Positions 1-64,000 of a DNA stretch of 64,000 bases are shown here, piece by piece. The translations under genes were made by a program, and so were the position numbers. The notes under the pieces were generated by a model. That model was not told where the DNA came from. It made no database searches and saw only the letters and a list, made by a program, of their open reading frames with translations. This stretch comes from Azolla caroliniana. Its lineage: Eukaryota > Plantae > Polypodiophyta. The stretch spans positions 24,180,001 through 24,244,000 of the forward strand of contig JBHGNT010000002.1 in assembly GCA_043228905.1 (NCBI GenBank), read 5' to 3'. How positions within the stretch are numbered: the first letter of the stretch is position 1; each line of letters begins with the position of its first letter.

Positions 1-49
1 GTTTCTCCTTGAAGATGTTATTTGTCGATACGGATGTGTCGGCAAAATA

Positions 50-799
50 GTGGCCGATAGAGGAGAATTAGATGCGAATGAAGCTAAAGAGTTCTTTTCA
101 AGAATAGGCGTCAAATTATCGCTCACCATGGCATACAACCCGGACGCAAATGGGAAGGTAGAACGAGGACATAGTCCAATTGTAAAAGCTTTAGCAAAGT
201 CTTGCGATGGCAAAATGGGAAATTGGCCACGATTACTACCTTATGCATTGTGGGCAGATAGAACTACACATAGCACGACTACGGGATATATGCCCGCCGA
301 ACTCATATTAGGACAAAAACCAATAATGCCTATTAAGCAAAGTGTTGCTTCATGGACGTCTTTGCCATTGCAAGAGGAAATGAGTCAGGAAGACTTGCTA
401 GCCACGAGGATTCAACAATTAGAACGAAGGTCCGAAGATGTCGAGTTGGCAATAGAATGGTTGTGCCAAGCTCGATTGAAGAACAAGGAGAATTTTGATA
501 GAAAGCATCGTCTTCGACAAAGAAAAATTGAAGAAGGAGATTGGGTTCTTGTCTATGATAGTAATCTCGATAATCAATATAGCACTACTCGAAAGTTTGC
601 AAAACGATGTTTTGGCCCGTATATGGTCAAGAAAATAGAAAGCAATGCAACCTATTTTTTAGCGAAGTTAGATGGAACTCGACTTGCTTTGCCAATAGCA
701 GGGAAGAGGATCAAGATCTTTAAGAGAAGAGAAGCCCCAAATCTTGAGATCAAAGATCTAGATGATGTATCCTCGAACATCGAGGTTGAAGAAGAGTAA
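50..799 (+). CDS. Ty3/gypsy integrase, C-terminal half (element G1; ORF enters from before the window)
   Basis: Core motifs ADRGE (second D) and AYNPDANGKVERGH (E), WPRLLPYALWADRTT, and a GPY/F-like FGPYMV module. Homologous to IN remnants of element F (27660-28015, 40250-40560). Confidence 0.9.
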   Translation: MADRGELDANEAKEFFSRIGVKLSLTMAYNPDANGKVERGHSPIVKALAKSCDGKMGNWPRLLPYALWADRTTHSTTTGYMPAELILGQKPIMPIKQSVASWTSLPLQEEMSQEDLLATRIQQLERRSEDVELAIEWLCQARLKNKENFDRKHRLRQRKIEEGDWVLVYDSNLDNQYSTTRKFAKRCFGPYMVKKIESNATYFLAKLDGTRLALPIAGKRIKIFKRREAPNLEIKDLDDVSSNIEVEEE

Positions 800-865
800 T
801 TAAAAAAGAGGAACCTCACCACAATTGGTACATACCGGTGGATGTGCAGGTTTGGTGGGGGTGAA

Positions 866-1686
866 TGTCGTGTGGTTTTTCACACACGATATGAAAACTA
901 GTAAAATAATTATTTACAGTTAGCTTAATATATGGATATGGAAAGATAGATGTGTTCAAGAGTTTCATAGAGTATTTTACTACGCATAAAACAGATAAAC
1001 AAGTATCAAGTTATGTGAGTGTGAAGTTTGAAGAAAAGAAAAGAAAAGACAAAACTGTGAGATATCCCACATAGATAGGACAACATTGGAACCCAGAATA
1101 TATAAGGGAAACCAAAACATATTCACTCTATCAATGTGTGGAGCATAGAATGTTCAAGGTGACTTGGGCTACATTATGTGGTCTGCACGCTTTAGGCATA
1201 CGCGCGTGTGCATGGCCGCATCGACGTTTTCGGACGTACGCGCGGACAGACGTCTTCGGATATACGCGCACGTGCAAGTTTTAGGCGTACGCGTGGACGT
1301 TTTGGACGGACGCGTGTGTGCGCACGCGTGGATGCGTACACTACTACGCTGTTGGGACTTTTGCGCGCGGACGCATCTACGGTTTGGTTGCAACGCACAT
1401 ACGAATTGCGCACGGGCTAAACTTTATGGATGAGTGTGTCATTTGGCCGAATTATACGGACAATCACATGCAACCAAAAGCCAAGGCCATGCAAGTAAAA
1501 ATAGAGGCCATCCAACTAAAAGTGGGCATGAAAAGTAACATTGGGGAGGAGGATCAACGAGGAGCTCGATATATGTCCCATTTTTTCCCTCCTAGTTTTT
1601 TTTTTCCCTTCTTTCTTCTTCCCTCTCGGATTCGAGAAACAAATTATCTCACATATTGATATCAAACTCCTGCAATGTTCACGACA
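866..1686 (+). repeat. 3' LTR of Ty3/gypsy element G1
   Basis: Follows G-rich PPT (ggtttggtgggggtgaa, 849-865). Terminal inverted repeat TGTCGTG...CACGACA. Copia coding sequence resumes at CCGG (1687). Confidence 0.85.
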
Positions 1687-4142
1687 CCGGCAATGTTCCG
1701 TTCGGTGAAAGAGGTAAGCAAACATACATTAAAAATGTCTTGCATGTTCCCACCATCACGAAGAATTTGGTCTCGGTCAGCCAAATGGTTGAGCAAGGGA
1801 TGCAAGTACGATTCGACCAAGAAGGGTGCTTTATCGAAAAGGAAGGCCGAATCATCGCACGCGGAAGAAGAGAGAGCCGGATGTTTATTCTCGATTCACA
1901 CGAGATGAAATCCGCCATGTTCGCAAAAAGCACGAAAGCCGACTCCAACATAGAGCTATGGCATAAGCGAATCGGCCACATCAATCTCAACAAAATCAAA
2001 GCAATGAAATCGAAAGGAGTCGTCATCGGACTCCTGACATTCAAAGAGAAGGAGATTGAAGGTGTATGCGAAGCGTGCCAATTCGGCAAGCAACACCGAC
2101 ATCCATTCCCGAAAGAGCGGAACGTGAGCAAAGGTCTACTCGACGTAGTCCATTCCAACGTATGGGGACTGGCTCAAATGGCGACATCCGCCGATATTAC
2201 ATTCTCTTCATCGATGACTTTTCTAGGCACACTTGGATCTACCCGATGCGGCAAAAGAGCGAAGTGTTCGGACACTTCCAAACATTCAAGAATGAAGTCA
2301 ATAAAGATATGGGTCGACATGTACGTTGTCTTTGATCGGATGGCGGCAAGGAGTACTTCTCGGACGATTTCACGGCGTATCTCTGAAAGGAAGGAATTTG
2401 GTGAGAATTCACTTGTCGACGCACTCCGCAACAAAACGGAGTAGCCGAGCGCAAAAATCGGCACATCCTCGAAGTAGCGTGGGCCATGATGAACGAGAAG
2501 CATATGCCCAAGTCATATTGGGCCGAAGCTGCAAATACGGTCGTCTACCTAATGAATCGATGCACAACATCCGGCGTGCACGAGGTCACTCCTCACGAAA
2601 AATACTTCGGAAAGAAGCCAGACTTATCACACATCCGGATATTTGGCGCGATAGCGTACGTGCACATCCCTGACGAGAAGCACCAAAAGCTTGATCCGAA
2701 GTCGGAGAAATGTATCCTCGTAGGATACTCAGTGGAGCAAAAGGGGTACAACTACTACAACCCCTCAACTCGAAAATCTCGCGTAAGTGGAGACGTCATT
2801 TTCGACGAGTTTGCATCCTGGTACGCACCAGAGATAACTCCGACTCCAACTCCGCTCGACCCGGAATCCACCGAACAAGAGATAGAGGATGAAGATCGCC
2901 TTACGCGCATGTTCGAAGAAAGTCCGATCACGACCCGACTGAGCGGACCACAAGATCCTTTGAGCGATCAAAGCACATCACGGCCTAATCGAAGATGGAC
3001 AAGGGCAAGGCGAAAATGGCGGAATACGCAGATGATCGTTTCGACGACGATGAGTCGACTCACTCACTTGACAGTGAGTTCGGCGGCTTCAATGTACCAA
3101 TCGGAGCTAAGAAAGCCCTCATCTCCGCAAATGAAAAGCTCCGTCGCTCTACCCGTGAAAAGAACCCCGTAAGCCGATTCGGCTACAACGATTATATGGC
3201 GTACCATTACGCCTTTATGATGAAGGTAGCGACAGTACGGGAGCCGAAAACCTTTCCGGAAGCCGCGAAGGACCCGCGATGGATCGAAGCAATGAATGAG
3301 GAGATGCAGGCACTACGGAAGAACGAGACGTGGGATCTCGTTTCCACCTCACCACACAAAAAGGCGATCGGATGCAGATGGATCTCCAAGGTGAAGTATA
3401 ACGCTGATGGCTCCGTAAACCGCTACAAAGCTCAACTCGTAGAGAAAGGATACGCTCAGACACATGGCGTCGACTACGAAGAGACCTTTGCCCCGGTGGC
3501 AAAGATGACGACGGTGCGGACCGTAATTGCACTTGCCGCGGCGAAAGGGTGGCACCTCCATCAAATGGACGTCAAGAACTCCTTTCTACAAGGCGAATTA
3601 GAAGAGGTGTACATGATCCAACCACCCGGATTCAACTCGAGCACCCATCCGAAAGCTGTATGCCGACTCAAGAAGCCACTCTACGGCCTCAAGCAAGCAC
3701 CGCGTGCTTGGCATTCGAAAATAACGCAATATCTTCATCAAATCGGCTTCCGTATGTCAAAATCGGACAACTCCCTCTACATACAAAGCGATTCCACAAG
3801 TCTAATCGTCATCATTTTATATGTGGATGACCTAGTCATTGGAGGTGAGCATCTCGTTGAATTCAATAAGGTCAAATCCCTCCTTTCTGACAAGTTCGAG
3901 ATGACGGACATGAAGGAGCTCCACTACTTCCTCGGCATCGAGGTAATTTGGACTCCGGCCGGTATGATGATCTCTCAACGGCACACATCCTCAACTTACT
4001 ATACAAGTTCGGGATGGCTGAGTGCAAATCCGTGGCAACCCCGCTCGATCGTAATCTCAAACTAGATGCGAACTCCGGCACCAAAGCGTGTGAGCCGACT
4101 CAGTATCCGCAACTCATCGGGAGTCTCATCTACCCCACGATC
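1687..4142 (+). pseudogene. copia A pol (PR end-IN-RT), frameshifted
   Basis: ORFs 1656-2444, 2066-2335, 2486-3172, 2995-4065 and 3948-4214 are consecutive pol pieces in different frames. Confidence 0.9.
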
Positions 4143-4566
4143 TATCATGATATGGCAAGACTCGAACCCATGACCTTATGCTACATGGGTCGAGATCTTA
4201 ACATTAGACTATGAATTGTAATTTGTAAGATATTATTTTCATTTATGCTTTATCATAGAAAATTGATGTATATTCCAGATCTCTCTGGAACATTCTAGAA
4301 GCTTCAGGATTATTCCTAAAAACACTATAAAAGGAGACACAAGGCATTGTTTTGAACCAAATTGGTTCAACACCAGTCTTAAGCCTCTTAGCCGATTTGT
4401 ACTAATCTTTCATATAATATAAGAGCTGTTGTCATCATCCTATCTCTCTCTCTCCTCTTCTCACTTCCTCTCTCTCGGGAATCTTATGCAGTCCCATCCT
4501 CTTAGTACTAATAGTACTACTCTTCTTAGTACTAATTCCATCTCTGCTTTAGTACTATTCCTGACA
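4143..4566 (+). repeat. chromovirus 5' LTR
   Basis: Near-identical to 16635-17060; TATAAAA at 4326. Confidence 0.95.
4150..4213 (-). promoter_or_regulatory. tRNA-like Pol III A/B-box module in chromovirus U3 (second copy 16642-16704)
   Basis: Minus strand of the 3' LTR copy reads TAGTCTAATGGTAAGAT...AAGGTCATGGGTTCGAGTC. A-box to B-box spacing of 43 nt as in tRNA, with an AGGTC variable loop. Confidence 0.65.
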
Positions 4567-4580
4567 GTTTGAACCAATTT
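4567..4580 (+). promoter_or_regulatory. self-priming primer-binding site (no tRNA PBS)
   Basis: TTGAACCAATTT (4569-4580) is the exact reverse complement of AAATTGGTTCAA (4359-4370), 33 nt after the LTR TATA box. Confidence 0.75.
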
Positions 4581-5261
4581 TCCTCTTTCCTCCAGCCTAC
4601 TTGTCGTTCTCCCTCATCCTCCTACCCTTTTCCCTCTACTATGGCTACTGTTAGCGCCCAAAAATATCAATCCGTTTTCTCTGAGTTATAGTGCCTAAAA
4701 GAAAAGTTTGTTGCCCTGGAACAAGAAAACCAACGACTGATAGGGGATCTGCAACAAATCGCTCTAGAAAAGCAACAAACGCAGCAACAGCATGGGGAGT
4801 TAGCGTTGTCGCGAAGATTCGCGCGTGCGTGTGCTACTCGAGCGACCACCGGGGTCTTGGACTGGGGAGGACGTTCGCGGAATTATCGACGCTAGATGAA
4901 GATCAATGTAAGATTAGATGAAATTGGTTTACTTGAGAAGAAGAAAGATTGTACACTTGAGAAGTAGAAAAATATGAAGAAGATAAAGACAAATATAATT
5001 ATATTGATGATAATGGTGTTGGTGATATCACATATTGAGCCCCCCCTTACACAAGCCCAACTAGAGGCTTTTATAGGTCTTTCCATGCTTGTGACATGCA
5101 CAAAACCATGGGCTAAAACCATGGTTTTGTGCACACGGTTTTGCTTATGTCATGAACAAACCATGGGTTTAAAACCATGGTTTTGTGCACATGGTTTTCT
5201 ATGGTTGTTTCGTCTATAATTTGTATATGAAAAGGAAATACATAAAATTTACACTATATGA

Positions 5262-5330
5262 TAGTTGTCCTAGTGGTAAGGCAATTATCTTGTATCTTAG
5301 AGGTGCAAGGTTCAAACCTTTGCTTGCACC
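5262..5330 (+). promoter_or_regulatory. tRNA-like Pol III A/B-box module in K1 U3 (second copy 8143-8211)
   Basis: GTCCTAGTGGTAAGGC...GAGGTG CAAGG TTCAAAC CTTTG: D-loop AGTGGTA and an intact T-arm stem-loop. Confidence 0.65.
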
Positions 5331-5418
5331 CCTTTGTATGAACTCAAGTGCCACTAGGCCTTAGGAGGCTTATTTGCTAAGTGTATGTGCAATGTTGCAC
5401 ATCCTTGGTTTATTCGTC

Positions 5419-7644
5419 TCACTCGGTTTCACACCGTAGCCGAAAATCGTCACGACATCCACCCCCACCAAACCCGCACATCCTCCGGTATGTGCCGAGA
5501 AAGGTGAAGAGGTGAGATCTTTGGCAACAGTGATCAACCGAGTTCCTCTGCACGCTCGTCGACTTCGTCTTCCACTTCGAGTATGCGCAATCTTTCCAAC
5601 CGAACCACCGTAGCCACCCGATCCACCATATCCGGCGCTCACACCTTCTTCCCCGATCGGTTGTAGTAGATCTACCGAACGATGTCGTCGATACGACCGC
5701 TCTTCCTTCGTCCACCGCGCGTGTCCTTCGATTGGACTCCTGGCCACTCCTCACGCTCACCGTCTTCAACTGGGTATTGTAGATCGTTCGTGTCGATCTC
5801 CGATTAGGCCGGGTTTGCCCTTGTCCGGATCGGTCTCCACCGATCGCTTCTTGGCTTGATTGGCCTTCGTCTGTATTCACATTTCGCCGAGTCGGGCTCG
5901 ACCAATTGATTCCTGCCGGGTCGGCCCCCTTTTGGATCGGGATTGTCCGATTGATTTCGTCCGAATCAGGTTTCGGTCGGGTCAGCCCCAGTCGATCGGC
6001 TCCCATGTGGATCTTCCTTCGTTCGGGCCGGAATCCTAGCCGGATTGTCTTCCGGTTCGACCGGTTCTCGACTCTTCCTTCCTTCCCGCATGACGCCTCT
6101 CCATCGAACTCAACCGCGGCTTCATCCTTGGCTTCCTCATCGACCATATCCTTCCCTCCATGTATGCTCGCCGCGAGCCATATTGTCTCCTCTTCGCCAC
6201 CTCCTTTATCTTCGGTCTTATGCCGACACACGGTCTCGACTGCCGAAGTCTCCGGAACCGGTGTGAAGGAATCCCTTCGCTCATGCACATTTACCTTGTC
6301 TTCTTCATCGCCCTTCCGGTCGTCCTCTTTCTTGTCCACACATTCCGTCTCTCCGGTCTCACGTTGGCGCACGTGCACAACCGCCGAAGTCTCTAGATTA
6401 GGTGTGGGGATATCCTTTCTTCCACGATCTTCTTCCTCCTTGTGTTGGGCCTTCGTCTTCCCGTCACCACCTTCCGTCTCTCCGGTCTCACGTTGGCACA
6501 TGGGCGCAACCGCCGAAGTCTCTAGAACAATCGTGGAGAAAGTCTTGACATGGCTATCCGTTGTCGACTCGTGCATAGCCACCTCCGACTCGATGTCGTT
6601 TGTCATGGCTACCTCCTCAATCTCTTCAAACTCAAACACTTTTTCTCCCTCGATCATGCAAGCTTTTCTCATGCTTGCGCCGTCATCACCCGATGTTTTG
6701 TACACAATGCGTGTTCCAAAACATTTATCCTCCCTCGAAGTGGCGTTCGCCGTCCTCGAGTCATCAGACTCCTCCTTCGCCGTCGTTTCTTTGTAAGACA
6801 AGAAGGTGACTTGTTTCACACCTTCTCTCTCGGTACCGTCATACCGAACCAGAGCCTTTGTATCGGCCACTTCATTAACCCGCATTTGTTGGGAGGTCTC
6901 TTCTTCCTCGATCACCATTCGCCTCGGTTTTGTCTCCCTTTTAAGCTTCATTTCTTTTGTTGGTGGCGCGTTGTTGCATCTCGTCCCTCTTCAATCGTCC
7001 CTCATGGGCCGTCTTGTTGTCGTCGATATTCTCGCTTGCCCCTTATCGTGTAGTCGGCATACACTTTCCACTTTGCTCCAATCCTCGATGAGGCCATTTG
7101 CACCATCATCTTCTTCGAGTTTGAGACCGATCGCCATCCTTTCCATTCGATCGATTGACTTCACGAACATAAGGACCTTATCGACCCCCACCAATCTTTG
7201 TTCCCGCTCCGACAATTGAGAAAAATGATGCTCGAAGTCTACGAATGCTTGTGTCGCGCCTTGGTGGGTCTTCGCTGATGTCACCCATTGGTCGTAGTTG
7301 CGTTGATCTTGTCCCTTTAGTCTCTCATAGTCATATTCCTCCAATAGAGCCTTCTCGAAAGTCGCCCACGAATCATGAGCTTCTAGAAGCTCTTTTACAT
7401 CTTTGAAGATCGGTTGAGACACCACCCGACAAAAGTACTCTAGCCTCATAGCTTTGTCCACACCTCTTGAATCCATCTCCGCATTGTAGACTTTTAGGAA
7501 ACTTTGGACTTCGGCACCGTTGAAATAGCTCATTCGTTCGACTACCTTATCGACGGCTTGTTGGGCTTCATTTCTTCTTTTCCCTTCTCTCAGAAACTCC
7601 ATCATCCTTTTTGACATTGCCTCCATGAGATATTCGCCATCCAT
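5419..7644 (-). CDS. K1 Gag fused to a long acidic/low-complexity extension (about 740 codons, one in-frame TGA at 6991-6993)
   Basis: ORFs 6991-7644 and 5419-6951 are in the same frame. The N-terminal part is homologous to J gag (FNG...FLKVYNAEM, DKVLMFVKSID, GLIEDW). Confidence 0.75.
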
Positions 7645-7665
7645 CTTCGTCCTCCCCTGTTGCTC

Positions 7666-7683
7666 TTCACGTCGGGTTCACCA
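7666..7683 (-). promoter_or_regulatory. PBS complementary to tRNA-Trp 3' end
   Basis: TGGTGAACCCGACGTGAA matches the complement of the last 18 nt of plant cytosolic tRNA-Trp as I recall it. Same motif at 14074-14091, 61796-61813 and, with 2 mismatches, 42894-42911. Confidence 0.8.
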
Positions 7684-10600
7684 AATGATGTTGCGAAGAT
7701 TCGCGCGTGCGTGTGCTACTCGAGCGACCACCGGGGTCTTGGACTGGGGAGGACGTTTGCGGAATTATCGAACCTAGATGACGATCAATGTAAGATTAGA
7801 TGAAATTGGTTTACTTGAGAAGAAGAAAGATTGTACACTTGAGAAGTAGAAAAATATGAAGAAGATAAAGACAAATATAATTATATTGATGATAATGGTG
7901 TTGGTGATATCACATATTGAGCCCCCCCTTACACAAGCCCAACTAGAGGCTTTTATAGGTCTTTCCATGCTTGTGACATGCACAAAACCATGGGCTAAAA
8001 CCATGTTTTGTGCACACGGTTTTGCTTATGTCATGCACAAACCATGGGTTTAAAACCATGGTTTTGTGCACATGGTTTCGTATGGTTGTTTCGTCTATAA
8101 TTTGTATATGAAAAGGAAATACATAAAATTTACACTATATGATAGTTGTCCTAGTGGTAAGGCAATTATCTTGTATCTTAGAGGTGCAAGGTTCAAACCT
8201 TTGCTTGCACCCCTCTGTATGAACTCAAGTGCCACTAGGCCTTAGGAGGCTTATTTGCTAAGTGTATGTGCAATGTTGCACATCCTTGGTTTATTCGTCT
8301 CACTCGGTTTCACACCGTAGCCGAAAATCGTCACGACAGCGTTATGGGTGCAACAACTCGAAGCGGCATTGCAACAACAAGGATCAAGTCCCCAAGGATT
8401 TCATAAAGAGCCGAAGATTGGACTTCCTATGAAATTTGATGGAACGCGATCGCAATTCAGGGATTCCTTAATCAGGTACGATTAGTCCTCCAAATGCATC
8501 CTTCCCGATACCCCACTGATGCATCCCGAGTCGGCTTAATAGGCATGTTGCTTAGCAGCTCAGCCTTAGCATGGTTTGCTCCTCTTCTAGAAAAACAATC
8601 GCCCTTGCTTAATAACTTTGAAGATTTTATTAGTGAGTTCAAAGCCTGCTTTGGAGACACCGACAGCATTAGGACGGCTATCAACAAGATCCGGCGATTG
8701 CGTTAAGGCGATCATCCAGCCTCTGCCTACGCGGCGGATTTCCGCCTACTCGCTTCCGACATTCCCTGGGATGATCAAGCACTAATGGAGCAGTTTCACT
8801 ATGGCCTGCGAAATGATGTCAAAGATCTACTTCTAACCTTCCCCGAAGAACCAAAGTCTCTTACAGAGGCAATCAGTCGAGCGGTCCGATGTGACAACCG
8901 CCTCTTCGAACGGCGTTCAGAACGTCAATTACAAATACCACGCGCTAGGCTGGAGCCCACTTACACCGCAGTCGCGGCTAGACCGTTTGCACGAGACATA
9001 CCTCAAGCAAATACTTCGACACCGATGGAGATCGATACCATGCGTTGACGCGGCCCGTTATCGGAAGAAGAAAAGCAACGACGACGTGCAAATTGATTAT
9101 GTCTTTATTGCGGTGGACTAGGGCATATCGCAATCAATTCTCCCCATAGGCCAAGAAGACAGGTAAATCAAATTGTAGCCTGTACTAAACCCGAGTCAAT
9201 TCTTCCCTTAGGAGTGTTTGATAGTATTAATAGTACTAATAGAGTGTTTGATAGTATTCATAGTACTAATAGCCCAAGTATCTCAAATAAATTTGAAATC
9301 CTTAGTCAATTAGATGAAGAGTTAAACGATTGAGTCCAGCCAAAATAGGAGCCGTTTGGTTGGACAACAGCCCTAGATCTGTACAGCCCATTAGTGGTTC
9401 CATTCCTTCCAAGCAAGTTAGCAATGTGTTCCTAGCCCAAGTCATTGTTAGTACTAAAAGTACTCCCCCAGTACCCGTCCTAGCACTTTTAGATTCCGGA
9501 GCTAATTCCTGTTTCATGGATCGAAATTTTGCCCAAGCTTCTCAAATATCCTTAAGAAAACTTCCTTGTCCCGCATCTGTAGTAGTCATTGATGGTCGTC
9601 CCATTGCTTCTGGGAATATTGTAGAAGAATCAGAACCCATTCAAGTTGTCCTAGGTAGTTTTGTGTGTGTAATATCATTTAATATAATTAGTAGTCCAGA
9701 GCATCCCATTGTCCTAGGATTACCTTGGTTTGAATTACATAATCCAGCCATAGATTGGAGAACAAGAGAAGTCCGATATCGACCACCCCAAGAATCAACT
9801 CACCAAGTTTCGACCATTTCGCTCCATCAACTACGCGAAGAAGGACCCAAGGAGGCAATGTTCCTATTTGCAATATCAGTACATCCTTCCAGCACTATTA
9901 AGGACTCCTCAGTACAACTTCCAGCAAAATATCATCCTTATGCCGATGTATTTGACAAGGTAAAAGCCGGTACCCTTCCTCATCACCGTCCCTATGACTG
10001 TCCCATCGATTTACAACCAGGAACCGAGCCACCATGGGGACCAATTTACAACTTGTCACCCACCAAGTTAGAAGTCCTTCGAGCCTACATAGAGGAGAAC
10101 TTGGCAAGCGGGTTCATCCGCCATTCGAAATCTCCGGCCGGTGCACCCATCTTCTTTGTCAAGAAGAAAGATGGCTCACTTCGTCCTGTTGTTGATTACC
10201 GCGGATTGAATAAAGTCACCATCCGGAATAGGTATGCACTTCCTCTTATATCAAGTCTTTTAGAGCGAGTTAATGGTGCCAAGTTTTTTACTAAAATTGA
10301 CCTACGAGGAGCGTATAACCTCGTGCGGATCCGACCGGGAGATGAGTGGAAGACCGCCTTTCGCACGCGGTATGGGCATTTCAAGTATACTGTTATGCCG
10401 TTTGGCCTAACCAATGCTCCCGCAGTCTTCCAACACATGGCAAATGATATATTCAGAGACCTCTTGGATATCTGTTTGATTAGTTATCTGGATGATCTAT
10501 TGATTTATTCGAAGACCCAGGAAGAGCACGATTCTCATGTACTATTAGTACTAAAGCGACTCCGTGAGAATGGTCTTTATGCCAAGCTAGAAAAATGTAG

Positions 10601-11336
10601 CTTTGACTGCAAGCAAGTGGAATTTCTAGGCTACGTCATCTCCTCAAAGGGCATCGCCATGGATCCAGCTAAAATCCAAACTGTACTAGAGTGGCAAATT
10701 CCACGGTCGGTACGAGATGTACAATGTTTTCTAGGTTTTGCTAACTTCTACCGTAAGTTTATACAGGATTACTCGAAGATTATTTTACCTCTCACACAAC
10801 TTATGAAGAAGGGCCAAGCATTTCTTTGGTCCATAGAAGCAGATATGGCTTTTCGGCATCTTAAGAAAGCCTTTACATCAGCACCGATTCCAGCTCATGT
10901 GGATACAAGCAAACCATTCATCATGGAGGCCGACGCATCAGATTTCGCCCTCGGTAGCATCCTTTCTCAACAAGGCGATAAAGAAGAGTTGCATCCGGTG
11001 GCTTTCCATTCGCGCAAATTCGATGTCGCAGAAATCAACTACGAAATACATAACAATGGTGGCATTTCTTAGAGGGCTCTCCACATCAGGTCATTGTCTT
11101 TAGCGATCATAAAAATCTTGCTTATTTTCAGAACGCTCGCGTACTAAATCGACGGCAAGCTCGGTGGGCGCAATTCCTCACGCGTTTCGACTTCAAAATC
11201 ACATATCGACCGGGGAAGCAACAAGGAAAACCAGATGCACTATCACGGCGTTCATATCTTGCACCTCGGCCTGGTGACGCAACATTTGATAATCAAAAGC
11301 AAGTAATCTTGGGACCAACACGATTGCACACGACGT

Positions 11337-11870
11337 TGTCGTGCCTTTCGGCTCCGGATCGTTTGCGTGAGTCGGGTGGGAACCACTGGGGTTTTGGACT
11401 AGGAAGAAGAGAGTTTTAAGGCTAATAAGAATATAAATATGTTGTAAGAAAGAGTTATAGCAAACTCGTGAATCCCACGAGTGTATTGTATTTGATTAAT
11501 CAATATGAATATAAGAATATAAACTTCGGTTGAAAGAGAATGATATAGAATTCTCGTGAATCCCACGAGTATAGTTTATTAATTGGTGTTTTTTAGAAAC
11601 AACTGTGTCGTGCCTTTCGGCTCCGGATCGTTTGCGTGAGTCGGGTGGGAACCATTGGGGTTTTGGACTAGGAAGAAGAGAGTTTTAAGGCTAATAAGAA
11701 TATAAATATGTTGTAAGAAAGAGTTATAGCAAACTCGTGAATCCCACGAGTGTATTGTATTTGATTAATCAATATGAATATAAGAATATAAACTTTGGTT
11801 GAAAGAGAATGATATAGAATTCTCGTGAATCCCACGAGTATAGTTTATTAATTGGTGTTTTTTAGAAACA
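11337..11870. repeat. 269-bp tandem duplication inside K2 LTR (also 14096-14630)
   Basis: TGTCGTGCCTTTCGG recurs at 11337/11606 and 14096/14365. Confidence 0.95.
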
Positions 11871-12164
11871 TATCCAGTTTCCAAGTATTTCACACCCAAT
11901 TACATTGTGCTTCCCATCCTTATGTAGTGATGAGGAAGTCTTAGTAATCCATGCTTTTTCTCTAACTATAGACCCCATGCTTTTCCTATAGATAGACTAT
12001 ATGCTTTATCTAAAGTGATCATGCTTTTTCTAACTTGTGCGTTTTTTATCATGCACGCTAGATGTGTATGTGTAGCTTTTTCTTTTGTTATGCATTTTTC
12101 TAATGTTTATCCTAGCGTGAATTTACCTTTCTATGTGGGACATCTATGCTTTAACACTAATGAA

Positions 12165-12230
12165 ATGCTAGTGTAATGGTAAGACATTACATTATTAACA
12201 TGGAGGTGCAAGGTTCGAATCTTGCCCTAT
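12165..12230 (+). promoter_or_regulatory. tRNA-like Pol III A/B-box module in K2 U3 (second copy 14924-14990)
   Basis: TAGTGTAATGGTAAGAC (12169)...GAGGTGCAAGGTTCGAATCTTGC (B box 12212), followed by TTTT runs at about 12240. Confidence 0.7.
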
Positions 12231-12302
12231 GCATGTTCCATTTATTTTGCTATTTTCTTCTATTTCTTCATTTTTTATTGAATCTAATACTATATACGTT
12301 TT

Positions 12303-14078
12303 TCACGTAGTGTACAAAATCAATCTCGACTTCTTTTCGGATTTTCGGTTTAGTCGGATTAGCTTACTTCCGATTCGGTCTCGTCGGATCGTCTTTCGTT
12401 TAGTTCGGCTTCCTTTCCGATTTGTATTCAGTCGATCCGGACTCGGTTGATCGGTTTTTACCGATTCAGTGCTCTTTCGGGTCGGTTTCTTTTCTTTTCT
12501 TTTCGTCCGGATTTGCTTTCTTTTCTTCGTTTTCACCTGCCTTGTCCGGTTCGACTTTCGGCACTTCTTTCCGTTGTTCGCCACGTAGGTCCTCCGATAT
12601 GTGCTCGTTGTTCGGTCCTCGTGTGGTTGTAATGCATGCTTCTTTTCTCGCCGTAGCGCGTGCTTCTTTATTCGCCATAACACGCGTTTCTTTATTCGCC
12701 GTAGAGCGTGCTCTGTATTACGCGCTTCTCCCGTCGTAGACCCGACCTCCGCATTGTCGCACTTTCTTTTAGATTGGAATTTCGGATGGATCATTTTCCA
12801 TCCGAACCGACTTCCGACTTTACCTTCCTCGCCGCCATCTCCCGTCTCTCCGGTCTCACGTTGGTTCTCGGACACAACCGCCGAAGTCTCTAGATATTGT
12901 TGGCATGAATCCTCGGTATTACCTTCTTTCGTAGTTTCACCCTTAGCATTCTTCTCAGCTATCTCTTCATCGTATTCGTCGGCTTCGACATTCGTTTTCT
13001 CTCCGCCACCTTCCGTCTCTTCGGTCTCACATTGCCTTTCGATCGCAACCGCCGGAGTCTCTGGAATCAGTGGTGGGGAAGTCTCGATATGGCAATCCGC
13101 CATTGATTCGTCCATAGCCACCTCCGATTCGATTTCGTCTTTTGTGGCTACCTCCTTAATCACATCCGCTTCACACTCTTTATCTGCATCAATTATGCAA
13201 ACATCTATTATGCTTACCCCTTTTTGACCCGATGTCTCGGGCACTTGTATCCCAAAATTTCCTTCTACACTTGAATTATCGGCCTTATCCTTCGCCATCG
13301 TTCTTTCACAAGACGAGTGGGTGTCTTGTTCCACTCTTTCTCCCGTGGTACCATCATGTTGTATTTCGGCCTTCATATTGGCTTCATCGTTTTTCCTCAA
13401 TCGACCATCCTTCATGGGCCATGTCGTTGTTGACGAGATTCTCAGCTTCCTTTCATCATGTCTTCGGCATACCCTTTCGACTTTAGCCCAATCCTCGGTA
13501 AGGCCGTTCGCACCGTCATCATCTTCGAGTTCGATCCCAATGTCCATCCTTTCTTTCCGATCGATCGATCTTACGAACATTAAGACTTTATCTCCTCCCA
13601 CCAATCTTCGTTCTCGCTCCGAGAGTCGAGCAAAACGATGCTCGAACTCTAGGAACGCTTGCGTTGCACTTCGGTGAGTCTTCTCCGACGCCACCCATTC
13701 GTCAAATTCTCGTCGATCTCATCCCGTCCATCTCTCATAGTCATATGCCTCCCGTAAAGCTTCTTCAAAGGACTCCCATGTCGAGTTTTGTTGTTGTATC
13801 TTGTGGATTCTCTCTTGTAGTTCGTCCGAGGCCACCCGACTAAAGGATATCACTTGCAATCCTTCCGGTATCCGATATTGCATCATCTCCGCCTTATATT
13901 CACGTAGGTAGCGTGACACACCCTTACCGTTGAATTCCCCGTTTCGTCGCAGAAGCCGCTCTACAGCCGCCTTCATCTCCGACATCGCACGTTGTTCTTG
14001 TTGCATCCGCTCAAACATTATCATCATCATGTTCATCACCTCTTGTTGATTCTCCATCTCCTTGCCACCCGCCTTCAC
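12303..14078 (-). pseudogene. K2 Gag plus acidic extension (frameshift near 13720)
   Basis: ORFs 13719-14078 and 12303-13694, homologous to the K1 ORF and J gag. Confidence 0.8.
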
Positions 14079-16634
14079 GTCGGGTTCACCAACTGTATCG
14101 TGCCTTTCGGCTCCGGATCGTTTGCGTGAGTCGGGTGGGAACCACTGGGGTTTTGGACTAGGAAGAAGAGAGTTTTAAGGCTAATAAGAATATAAATATG
14201 TTGTAAGAAAGAGTTATAGCAAACTCGTGAATCCCACGAGTGTATTGTATTTGATTAATCAATATGAATATAAGAATATAAACTTCGGTTGAAAGAGAAT
14301 GATATAGAATTCTCGTGAATCCCACGAGTATAGTTTATTAATTGGTGTTTTTTAGAAACAACTGTGTCGTGCCTTTCGGCTCCGGATCGTTTGCGTGAGT
14401 CGGGTGGGAACCATTGGGGTTTTGGACTAGGAAGAAGAGAGTTTTAAGGCTAATAAGAATATAAATATGTTGTAAGAAAGAGTTATAGCAAACTCGTGAA
14501 TCCCACGAGTGTATTGTATTTGATTAATCAATATGAATATAAGAATATAAACTTTGGTTGAAAGAGAATGATATAGAATTCTCGTGAATCCCACGAGTAT
14601 AGTTTATTAATTGGTGTTTTTTAGAAACATATCCAGTTTCCAAGTATTTCACACTCAATTACATTGTGCTTCCCATCCTTATGTAGTGATGAGGAAGTCT
14701 TAGTAATCCATGCTTTTTCTCTAACTATAGACCCCATGCTTTTCCTATAGATAGACTATATGCTTTATCTAAAGTGATCATGCTTTTTCTAACTTGTGCG
14801 TTTTTTATCATGCACGCTAGATGTGTATGTGTAGCTTTTTCTTTTGTTATGCGTTTTTCTAATGTTTATCCTAGCGTGAATTTACCTTTCTATGTGGGAC
14901 ATCTATGTTTTAACACTAATGAAATGCTAGTATAATGGTAAGACATTACATTATTAACATGGAGGTGCAAGGTTCGAATCTTGCCCTATGCATGTTCCAT
15001 TTATTTTGCTATTTTCTTCTATTTCTTCATTTTTTATTGAATCTAATACTATATACGTTTTTCACGTAGTGTACAAAATACACTACGACAACGCGGATTT
15101 TTCACACCCCGATGGATTCACGGATTACCGATGACATACGTGCAACCTTGAAGACGGATAGTTTTGCTCAAGACATACTAGCGCACATTGATACTTCTCG
15201 GGCATCCTGTTCTCAGTCTCAACAACCAGGCATTGACTACCGACAATTCGAATATCATGATGGTTTGTTATTCTGTAAAAAGTGTGTATATGTCCCCGAT
15301 TGCTCCTGTCGCCTTCAAATCGTCCAACATTGTCACGACACCCATACGGCGGGACATTTCGGTAGTACTAAGACTTTGGAGCTAGTGCAGCGATCTTTTT
15401 GGTGGCCCCACATGCGCCGTTTTGTCAACGACTACATTCGGACCTGTGATGCTTGCTGCCGAGCAAAGATGCCACGACACCATCCATATGGCTTGTTGGA
15501 ACCCTTACCGATTCCAAGTAAGCCGTGACAGTCTATTTGTCTTGATTTTATCACAGATCTGCCGGTCTCGAAGTGGTTCGATGCTATCCTAACCGTCGTC
15601 GATCGATATACGAAGATGGCACATTTTGTGTTGTGTACTAAAGCCATCACTAGCGAGGAAACCGCCGCTCTTGTTATGCGTGAGGTATTTCGGCATCATG
15701 GCCTCCCTGACAGTATTATCAGTGATCGAGGCCCGCAATTTGTCTCCAAATTTTGGCAGCATCTCTTCAAGATGCTCAAGGTCTCCTGCAACCTCTCCTC
15801 CGGCTACCATCCTCAGAACGACGGGCAGGCGAAACAAACAACCCAAACGCTAGAGCAATATCTCCGGTGTTTCCTGAGTTATCAACTGGACGATTGGGCC
15901 GAGATTCTCCACTTTGTGGAGTTTGCGTATAATAATGCTATTCACTCCTCGACTCGGGTCTCCCCATTTTTTGCTTATACCGGTTTCCATCCTCGCTGGT
16001 CGGTGATCGACACTCCGGAGCTACCTACCAACCCTCGTGCCGAGGATCATTTGGAGAGGCTACGCAAGATCCAGATGGATCTCTCTACTCACCTTCGTCA
16101 TGCTCAACACACACAGAAGACTTATGCGGATCGTCATCGGATTCCCTCCTCTTTTGCCATCGGAGATCGAGTATGGCTCTTACGTCGTCACATCAAGACT
16201 ACTCGACCGTGCGACAAGTTGGATTATCGACAACTCGGTCCCTTCCGTATTACGGGTAAGATTAATGATGTCACCTTCCGCCTTGATCTCCCTCCGCAGC
16301 TTCAGATACATCCGGTTTTCCATTGTTCTCTTCTTGAACCTTATAAAGCAAACACCATTCCCGATTGTGTGACACCACCGCCGCCCCCGTTGGAGTTGGA
16401 CGTCGGCCCGGAGTATGAAGTTGCTGCCATCCTCGATTCCAAACTTGTTCACAACAAACTTTATTACTTGGTTGATTGGCTCGGTTATAGTCTGAGCGAA
16501 CGTACTTGGGAACCCGTCGAGCATGTTACCAATGCACAGGATCTTCTTGTTGATTTCCACCAAAAGTATCTGGACAAACTAGGTCCGCAATTAGCACCGA
16601 CTCGTTCCACTCGTCGTCTTTAAGGGGGAGATAG

Positions 16635-17060
16635 TATCATGATATGGCAAGACTCGAACCCATGACCTTATGATACATGGGTCGAGATCTTACCATTAGA
16701 CTATGAATTGTAATTTGTAGAATATTATTTTCATTTATGCTTTATCATAGAAAATTGATGTATATTCCAGATCTCTCTGGAACATTCTAGAAGCTTCAGG
16801 ATTATTCCTAAAAACACTATAAAAGGAGGCACAAGGTTCATTGTTTTGAACCAAATTGGTTCAACACCAGTCTTAAGCCTCTTAGCCGATTTGTACTTAC
16901 CTTTCATATAATATAAGAGCTGCTGTCATCATCCTATCTCTCTCTCTCCTCTTCTCACTTCCTCTCTCTCGGGAATCTTACGCGGTCCCGTCCTATTAGT
17001 ACTAATAGTACTACTCTTCTTAGTACTAATTCCATCTCTGCTTTAGTACTATTCCTGACA
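16635..17060 (+). repeat. chromovirus 3' LTR
   Basis: Preceded by PPT, followed by TSD CGATC. Confidence 0.95.
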
Positions 17061-18126
17061 CGATCACTCGACCCGATCTCAGCTATCCGGTCGGTCTCCT
17101 TAGTCAATTCATGCAAACACCACATGATACTCACTTGGATTGCGCTAAGCGAGTTCTACGGTACGTGAGCGGCACAATGGATTGTGGCATCCTCTACAAG
17201 ACCGCAATGCCAATACGCCTCGAGGGGTACACAGACGCCGATTGGGCCGGCTACAAAGCCGATAGAAGATCAACCTCCGGATTTGTTTTCTCCCTCGTCA
17301 GTGGAGCAATATCCTGGAGTAGCAAGAAGCAGCCTACCGTTGCTCTTTCGACTATGGAGGCGGAATACAGGGGCGCAACCGTAGCTGCGTGTGAAGCCGT
17401 ATGGCTCAAGAGGATTTTGAAGGATCTGGGCGTACCCATCAAGGATCCGACTTCCCTTTACTGTGGCAACATGAGCAGTATCTATCTGGCTCGGAACCCG
17501 GTGTTCCACACGTAGACAAAGCACATCGAAGTGCACTATCACTTCATCTGAGAGCGCGTTCTAGCTAGCGATGTCAACCTACAACACATTACCACCAATC
17601 TTCAAATGGCCGACATTTTCACGAAAGCCTTAGGAGCCGACAAGATTTGGCAATTCATGACCGATCTCGGATTGATGATCCCTGACCTGCCAAGCTTGAG
17701 GGGGAGTACTGAAGACACTACGCAATGACGCGTGGATTACGTAACCGCGCAACAAAGCCGTGAAGAGCCGATCTACCACGCAAAGCCGCGAAGAAAGACG
17801 CAAGCCGAAGCACAGACTTCGCAACTACGCACAACGCAAGCTGGAGCACGGATTCCGCAACTCCGCATCAAAGCGAGTCAACGCGAGTCGAAGCGGATTT
17901 CGGATACCATCTGAAACCGACCCGACTTGAGCTTGAGGGGGCGTGTTGAGAATCAAGCTCAACTTGGTCTAGTGTGTGAACTCACCTTGAGAGTGAATAG
18001 ACACTCCAACGGTCAAGAGTCACCATTAAGTCACCTCTCTCTCTCTCTCTCTGTGTGTGTCTATCTCACACACACACAGTTCATACCTATTCCGCTTCAC
18101 AAGAATCCATCTCTTGATTCTTTACA

Positions 18127-18326
18127 TCACATCATGTTTATTCCCTGTCCTTTCGGACAGGGATACTCCTTGCTTCCCTCCCTACTCAATGCGTGCTACT
18201 TAGGATTTCACCTCAGGCGACTTGTACCTACCTACGGACTATACAACGAAACTTGTGCCCATGTGTAAGGACCGGTTTATGCACGTTATACTCGGTTTCC
18301 GCCTAGGGACGGTTTTCTCCATGACA
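18127..18326 (-). repeat. outer (U3) part of an LTR of the 4-bp-TSD gypsy family into which copia A inserted
   Basis: Homologous to 40035-40234; ends CATGACA, followed by CCGG. Confidence 0.75.
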
Positions 18327-19306
18327 CCGGTTTTCCGATTTCAAATGTTTATTCGGATCTTCGCCGGTTTTGATCCACGAAAACTTTTCTTTGATGCTAC
18401 CAATGTTCCAATTGTGCGAGACTGGTAATACAATCTTCCCCGAGCTTGAGTAATTGTTCGAGTTGTTTTTGATCAGATTCAGACTCGAAAAGTGCAGTTA
18501 CTTGAATACGTAAACTCGGTACTTGAAATTTGATGGGCATAATTGCTTCTAACCTGAAATCCATTCGGAAGGGAGTAGATTGAATACTTGTTTTAAACAT
18601 TGTGTGATATGGCCATAGTGCACTGTGCAGTTTATCATCCCAATCTGTTCAATTCTCGTTCACAATTATCTTGAGAATATTTTATAGCGTCTTTTTAGTT
18701 GACTCATATAGACCATTACCTTGAGGGCAGTACGATGTGCTTTTCTTATGTACGATTGCGTAATGGGTGGCGAAATGGCAGACGAGACGATTTAGAGAGT
18801 GACCTCCTTGGTCGCTGGCGAGCTCGATTGGACAAGCGAGGTATAGGTCGGGGCACAAGGAGCGTTGTCCCAAGACTCGGGCTGGGAGTGCCGTCTATTA
18901 TCGGTGCGTGGAGGGTCTCAGTGGTGGTTGTCGAAGGGGCGTCGATTATTGCCCGAGGGTCGGTGACCATGATTATTATAAGGAGGTTGTCGGTCGTGTC
19001 ATGGATACCTCGATTCGTAGAAATCGTCTCGGTCATTATCATTGCGGTAATAGTCGTTGTCCGGACTATAGCGGTCGTCTCGGTATCCGTAGCGATCGTC
19101 CTTGGGTCACCGTCGATTATCTTGGTGATTGCGCGACTCCTCTGCCCGAGGGTGATTGTGGTAGGGCTCGATCTGTCGTACAGGGGCAGAGGTTGTGCGA
19201 TTAAGAATATTGTACTCACATTGGTCGGTCATATGCACCCGAGAATGGCAAATTGGGCAGTGTGGGCAAAGGGGACAATCCACAGCTCAGTAGCCGGATT
19301 GCGTTT

Positions 19307-22300
19307 TGTTGAGCGGCAAGCTCAACCGGATCCGAATCGGCTGAATAAGCCTGAGCCGATTAGCTGGATCAAGCAGTAACCGGAAGCCAAGTAGCAGCTA
19401 GTCTACTAGGGAGTTAATATCTCGTAGTTAGTGTCAGACGCTCGTGTGAGCATTGAAGTATACCATACTTCTGTCCGTCCGGATGGACTTGTATACAAGT
19501 GTTCACTGAACACATACGATGTACAGACTGAGCAGTATTTTTTGAATTGAGTTTCTGTGTGCTCTCTCTTTGTCTCTGTCTCTCCCGCGTACTGTTAAGC
19601 TCTCCATTAAACCTATTTTTTGCTTTCTGTTTTCTATTGCTTCCGCACGCTATTCATTTCTACATGGTATTAGAGTGCGAGGGTTGAAGAACTCTGTAAC
19701 CGACATTCGCTTTCGCAAGACAAACCCTACAGGTTGTGAGAACAAAACAATAGACAAAAAAAAATGGAGGGAGGAATGGCCAGCTCCCTCCCTGTGGAGA
19801 AGCTCGACAGAACCAACTACGCATCTTGGTCTTACAAGATGCACCAGTACCTGCTTGGGCATGGGTACTGGAGCTATGTCGACGGAGCTAACGACACAAC
19901 ACTTGATGTGGCACACAAGGATTTCCCGGTGTGGGAACAATCGGCAAGCAAAGTGATGTATTGTTTTGCGTCCAGTGTCGACGACCAGCTGCTGAGCCAC
20001 ATCCGAGATGCCAAGACGCCCAAAGAGGCTTGGGGAAACCTAAAGAAGGTGTTCGCCGCAAGCACTACAGCTCGGATGCTGCAACTCCGACAGGAGTTGA
20101 ACAATGTCCGGCAAAAGGACATGTCGGTGGCTGATTATATGGCCTGAATCAAAGAGATGTGTGACTCACTTGCCTCTATCAACGTAGCTGTAGATGAAGA
20201 CCAGATGGTACAGGTCTATCTTGCGGGCCTAGCGTCTAAGAGGCTTGGGGAAACCTAAAGAAGGTGTTCGCCGCAAGCACTACAGCTCGGATGCTGCAAC
20301 TCCGACAGGAGTTGAGCAATGTCCGGAAAAAGGACATGTCGGTGGCTGATTATATGGCCTGAATCAAAGAGATGTGTGACTCGCTTGCCTCTATCAACGT
20401 AGCTATAGATGAAGACCAGATGGTACAGGTCTATCTTGCGGGCCTAGCGTCTAAGTTCCGAGCTTTTCGGACAGCAATATCTACGAGGGAGAATACCCGT
20501 CATTTTTCGACTTACAGTCGATGCTCCTCATAGAGGAGAACCACGCTGGTGCGTCAACAAGTGCACCCACCGACAGTCGGATGCTATACACGGAGGCGGA
20601 TCGGCCCCGTGGGCGTGGTAGATGAGGCGGGTCGGCACGCAATGGAGGCGGCTGGCAAGGGCAAGACTAACGGCACAAAGACCGTTCCAGGACCTCCACA
20701 ACCAGGGGGGCCGGAGGCCGGCAAGACAAATCCGCCACGGAATGTTGGTACTATGGCAAAAAGGGCCACTGAGAAAGCGAGTGCTAGAAGAAGCATGCCG
20801 ATTCGGACTGATCTGGATCCGGCAAAACCGGTCGGGAGAACCGGCAAAGCTCGCACTACGCGCAAAGATCGAAAGGATCCGAAACCGGGAAGACCAGTAA
20901 GGGGCCAGCCTTGGTGATGAAGCACGAGGAAAATTCGATGAAGAAGACCACTTCCAAATCGGAGCAAGTGTAGTATGTTGATTCTGGTGCATCAAATCAC
21001 ATGAAGAACCACAAAGATTCATTCTCCTTCCAGGAGAAACCAGAACAATCGGGAGTTGTCGGAACCAAAGACGACACTCCTCACCCAATCATGCATGTCG
21101 AAGAAGTCCCTTTGAGCCACGTCGGACAGAGGGGGAAGCTGATGAACGTATTACATGTTCCAACTATCATGAAGAACCTGGTGTCGATCGGACAGATCGT
21201 CGACTAGGGAATGCAGGTGCGGTTTACGCACCTCGGGTGCTTCATCGAAGAGGAGGGCCAGATTATTGCGCAAGGGCGCAGAGATGGGAGGATGTTCATC
21301 CTCGACACCAATGACGTCGGCACCACTTTGTTCGCCAAAGGACAGAAGACTGAATCGAACATCGATCTCTGGCATAAGTGGATCAGGTACGTCAATTACC
21401 GGAGGCTTCAAGACCTGCAAACTAAACAAGTTGTTTTTGGTTTGCCGAAGTTCAGTGGCTAGAAGGCCCAAGTATGTGAAGCCTGCCAACTCCGGAAGCA
21501 ACACCGGCTTCCATTCCCCACCGAACGAAACCGTAGCCGTAACAAGCTCGACCTTATTCATTCGGATGTATGGGGACCGGCACATAATGTGAGTCTTGGC
21601 GGGAGTCGATACTTCGTCTCCTTCATGACTATAGCCCACACACATGGATCTACCTCATTGAGTGGAAGAGCAAAGTCTTCGACTGTTTCCGGAACCTCCA
21701 AAGCATGGTGGAACGGGAATCAGAGAGGAAGATCAAGTGCTTGCGGTCAGATGGCGGAAAAGAATATTTTACCGGCCAATTCAACAGTTATCTGCAGCAA
21801 ACAGGAATTCGGAGAGAGTTCAACTGCAGATACACACTAGAGCAAAACCGTGTGGCCTAAAGGAAGAACCGGTCGCTTGTCGACGCGGCAAGGGCAATGC
21901 TAGAAGAGAAGATCATGTCCCATTTCTACTGGGCGGGGGCGGTCCGGACGGCCGTATAGATCCAAAACCGGATCAGTGACAAGGTGTCCGCGCATGAGCT
22001 GTATTTCGGGCGCAAGCCGAATTTGAGACACCTTCGGATTTTCGTCAACATAGCATATGTGCATGTGCCGGATGAGAAGCGGAGGAAGTTGGATGCAAAA
22101 TCGAAGAAGTGCATCCTCGTCGGCTACTCACATGAGCAAAAGGGGTATAAGTGTTATAACCCCCGGACGAAGCAGGTCCGAGTTAGCTGCGATGTTGAGT
22201 TTGATGAGATGGCATCATGGTATGCCTTACCGGCTCCGACTTCCGACCCTGACCCGATATCGGAGGATGAGGCTAGTGAGCCTGAACCGGTCCAGATAGA

Positions 22301-25128
22301 AGATGATGAATCCGGGACTCAACAAGAGAGTCCGGATTCATTTCGGTTGAGTGGGCCGAACGAGAGACTGGGTCAATCCGACCAGTTAGAAGAGGAACCG
22401 ACAAGTAGTGAAGACTTTGTCGTGCTCTCCCCGCACAAGGAACCGAGGAGACGGTTCACGCGCAAAGAGAAGGGGAAGAAGAAGATGTCGGATTTTGAAA
22501 CCGGTAATGATGAGTCGGATCAGAGCGAATCCAACTCCGGAAAGGAAAATGATGGTCCTTCAGCATCGAAGACTGAACCGGCCAAGAAGGGCCTCAAACC
22601 GGGTACCAGTGGGTTATGCCGGTCAACCCGCCAGAAGGACCCTGTTAAGTGGTATGGGTACAATGAGTACATGGCGCATCACTATGTGTACATGACCAAG
22701 GTGGTGGAAGTGCGTGAGCCGGAGAGCTACACAAAAGCAGCAAGGGATGCACATTGGCATGCTGCTATGGAAGAAGAGATGCGGGCACTTGATGCCAACG
22801 ATACATGGGACCTGGTTGACCCTCCTCGTCATAGTAAACCGATCGGATGCAAGTGGGTGTACAAGGTAAAGTACAACGCCGACGGTTCTATCTAGAAGAA
22901 GAGGTCTTTATGACCCAACCTCCCGGTTTTTAGTCGGAGATGAACAAGTTGGCTATATGCCGGCTGAAGAAGTCACTTTATGGCCTGAAGCAAGCCCCCC
23001 GAGCTTGGAATGCAAAGATTACACACCGGTTAAGTTGGGGTTTGTGACCTCCAAGTCCGACTCTTCGTTGTTCGTCTGGCAAGGTTCGGACGGTCCAGTT
23101 TGCATCTTGCTATATGTTGATGATCTAGTCATCACCGGACCCGGACTCGATGAAATCCGCCGAGTCAAGTCCCAGCTGTCGGATGCATTTGAGATGAAGG
23201 ACCTGGGGACCTTCACTATTTCCTTGGGATCGAAGTGAGCCGAAACCCTGACGACATATTGCTCTCACAAAGACACTATGTGTTGAATATGTTGTACAAG
23301 TTCGGCATGACGGAATGCCACTCTATTTCTACACCCTTCGACAGGAAACAGAAGCTCTGTCCCAACTTCGGACAGGCCTGCGATGAGACCCGGTTCCGAC
23401 AAATTGTCGGAAGCCTTATATATTTGACCATCACCCGACCCGACATTAGCTATCCGGTCGGTGTGATTAGTCAATTCATGCAGCAACCGACCGTCGAGCA
23501 TCTTTAGTGCGGGCACCGAATATTGCGATATGTGAGCGGCACGAAGGACCGGGGACTGTTATACCGGTGAGGTATGACCGAAGAGCTAGTCGGCTACACG
23601 GATGCCGACTAGGCCGACGATGCATCAGATCGTCGTTCCACTTCCGACTATATGTTTTCCCTTGGTAGCGCGGCTGTTGCGTGGAGCAACAAAAAGCAGC
23701 CAACAGTTGCTCTATTGAGCATTGAGGCCAAATACCAGGGCGCTACTGTTGCCACCTGTGAAGCCATTTGGCTTTGGCGACTACTGCAAGCCCTACGGAT
23801 CAAGGTGCCGACCCCGATCCTGATCTACTGTGACAACATAAGCAGCATGCAACTCGCCAAGAACCCCGTATTCCATGCTCGCACAAAGCACATCGAAGTG
23901 CACTACCACTTTGTGCGTGAGCGTGTCCTAAGCAGTGAAGTCGAACTTCGGTATGTTCATACGGATCGGCAAGTTGCCGACATCTGCACCAAACCGCTCG
24001 TATCGGACAAGTTGTAGCACTTCACCGAAATGCTTGGTGTTCAGCATCTTGACGTGCCACACTTGAGGGGGAGAATGGGCAAAGACACCACCGGAACGGG
24101 CAAAGGCAAATAGACAGCCGATTGTGCCGATGGGGGAAGAACCAAATAAGGGAGAGATAGGAAGAAGAAAGGAGCCGAGTCACCAAAGGAAGTTGACACA
24201 TCTGAACAAGTCGGAACAAGCGGCAATGGAGGCCGAGTCAAGGACAGATCTGACCGGAAGAAGAAGTCCAAGACCCGGACATGGTTCGATGTGGTGAAGG
24301 GCCTGGAACCAGAAGACGAATTGGGAGCAACCGATTCGGACAAGAGCTGGAACGAATCGGAGACAACCAATTCGGTTTTATAGAAGGATTCGGAAGAACC
24401 AGATCAATTCAAGGCCAAGAGGACAAGAAGGCAACAAAAGTCGACACCAACACGAAGGAATCGGCAAAACGACAAGAGCCAAAGTCACAGCAGCGAGGGA
24501 GCTGAATTGGGCCTATTGAGCAGACAAGCTGACCAACGAAGTCGAGGTGCGCAGGAACAAAAGGGTCGTGGAAAATGGGACCAGACCGGACGAGGAGCGC
24601 GAGCGAGGCGGAGTGACGCGAGAAGGAGCCAGGTGGAAGGATCGGCTGCCATAGAGACTGACACTACGATCCGACCTCAAATTGAGCTTTAGGGGGAGTG
24701 TTGAGTGACAAACTCAACCGGATCCGGATCGGCTTAATAAGCCTGAGCCGGATCAACATCCAGAAGGATGAGCCGGATCGGTGAGCCGGTGAGCAAGTGA
24801 GCTGGTGAGCTGGGGAGCCAGTTAGCTGGATCAAGCAGTAACCGGAAGCCAAGTAGCAGCTAGTCTACTAGGGAGTTAATATCTCATAGTTAGTGTCAAA
24901 CGCTCGTGTGAGCATTGAAGTACACCGTACTTCTGTCAGTCCAGATGGACTTGTATAAAAATGTTCACTGAACACATACAATATATACAAACTGAGCAGT
25001 ATTTTTTGAATTGAGTTTCTGTGTGCTCTCTCTTTGTCTCTGACTCTCCCGCGTACTGTTAAGCTCTCCATTAAACCTGTTTTCTGCTTTCTGTTTTCTA
25101 TTGCTTCCGCACGCTATTTGTTTCTACA
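19307..25128 (+). mobile_element. Ty1/copia element D, degenerate full length
   Basis: LTRs 19307-19664 and 24699-25128. PBS TGGTATTAGAG (tRNA-iMet). PPT agggggag. Imperfect TSD CGTTT/CGATC. gag MASSLPVEKLDRTNY, then IN, RT, RH with many stops; RT deletion near 22893. Confidence 0.9.
20023..20455 (+). repeat. 215-bp tandem duplication in copia D gag
   Basis: AAGAGGCTTGGGGAAACC at 20023 and 20238; AAG microhomology at the junction. Confidence 0.9.
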
Positions 25129-28100
25129 CGATCACGTTGTGCAATGCAAGGCCTACCGAAACTGAGCCTCTTCGTGGGGCGGCAAGGCATGTTGGAGTGG
25201 CCCCATCGAAAAAGAAGTGCTATGTTGGGTTCTATCTATTGCAAGAACGCGAGTGACAACTTGCTCGATGGTTTGTTGGGAAAAATCGTTCAAGGTGAGA
25301 GTGGTGCAGAGTGGCTCCTCGAGGCCGGCAAGGAGCGTGTGATTTAAATGATTTGCAAAGACGTCCTGTGAGAGTTGCCGATACAGATCCTGGAATTGGA
25401 TCGTGAACTGAGAAACTGTCTCATGTGATTCCAGCTAGCGTAGAACTCGCTGAGCAGTTCCCGCTTCGGTACTTGTCGGTGAAAAAGTTCGAGGAATTGT
25501 GTGCGGATGTCTTGAAACGTCGCAAATTCCCTAGGCTCACGGTGGGCGTACCACCGCGCCGCGGGACAGTGTGAATTCAGCGATCTTGGAGACATCGACC
25601 TCCGCAGCGGTGAGACGCTACATCGAATAGTTGGCTTGCCAAATAGACACAAAAGAGCGGATGTGAGACTCCGCGTCTGGGTCATCCATATAATGGGGAT
25701 ACGGCTACGGCATAGTGTTAAAATCCGGGTCTTCTGGTAATGCCGGAAAGGGTTGAACTCTGCTTGGGTAACTTCGGGAGGGCTCAAAGGTGTGGCGAGG
25801 TCATAGCCTATGTGCGACTGTGTGTCAGGGGGCGCTATTTGTGAGTGGTGCGACTCCTGGGTCTCCGACAATGATTGTTGTGTGAGCACGGAGTCAGCAG
25901 TTTCCTCGATTGGCTCAGCACGGTGCGATTGGGCGCCGCAATGGTGGTTGGGGTTTCCACCTACATTGTTCGTTGTGTTGCGTAGCATAAACCGGGCGTG
26001 CCAAATTGTGTTGTGTCTACTTCGAGAAAACACCTTCGATTATTCTTAAGCTAATCGGGTGAAGAGGTTGTGGTACGTAGTGGTGGACAGGAATCCCCGA
26101 GCTTGCACGGATAGTTAATTACGGAAACAAAAACCGTAAGCCATAATCAGCCTTGTAAATTGCACTAAAGAACTGCGATAGCTAGTTCAAATAACACATA
26201 TAGAGTGCGCGAACAGATTAGGCCCACAAGGAAAAGTTATATAAATGTATTTAGGTATAAGAGTTACACGGCTCACGGCCGGAGTTCTATTCTCATATAC
26301 TCAGGAAAACAATAAATCTCGCTAGACAAGGTATATCTTCTACACATTCTCCCCTCTCTTCCTTCTGATTCTCCTTCTTGTTATATAGCTTCCCTTCCTA
26401 TTCGGCGCGCTTCAGTTACTCCTTTATTCTTGGCCTTCATTCTCGATTGCTCGTATTTCATTACCTTCCTCCTTCCCAGTTGTCGTTCTCCACCTACTTT
26501 TCCTACCCGTATCCTTAGATTCATTTCACATTGTATCCCTTTTGTCCGACGGATAACAATGAACTGCCACAAAGTTTTAATGGAGATACTTACAAGCTAC
26601 AATTGCCTAGTTCTATCAAGGTGCATGATACATTAACCGATGAGGGGGAGTCGGAAAGCTTCGAAGAAGCAAAGAGAGACACGCACAACCGCAAGTGGTT
26701 GAGTTCCATGTAGGATGAGATGGATTCCCTGCATGAGAACCACACATATGGATTGACGGAGTTGCCGAAAGGGAAGAGAGCACTCCGGAACAAGTGGGTG
26801 TATAAGCTGAAACCAGGAGACACTGGGAATCCACCAAGGTATAAGACCCGGATTCGGGTGAAGGGATTCCAACAGAAGTAAGGAGTGGATTTCAAGGAGA
26901 TCTTTGCCCTGGTAGTAAAGATGACTTCCATCCGGATGGTGCTAAGCGTAGCGGCAAGCATGACCCTCGAGGTAGAGCAACTAGACGTAAAGATGATGTT
27001 CCTCCACGGTGACCTTGAAGAGGAGATCTACATGCAGCAACCAGGAGGATTTGAGAAGAAAGGGAAGGAGCACCTCGTGTACTGGCTAAAGAAGAGCTTA
27101 TACGGTGTTGTGTTACTTCGCGTAGATGTGAGGAAACGTAGGCGGGACCACGGAGGCCTTGGACCGAGGAATGCAAGAAGGGAGATGAGAGAAATAGGAA
27201 GACAATGTGTCCAAGACAACAAAATCACCAGATCGGGAAATAGGAAGCAGAAATAAGAAAACAAGAAATAGAAGATAGATGCTCGGTTCCTAGTCCGAAA
27301 GCACCTCCTTCCCCTAAAATGCATAGCCTTTTTCAGCCCGTTCTCCCTCCTTTTATATACCAAGGAGGGTGGGTTGTTACATCATGTAATTATTCGGCCA
27401 CCCCCGACAACGATTTGCTTAGATCCTAACTAAGTTCATATTCCTATTCAATGTACCCTTGCTTGACCCTGTCCCTAGTCCTAGGTTCTTTATAAGTATT
27501 TATTATTCGTGCGCCTCCCGTAAGTGGCGATTCACGTGCCTTTGGTCCCCTTTTCTTCTGTGGACGGGTTTCCCCATGACATCCACCCCCGCCAAACCCG
27601 CACATCCTCTAGAATGTGCGAGGAAAGGAGTAGAGTGTGGGCAAAAACTCAGCCACGGATTACCCGTCTTCCTCTATCCGGCTGACTTCCCTGCCTTCAT
27701 CAGTTCTTCCCGGGTCGTCCCCTTCATGCTCGTTGTTCAAGCCTGGTTCTTCCTTGTACCGCTTCTTGAAGACCTTGATTCGTTTTCCCGTGCCCGGCAC
27801 TGCTATCCTCGTCCCGTCAAGCTCCGCAATATGGTATGTGGCGTCGTCGTTCGCGCTCATTACCACATAAGGGCCGAACCATCTCCTCGCAAATTTTTGT
27901 GATACCTTATGTTGGTTGTCGAGGCTGCTGTCGTACACGAACACCCAGTCGCCTTCCTCTATCTTCCTTGGTCGCAACCGGTGTGTTCGGTCGAACCGGT
28001 CCTTGTTCTTCTTTCACGTTGTCGCGTTGTTACGCGCGTGCGTGGAGAACGAGGCGGGACCACCAGGGCCTCAGACCAAGAAATAACTGAATGAAGGGAG

Positions 28101-30249
28101 GGGAAGGACTCTTACGATGTAATTCACACGCGCACAGACCCACAGAATCACAGGAATTGCAATTAGGTACAGAACGCCAGATGGAGATAGAACGAACGTT
28201 TATGTATATATATATATATGAATGAAGGTGTTACAACCGGCAAGCTGGCGAGTGATGGGCACCGACGCCTACGCACACGCACACACACATAGAACACGAG
28301 GTGGAGACTCTGCCGGTAGCACTCGGGCATCCCGCGGAGCAGAGTCAGCCTCCCAAACCCTGCACGGAACAATAAAGGGGCGACGGAGGAGAGGAGAGGA
28401 GAAGGGCTTGGTCCCAGTCCAGAGCACTTCGTTCTCTGCTAAAACACGATATCTTTTCTGTAAAAAGTAGCGTGTGGAAGCAAGTATGAAGACCGAACAG
28501 AAGGAAGAAAACTCAGGTTTAATGGAGAGCTTGAGCTTACGCAGTATACGCACTACACTACACATATGTGTGTTCCATGAACACTTTTATACAAGTCCAA
28601 GAAGGACTGACAGAAGTACTGACAGTACTTCCATGCTCATTGAGAGCTCCTACACTAACTCCCAAACATATTCCTCACGGAATATCTTTCCTAACGGCCT
28701 CCTGGTTTACGCACCGATCCGGCCCTACCTACGCACCGGTCTGCGTACCGGTTTATGCACTCGGCCTAACCGATCGTTCCAACTGATCCGGTCCTCGGCT
28801 TCTTCAGCCGATCCGGCCGATGTTGAGCTTGTCTCTCAACACCCCCTCAAGCTCAACTTGAGGCTCTTCGGGATCTTCGGACTCACAGCTCCGGTTCCTC
28901 CTGGCTTCACGTCTCGCTCACGCTCCTCGACCTGTTCGACTCTGCACGCTTCGACCCTTCCAGTCGGCTTGTCTGCTCATGTGGCCCTTATTAGTTCTTT
29001 TGTTGTTGCGGTGTTGACGCTTCTCCTGCTGCCTTTTCTTCCGCTTGGGCCTCGGTTGATTCAGCGTATCTGAATCAAACATCCGAACCGACTCGGCTAC
29101 CTCCGATCAGTTTTCGCTCTCGTCCGAGTTGGCTGTCTCCAACTTGTCTTCGGTCTTCTCGCCCTCGATGGCGTCATCTTCTCCATGCGTGGTTGGCTTA
29201 GGCTCTCTCCTTCGGCTGCTCCCCTTCTGTCCGCTTCCGGACTTTTCCGCGGGTCCGCCCTCGGCTACTTCAGCCGATCTGAAGTCGAACTCGACAACCG
29301 AGTCAAGAACCGAGTCAACCGACTCGGTGTCGCGGTCTCCGCTCCTTTCCTGCTGCCTTGCTTGGTCGTTCGGGATTGTTCTCCCCCTCAAGTGTGGCAC
29401 GTCGAGGTGACACAATTTGAGCGCACCCGAGATTTGCCGCAACTTGTCCAGACCAAGAGGTTTAGTGAAGATGTCGGCAGTCTGCCGATCCATCGGCACG
29501 TACTGAAGTTCGACTTCACCGGAAAGGACACGCTCACAGACGAAATGGTAGTCCACCTCAATGTGCTTGGTCTGTGTGTGAAAAACGGGGTTTTTTCGCG
29601 AGCTGGATGCTGCTGAGGTTGTCGTAGTAGATCGTCGTCGGATCTAACACCTTCTTTTGCAGGGCCTTAAGTAGCCGCTTCAACCATATGGCTTCGCATG
29701 TCGCGACAGCCGCTCCTCGGTACTCAGCTTCGGTGCTCGACAGCGCAACTGTCGCTTGCTTCTTACTACTCCACGCGATCGCGACACTCCCGAGCGAGAA
29801 TTGTCGAGAACTAGTCGTTCCTTATGCTCAACGCTCGGCCACAACCGAGCTTAGAATCATACACAGAAAACGGGAAGTAAATGCACGACACAAAGGAGAG
29901 AAAAGGTACGCAAGATGTTTACGTGGAAAATCCAAACTAAGGGAAAAACCCTGGCAGCCCACAGGCTGCAAACTATCACTATGTTGGAATGTACAAACAG
30001 TGAGTTCACGGAGGCAACGACCTCGTGGTCACTATCTTCGCCACGGGCGGCGGTTACAACAGAGGCAGCGACATCTTTCTCTCTCTCTCTCTCTGTACAC
30101 TGTTACACACTCTAATCTCATGCAAAACAGGAATGACAACAACAACCACACTAAAAGTTTGCCCTAAGTCATATTTATACTAATATGACTTTTCGGCTAT
30201 TTACAAATATAGCCTCGATGGACTCTCAGAAACATATTTACGAATATGT

Positions 30250-30532
30250 CTCTTCATCCGGTTCTCACCGGGTCTGCACCATCCGGCTCTCCGTAGCCCG
30301 GTACTCCTCATCCGGTTCTCACCGAGTCTGCACCATCCGGCTCTCCGTAGCCGGGTACTCCTCATCCGGATCTCACCGGGTCTGCGTCATCCGGCACTCC
30401 GTAGCCGGCTACTCCTCATCCGGTTCTCACCGGGTCTGCGTCATCCGGCTCTCCGTAGCCGGGTACTCCTCATCCGGTTCTCACCGGGTCTGCGTCATCC
30501 GGCTCTCTGTAGCCGGGTACTCCTCATCCGGT
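30250..30532. repeat. 54-bp tandem array in copia C U3 (5 units; 6 units at 35150-35488)
   Basis: Unit CTCCTCATCCGGTTCTCACCGGGTCTGCGTCATCCGGCTCTCCGTAGCCGGGTA. Confidence 0.95.
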
Positions 30533-30629
30533 TTCGGCCTCGGCCTATCGGCCTTGGCCGAGTCTGTTCATCGGCACTGTTCTTCTCTCTTCCCATCCGG
30601 AGGGACCTATCTCCCAACAAACTCCCCCT

Positions 30630-33600
30630 TCACTCCGGCATGGGATGTCTCACCAGTCCGATTCTCTTCCGGCATGCCTCTAGCTTGTCGGGTATCAGCG
30701 CTTTGGTCAACACATCTGACCCGTTCTCGGCTGTGTGGATCTTCATCAGCGCGAACTCTTGGTCATCTACTCTTTCCCGGATCCAGTGATACCTTCGCTG
30801 GATATGCTTCGTCCGGGAATGGTAGGCCGCATTCGTAGCAAGATGGATGGCACTTTGACTGTCGCAATAGAGTTGGTATTCATCTTGCCAGATACCGAGC
30901 GCTCCGATGAAGTCCTTCATCCATAATATTTCCTTGTCGGCTTCCACAGCCGCCATGTACTCCACCTCCGTGGTTGACAATGCAACCGTCTTCTGCAGCC
31001 TCGATTGCCACGAGACAGCTCCCCCTGCATATGTCATTACATACCCGGATGTAGATCGGCTGGTATCCACATCAGCCGACATGTCTGAGTCCGTGAAACC
31101 GTCAAGTTGAGGTCTTCCGGAGCCGAATCAGAGACATATATTTGAAGTGCCCTTCAAATACCGGAGTATCCATTTGACAGCGATCCAGTGCTCCTTGCCG
31201 GGATTGCTCATAAACCGGCTCACCACTTCGACTGCGTATCCTATATCCGGTCGGGTACACACCATTGCGTACATCAAGCTCCCGACAGCAGAGACATATG
31301 GAATCTTCATCATATCCGCCTTCTCTGCTTTCTTCTTTGGGCTTTGCTTACCGGATAGCCTGCAGTTTATCGGAAGTGTCGATCCGACCGGTTTCGCTTC
31401 TGACATGTTGAACTGGTAAAGCACCTCTGTCACGTACTTCTCCTGTGACAACCATAATTGCTTCTTTGACTGGTCCTGAATGATGTGCATCCCCAACATC
31501 TGTCTTGCCGGACCCAAGTCTTTCATTGAGAAGGTCCGGTTGAGAGCCTTCTTCAGCATCCGTATTTTGACTTGGTCACGTCTGACGATCAACATGTCAT
31601 CCACGTACAGAAGGAGTATCAGGAAGTCGCCTCCTTCGAACTTCTTCACAAACACGCAGTGATCGGCCTGCGTCTTGTGGTACCCTTGATCGGTCATGAA
31701 GGAATCGAACTTCCGGTACCATTGTCGGGGAGCCTACTTTAGTCCGTACAGGCTCTTCTTCAGCCGGCATACCAGGTGCTCCTTCCCTTTCTCCACAAAT
31801 CCTTCCGGTTGCTGCATGTAGATCTCCTCTTCGAGGTCGCTGTGAAGGAATGTCGTCTTCATGTCTAGCTGCTCTACCTCAAGGTCCATGCTTGCCGGTA
31901 TACTCACTACCGTCCGGATGGAGGTCGTCTTTACAACCGGGGCAAATATCTCGTCAAAGTCCACGCCCTTTTTCTGCTGGAACCCCTTCACCACGATCCT
32001 GGCTTTGTATCTCGGGGGGTTGCCGGCATCTCCTGGTTTCAACTTGTACAACCACTTGTTTCGGAGTGCCCGCTTTCCTTTCGGCAACTCCACCAATTCG
32101 TACGTATGGTTCTCATGCAAGGAATCCATCTCCTCCTGCATGGCACTTAACCATTTGCGGTTGTGGGTGTCATCCTTCGCTTCTTCAAAGCTTTCCGGCT
32201 CCCCCTCATCGATCAGCAGAACATGCTCTGCATCCGGAAATCTCCGGGGGGCCCTTCTCTCTCTGAGAGGATATCTCCGTCTTCGGGCTTCGGTAATCAG
32301 CTCCTCCACTTGCTCTTCATCCGAATCCGATTCGGGGTCTTGGCCGGTTCCAGTTTCGGCTTCCTCTACTTCTTCTTCAACCTGTTCGGTATCCTCACCG
32401 TATCCAGCTGGTCCCTCGAGTGCTAACCGGTCTCTTGCCGGTTGGGTCTGCTCATCGTAGGGTCGATCCTTACCGGTCGACTCGGAGTTCATTATCTTCT
32501 TCTCCGACTCCTACTCGGCGAGCATCTTGTCCTCCATGAAGATAATATCTCGACTCCGGAATACCTTCTTGTCGACCAGGTCCCACACTCGGTAATTGAA
32601 CTCATCGTCACCGTAACCGAGGAATATGCATGGCCGGGTCTTTGGATCTAACTTTCCTCTCCAGTCCTTAGCTACATGCACGTACGCGAGACACCCGAAT
32701 ACCTTCAGATGCTGGTAGGACACTTCCTTACCGGTCCAGACTCTCTGTGGCGTGTCTCCGTCCAAGGGTACTGAGGGTAATCTGTTTATCACGTATGTCG
32801 CTGTCGATAGTGCCTCAGCCCAAAACTTCTTGGGTAGTCTTGCATGCGCTAGCATACTCCGGACCCTCTCCATTATGGTCCGGTTCATCCTCTCGGCCAG
32901 TCCGTTTAGTTTCGGCGTCTTCGGCACGGTAAATTCGAGCCGGATTCCCTTCGAGCGGCAGTACTCCTCGAACTGCCCCTGGTATTCTCCTCCGTTATCT
33001 GCACGAACCGCCTTCAGCTTCCGGCCGGTTTCTCTTTCCACTCTCGCGTGGAGCTCTTTGAAGACGGATAGCACCTGATCCTTCGTCTTCAACGGTGTGG
33101 CCCAAAGCTTCCGGCTGTGGTCATCTATGAACGTCACAAAGTACTGCGCTCCAGCATGTGACTTCGTGTCTACTTGACACACATCCGTATGCACCAACTC
33201 CCGTGGTGCATTACGTCTCATCGTTGGCCTTGGTCGGAAGGAGGTCCGGTTTTGCTTAACGACCAGACAATCAATGCACTTCTCCAAGTGCACGTTCTTC
33301 ACTGGAATGAGGTTGTTGTCTGCAAGCCTCTTCATCCCCTTCTCGCTCATGTGACACAGCCTCTTGTGCCACAGCTCACCGGTAGTGTCGGATGCCACGT
33401 TCACTTCTTCCGGACATAACCGAGCATACATCAGGTATAGTGTGTTGACCTTCCGGGCCCGAGCCACAATCAGGCTCCCTTTGCTGAACTTCATGACACC
33501 GTTCCGGATGCTACCCGTGTAGCCTTCATCATCTAGCCGACCGGCTGATATCAGGTTCAGACGAACCTCCGGAACGTGTCGGACATCCTTTAGCAGCAAC

Positions 33601-34676
33601 TTGCATCCAGTTGGTGTTGTCAGCCACACGTCTCCTATGCCGACAATTCGGCATGTACCTTCATTCCCCATCCGGACACAGCTGTGATCACCGGATGCGT
33701 AGAATGAAAAGCATTTTCGGTCCGGGGTAAGGTGGAACGACGCTCCGGAGTCCACCACCTAGGTCATCTCATCGCCGGCAAGGTTTATCTCACTCTCCTC
33801 GGTGATGAGCATCAACTCTTCTTCACTTGCCGCGATTGCCGTCGTTCCCTTCCGGTCCGACCCCCTCCGGTCTTTACCGTTCCGGTCTGGGGTCCGCTTC
33901 GAATCGGTACCGTCGGTTTCCTTGTCTTTTCGGAAATGCTGACAGTTCTTTTGGAAGTGACCCGGTTTGCCGCAATAGAAGCAAGTAGGCCTCCCCTTTG
34001 ACTTTGACCGTGTCCCCGACTTCTCCCGGTTCTGGGGACTACGGTGTCTGTGTCTTCCGCGTTCCGATTCGGTAAGGAGCACTTTGGAGTCGGAGCTCGT
34101 ATCTTTATCTTTCCGACGCGCCTCCTCATCCAGCAAGCTTGACTTCACTCTTGCTAGGGATAACTATTTTCCTTCCAGCCCAGTGTTGCCCAAAGTGACA
34201 ACCAACGTCTCCCAGCTATCCGGGAGGGAGCCGAGCAGGAGTAGTGCTAGTACCTCGTCGGCGAGAGGTACTTCCAATGACGTTGCCTGGTGTATCAGCC
34301 CCTGGAAGGCATTCATGTGCTCCGCCATGCTGGAGCCATCTTGGTACCGTAGTCTTACTAGCTTCCGGAATACCGAAACCTGATTAACAACATTTTTGTT
34401 TTGGAACATAATGTCGATCTTCTCCCAGAGCTCATGAGCCTTGCTCTCTTCATTGAAGTTGTTGTATAGGCTCATGTCGATGAAGCACCGTATGTATGCC
34501 GTTGTCTTCATGTGCATCACCTCCCATATCGTGGCGTCGATTTTGTCCGGTCTCTTGTCCCCAAATTGAACCGGCAGCCAAAGATCTTTTAACACGAGCA
34601 TATCCCTCATCTTTGACTACTACACTGAATAGTTGGAGCCGGTGAGCTTGAACATGCCGCCCAACGATTCGTCCAT
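30630..34676 (-). pseudogene. copia C gag-pol, broken by several stops
   Basis: CFYCGKPGHFQKNC, VDSGAS, IN (DDHSRK, RADNGGEY, NGLAER), RT LYVDD, RH KHIQRRYHW. Confidence 0.93.
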
Positions 34677-37600
34677 TTTCTGTGTCGTTTCGCTCTGATA
34701 CCACTTGTCGAGAACTAGTCGTTCCTTATGCTCAACGCTCGGCCACAACCGAGCTTAGAATCATACACAGAAAATGGGAAGTAAATGCACAACACAAAGG
34801 AGAGAAAAGGTACACAACATGTTTACGTGGAAAACCCAAACTAAGGGAAAAACCACGACAACCCATAGGCTGCAAACTATCACTATGTTGGAATGTACAA
34901 ACAATGAGTTCACGGAGGCAACGACCTCGTGCTCACTATCTTCACCACGGGCGGCGGTTACAACAGAGGCAACGACCTCTTTCTCTCTCTCTCTCTCTGT
35001 ACACTGTTACACACTCTAATCTCGTGCAAAACAGGAATGACAACAACCACACTAAAAGTTTGCCCTATGTCATATTTATACTAATATGACTTTTCGGCTA
35101 TTTACAAATATAGCCTCGATGGACTCTCAGAAACATATTTACGAATATGTCTCTTCATCCGGTTCTCACCGGGTCTACACCATCCGGCTCTCCGTAGCTG
35201 GGTACTCCTCATCCGGTTCTCACCGGGTCTGCACCATCCGGCTCTCCGTAGCCGGGTACTCCTCATTCGGATCTCACCGGGTCTGCATCATCCGGCTCTC
35301 CGTAGCCGGGTACTCCTCATCCGGTTCTCACCAAGTTTGCGTCATCCGGCTCTCCGTAGCCGGGTACTCCTCATCCGGTTCTCACCGGGTCTGCGTCATC
35401 CAGCTCTCCGTAGCCGGGTACTCCTCATCTGTTTCTCACCGGGTCGGCGTCATCCGACTCTCCGTAGTCAGGTACTCCTCATCCGGTTTCGGCCTCGGCC
35501 TATCGGCCTTGGCCGAGTCTGTTCATCGGCACTGTTCTTCTCTCTTCCCATCCGGAGGGACCTGTCTCCCAACAAGAACGCGTATCCGGACGTGGATCGG
35601 TGATCAGCGGCGTTGCCAGCCCAATCAACATAGGTGTAGCCGACTAACTGCGCGGCTGCACCGGTCCGATATAGCAGTTCCCGGTCCATAGCGCCGTTGA
35701 CATACCGAAGTATGTGTTGCGCACACTAAAGGTGCTCCTCGATAGGTCGCGCCATGAACTGACTGATCACTCCGACCGGATAACTGAGGTCGGGTCGGGT
35801 GATGGTCAAGCATATCAGGCTTCTGACAATTTGTCGGAACCTCGTCGGGTCGCATACCTTTCCCGTATCGGGACGAAGCTTGACGGTTCTGTCCAGAGGA
35901 GTCGAGACGGACTTACAGTCGGCCATCCCGAATTTGAAGAGCATATTCAGCGCGTAATGACGTTGGCTGATTAGTATGCCTTCGGGGGTGCGGATCACTT
36001 CGATCCCGAGAAAGTAATGAAGGTCCCCTAGATCCTTCATGTCGAACGATGCCACAAGTTGGAGCTTCACGCGGTCGATTTCACCGAGGTCGGCGCCGGT
36101 GATGACCAAGTCATCAACATATAGTAAAGTACTAACCGGTCCGAGTCGACCTTTCCGGATGAACAGGGAAGAGTCCGATTTTGACGTGACAAAGCCCATC
36201 CGATGCAATTGTTGCGTGATCTTCGCGTTCCAGGCACGCGGGGCTTGCTTCAGTCCGTAAAGGTACTTCTTCAATCGGCATACTGCCGAGGAGTTCGTTT
36301 CGGAGTGAAATCCGAGGGGCTGTACCATGTATACTTGTTACTCAAGGTCACCTTGCAGGAACGCATTCTTTACATCCATCTGATGTAGGTGCCACCCCTT
36401 GGCCGCGGCTACGGCAAGCAAAACACGGACGGTCATCATTTTTGCGACCGGCGCAAATGTCTCATCGTAGTCGATGCCGTGTTTCTGCGCGTAGCCCTTT
36501 GCCACTAGCCGAGCCTTGTACCAGTTGACAGAGCCATCGGTGTTGTACTTGACCTTGTACACCCACCTACACCCGATCGGCTTCACACCCTTCGGTGCGT
36601 CAACCCGGTCCCAGGTCTCGTTCTCCGCCAATGCGTGCATCTCTTCCTCCATCACGGCACACCAAGTCGCGTCTTTAGCCGCTTCTGTGTAGCTCTCCGG
36701 CTCACGCACTTCCGCTACACGGGTCATGTACGCATAGTGATGCGCCATGTACTCGTTGTATCCGAACCGCAAAACAGGATTCTTCTGGCGGGAAGATCGG
36801 CGTAATCTCACATTAGCAGATGTCGAGGCCTTCTCGGTCGACGCGGACTTCACCTTTAAAGACCCGTCACCGGTTCCCTCGGAGTCGGACTCGCGTCGGT
36901 CTGACTCGTTCCCATCCGTGCCGGAATCCGACACCTTCTTCTTCCCTTTCTCTTTGCACATAAACCGTCTCCTCAGCTTCCTGCGCAGGGAATGCACGGC
37001 CGAGTCTCCACTACTCGCCGGCTCTTCATCGGACTGGTCGCACCGACTCAGTCGTCCAATCGGTCCACTTAAACTTAAACGGAGTGAAATCGGACTCTCT
37101 TCGCGGGTCTCGAATTCGGGCTCATCCGGAGGCCTCTCGGGCTCGCTGACCTCATCGTCCGAGCTCGGATTGGAGTCGAGGTTCGGAGTCGAGGGCTGGT
37201 ACCAGGACGCGGACTCGTCAAACACAACATCGCGGCTAACACGCGCTTGTTTGGTGTGAGGGTTATAGCACTTATAACCCTTCTGCTCATCCGAGTAACC
37301 GACCAAGATGCATTTCTCGGCTTTTGCGTCCAGCTTCCTCCTTTTCTTCCTCGGTACATGCACATACGCAATGCTACCGAACACCCTCAAGTGTCACAAG
37401 TTCGGCTTCGTTCCGAAATATAGCTCGTGCGCCGACACTTTGTCTCCGATCCGGTTCTGGATGTATACTGCGGTCCTTACCGCCTCGGCCCAGTAGAACT
37501 TGGGCAAGCTCTTCTCCTCCAGCATTGCCCGTGCCGCTTCCACAACTGACCGATTCTTCCTCTCGGCCACGCCGTTCTGGTCCGGCGTGTATCTACAACT

Positions 37601-40600
37601 GAATTCGCGTCGAATTCCCATTTGTTGTAGATAACCGTTGAATTGACCGGAAAAGTACTCTTTTCTGCCATCCGACCGCAGGCACTTGATCTTTTGTCCC
37701 GTTTCCGTTTCCACGAACCCTTTGAGGTCACAAAAACAGTTGAAGACTTCGCTCTTCCTCTCAATGAGGTAGATCCACGTGTGCCGCGTGTGGTTGTCGA
37801 TGAACGAGATGAAATATCGGCTCCCGCCAAGACTAACGTTTTGTGTCGGCCCCCACACATCGGAGTGTATAAGGTCGAGCTTGTTCCGGCTCCGGTTTCG
37901 CTCGTTGGGGAAAGGAAGTCGGTCTTGCTTCCCGAGCTGGCAGGCTTCACAAATTTGTGCCTTTCGGCCACTAAATTTGGGCAATCCGAACAATACCTGT
38001 TTCGATTGCAGATCTTGAAGCCGCTGGTAGTTGACGTGGCCTATCCGCTTGTGCCACAAGTCGATGTCCGACTCGGTTTTTCTTCCCTTTGCGAACATTG
38101 CGGTGCCGCCGTCAGTGGAGTCGAGGATGAACATCCTCCCGTCTCTACGCCCTTGCGCAATTACACGGCCTTCTTCCTCAATGAAGCACCCGAGGTGTGT
38201 AAACCGAACCTCCATCCCTTGGTCGACGATCTGTCCAACTGAGACCAAGTTCTTCATGATTGTCCGAACATGCAGTACGTTCATGAGCTTCCCTTTTTGC
38301 CCGACATGGCTAAGGGGAACTTCTCCGACATTCGCGATCGGATGCGGAGTGTCGTCTCCAGTTGCGACTACTCCAGGTTGTATCGGTTTTTCAAGGTACG
38401 AGAACCACTCCTTATGGCTCGTCATGTGGTTTGACGCACCAGAGTCTACGTACCACACCTCGTCCGATCTCGGGGGGATCCGTTTCATTGAGTTTGCTTC
38501 GTGTCTCATCACGAAGACAGACCCTTCGCCGACTCTCCCGGAGTCTTCGGCATAGTGCGATCGCTGCCGATTTCCCTTGTCGGTATGTCCGGAGCCGTTT
38601 TCGGAACCGGTTCTCTCCGAATCGGCGCACTTCTTCCAGCACTCACTTTCCCTGTGGCCTTTCTTGCCACAGTACCAGCACTCCGTGATGGCCTTCCCTT
38701 GCCGGTTCTCATCGCTTCGACTCCCACTATTTCCGGAGGGTCCGGAGTTGCTGTCGGCATCACTTCGGTGCCTTCTTCCTTGATCTCGTCGGCCGCCTCC
38801 ATTGCGCACCGACTCGCCTCGTCCTCCATGTCCACGGGGCCTATCTCCCTCCATGTAAAGCATTCTGCTGTCGGCGTACGTGCTTGTAGACGCACCCGCG
38901 TGGTTCTCCTCTACCAGGAGCATCGATTGTAAGTCGAAAAAGGACGGCGTATTCTCCCAGGTACACACAGCCATTTGGAACGCTCCGAACTTCGACGCCA
39001 AACCTTCGAGACAGATCTGGACAATCTCGCTCTCCTCGATTTTGACCTCTATGGAGGCGAGGGAGTCGCAGATATCCTTGATCTTCGAGGTATAGTCCGC
39101 CACCGACAAGTCGCGTTGTCGTAGGTTGCTCAACTCTTGTCGGAGCTGAAGCTTCCTGGCTGTGGTGCTCGCGGCGAAACTCTTCTTCAAATTTTCCCAC
39201 GCGCGTCTTTGCATCCCGAACATAGCTCAATAGTTATTCGCCCACACACGACGCGAAGCAGTATAATACCCTGCTCGCCGATTGCTCCCACGATGGGAAG
39301 TCTCTGTGTGTCGATTCGGGTGCCGCGTCATTAGCTCCTTCGACATAACTCCAGTAGCCATGCCTGAGTAGGTACTGGTGCATCTTGTAGGACCAAGACG
39401 CGTAGTTGGTTCTGTCGAGCTTCTCTGTTGGAAGCGAGCTCGCCATGCCTCTATCCATCGTTCTTCTTGTTCTTCTTCGTCAAGCTGTGTCGGCTGCAGA
39501 GAGGTTCTCAACCCTCGCGCTCTGATACCATGTAAAAAGTAGTGTGCGGAAGCAAGTATGAAGACCGAACAGAAGGAAGAAAACTCAGGTTTAATGGAGA
39601 GCTTGAGCTTACGCAGTATACGCGAGAGAGACAAAAAGAGAGAGAGTGAGAGAGAGCGAACACAAGAAGTATATTCAACACTCTATTTTCGACTCTATAC
39701 ATATGTGTGTTCAGTGAACACTTTTATACAAGTCCAAGAAGGACTGACAGAAGTACTAACAGTACTTCAATGCTCATTGAGAGCTCCTACACTAACTCCC
39801 AAACATATTCCTCACGGAATATCTTTCCTAACGGCCTCCCGGTTTACGCACCGATCCGGCCCTACCTACACACCGATCTGCGTACTAGTTTACGCACTCG
39901 GCCTAACCGATCGTTCCAACCGATCCGGTCCTCGGCTTCTTCAGCCGATCCGGCCGATGTTGAGCTTGTCTCTCAACATTTTCCATACCTCTCCCTCTCT
40001 TTTATAGCCTAAGGAGAGAGGCCGTTGCCATCCGTCCCATCATGATTATTCCCGGTCCTCTCGGACAGGGATACACCTCGATTCCCACCCTACTGAATGT
40101 GTGCTACTTAGGATTTCGCCTCAGGTAACTTGTACCTACCTACGGACTATACAACAAAACTTGTGCCCACGTGTAAGGGCCGGTTTACGCACGTTATACT
40201 CTGTTTCCGCCTAGGGACGGTTTTCTCCACGACAACGCCACACACAATTCCTGACATGTCCTTCGCATGCTCACACTAATGCCTTCACGATGGGTCCGTG
40301 TCCGCGCTCCATCTTCCCGTTCGCCTCTGGATTGTAAGCCGTGGTGAGAGAGAGTTCAAACAGCTCTTCGGCCTCTTGTGCATCCAACTCCCCTCGATTT
40401 GCTACGATTTTTCCCACGCACTTGTACTGGCAGATAACCTCCTCGATCAAGAACTGGCTACACTGTCGTCGTCGTCTTGTTCTGGAGTGGTCGGTCCTCC
40501 ACCTAGTTCGTCAGGTCTTCGCATGTTAGCACCAGGTACCGCATTTGCCCCACCCCCATCGGCATGGTCACTAAGTCTACCATCCATTTGAAATGAACGT

Positions 40601-43600
40601 TCGGCGGGTAGGTCGGGTGTAGCTCGTCCCTATGTCAGACGCCGAGTGGGCCTAACAACTCTCGCAGGTTGTCTCGAAGTGGTGCGTGTCATGGTACATT
40701 CCCGGCCACCAATACTTCTCTTTCAGTTTCACGAACGTTGCCCACATCCCGCGGTGGCCGGACCAAGGGCTCTCGTGGTATTCCGACAACACCACCTTTT
40801 GCTCCTCTTTTCTTACCACTACTCGGAGTGGAAAGCTACTATGCTTCTTCGGGTGCTTCCATATACTCCCATCCCGGAGGAAGAAATGGCACGCCTTCTT
40901 TCGGATTTGGTTCGCTTCTTCGCGTTTGCCTCCCTGTAGGCTTGTTGGACCTGTCGATAGGTCATTCGCCGCGATCTCATAGTGTGCATGCTTCCCCGTT
41001 GGCCCTTCTTTCGACCGCATGCACGCTTCTTGTTCCTTTGCATATGCAGTGTCCTCTGTCCGAGGAGCACCCATGATGGCCTGCTTGGTCTCCGTTGATC
41101 ATTGCGTCATCCCAATTCTCGTTCCGTGTTGATCTCCACCGCCTTTGTCCCCTCGCCGCCACCTACCTTCTCCTTGGTTTTATGTTGTCACGGCGGCCAA
41201 ACTGCCAAGGTCTCTGGAACTAGTGTGGAGGATCCCTCTCCGGCCTTCTACGCGAGATCACGTGGACCGGCAACCCATCTTTGCGCTTGTATTCCCGCTT
41301 TGGCACCTCCGTGTGCCGCACATCCCCTTCTCGTGTTCGGCACCGCCCGTGCCGAATTCCGGTTACTTCCCATGCACGCGTCATCGGCCCTCGCCCGGCC
41401 AGATCGTGCATCGCCGCTTCTCCGGATACCAATGTCCTCCGCGTACAAGGAACACTTTCGTCTTCCGTTGCGGCCACCGGTTCGGAGCCTTCCACTTGGC
41501 GTCATCCCCTCGCCCCCACCAGCTTGTTACCTCGGGTTTGGCTTGCCACGCCAGTCGTTGCCACTCTGACTGAGCCGCTGAGATCCCGCACGCTTATCTT
41601 CTACCAGGACCTCGTAGTTCTGGCATGCCGCTTCCACGAAACTGGTCTTTTCTTCGACCGGATTGTTCCACCCCGTAACCTCCCCGACTCGCTTCTCCAC
41701 GCGGTCTGCTTCCTCCTTCCTCAACCGCACCCCAGAAAGGCCTTCCAACATTAGTGGCCAAAACCTTGAGTCTTTCGGTTTCAGGCCGCCTTAGATACCG
41801 GCCGATGTGGAGTAATGTATGGCGTCGTCGTGTTGCGTTGCTGCCTACTCCATTAACCGTTTCATCCCGCCCCGACCTATGTTCCATCTCAAGGCGTCCC
41901 AAGTTTCACTCTCGTGCACCTGCCCATTCCGCAGGTACACCACATTGCTTCTGAGTGGCTCTATGAAATCCGCGCAATCCCTTCGAGTGTGGCCGATCGC
42001 ATTGCACCACATACATCGTTGATCGGTCGGAGGCTTTCGGTCGCGAGCTTGTCCCCCGCTGTTCCTTCGGGCATGTGCAATCTAGAGGCTCGTACCATCT
42101 TCGTGAGCTCCTCAAGACCTGCGCCTCTAGATGGATCCTTGACCGCATCGGTCGGAACCGCGGCAGCCTCAAACCACCTTCATGTCTCTTCCGTTTTTGC
42201 CGGGGTCGGTTCCCTCGATCTCCTCCCGATTGCCGCGCCTGCTGCCCTAAGGCCCTGGTCGCTCCATTCACGTTGTTTGTCGAAACGGCTACAAACCCCT
42301 TTGACAATGGCCCAATCGGCCATAAGCCCCTCATCCGTCTACAATAGAGGACCCACACTTTCCCGATCAAGCGCGTTCACCGACTTGGTGAAGAGCAGGA
42401 CCCGGCTCGTATCGAGCACAGTTTGGTCGAGCGTCGAGAGTCGAGCAAATCGCTTTTCAAACTCCTGGAGGAGAGCCGATTTATTCCTCTCTTTCCTAGG
42501 ACTCTTGACCCACTCCATGACCTCCCGCTTCGACAGCCGAAGCGAGTCATCGTACCCACACCTCTCAAGGAGTCGTACTTCGAACTCCTCCCAGTTTCAG
42601 CAGGCTGCCTACACCAAGAGCACCTCCGTGTGAATGCTCGACGAAAGCACCGGAGGGAATCCGGACAACCATTTTTCCACTGGTATGTCCCACTCTACCA
42701 TTTTAGACCGGTAAGCCTCAAGATAGCTTGCTGCATTTTTTCCACCAAATCGGCCTATTGCTCCAACGATTGATTCGATGGCCCTATCAAGGGCTCCCGT
42801 GCCCTCGCGAGCGCTCACCAGACAGTCTACCGCCGCCGCCATGGCTTCAGCAAGTTCCGTTCCCCTAATCTTCAGGATTCCTCTGCCGCCTGTTTCACAT
42901 CGGCTTCACCAAGATGTCGTGTTACTTCGTGTAGATGCGAGGAAACGTAGGCGGGATAGCGCCTTGGACCGAGGAATGCAAGAAGGGAGATAACAGAAAG
43001 AAACTCAGGACACACGGAGTACTGAAACAAGTTATATTAATAGGAAAATTACAACTGGCTCAACCGGGAATGAGCTATGAGCTCAGTTACCAACACATGC
43101 ACTCCACAGTCGTGACGCAATAGGGCCTTTGTCGGGAGCACTCGGGCTTCCTACACAAACAAAGACGTCTGTGCGTCCAAGAAAACAAAATCCCGGGATC
43201 AAGAAACAGGAAACAGAAATCAGAAAACAGGAAACAAAAGACGGATGCTCAGTTCCCAGTCCGACAACACCTCCTTCCCCTCAAAACATGTAGCCTTTTT
43301 CAACCCTTTCTCCCTCCTTTTATATACCAAGGAGAGCGGGCTATTACATCATGTAATTAATTCGGCCACCCCCGACAACAATTTTCTTAGATCCTAACTA
43401 AGTTCATATTCCTATTCAATGTACCCTTGCTTGACCTTGTCCCTAGTCCTAGGCTCTTTATAAGTAGTTATTATTCATGTGCCTCCCATAAGTGGCGATT
43501 CACACGTCTTTGGTCCCCTTTTCTCCTGTGGCCAGGTTTCCCCACGACAACGGACTGAAGTAAACTCCCCGGAAATGGTACCGGAAGTTCGACTGACTCC

Positions 43601-44174
43601 TTTGTGACCGACCAAGGGTACCACAAAACGCAAGCCGATCATTGCGTGTCTGTGAAGAAATTTGACGGAGGAGATTTCTTAATACTCCTATATGTGGATG
43701 ATATGTTGATCGTCGGACGAGACCAAGTCAAGATACGGATGCTAAAGAAGGCTCTGATCCGGGCCTTCTCAATGAAAAACTTGGGGGGTCTGGCAAGACA
43801 GATATTGGGAATAATGAAGTACATGACAAAGGTACTCCAAAGGTTCAACATGTCGGAGGCGAAACCGGTCGGAAGTGATCCGGAAACCGGATCGGTGGAC
43901 CTGGTGAGAACCTGAAGAGAAGACATACTTTTGTAAATATGTCTTGAGTGAGCCTATTGAGGCTATATTTGTAAATAGCCCTAAGTTCATATAAGTATAA
44001 ATATGACTTAGGGCAATCACTTTAGGTGGTATTGTGCATTGTTGTAACTATTGTATAGAGAGCGACAGAGAGAGAGGGGGAGAGAGATACAGAGCGATAC
44101 TCTTTTGTAACCACCATTGGGTGAAGAAACAAAGCTCGAGATCATTGCCTCCGAGTCTCTGATTGTACCCCTAC

Positions 44175-45206
44175 CTCCCCTTAGGTACAACCACACGATT
44201 GATAACACTTTAATCTCTCATGAAGACCTCAATAAAGTAATACGCCAAGACATATGGCAAATTTACACTCAGTATAAATGGATCACCCCACGAGAGCCAC
44301 TCCCATCTAAAATGTTGTACTATAAGGAACACTTCATGCACTTCTCTGAGTTAGGTTTTATCACGCGGCCAAAATATCTAGATGTATTCTTACCACATGC
44401 ACTAAGGGTTGCCATTGGACAACTTAAAATATCATCTCACCAACTTGAGATTGAGAATGGCCATACTAATGAAGTCCCTAGGGAGGAAAGGATATGTAGG
44501 TTATGTCACATAGAGATAGAGGATGAGTATCACTTTACATGCAAGTGCCCAATCTACGCTGAGATAAGGGCAAAATACCAAGACATACTTGGTTCCTCTC
44601 CCACCCTTCCCAAACTATTAGATACTCTAGATATAAAGAAATTAGGCAAATACATTCTAGAGCTAAAACAACACAGAGAGAATAAGTTACAAAATGTTGA
44701 CAATAATGTTGCTAATGTTCACCAACATGTAACAAATGAAGTTTTTCAGGAACAGGGGGAGCCAACAAATGTCGATACACTTGCACCACTCGGCCTTTCC
44801 CTTAATGAGGCAGAAAACCAAAGAAGAACCAAACGTCCTCGGGTGCTGGGTTTCAAAGCAATTCAACGTGGTGTCGAAGCAATAATGAAAATAAGGGAAC
44901 GTGAGCTACACCGCCTAGAAGCCATGGCTAGGGCACTTTCTACATTGGAACCACGGGTCACACCCCACTTCTTTTCGAGAGGCTTGGGTGGAAATAAAAT
45001 TAGGATTAGTGTAAAGTCACTTCCTTCATCGAGTATACCACGTATTGTACACTACTAGAACTCTTTTAGCTTAAGTTCTATGTTTACTTTATTTTATTTT
45101 AGTTATGATGACTGGATAAATACTCATTTTGTTGTAAACCAATTGTCTCATGGGCCAAATTTGGCCTTAGAAGAGGTTAATATATCTTTCTTCCTTTCTT
45201 TTTCTT
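44175..45206 (+). mobile_element. 5'-truncated non-LTR retrotransposon (LINE, RTE-X-like C-terminus) inserted in the copia E LTR
   Basis: ORF 44117-45058 has LKISSHQLEIENG...REERICRLCH..IEDEYHFTCKCPIY..IR, a LINE ORF2 C-terminal Zn motif. AT-rich 3' UTR ends in a (TCTT)n-like tail; host LTR resumes at ATAGTGATAG. Confidence 0.7.
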
Positions 45207-45372
45207 AATAGTGATAGTTTGGAGTTTGTGGGTTCCCGTGGTTTTTTCCCTATTAGGGTTTTCCACGTAAACATCCTGTGTTCACTCTTTAGTTCCCATT
45301 TCTGTGTTTCATTCTCTAATAGTGATTCAAGACCCGATTGTGGCCAAGCAATATTCCGCGCTTTACATTACA

Positions 45373-46045
45373 ACTCGCACATAGGCTCTGATCTTGCCAC
45401 ACCTCCGAGCCCTCCCGAAGTTACCCAAGCCGAGTTCAACCCCTTTCTGGCGTTACTAGAAGACCCGGACTTTGACACGATGGCGTACCCGTATCCCCAT
45501 TATATGGATGACCTAGACGCGGAGTCTCACATCCACTCTTTTGTGTCTACTTGGCAAGCCAACCATTCGACGTAGCATCTCACCGCTGCGGAGGTCGATG
45601 CCTCCAAGATCGCTGAATTCACACTGTCCCTCGATGGACCCACGATGCAGTGGTACTCCCACCGTGAGCCTAGGGAATTTGCGACATTTCAGGACATCCG
45701 CACACAATTCCTCGAACTTTTTCACCGACAAGTACTGAAGCGGGAACTGCTCCACGAGTTCTACGCTATAATGCAAGAATCGCATGAGACAATTTCTCAG
45801 TTCACGATCCGATTCCAAGATCTCTATCGGCAACTTGTGTAGGACATCTCTGCGAATCATTTAAAGCACATGTTCCTTGCCGGCCTCTAGGAGCTATCCG
45901 CACCACTCTCACCTTGCACGATTTTTCCCAACAAACCATCGAGCAAGTGGTCGCTCGCGTCCTTGCGATAGATAGAACCCAACATAGCACTTCCTTTTCG
46001 ATGGGGCCACTCCAACAGGCCTTGCCACCCCAGGAAGAGACTCAC
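45373..46045 (+). pseudogene. Ty3/gypsy gag fragment, same family as element L gag (inverted relative to 25160-25830)
   Basis: LATPPSPPEVTQAEFNPF, WYSHREPREFATFQDIRTQFLELF. Confidence 0.8.
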
Positions 46046-46231
46046 TTTGTTGTTTCACAGAGTTTTGACTTTGTCATTCATTTTAAATGGAACATTTGCG
46101 TTTTATTTATTATTCTTGTTTCTGTTTATTATGGTGTGGGGGACTGCATTGCTCCAAAGGATTAACATTTTCACCAACAAACAACTCCTTAATATTAGCC
46201 CCCAAGTTCTCTTCATTGATTGCATTCCCAA

Positions 46232-46617
46232 TTTTACTAGAAGATTTTACCATGAAAATAGCTGGAGATTTCAAGTCGTCAAAGAAATTGACATATATTG
46301 TATCTTCATAGAACGTTGCATATATGCACATATAAGACGGTGTTTGGTTGTAAGGTATAGTTTTTCCTCCTCCCATCTAGTGTACTTTCTTCCTACGATA
46401 GTTGAGAATTAAGGTTGTGTCCCACTCCACTTTGTCTTTTGACTAGTAAAAGGGAAAGATTTGTCCTATCTAATACATCTCTTTTTCGATCTATCAAAGT
46501 TTGGCGTTTTATAATGTCGTTGCACCCTCTTTTCTACAAAATACAAGGGATTTACAGAGTGGGTACGCAGCTTTATAATATGTGGGTATGTTATTATATT
46601 CTAGTATTTCCTGCACG
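46232..46617. repeat. about 390-bp direct repeat (second copy 48729-49118) within a decayed AT-rich minus-strand reading frame
   Basis: TTTACTAGA(A/G)GATTTTACCATG...TCTAGTATTTCCT(G/A)CACGT present twice. Confidence 0.9.
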
Positions 46618-46971
46618 TGGAGAGTAGAGACATCACGACGATGCGAACCCCTCTCGGCCTAATGTGGATGTGTGCCCTACCACAAGGGGGAACCAATTTG
46701 GTGGCGCACATGGTGAATGCGGTGAACAAGGTGATGAGGGATTGCATCCCAGACATCACCATGCCAGTTTTGGACGACATCCCGATCAAGGGATGTCCGG
46801 AGGACGCGTAGGACGATTTGGGGACGGACAGATGCTGGGGATTTGTCGTGGACCACATCTCCGACTGCAAGAAGATATTGCAGAGGCTTGAGGGCACTCA
46901 ACTTACCTTCTCCGGGGAGAAGTTGGCTTTCAGACAATCGGAGATCCTGGTAGTTAGTTACCTGTGTAGGC
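46617..46971 (+). pseudogene. Ty3/gypsy reverse transcriptase fragment
   Basis: SRDITTMRTPLG..LPQGGTN..MPVLDDIPIKG..LTFSGEK. Confidence 0.85.
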
Positions 46972-48464
46972 CAAGTGCTAAATCCTCAGTCCTTCGGGGT
47001 TCGGCTTATGGGTGTTGTGGTATGGAATGGGAGAGTATGTCATAACCGTATTACGGGTGACTATACACTGAGCTCGGTACTGTTAACTTAATCGTGGAGA
47101 GTGTGGAGATTACGAGGATGGATACAGAAAATGAGCTCGACATGAACAAATACAAAGAGTTCCGAGAACACAGAAGTCAGGCAAACAAAAACTATATTGT
47201 AGATGCTTGAATACAAAATTATCATTAGCTATTACAAGTTTTCCATGCCCTTTATATATAGGGTTATGGTCGGTTATGCTTGGCACGTGAACTGTTACTC
47301 TTTCTAAACATATTAATTACGTTTTCGGCTGTCCCAACGCTACTACTATTACTCGCTCTTCATTACGCTACGGCCCCACCTGTCTTCGTCTCTTATCGTA
47401 TTCGTCCCTTTGTCTTTTCTCCTTCTCGACCTTTCCCACTTGGTCGTCCGAGGCGGCCAACACATGGCCCACTTGTGGGACGTGCCTGGATGATCAAACT
47501 CACAAAAAACCTTCATACTTCATCAAAGATGTCCAGGATGTTCGTCTCCAGATAGTCTATCTCTATGGAAACGACGGGGGGTGTCGTGGTCTACGTCATA
47601 GGGGCGAATTCGAAGGGGGTCGTAGGCTCTATTGTCTCAGGTTTTAGGGGGGCGGTCCATTCCCTTAGTTCTGGTAGTTGGCTCTAGTTTAGCCTCTTGC
47701 GTTTGGTCTTCCTGCGGGCCTTCTCCTGCTAGTTTGGTGGTTGGTGATTATTTTGCTTGCAGCCCTTCTTCCGTGTGTGCAGCTTCTCATGTCGGCTCTT
47801 CGAGCGACTTTTCTTGCATCGGGACTTCCACCGTATCTGCCGTCGTGGCGCTAAGGTAATCCATGTGTGCATCCTCGGGTAGGTTCAACGGTGCCATGAT
47901 GACCTCTTGGATTTCTTCTTCGGACTGTTGCAATCCTTCTATTGCGTGCTCCCCGGAGTCGCTGTCAAGGAGAATGATGGTGGTCACCCTTTTTCCTTCT
48001 TCTTCTTCTGCTTGTTTTCAATTGCCTAGAGTTGGAGGTGTTGAGTTGGCTGTCTCCTAACTCCTCGAGCAATTGCACGATCTCCTCAGAGTGGCGATCG
48101 GCTAGGGCTTGATAATCTTGCGTAAGGTCCTCGTGGACTGTGGTAATGCTTTCCTCATTAAGTTTGTAAAAGCCCTCACCGTCCTTTTGCCGATTCTCCT
48201 AATCGACCCAGTACGTGCGGAGCTTTGTGGCCTGCTTTGCCCATTCGGCCCATCCTCTGTTCAGCGCCGCTTGAAGTTGTTCCGTGAATCTTTTGCGCTT
48301 TGTTTCTAGGCAGTTCTTTATGCGCTCGGTCTTTATCTCCGTGCGCGTCCACATCTCCTCTAGAGCCGACTTGAGGTTTGGAATGTTGTTTGCGTTGGAG
48401 GCCACATTTTCTTCATATCACGCCTTTACCTCCTGCCATAGTTTTGATTCTTTGTCGTGCAGTT
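46972..48464 (-). other. unclassified TE fragment: LTR-like segment plus decayed coiled-coil-like ORF
   Basis: TATA-like CCCTTTATATATAGGG at about 47250. Minus-strand pieces 48199-48405 and 47787-47987 are E/K/Q-rich with no known motif. Confidence 0.35.
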
Positions 48465-48728
48465 AGCAATGAACGCGGTTTGGTTCGGTTTCTTGACCTT
48501 GAAACCAAACCAAACTATTTTAATTTTATGAACCCATTTAAACCAAACCGTTTAGAGACGAACTGTTTAAACCAAACCGTTTATGAAAAATTTAGAACCA
48601 AATCAAATCGGTTTATCATAAATCAAAACCAAAACAAACCTATAAACCTTCAAAACTTTTAAACCAAACCACATAAGCCGAAACCGCTAAACCACTAAAC
48701 CGTGAAATTTAAAACCTTCACTCTCAAA
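48465..48728. repeat. AAACC(G/A)-rich array, probably a DNA-transposon/MITE subterminal fragment
   Basis: More than 12 AAACC motifs, preceded by inverted GGTTTGGTTCGGTTT. Confidence 0.55.
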
Positions 48729-50143
48729 TTTACTAGAGGATTTTACCATGAAAATAGCTAGAGATTTCAAGTCGTCAAAGACATTGACATTTATCGTATC
48801 TTCATAGAACGTTAGGGTGCACATATGCACATATAAGACTATGTTTGGTTGTACGGTATATTTTTTCCTCCTCCCATCTAGTGGACTTTCTTCCTACGAT
48901 AGTTGAGAATTAAGGTTGTGTCCCACTCCACTTTGTCTTTTGTCCAGTAAAAGGGCAAGATTTGTCTTATCTAATATATCTCTTTCTCAATCTATCTAAG
49001 TTTGGCATTTTATAATGTCGTTGCACCCTCTTTTCTACAAAATACAAGGGATTTACAGAGTGGGTACGCAGTTTTATAATATGTGGGTATGTTATTATAT
49101 TCTAGTATTTCCTACACGTCATGACATATATATTTACTCTAAATCTAAGACAATATGAATCCAACTTTTGTGTTTATTTTATAGTACTCAAGCCACAATC
49201 TTTCATAAATCTTCAAAAACATTGTTTCAGGAGTAGGTAGTGTAGGTTGATATACTTTTAGTTTTTAGACATGTATGCATTATGACATGCATCAAGCCAT
49301 TTATCTACATTATGGAGGTAACCTAAACAATCAAATAATGGCAATGGTTTTGAATTGAATTTCCTCTGGAACTTGCAACAAAGTAATTATATTGTGATAT
49401 GCACATAAGAGATCAAAACCAACCTAGTTAGCTTCTTACTTCTTACTCAATTTATAGTTCATACTAAGGTACCCATTTGGGTTAGCTTAGCTAAAAAGGG
49501 CATGCTAAAAGGGTGGGTCGTCTTAGGTACATGCATCCTAAAAAGGGTGTCCTAAAAGGGTGGCACAAAGGCACACATGCACACCACATTTCCCCCCTGA
49601 GAGAAACAAGGAGGTTTAAAACATGGGGAAAGGACAAGGGTCAGAAGATGGGCCTAGGGTGGCATGTTGGCAAGTTTGGAATGGACATCAATGGACAATT
49701 CTAGTGGGACGCGAGGATCACCCCCATAGAGTGATCGAAAAGGGCTGATTCGTGCGGTAACCTCCTACTTGACGGTCTTGTTGAGGCATTCGGTGAGGCC
49801 ATTTGTTTGAGGATGGTATGGGGATGTAAAAATCTATTGGACACCGAGTTGAGCTGCAACGACGTTGAGGACATCCCTGTGGACCTTCCAGCCTTGATAG
49901 TTGGATGAGGCTAGTGACGGAAAACGAGCTAGCAATCAGCGGATAAAGATCAATCGCTCCTGTGGACAGAGGGCCACCTAGACTTGGCTGAGGTGGGGGA
50001 CAAGAGGGCTATCGTGTAGGAAGGGGATAGGAGAAACTCGTGGGACAAGAAGTTAGTGGGCAACCTAAGGTGAGGGGGAAGAGGTGGATACTTGGATGTG
50101 GGGGACTGGTGCCCGCTTCTCCACCAATATGTGATATGCACAC

Positions 50144-53100
50144 TATTGAAGACACCGTTATCTAATGCAGAACAAGATCAACACTCTTCTAGGATAAGAT
50201 CATAAATGGATGCAAGATCATAGTTTTGATGGCAACAGGGACAGAAAAAAAGCACTAGTACGCAAGAGAGAGAGACAGTTAGGCCCAATGTCAAGAGTAT
50301 TTTACAAATTAAAACAACCACACACCTAACTAGGCTACAAAGTCAATATATATACTGACTGACTTAGGGCATCTGACCTTCTCACTATTTACATAAATAA
50401 TCTAAGCCTAGTGTGAACAAAGGGCATCTGACTTAGGGCATCTGACCTTCTAATGGATGGTGTGAATACGTCCATTAGAAGCCCGTATTCAACACTTCCC
50501 CGTAATGGGCGTATACATCTGAAATTTCTAAACCAAAATGAATGTACAATACAGATTGATACAAGGTTTCCAAACAATTGGGAATTCGTTTGAGTCGGTT
50601 AACTTCGAAAAGTAGAGGGCCGGATTGGCTGAGTTCGGAGAGACTGAAGCCGAAGTTCGGACTATCCAGGTTTATTTTCCGAGAAACGTCCTGAGTGTCC
50701 GATTTGATCGGACTGATTCTTCATTACGCCCATTCGATGCCTAAGGGATCAAAATCGATCCGCCGGGAGACACTTGGTCATTGCATCCGCAACGTTATCG
50801 GCTGTAGGTACCTTCTCAAGGTCGATTTTCCCTGAAATGACATAGTCCCAAACGAAATGACATCGAACATCGATATTCTTGGAGGCGTTGTGATGAACCA
50901 GATTTTTTGACAGAGCAACAACACCTTGACTATCACTATAAAAAATTGGAGCCGAGCCAATTTCTGCTTGTCGAAATGTGCAGGCTAGCCGACCGAGCCA
51001 TAAGGCCTCTTTGGCCGCATTGGACGCGGCTACATATTCGGCCTCGGTCGTTGATGTGGCGTGCACTCTTGAAGTTTCGATTTCCACAAGATCGCTCCAT
51101 TGCCGAGTTTAAAACAATATCCGGTTGTCGATTTACGACTGTCTACACAACCTGCAAAGTCCGAGTTGATGTTTCCGACTACGCTTGAGATGTCGTTCAA
51201 CCGCAGTTGCCGAACAAGTTCGGCGAGTTCACCAGCATGGCGACCGGAGATGAGCATGTCGTCCACATAGATGATGAGGAAGATGGGTGATCCATTCTGA
51301 GTTGTTTTTGTGAAGAGACAGTGGTCCTCATTGCTCTTTGAGAAGCCGATCGATTGGATGAAGTCGTTGAACTTCTTGTACCATTGTCGTGGCGCTTGTT
51401 TCACGCCGTAAAGACTCTCCCTGAGTCGGCAGACTAGATGTTCTTGGCCAGATACCACGAAGCCTTTCGGTTGTTCCATATAAATTTCCTCTTCAAGATC
51501 ACCATGAAGGAAAGCCGTTTTTACATCTAGCTGAATCAACTCCAATTTCTCGGCTACCACTACGCCGAGCATAAAGTGAAGGGTGGACATTTTCACCACT
51601 GGTGAAAAGATTTTGTCAAAGTCGACGTCGTATCCCTGTAGAAAACCCTTTGCTACTAATCTGGCTTGAATTTCGGGGTGGCCGAATCAGACATCTCGTT
51701 AACTTGATAGACCCACTTACACGGAAGGGCACGTTGATTCTTCGGTAATTCGACCAAGTGTCAAGTGTTGTTTGCACGAATGGAGTTCATTTCAAACTCC
51801 ATTGCCAAATGCCAGGTGGCCGAGTTGGTTGATGTCGATGCTTCTTCGTATGGCGTCGGTTCTCTGGTGTCCGTAAGGAAGATACCAGGAGATATCTCTT
51901 AGGGGGTTGCGACAATCTATCGGATCGTCAAGGCATGACTGTCCTGGTCGCATCGGGTGTCGTGGTCGGATGGTTCAAAGCCGAGTCGTTTGGCTATGCC
52001 GAGTCAGACACTACCGAGTTGGTGTTAGAGGGTTCAACTTCCCGTGAAGCTGACCACTTGTTGTGAGTTGGGCCTTCATGAAGGGTTGGCACATCAGAGA
52101 AAATTACATTTCAGACTTCGATCGGCTTTTCGACCGATTGATACATGGCCGACTCGTTCAATACAACGTTCGAACTTCAGACGATTTGTTTGTGCTCGGG
52201 GTCCCAGAGTCTCGGTATCCCATTTCTTCATCTGGTCCATAAACGAGTAAAATACATTTCTTGGACCTCGATGCAAGTTTGCGGCGATCATCTTTCGGGA
52301 TGAGGGCATACGCCTTGCATCCGTAAATCCTCAGCTTGTCGTAATTCGGCTTACTGCTAGTCCATAATTCTTGAGGGATCCGAAGTCCTAGAGGCCTACT
52401 CGGCGACATATTGATTATGTGTACTGTCGTAAGTAGGGCCTCTGCCCAGAATCCATCCAACAGTCCAGAGTGTTGGAGCATGGAAACTATCCTTTCTTGA
52501 ATTGTCTGATTCATTTGCTCGATAATTCCATTCTGCTCCGGATTGTGGGGTGCCGTAAATTCAGGTCTTATGCCATGTTGTCGGCAAAATTTGTGTTTAC
52601 AGACGTGCATAAAGAACGTGATTGTCATGAAGAAGCACAGAATGTATGATTCGACTTCAAAACTGACATGTAGAGGCATGGAATATATTGTTCTCTGCCT
52701 TGGATGTTGTTTATAGAATAATTTTCAGATTAGTTGTCTATTTTCCTCTATTTTGGAGTTCAAAGTTTTGTTTCCTCAACCATCATCTTATAAAGATGAG
52801 TTGGGGAAAATTTTGTATGCTGTAGTTTTTATGACTTATCTAAAAACTAATGGAAGTATATTTTCTTTTGGAAATTTTTTTTTTAACAAATTCCTTTGAT
52901 TTGAACTCTCCCCCGTTATCAGTCCGAAAGCATTTTAGTTTTCGACCGGATTGATTCTCGACCATAGCGAGCCAATAGGAGGAGATCGAGAACACTCGAT
53001 CTTTCATTTTGATCAGATAAGCCCGCACCTTCCGAGTCAAGTTGTCAATGAAGCTAACAAAATAGAAAGCACTACCGAGAGATTGATGTGGCATAGGGCC

Positions 53101-55465
53101 ACAGATGTCCGAGTGGACCAAATCGAGCGGACTCGATTCTCTTGGGGGGGATGACAGGTGTGTCACGGTTGTCTGTTTGCCGTATTGGCAATGCTCGCAA
53201 AATTGATGATCCGAGAAGGAGAGCTTGGGGATGTATCCGGTTCTAGATAAGTGGGTGATGCCAGCCTTGCTGAAGTGTCTTGAGTCGTCCATGCCATAGT
53301 GATGACACTGGGATGTCACCCAGAAACTAGTTACCCTCTCTGAGTGTGACGTGCAAAGGATACAATGAGTGTATCTTCGGTCCTCTAGCAAGAAGGAGGT
53401 TCCCCCTGTGGAGTGTCCACCTTCCTGATGAAAAATCGGCACGAATGTCGTCTTCATCCAATTGTCTGACCAAGATCAGTGGACTTGAGAGCTCAGGTAA
53501 ATGTCGGACATTGCGTAGTACTAATGTAGAGCCACCCACAAGGTTGAGCTCTATCGTGCCAATTCCAATTATCTTGTAGTGTTGTGAATTTCCTACTCGA
53601 ACTGAGTCGGAATGTCGGGTCATGTACTGCCTGAATTGGGATCGATGAGGAGTCACATGAAAGGACGCACCCAAATCTAAGAGCCATGTGCACAATTCTT
53701 CAGTCGTAAGTAGAACTTCTGATTCGACTGGGTTCTCATTTGATAGTATGTTCGAGTCGTTTGATAATACTTCGGCTGTAGAGCCGACGTAGTTGATCTC
53801 CTCGTGTCGGCCACTCTTCTGATCGGCTCGCTGAGCCTTATCGTTTTTGGCCTTGAGTGCACGACAATCGGCATTGATGTGTTTGAGTCTCTTACAGTAG
53901 TTGCAGACTTGATTATCTCGGCACTTGCTCCAACTTTGCTGATTGTTCGGTTGGCGTGAAGAACTTCTTCCACGGCAGTTCGATCGGTCGGTCGAACCTT
54001 GTACTACGTAAGCGTTGTTGGCTGAATCGTTTGCAAATGATTTTCTCCAAGCTACTTCAGTTAGAATTGTAATCGTGACTGAGGAGTACTTGACGGTAGT
54101 TGTCGACACATTGCACACGGTTGTAACGAAAGTTTCCCACGAAGGAGGGAGACTACTCATGAGCAACATTGATTTTAGTTCATCCTCGATAGTCGCCCCT
54201 TGTGCCACAATTTGGGAGCTTAATCTTTCGTACTCGTTTAGGTGTGCTTGGACCAAGTCAGACTCTTTCATCCAAAGGTTATAAAGGCACTGAATCAAGT
54301 ATATCTTGGTGGCGGCGACCTTCTTTTCGTAAGTGTCCGAAAGTGTCTTCCATAGTTGGAAGGTAGTCGAACACGATTGCACCGTGAAGTAGACAGACTC
54401 CGATAGGTGCATTTGGATGGTGGCTCGGATGATTCTGTCCAGCTTTTCCCATTCAAGCGGCTTGTATCCTTCTGGAGGGTCTTTATTCTCAATAGGGTCA
54501 AATTTCCCCTTGACTATTAAATAGTCCTGCATCTGCTCCTTCCAGAAGTTGAAGTTTGATCCGTCAAACTTCCTTAGACTCATCTCTGACGAGCCTGATG
54601 TTGATGCCATCTATGTTGGTTTAATAGACTTTGTCTGGAGTCAGCTATGAACTATGGTGGAATGCAGCAACCAGGCTCACTCGATGTCGTTCTAGCTGGA
54701 GTTGGACACAAGTCGTGTCGGTTTTGAATATAGATGAATCCTGTTCGGAGTGACTACAGTCAACTGACTTAGTCGAATTGAACCCGGATTTGATTGTTCT
54801 ATTTCGAATGTCGATTTTTTGAGATTTCCCAACATGGATTATGTGCGATTCTCTAGGTCGATCCTGTTTCGGGTAACTACAACGATGAGAGGACGGAGCC
54901 AACTGGTCCTCCCGAGTGTCGTTCAGCCGAATGAAGCATAGATTGGGGTAGTCGTGTTTGCTTCGAGCGGTTACGGCATGTGAGGGGATAACGTCAGATG
55001 ACCTATTATTTCTGCCTAACCGAGTGAGGCACGGGTGTAGCCTGATCAAGGGAAGGGTCTCACTCCGAGCGACGACTATCATAGAGCGAAGTGCAGCTGA
55101 CTTACTTACTTCAAGAGTGATATCGAATAGTGGAGTGCAGACCTTCAGTTGTCTCTCTTCGTCAAATGTGATTTCAGGAGGAGTTTTGATGCAAGGATAA
55201 GATCATACATGGATGCAAGATCATAGTTTTGATGCCAGTAGAGACAGAAAAAAAGCACTAGTACGCAAGAGAAAGAGACAGTTAGGCACAATGTCAAGAG
55301 TATTTTACAACTTAAAACAACCACACACCTAACTAGGTTACAAAGTCAGTGTATATATTGACCGACTTAGGGCAGCTGCCCTTCTCACTATTTACATAAT
55401 AGCCTAAGCCTGGTGTGAACAAAGGAGACGGTGTGAATACGTCCATTAGAAGCCCGTATTCAACA
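50144..55465 (-). mobile_element. Ty1/copia element G
   Basis: TSD CACAC. LTRs 50144-50494 and 55194-55465 (inner end and PBS deleted). gag-PR ORF 53327-54610, IN 52158-53300, RT 51190-51900, RH 50720-51190. Confidence 0.9.
52593..52884 (+). other. about 290-bp AT-rich insertion with T10 tail in copia G integrase
   Basis: Interrupts GGEFKSKEFV|KFCRQHGI exactly. Confidence 0.75.
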
Positions 55466-55594
55466 CACACAAGAGAGTAAAACCAGCCTAGTTAGGTTCT
55501 TACTTCTTACTCAATTTATAGTTCATACAAAGGTACCAATTTGTTGGCTTAGCTAAAAAGGGTGTGCTAAGAGGGTGGGTCGTCTTAGGTACAT

Positions 55595-57303
55595 AAGGAA
55601 GTCCGGTCCTACGGGATCCCCACACTGAACCAGAGACTCTGATTGTTCGACCAATGTGGCAACATGAGACCGAGAGAGGTTGGTGGCGGCGGGAAACGGG
55701 ACCCGACTACGCGGAAGACACGAGGAGAATCCGGGAGGGACTCAAACAAAGACACCCTGAATTTCGGCAAGCAACGAAATGAAGACCGGTCCTATGGGAT
55801 CTTCACACCGGTTCCGGAGACCCCGGTTGTTCGTCCAACGTGGCAATGTAAGACCGAGGGAGAAGGAAGGTGGCGACAAGGGATGGGACCTGGCATCGAC
55901 AAAGGTCGGTAAGACGGGACAGACGAAGTGCGGAGCCCTTACCGGTCGGTTACGATAGCGGAAGGAGCTGGTAGGGCAAACCAGGGGAGGTGTGTCGGGC
56001 CGGAAAGGCACACCTGGGACGGAACAAGAGTCTCGCAAGTGGCCATCGTGGGCCGGATCGAAGCGTGACTACTGGACGGTGTTCGGCACAGGCGGTGCCG
56101 AACAAAGGAAGCGAAAGACGGCACAAGGGAGGTGTCGGGAACGAGGTGACGGGTGCTTAGTGGACTGCACAGGGTCGGAGTCAGGGGATGGCAAGAGAGG
56201 CCGGAGGAGGATCCTCCACACTTGCTTCGTAGATCTCGGTAGCTCCGTTGAAGTAGCGAAGACTAACACGGCAAGCCCGTGGTGACAAGCTGGTGGGGGC
56301 GAGGGGACGACGGCAAGCAGAAGACTCAGAACCTGTTGCAGAAGCACGAAGACGGGAAGGGCCAAGCGGGCTACTCCGGGGTGTTCCTCGGATGCGGAGG
56401 AAACCGGTATGCGGGTGAGCGGCGATGCACGATCTGGCTGGGAAAGGGGCCGACAAGGCGTGCAATGAACCGGAGTATGACACAAGCAGTGCCAAACAAC
56501 GGACGAGGGTATGCGGCACACGGAGGTGCCGGAGCGGAAAGGTGAGCGCGAAGATGGGTTGCGCGGTTCGGAGGTAGCGCGTAGAAGGCCAGAAAAGGAT
56601 CCTCCACACCGTTCCGGAGACCATGGCGGTTTGAGCCGACGCGGCGACGTAAGACCATGGAGAAGGAAGGTGGCGGCAAGAGGACGAAGGCAATGCGAAG
56701 CAACATGGGACGGCAATCAGGACAACACGAATGGTCGACGGAGGCCAAGCGGGCCGCTACGGGCGTTCCTCAAGCGGAGGACATCGAGCATACAGCGGAG
56801 AACGGAGCGTGCATACGGCCAAACAAGGGCCAGCGGAAGTACGTGTACTACGGAGATCGCGGTGAAGGACCCATCAATGGGTCGAACGAGCCTACGGGGA
56901 GGTAAGCGCGAAGGGAGAACCGAAGCCGATGGTTCAAACCGACAGGGAGCCAGGATGCGGATTACGGAAGACCGGTTTCTCACCGGCCAAAATCTCTCAC
57001 CCTTCACCGGATTTGGCATGTACCGGTGGACGTGCGGTTAGGTGGGGGTGGATTTCGTGAAGAATTTCATCCAGAGGCGGAAACCAAGAAATATTGGCTA
57101 AATCGGCGGGGTGCACCATGTGCACTAACCCTCGTGTAATTGTGTGAATAATAGGAGTTAAGTCGGGACGAAGAATCCCATGTAAATCGGGATTTATCCC
57201 ACATTGTAACGCATCCCTCTCCTTGTTCTATAAAAGGAAGGGATGGTCCCTTGTAGAAGGGTTGCCCATTTGTATTAGTAGGGTATACCGTTATACGGAA
57301 TGA

Positions 57304-57351
<48 letters not shown>

Positions 57352-57845
57352 TTAGGGTTTCTTCTTCTTGCTCCCCTCTGCTTCTTCTTCTTCTTCGTCC
57401 TTCTGTGCGTCGAGCCTTGGCATCTAGCGTTCCAGTTTTCTGCCCTGTACTCTGTGCAAGACCTGCTCGGCGCGACAAGCCCGAGAGCTCCCCGACTGGC
57501 GGCTTGGCAGTAGACAATGGTTGTATCTTATGCGGCCTAGGTCCGGCTTGAAGTCGGTGTTGAATCTCGTTGTCTTGTAAATACATATACATGTGGTTGT
57601 GGATATTCGGGTCTCTATTGGTGTGCGTGTGTGTGTCTTAGTGTTTCTTTCTTGCTTATGTACATGTTCGTGCGAGTGTCAATGTTGCATGCCTGCTCGT
57701 TCACTCGCTCTCCCTTTGGTTGCTTCCGGTGTGCTCCTGGGGTGCCTCGGAAAGGGTGAAGCGCGGCTTCCTACGCTCCGTCACTCCCTAGTCCAAGACC
57801 CCCGTGGTCCGGCCTTTCTACACGCAGGCGCGTAACAACGCGACA
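55595..57845 (+). mobile_element. 3' part of RT-less gypsy derivative H (F-like internal region plus 3' LTR 57053-57845)
   Basis: 56000-56910 is homologous to F 40920-41600. Stem-loop plus PPT at 57016-57052. LTR ends CGCGACA followed by CCGG; (CT)n at 57307-57347. Confidence 0.75.
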
Positions 57846-60800
57846 CCGGCAAGGGAAATCTGTCACGGAATGCTGGTACTGTGGCAAAAAAGGCCATAAG
57901 GAGAGCGAGTGCTGGAAGAAGTGCGCCGATTTGGAGAGGACCGGATCCGGATCAGTTTCCGGACAGACCGACAAAGGAAATCGGCAGTGATCGCACTACG
58001 CCAAAGGATCCGGAAAAGCCGGAAAAGGGTCAGTCTTCGTGACGACACACAAAGAAAACTCGATGAAGAAGATCACCCCAAAGTCGGACGAGGTGTGGTA
58101 CGTCGACTCCGGCGCGTCAAACCACATGACGTACCACAAGGAGTGGTTCTCGTACCTTGAAAAACCGATGCAACCGGAAATAGTCGCAACCGGAGATGAC
58201 ACTCCGCATCCAATCGCGAATGTCGGTGAAGTTCCCTTGAGCCATGTCGGGCAGAAAGGGAAACTTATGAATGTGTTACACGTCCCGACAATCACGAAGA
58301 ATCTGGTGTCGGTCGGGCAGATTGTCGACCAGGGGATGCAAGTCCAGTTCACGCATCTTGGGTGCTTCATCGAGGAAGAAGGTCGAGTTATTGCGCAAGG
58401 ACGTAGAGACGGGAGGATGTTTATCCTCGATTCTTGTGACGGTGGCACCGCAATGTTCGCAAAAGGACAAAAAGTCAAGTCGTATATCGACTTATGGCAC
58501 AAGCAGATAGGCCACGTCAACTATCAACGGCTTCAGGACCTGCAATCGAAACAAGTGGTGTTCGGATTGCCCAAATTTAGTGGCCGGAAGGCACGAATTT
58601 GTGAAGCCTGCCAGCTAGGGAAGCAACCCCGACTTCCTTTCCCTAACGAGCATAACTGGAGCCGAAACAAGCTCGACTTGATACATTCCGATGTATGGGG
58701 GCCAACACAGAACGTTAGTCTTGGCAGGAGTCGATATTTTGTCTCCTTCATCGAGGACTATACGCGGCACACGTGGATCTACCTCATCAAGAAGAAGAGT
58801 GAAGTCTTCGACTAATTCTGGGACCTCAAAGGGTTAGTGGAAACGGAAACAAGACAAAAGATCAAGTGCTTGCGGTCGGATGGCGGAAAAGAGTACTTTT
58901 CCGGTCAATTCAACGGCTATCTGCAACAAATGGGAATTCGGCGTGAATTCAGTTGTAGATACACGCCAAAGCAAAACGGCGTGGCCAAGAGGAAGAACTG
59001 GTCAATTGTAGAAGCGGCATGGGCAATGATGGAGGAAAAGAGCTTGCCCAAGTTCTATTGGGCCAAGGCAGTATGAACCGCAATATACGTCCAGAATCAG
59101 ATCGGAGAAAAAGTGTCGGCGCATGAGCTATACTTCGGAACGAAGCCGAATCTGCGACACTTAAGAGTTTTTGGTAGCATTGCGTATGTGCATGTACCGA
59201 AGGAGAAGCGGAGGAAGTTGGACGCGAAAGCTAAGATGTGTATCTTGGTTGGCTATTCGGACGAGCAGAAGGGTTATAAGTGTTATAACCCTCGCACCAA
59301 ACAAGCGCGCGTGAGCCGTGACGTTGTGTTTGCGCCGGTCGGGAAGATGACGACCGTCCGTCTTTTGCTCGCGGTGGGTGTGGCAAAGGAGTGGCATTTA
59401 CATTAGATGGATGTAAAGAATGCATTCCTGCAAGGTGAACTTGAGGAACAGGTGTACATGGTACAACCCCCCGGATTTCACTCCGGAACGAACACTTCGG
59501 CGGTGTGTCGATTGAAAGAGTTCCTTTATGGACTAAAGCAAGCCCCGCGTGCCTGGAACGCGAAGATCACGCAATGATTGCGTCGGATGGGCTTTGCGAC
59601 GTAAAATCGGACTCCTCACTATTCATCCGGAAAGGTCAACTCGGGCTAGTTAGTATTTTACTTTATGTTGATGACTTGGTCATCACCGGTGCCGACCTTG
59701 GTGAAATTGACCACGTAAAGCTCCAACTCGCGGCATCATTTGACATGAAGGACCTGGGGGACCTTCATTATTTCCTCGGGATCGAAGTGATCCGTACCCC
59801 CGAAGGCATACTGATCAGCCAACGGCATTATGCGTTCAGTGTGCTCTTCAAATTCGGGATGGCTGGCTATAAGACCGTGTCTCGACTCCTCTGGATAGAA
59901 TCGTCAAGCTTCGGCCTGATTCCGCAAAGGTATGCGACCCCGACAATGTTTCGACAGATAGTCGGAAGCCTTATATACTTGACCATCACCCGACCAGCTC
60001 TCAGCTACCCAGTTGGGATGATTAGACTGGGCCGGCAACGTCGTCGATCGCCGATCCATGTCCGGTCTCGCGTTCTCTCTCAGGAGTGCCACGATCGCGT
60101 GGAGTAGCATGAAGCAGCCAACATTTGCGTTGTCGAGCACCGAAGCCGAGTATAGAGGAGTGGATATCGCGACATGTGAAGCCATATGGTTGAAGCGGCT
60201 ACTTACGGATCTGCAGGTGGAGGTATGCGATCCAACGACAATCTACTGCGACAACCTCAGCAGCATCCAGCTAGCTAAGAACCCCGTCTTCCACGCCCGG
60301 ACTAAGCACATTGAGGTGCACTACCATTTCGTCCATGAGCGTGTCCTCTCCGGTGAAGTCGAACTTCAGTAAGTTCAGACGGATCGGCAGAACGCTGACA
60401 TCTTCACCAAGCCTCTTGGTCTGTACAAGTTGCGGTAATTCTCGGGTGCGCTTGGGTTGCGTCACCTCGACGTGCCGAACTTGAGGGGGAGAGACATCCG
60501 TGACGCCGAGTCGGATGACGAATTCGATTTCGGATCGGCTGAAGAAGTCGAGGGCAGATCCGCGGAAGAGTCTGAAAATGGACATAAAGGGAGCAATCAA
60601 AAGAAAGAGTTGAAGCCAACCAAATGTGGGGGAGATGAAGCCATCAGGGGCCGAGAAGACCGAAGACGAGTTGGAGACAACCAACTCGGACGAGAGCGAA
60701 AACCGATTGGAGGAAGCCAAGTCGGTTTGGATGTTTGATTCGGATTCGCTGAATCAACCAAGGGCCAAGTGGAAGAGAAGGCAGCAGAAGAGGTGCCAAC

Positions 60801-60904
60801 ACCACAACATCAAGGAAGCTAAGAAGGGTCGTGTAAGCAGACAAGCCGACCGGAAGGGTCGAGGCGCGCGGAATCGAACGGGTCGAGGAGCGCGAGCGAG
60901 GCGT
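57846..60904 (+). mobile_element. Ty1/copia element I (B family), internally deleted, cut by H and J
   Basis: CWYCGKKGHKESEC, WYVDSGAS, IN, RT, RH. Deletions near 59330 and 60023. Confidence 0.9.
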
Positions 60905-60961
60905 TGTCGTGAAGAATGTGCTTCACGATATAAAAATGAGCTTAAATGTTGTATTTAATAA

Positions 60962-61023
60962 TATTTGAGAGACTTGAACCCACATCCTTATATATGATGT
61001 ACAATGTACATACCACTAGGCTA
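60962..61023 (-). promoter_or_regulatory. tRNA-like Pol III A/B-box module 1 in J U3
   Basis: TAGCCTAGTGGTATG...AAGGATGTGGGTTCAAGTCTCTC. Confidence 0.6.
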
Positions 61024-61096
61024 GGCTATTTATTTGTAAAAGTGTGTTATAAATGTGCCTCATGATATAAGAATGAAGCTATATATTGTATTAAGT

Positions 61097-61162
61097 AAAA
61101 TTGAGGGACTTGAACCCTCAACCTTGTATACCAAGCACCAAGCATACACCACTAAGCTAGGT
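61097..61162 (-). promoter_or_regulatory. tRNA-like Pol III A/B-box module 2 in J U3
   Basis: TAGCTTAGTGGTGTATGCTTGGTGCT...AAGGTT GAGGG TTCAAGT CCCTC AATTTT: perfect T-arm followed by a T4 terminator. Confidence 0.7.
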
Positions 61163-61830
61163 TAGTTATTTTAGAATGCATTTTCATCATTATACTTATC
61201 CCATATCTATTTTCATACATAGCCATCATTCATCACATGCAATGCATGTGCGCCAAATGGTGATCATGCATTACATGTAACTCATGCATTGCATGCATGC
61301 CATGCTCCCATACATTACCATATGCATGGCAACACTTATATAAAGAGGGGAAAGGGAAAACAAGGGAGGAATCAAGAGAAAGTTAGAGAAATAAGATAAT
61401 CAAAAAAACAAACAAGTTAGCTTGTTGGTGAAGAGGCTCGTGTTTCCAAGTTGGAGTCAAGAGTTCGAATCAAGGGTCGGTAGAGAAAGGGTTCATCTTG
61501 CTACCAAACATTGTAAAGTTGGTAAAATCTTGTATTCGTAATACACATCATGTTCATATCATATACTTTTTTGTCTTAAATCATACTTTGTCTCTATCTT
61601 GCGTCTTGAATCATACATTGCCTCTATCTTTTATCTATACTAGTCTCTCTCTCACACATATTACTTTAAACTATTATTCTTCATATCCTTTATCTTCCTA
61701 ACATTTGAGCGCAAGCCTTATAAAAGTTCCTTCAACTCCCCTTAACCTTAGTCCCTGCGACTTCGCCGCACGAACCACAACTACCCCGACACATTTGGTG
61801 AACCCGACGTGAAGGCGGTGACGAGGAGAA

Positions 61831-63945
61831 ATGGAGGAGCAAATGAGGCTTATGTGTACGATGATGGAACGAGTGATACGGGAACAAGGGATGATGGCAA
61901 GCATCGACAAAGCCGTCGACAATATTCTCGCACGAGTAGGAATCTTCGAAGGTATAAATTCAACAAGATTTCTGAAGATTTATAATGAAGAAATTCTTAA
62001 ACGCGGTGTCGACGAAGCTACAAAAATTAATAGCTTTAGTCGAGTCGCTGCGATTGGGCTACAAGAGAGGATCCAAGAGCTCCAAAGGGAGAATCAGACA
62101 TGGACAACATTCGAAAGGGCATTACTCAATGAATACAACCTCAACGATATGTCAAGGATGACAAGGCGAGCTTTCATGGATTGGGTAGAGTCTAATAAAC
62201 ATTTAAGTGTTTTGGAAGTATTAAAAGAGTTTTCTGAAAGATTTGAGCAACTAAATGTTAGAGATAGAAATATAATAGTGCTAGATAAAGTAATATTGTT
62301 TCTACAAGCTACTAATATTAAAGACAAGAAGGACTTGGGAATGCTTTTAGAAGATCAGAATAGTCCAAGTGGACTTACCGAAGATTGGGAGGAGGTGAAA
62401 AGGGCGTGCGCCCATTTCTGCAAAAGAAAGTTATGGTTTATGGAGTTGCCCGACAGAAATGATGAAGAAACGGGGAACGAGTCGGGAGAAAAGAAAGTAG
62501 AAGAATCACTCTTACACGAATTAGTGAAAGGCATGAAAGACTTGTCGATCAAAGTGACGAAGCTAGAATCGGGACAAAGCTCGACTTCATCAAGGCAGGG
62601 AGGTGGAATGGTCTGAAGGTGTATGTGGTGTGATAGTATCGACCACCAGAAGAAAGATTGTCAAGAGCATAGGGATGCTCTTAATCATAATAAAATCTAC
62701 TATCAAGATGGCAAGATTCACTCAACTGAGACTCGACAACCACTTCAACTCAACTTCGGGCGAGGAGGAATGAAAAGGCTAATGGAAGATGCCGAGAGAG
62801 AAACGACTCAAGCGATACAATCCGTGGCAACCTTAGGATTGCACGTAGAAGACTCATATGGTGGATTTGGCTTTTGGCAAGATGTGATGGATTATGCAAG
62901 AAAAGGGAAGGTTCGAGTGGATGAATTAAAAAGAGCGGGAGATGAAATACGAAACTTCACTAGATGGAATGATCCAGTAGACGCGCTATCAGCATTCGCC
63001 CAAGTGAATGCACAAGATGTGCTAGTGGAAGAGAAGCGGAAGAGAGCTGAGGAAGCTGATCCGACAAAGAGACATGAAACACGAGAACAAAAGAGAAGGG
63101 AGATGGAAAAGGGTGCTATTGAGCCGAAGGAAGCTAATAAAGTAAAAGGAAAGACAGGCCCATCTTTCAAGCTTGCCTCAGACATAGAAACAACAACGGA
63201 TATAAAAAAGGTACTAGAAACAAGAATATTAAATAGTAAGGTAGAATTTACTTTAAGAGAAGTGTTGGGTATAGCAAAGAAAGAATTTCATGAAGTTATC
63301 ATAGATATTATTAGAAGGAAGAGACAGGTGACGGAGGAAATTACGGGAGGGTGTGCAGCAACACTCCAAGATTTGTATGGTGGCACCATCAATGCTGCAA
63401 GTGTAAAAAACCAGAATGATGTTGGCGTCCATGAAGGGGATAGGAGTCACTATACAAGGGACCATTGGGCTCGAGCAACAACGGAGGCACCTGCAAAAAT
63501 TGGGGAGCAGCAAATTCCATGTATTGCTTTGATCGATCATGGATCAGAGATTAACATGATGTCATCGGAATTTTACGCTCGAGGACGATGGCCGATTGAC
63601 AAGAATCATGGGTGGAAAATAAGAGCTGCCACAGAAACTACGGAGGATCTATTCGGAGCATGTCCTAGTGTGAAGGTAACAATTGGTGATGTCTCGGTGA
63701 ATCAAAATTTCTTTGTGCAGGATCGATCAACCTACCCCGTCATCCTTGGCCAGCCCTACATCACCGCAGTGAGGATGGAAACAAAGGTTATTGATGATGG
63801 TTCGGCTTTCGCGAGAATCAAGAGTCAAGATGGAAGAAAGACTGTCCAATTCTTAACCGTGAGGCCCAACCATGAAAGAAACAAAGAATGCTTGAGGGAA
63901 CATCCAATTCAAGAGATGGATGAAGAGTTTTCCCAGGATTTTTAG
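61831..63945 (+). CDS. J Gag-protease (one in-frame TGA at 62614-62616)
   Basis: ORFs 61831-62616 and 62623-63945 are in frame. CCHC CMWCDSIDHQKKDC. Protease ALIDHGSEIN...VILGQPY. Confidence 0.85.
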
Positions 63946-64000
63946 ATAGGGCTTTTACAGGTAGGGGCTGTGATAGCCCGAGCATAAAAGAAAACCCCAT

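Follow-up and report, generated by a model that had tools for sequence, protein, structure and literature searches.

tRNA-type Pol III promoter modules in the LTRs of protein-coding retrotransposons: possible local chromatin barriers

We identified eight tRNA-like promoter modules in the long terminal repeats (LTRs) of retrotransposons in the window, the whole 64,000-nucleotide stretch of Azolla caroliniana DNA analysed here. The modules have the makeup of type-2 Pol III promoters, an A box and a B box at tRNA spacing with A/T-rich DNA upstream, and appear to have been captured by LTRs of the Pol II type. A local chromatin barrier or opener is the function we tentatively favor, with a likelihood somewhat short of even. 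Pol III promoters are known from the LTRs of Cassandra, Helenus and Ajax, tiny non-coding elements whose own RNA they presumably drive. The modules described here sit in protein-coding, TATA-bearing hosts of two lineages, in a position and orientation unfit for that task.

Eight modules in the window

An earlier sequence-only reading of this DNA had proposed eight A-box/B-box cassettes, antisense to their elements and with a spacing of about 43 nt; all were confirmed, on the strands it stated. The distance from A-box start to B-box start is exactly 43 nt in all eight, the tRNA register (11-nt A box, 32-nt gap, 11-nt B box), with a 27-nt gap placement scoring equally to the 32-nt one in the K1 modules. 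Pfam domain frames and primer-binding site (PBS) positions place all eight antisense to their own element. The LTRs and their modules are as follows.

4143..4566, + strand: Tcn1-type chromovirus 5' LTR; TATA at 4325; 5-bp target-site duplication (TSD)
4158..4211, - strand: A/B-box module of the chromovirus 5' LTR; its A box carries a single private mismatch, at position 4201
16635..17060, + strand: chromovirus 3' LTR, preceded by integrase-SH3-chromodomain (15529-16620) and the polypurine tract (PPT)
16650..16703, - strand: A/B-box module of the chromovirus 3' LTR; 15 nt lie between B box and LTR edge
4807..5457, - strand: K1 3' LTR, Phygy-type
5266..5319, + strand: K-type module of the K1 3' LTR; T4 absent within the LTR
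7689..8338, - strand: K1 5' LTR, then a PBS common to K2 and J
8147..8200, + strand: K-type module of the K1 5' LTR
11337..12320, - strand: K2 3' LTR; lacks the PPT and the outermost 11 nt
12169..12222, + strand: K-type module of the K2 3' LTR
14090..15090, - strand: K2 5' LTR, Phygy-type
14928..14981, + strand: K-type module of the K2 5' LTR; T4 22 nt downstream
60905..61790, + strand: J 5' LTR, Phygy-type, then the PBS at 61796 and a gag/DUF4100 frame; the far end of the element is beyond the window
60970..61023, - strand: J-type module 1; the outer of the two copies in a 137-nt tandem duplication
61106..61159, - strand: J-type module 2; T stem perfectly paired over 5 bp; T4 follows after 5 nt

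Six of the eight modules make up LTR pairs, the partners agreeing at 52-54 of 54 letters. The two J modules are tandem duplicates with 40 of 54 letters equal (74% identity) and perfect boxes in both. The window modules are four distinct loci plus one tandem duplicate. The letter at 4201 is the consensus in 99% of the depth of run X1, so the mismatch there is private to the window copy.

With at most one mismatch allowed, a consensus scan of the window gave eight matches, where 25 local dinucleotide shuffles averaged 0.12 and never exceeded 1; this ratio is generous because the B-box pattern was written after viewing the eight sequences. The leave-family-out test on outside loci, given below, is free of that circularity. 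None of the window's copia-type LTRs gave a module in the same A/B-box scan, and three Phygy-type LTRs inside the window are without one. ARAGORN and Rfam called no tRNA at any of the eight modules or in the window.

Host elements

By their sequence hallmarks, the hosts fall into two lineages, a Tcn1-type chromovirus and the Phygy-type K1, K2 and J. In the sections of Neumann et al. (2019, PMC6317226) on these lineages, Tcn1 is characterized by a chromodomain, self-priming and a 5-bp TSD, and Phygy by a 4-bp NCGN TSD and a shared tRNA PBS; these sections make no mention of Pol III boxes in LTRs. The chromovirus has the chromodomain, the self-priming site and the 5-bp TSD, the features on which it is assigned. 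K1, K2 and J are non-chromovirus elements with a 4-bp NCGN TSD and a common tRNA PBS, and they are assigned on these features; K1 and K2 are pol-less. K1 (4807-8338, 3.5 kb) and K2 (3.75 kb) both have long frames, and the 4-bp TSD of K2 has one mismatch. The primer for the K1, K2 and J PBS is presumably tRNA-Trp.

A chromovirus and a non-chromovirus lineage therefore both bear modules, as the sequence-only reading had it, but K1, K2 and J are one lineage and not three unrelated families, and the K1 and K2 modules are homologous outside the boxes, which by sequence gives them a single origin. Up to four module types show no likeness beyond the motif, and this fits the repeated capture of tRNA promoters proposed in the sequence-only reading. 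The chromovirus module is placed in U3 by a 12-nt self-priming match (4359-4370) together with the TATA at 4325; TATA-like motifs suggest the same placement in K1, K2 and J.

Survey of outside LTRs

The survey was extended to metagenome contigs, which supplied 95 more Phygy-type LTR starts in 55 clusters. With the leave-family-out model, 35 of the 95 contain a module (score at least 20), whereas the best score was 15.3 among 303 shuffled LTRs and 10.2 among 110 internal-region controls, none of which held a module. Modules occur in 16 of the 55 clusters, and in 10 of the 31 clusters of at least 600 nt. The module is dispensable: 39 of the 55 clusters have no visible one, and L051 (contig coverage 143), which is related to L021 at 91%, has deleted it. 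Eleven distant chromovirus-type loci (34-52% identity; seven with more than 1 kb past the integrase) yielded no module, with a top score of 11.6, and a search of viral contigs returned no junction match and no close chromovirus.

Orientation varies among the 16 module-bearing clusters, with 10 antisense, five sense and one both, and the antisense excess (11/16) is not significant (p=0.21). The claim that modules point outward as a rule thus fails, and the sense modules in six of 16 clusters weaken the antisense-RNA branch of the earlier interpretation. Proximity to the outer LTR edge is true of the window, where the B box lies 15-201 nt from it, but over outside and window modules the range is 15-609 nt and the distance is not fixed.

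Module-bearing LTRs are more A+T-rich than the others (35% vs 41% G+C, p=0.0003), with no clear difference in CpG depletion (p=0.08). Integrase was sought in 48 upstream regions, 23 of them without a match. In the resulting tree (17 rows, 13 clusters), module-bearing and module-free elements share an unresolved fork, with two changes against 3.7 when shuffled and a minimum of two; the order of module gain and loss therefore cannot be read from it.

Conservation of the boxes and decay of the tRNA fold

Over 19 non-redundant modules, the gap is 32-33 nt in every one, the DNA upstream is A-rich, and the letters T8, A14, T16, G18, G19, A44, G46, T54, T55 and A58 are invariant. Of 15 seeds, 13 have AGG and 11 the full AGGT, which the first consensus scan did not require. 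Within LTR clusters, variable sites number 5/55 in the fixed box, 33/141 in the spacer (p=0.026, or 0.07 once clusters 7 and 8 are included, the sites not being independent) and 86/399 in the flank (p=0.03 against the box). Boxes are thus kept better than spacer and arms, as had been claimed, which points to purifying selection on them at the family level. In the chromovirus family, the box and non-box counts (2/11 vs 20/49) do not differ significantly (p=0.30), and in three runs out of four a box-breaking C56 change accounts for 8-12% of the depth. C56 is absent from five of 41 outside and window matches.

Overall, 52% of cloverleaf cells are paired (acceptor 44%, D 53%, anticodon 46%, T 70%), so the constraint is on DNA motifs and not on the tRNA fold; the acceptor and anticodon arms have decayed with the boxes kept, in line with the earlier description. 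A tRNA gene was rejected as an identity, with stems mostly unpaired and no tRNA found by ARAGORN in 34 module-bearing loci or by Rfam in eight. A tRNA-like folded product of the antisense types is likewise ruled out, as folds are not kept; the sense types retain slight signs of a paired acceptor (29/42 cells, permutation p=0.04).

Five of five tested modules have neither a TSD beyond chance nor poly-A. The chromovirus module occurs in each of the two LTRs and throughout the family in the runs of four organisms, the depth runs being assembled contigs that are probably DNA, including the RNA-labelled X20. Together with downstream DNA that differs by type, this rejects a recent SINE2 insertion and bears out the view of the modules as built-in LTR parts. 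An ancient decayed SINE head may be their origin.

TATA and T4 context

Twelve of the 19 modules have a downstream TATA-like motif, at a median of 178 nt (74-313). A fixed distance is only suggestive, because it is significant on 10 chosen modules (p=0.035) and not on all 12 (p=0.053), and the signal is lost without L021 and L069. Of the 19 modules, 15 have a T4 run 5-51 nt past the B box, seven of them at +21 to +25; five of six sense modules are followed by one within 23-38 nt. After the K1 module, T4 is absent for about 600 nt, and from the chromovirus module at 16650..16703 the first T4 comes 84 nt further on, past the LTR edge and the PPT. The putatively transcribed stretch is unrelated between module types.

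Discussion

Because both orientations are kept and the tRNA shape has decayed, the module is likely a DNA landing pad for the Pol III machinery. Capture from tRNA genes or SINE2 heads would have occurred up to four times (K, J, sense and chromovirus types). The decayed promoters, with A box, tRNA spacing, AGGT, B box and A-rich upstream DNA, are part of U3 and are inherited with the LTR. TFIIIC, TFIIIB and Pol III are predicted to assemble on the module DNA, and the complex would hold the neighboring Pol II LTR promoter open against spreading heterochromatin, any short RNA being a by-product. A full Pol III complex requires two boxes at the proper spacing, all of which the modules have retained, and the occurrence of both orientations also supports a barrier. 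The patchy distribution, the loss in L051, the C56-broken copies and the chromovirus test count against it.

There is precedent in Schizosaccharomyces pombe, where, in the account we draw on (PMC2040200), the tDNA barrier at centromere 1 is an A- and B-box Pol III complex that needs TFIIIC and Pol III and acts irrespective of its orientation, both of which the anatomy of our modules would permit. That barrier is a host tRNA gene at a fixed locus with function shown, whereas ours are decayed mobile copies read from sequence. The related moss chromovirus RLG1 is described, in the part of PMC7466625 that concerns it, as lying within heterochromatic TE islands and still being transcribed. Our literature search found no tDNA barrier in plants. 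The broadest form of the barrier reading, in which two unrelated lineages of one plant group acquired, in up to four captures, a portable Pol III barrier effective in either orientation, enabling a Pol II promoter to fire in heterochromatin, strikes us as doubtful; it would be an anti-silencing device acting in cis from the LTR and the first plant tDNA-type insulator. If the modules are TFIIIC-bound and shield promoters, this would explain how abundant moss gypsy elements are transcribed in TE islands; plants would gain a tDNA-type barrier, transgenes a 54-nt insulator, and the genome would hold thousands of scattered Pol III sites.

As an alternative, the modules may be Pol III units whose short RNAs (~70-150 nt) matter in themselves, running antisense over U3 and the PPT and feeding small-RNA pathways or tuning reverse transcription. 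The T4 runs fit such RNAs, that of the chromovirus would cross the PPT, and antisense modules are the commoner. Similar to our modules, the foamy-virus cassettes treated in the relevant part of PMC7104284 are A/B-box units in the U3 of an autonomous, Pol II-driven retroelement, and they make miRNA precursors. Those are structured and their expression is shown, whereas here, on the evidence of the letters, no fold or sequence is conserved, spacing is that of tRNA and both orientations occur. With a putatively transcribed sequence that differs by module type, sense modules, an antisense excess short of significance and the long T4-free stretch of K1, we consider this reading unlikely.

It also seems unlikely to us that the modules are neutral remnants of former tRNA or SINE2 insertions that became fixed in master LTRs, with box conservation as a detection artefact. 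The patchy distribution, the clean loss in L051, the C56-broken copies and the non-significant chromovirus test all suit relics, and Kojima, in the section concerned (PMC10886601), proposes SINE insertion as the source of such LTRs. However, box changes are fewer even inside clusters built on overall LTR similarity, AGGT appeared in most seeds without being asked for, and the 32/33 spacing is universal. Four unrelated types share one U3 zone, with none in internal regions or copia-type LTRs, and the boxes of J stayed perfect through duplication and divergence. If neutral, the modules still mark LTR subfamilies and show a route from coding ancestors to TRIMp3-like elements.

The same anatomy would serve a Pol III complex that dampens the LTR promoter (a tDNA position effect), a self-limiting device keeping transposition low or tied to growth state. 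Budding-yeast tDNAs inhibit neighboring Pol II reporters 2- to 60-fold, according to the passage on them in PMC2040200, and the module-less derivative L051 has high contig coverage. Coverages stem from different assemblies, though, and are not copy number; the module-bearing chromovirus is very abundant too, and a selfish element repeatedly retaining a repressor is a less direct selective story. We regard dampening as distinctly unlikely. A promoter of the Helenus type, with Pol III making the element's genomic RNA, is very improbable: sense modules do occur in mini-elements with ~200-nt internal regions, much like Helenus (L027, L053, L067), but all window modules are antisense, T4 closely follows most sense modules, and the LTRs are 0.4-1 kb with TATA-like motifs, some hosts encoding integrase (L006, L046, L070).

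The arrangement had been thought undescribed, which needs qualifying, since Helenus TRIMs have tRNA-like A/B boxes in their LTRs; they and the foamy-virus U3 cassettes are the closest matches. The portions of Kojima (2024, PMC10886601) used here report many Repbase LTRs with tRNA-like parts, of which only elements under 1000 bp were followed up. Helenus is there a group of non-coding TRIMs of 311-1263 bp with multiple proposed origins and one known lycophyte family, its module is thought to drive genomic RNA, and autonomous partners are expected not to share its type of LTR sequence. Like Helenus (TRIMp3), our LTRs have a tRNA-like part with conservation centered on boxes A and B and no functional tRNA. 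Unlike it, as far as that account goes, our hosts are gag-only or gag-pol, at least 3.5 kb, with TATA-bearing LTRs and a mostly antisense module upstream of the TATA motif. The Helenus-1_SMo module is in sense orientation. We rejected membership in Helenus, a short non-coding TRIM with sense placement, for K1 and K2 given their size, for the gag-pol chromovirus and for J with its gag/DUF4100 frame. Cassandra and Ajax, in the same portions of PMC10886601, also have a captured internal Pol III promoter inherited with the LTR, but of type 1 (5S), in non-autonomous elements whose own RNA it drives. Our search for the same arrangement surfaced only the Helenus paper, reviews and a citing preprint; subscription journals, Repbase entries and bioRxiv supplements may describe it.

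Mirror-image modules

On the opposite strand of both K1 LTRs, we observed mirror-image modules that use the common, near-palindromic B box.

5308..5361, - strand: weak mirror-image module using the K1 B box (2 mismatches); twin at 8189-8242

Shuffles reach this two-mismatch level about once per window. Comparable mirrors are present in the outside loci L022, L048, L049, L082 and L083.

Putative Pol III promoter modules in the LTRs

The modules, in each of which an A box and a B box of 11 nt stand at tRNA spacing inside the U3 of an LTR, are real and lineage-wide. A consensus scan that allowed one mismatch and 25-45 nt between the boxes, with a B-box pattern drawn up after the eight sequences had been seen, gave eight matches in the window against 0.12 in 25 local shuffles; a weight-matrix scan assigned every one of them a gap of 32 nt and a score of 35-43. 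This bears out the eight antisense cassettes near the outer U3 edge described in the sequence-only reading: all eight are antisense to their host element and lie 15-201 nt from the outer LTR edge. The sole further weight-matrix match in the 64 kb (61418-61472, sense, downstream of J's TATA motif) is borderline: it scored 18.8, no higher than the best of 20 shuffles. That scan found no module in the copia-type LTRs of the window or in its three other Phygy-type LTRs (866, 42915-43549, 57053), and ARAGORN and Rfam found no tRNA in the window. Since six modules belong to LTR pairs and the two of J (J1 and J2) are a tandem duplicate, the window holds four independent module loci, in these elements:

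Module-bearing elements of the window
Chromovirus, 4143-17060: protease, RT, RNase H, integrase, SH3 and chromodomain
K1, 4807-8338, minus strand: 4-bp NCGN target sites
K2, 11337-15090, minus strand: 4-bp NCGN target sites
J, from 60905, plus strand: 4-bp NCGN target sites

By domain annotation, the window consists of nested plant LTR retrotransposons, with copia-type pol fragments all through and non-chromovirus gypsy pieces also present. The chromovirus has a 5-bp TSD and no tRNA PBS, and we read it as self-priming: the DNA 3' of its 5' LTR has a 12-nt match at position 4359, some 30 nt past a TATA at 4325, which is a mark of that mode. K1 and K2 are pol-less derivatives nested inside it and have one PBS in common with J. 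In the available text of Neumann et al. (PMC6317226), exactly these traits are ascribed to Tcn1 of moss and club-moss for the chromovirus and to Phygy of Physcomitrella for K1, K2 and J. Taken by themselves, these traits would make a moss host likely. With a shared PBS, and with K1 and K2 modules related outside the boxes, the four different LTR families counted earlier do not stand.

Several features of these elements were noted in passing. K1 and K2 are 72-76% alike, have long open frames with no Pfam match and resemble gag-only non-autonomous elements; many module-bearing loci outside the window likewise have no integrase ahead of the PPT. The K2 LTRs are 99.6% identical and share a 269-nt internal tandem duplication, but at the outer end of the 3' LTR (12310-12320) 11 nt and the PPT are missing, and the LTR abuts internal sequence directly. 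Both chromovirus LTRs (4143, 16635) start with TA, not TG, with the 5-bp TSD intact; aligned contigs suggest that most family members start with TG. Palindromic CCATGG-rich repeats between module and TATA motif in the K1 U3 (5100-5210, 7980-8070) form a long hairpin whose Rfam miRNA match is at chance level (E=0.17), and both LTRs of a copia-type element carry 54-nt tandem arrays (30250-30533, 35151-35488).

Distribution, orientation and origins

Scanning metagenome contigs with the Phygy PPT/LTR junction gave at least 123 loci; the 95 with at least 250 nt of LTR were used and 28 shorter ones dropped, and with six window LTRs they formed 55 LTR-similarity clusters among the matches listed. With matrices trained without the cluster under test and a threshold score of at least 20, modules were present, among the matches listed, in 35 of 95 loci, 16 of 55 clusters and 10 of the 31 clusters with at least 600 nt of LTR; 303 shuffled LTRs reached at most 15.3, and 110 controls from internal regions at most 10.2. 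The assembly numbers of these contigs form a single neighbouring series, and near-copies of window LTRs are among them, so the hosts sampled are probably the same or close and this is not an independent species survey. Further A/B modules lie in adjoining unrelated sequence at L002 (347-401) and L072 (1142-1195, after another TG-type LTR start), so modules may also occur in other repeat families. Some contigs assigned to prokaryote genomes (L124-L131) hold chromovirus-type integrases, which likely reflect eukaryotic contamination of those assemblies.

The modules appear to be a fixed LTR part. In runs from four organisms the chromovirus module is covered by contigs like the rest of U3, and the single A-box mismatch of the window copy is private to it. 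The flanks of all five modules tested had no TSD-like repeat above chance and no poly-A; the recent TSD-flanked SINE insertions in some copies only, named earlier as the counter-case, were thus not what we found. Loss by deletion does occur: locus L051 matches L021 at 91% identity across its first 404 nt and still has the flank downstream of the module, but the module itself is gone.

The outward-only rule drawn from the window does not extend to the survey. Among the matches listed, ten of the 16 clusters have antisense modules only, five sense only and one both, an antisense excess short of significance (p=0.21). In sense modules the gap is 33 nt; their hosts are mini-elements with internal regions of about 200 nt (L027, L053, L067) and also elements whose integrase frames are long (L006, L046, L070). 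Distances to the outer edge span 15-609 nt overall. A TATA-like motif lies downstream, in element sense, of 12 of 19 modules (median 178 nt, range 74-313), and this distance is less spread than that to the edge (p=0.035 on a first-chosen ten omitting L085 and J1, 0.053 on all 12), an effect that vanishes without L021 and L069.

Relatedness beyond the boxes links K1, K2 and eight further antisense modules (K1 versus K2, 21/44 letters, z about 3; others up to z 8). The sense module of L043 resembles this K type, which suggests that it arose by inversion. K-type modules (5298-5331 and 8179-8212 in the window; L022, L048, L049, L082, L083) are part of an inverted repeat centred on a B box that is nearly a palindrome, and the opposite strand has a second, weak A box at 28-32 nt; this could be a route for orientation flips. 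Outside the boxes, nothing of this kind connects the J, chromovirus and main sense types with the K type or with one another, which allows up to four separate captures; deep divergence from fewer sources is also possible. An integrase tree did not order module gains and losses.

Conservation and possible role

In 19 non-redundant modules, T8, A14, T16, G18, G19, A44, G46, T54, T55 and A58 are invariant and G45, T47 and G53 nearly so, and the upstream DNA is A-rich. AGGT at tRNA positions 44-47, outside the textbook boxes and not required by the first scan, is present in 11 of 15 seeds. The same four letters stand equally far from the B box in Alu elements, a likeness that, if it holds, would suggest contact with the DNA. 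Most of the cloverleaf is lost, in agreement with the decayed arms and kept boxes reported from the window: 52% of its cells are paired overall (acceptor 44%, D 53%, anticodon 46%), and the 70% in the T stem is due to three pairs at the B box. The overall figure was reached by 3 of 500 shuffles, a level that relatedness alone can yield.

What is kept, then, is both boxes, their exact spacing and the A-rich upstream DNA, and what is not kept is the transcribed sequence, fold, length and direction, which fits a DNA element that would assemble Pol III machinery beside the Pol II promoter of the LTR. We tentatively favor, from sequence comparison, a role as barrier or promoter opener. The fission-yeast centromeric tDNA barrier requires TFIIIC together with Pol III and functions whichever way it points (PMC2040200, available text), and the moss chromovirus RLG1, taken here as an analogy, resides in heterochromatic islands and is transcribed nonetheless (PMC7466625, available text).

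Functional short RNAs are an unlikely product of the modules. A T4 run follows 5-51 nt past 15 of the 19, and foamy viruses likewise carry A/B-box Pol III miRNA cassettes inside U3 (PMC7104284, available text); K1 has no T4 inside its LTR, and the predicted chromovirus RNA would run across the PPT.

Because the 19 modules were found via their boxes, variable sites were also counted within clusters, the box-versus-spacer check proposed earlier. With clusters 7 and 8 dropped because members lack the region, 5/55 fixed-box sites vary against 33/141 in the spacer (p=0.026) and 86/399 in the flank (p=0.03); with them, 15/76 against 61/197 (p=0.07) and 183/559 (p=0.024). In the chromovirus family the contrast is not significant: 2/11 fixed-box sites and 20/49 others vary at 4% or more (p=0.30), and a box-breaking C56 change reaches 8-12% in three runs. 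The modules are probably under selection, and a neutral relic, the reading closer to the chromovirus figures, seems similarly improbable to the short RNAs. More doubtful still is self-repression of the element through its module, for which there is precedent in the repression of neighbouring Pol II genes by tDNAs (PMC2040200, available text).

Helenus TRIMs, described by Kojima, also hold tRNA-like stretches in their LTRs, in which the boxes are conserved and no functional tRNA remains, but they are non-coding and 311-1263 bp long, and a lycophyte family has its module in sense, whereas the window modules are antisense (PMC10886601, available text). A Helenus-type promoter for genomic RNA, conceivable for sense modules, is accordingly very improbable here. 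The same text notes tRNA-like parts in many Repbase LTRs and pursues just the ones shorter than 1000 bp, which means that it saw larger cases and left them undescribed. That the sequence-only reading knew of no description of the arrangement holds in part: literature outside most subscription journals gave no account of such modules in Tcn1/Phygy LTRs or coding plant LTR elements, but Helenus LTRs carry tRNA-like boxes. The modules are a further form of Pol III-promoter capture by LTR elements and not a Helenus member. The mini-elements L027 (260-1708), L053 (305-1473) and L067 (251-1710), with LTRs of about 1 kb and sense-type modules, may be intermediate forms that connect Phygy elements with Helenus-like TRIMs.
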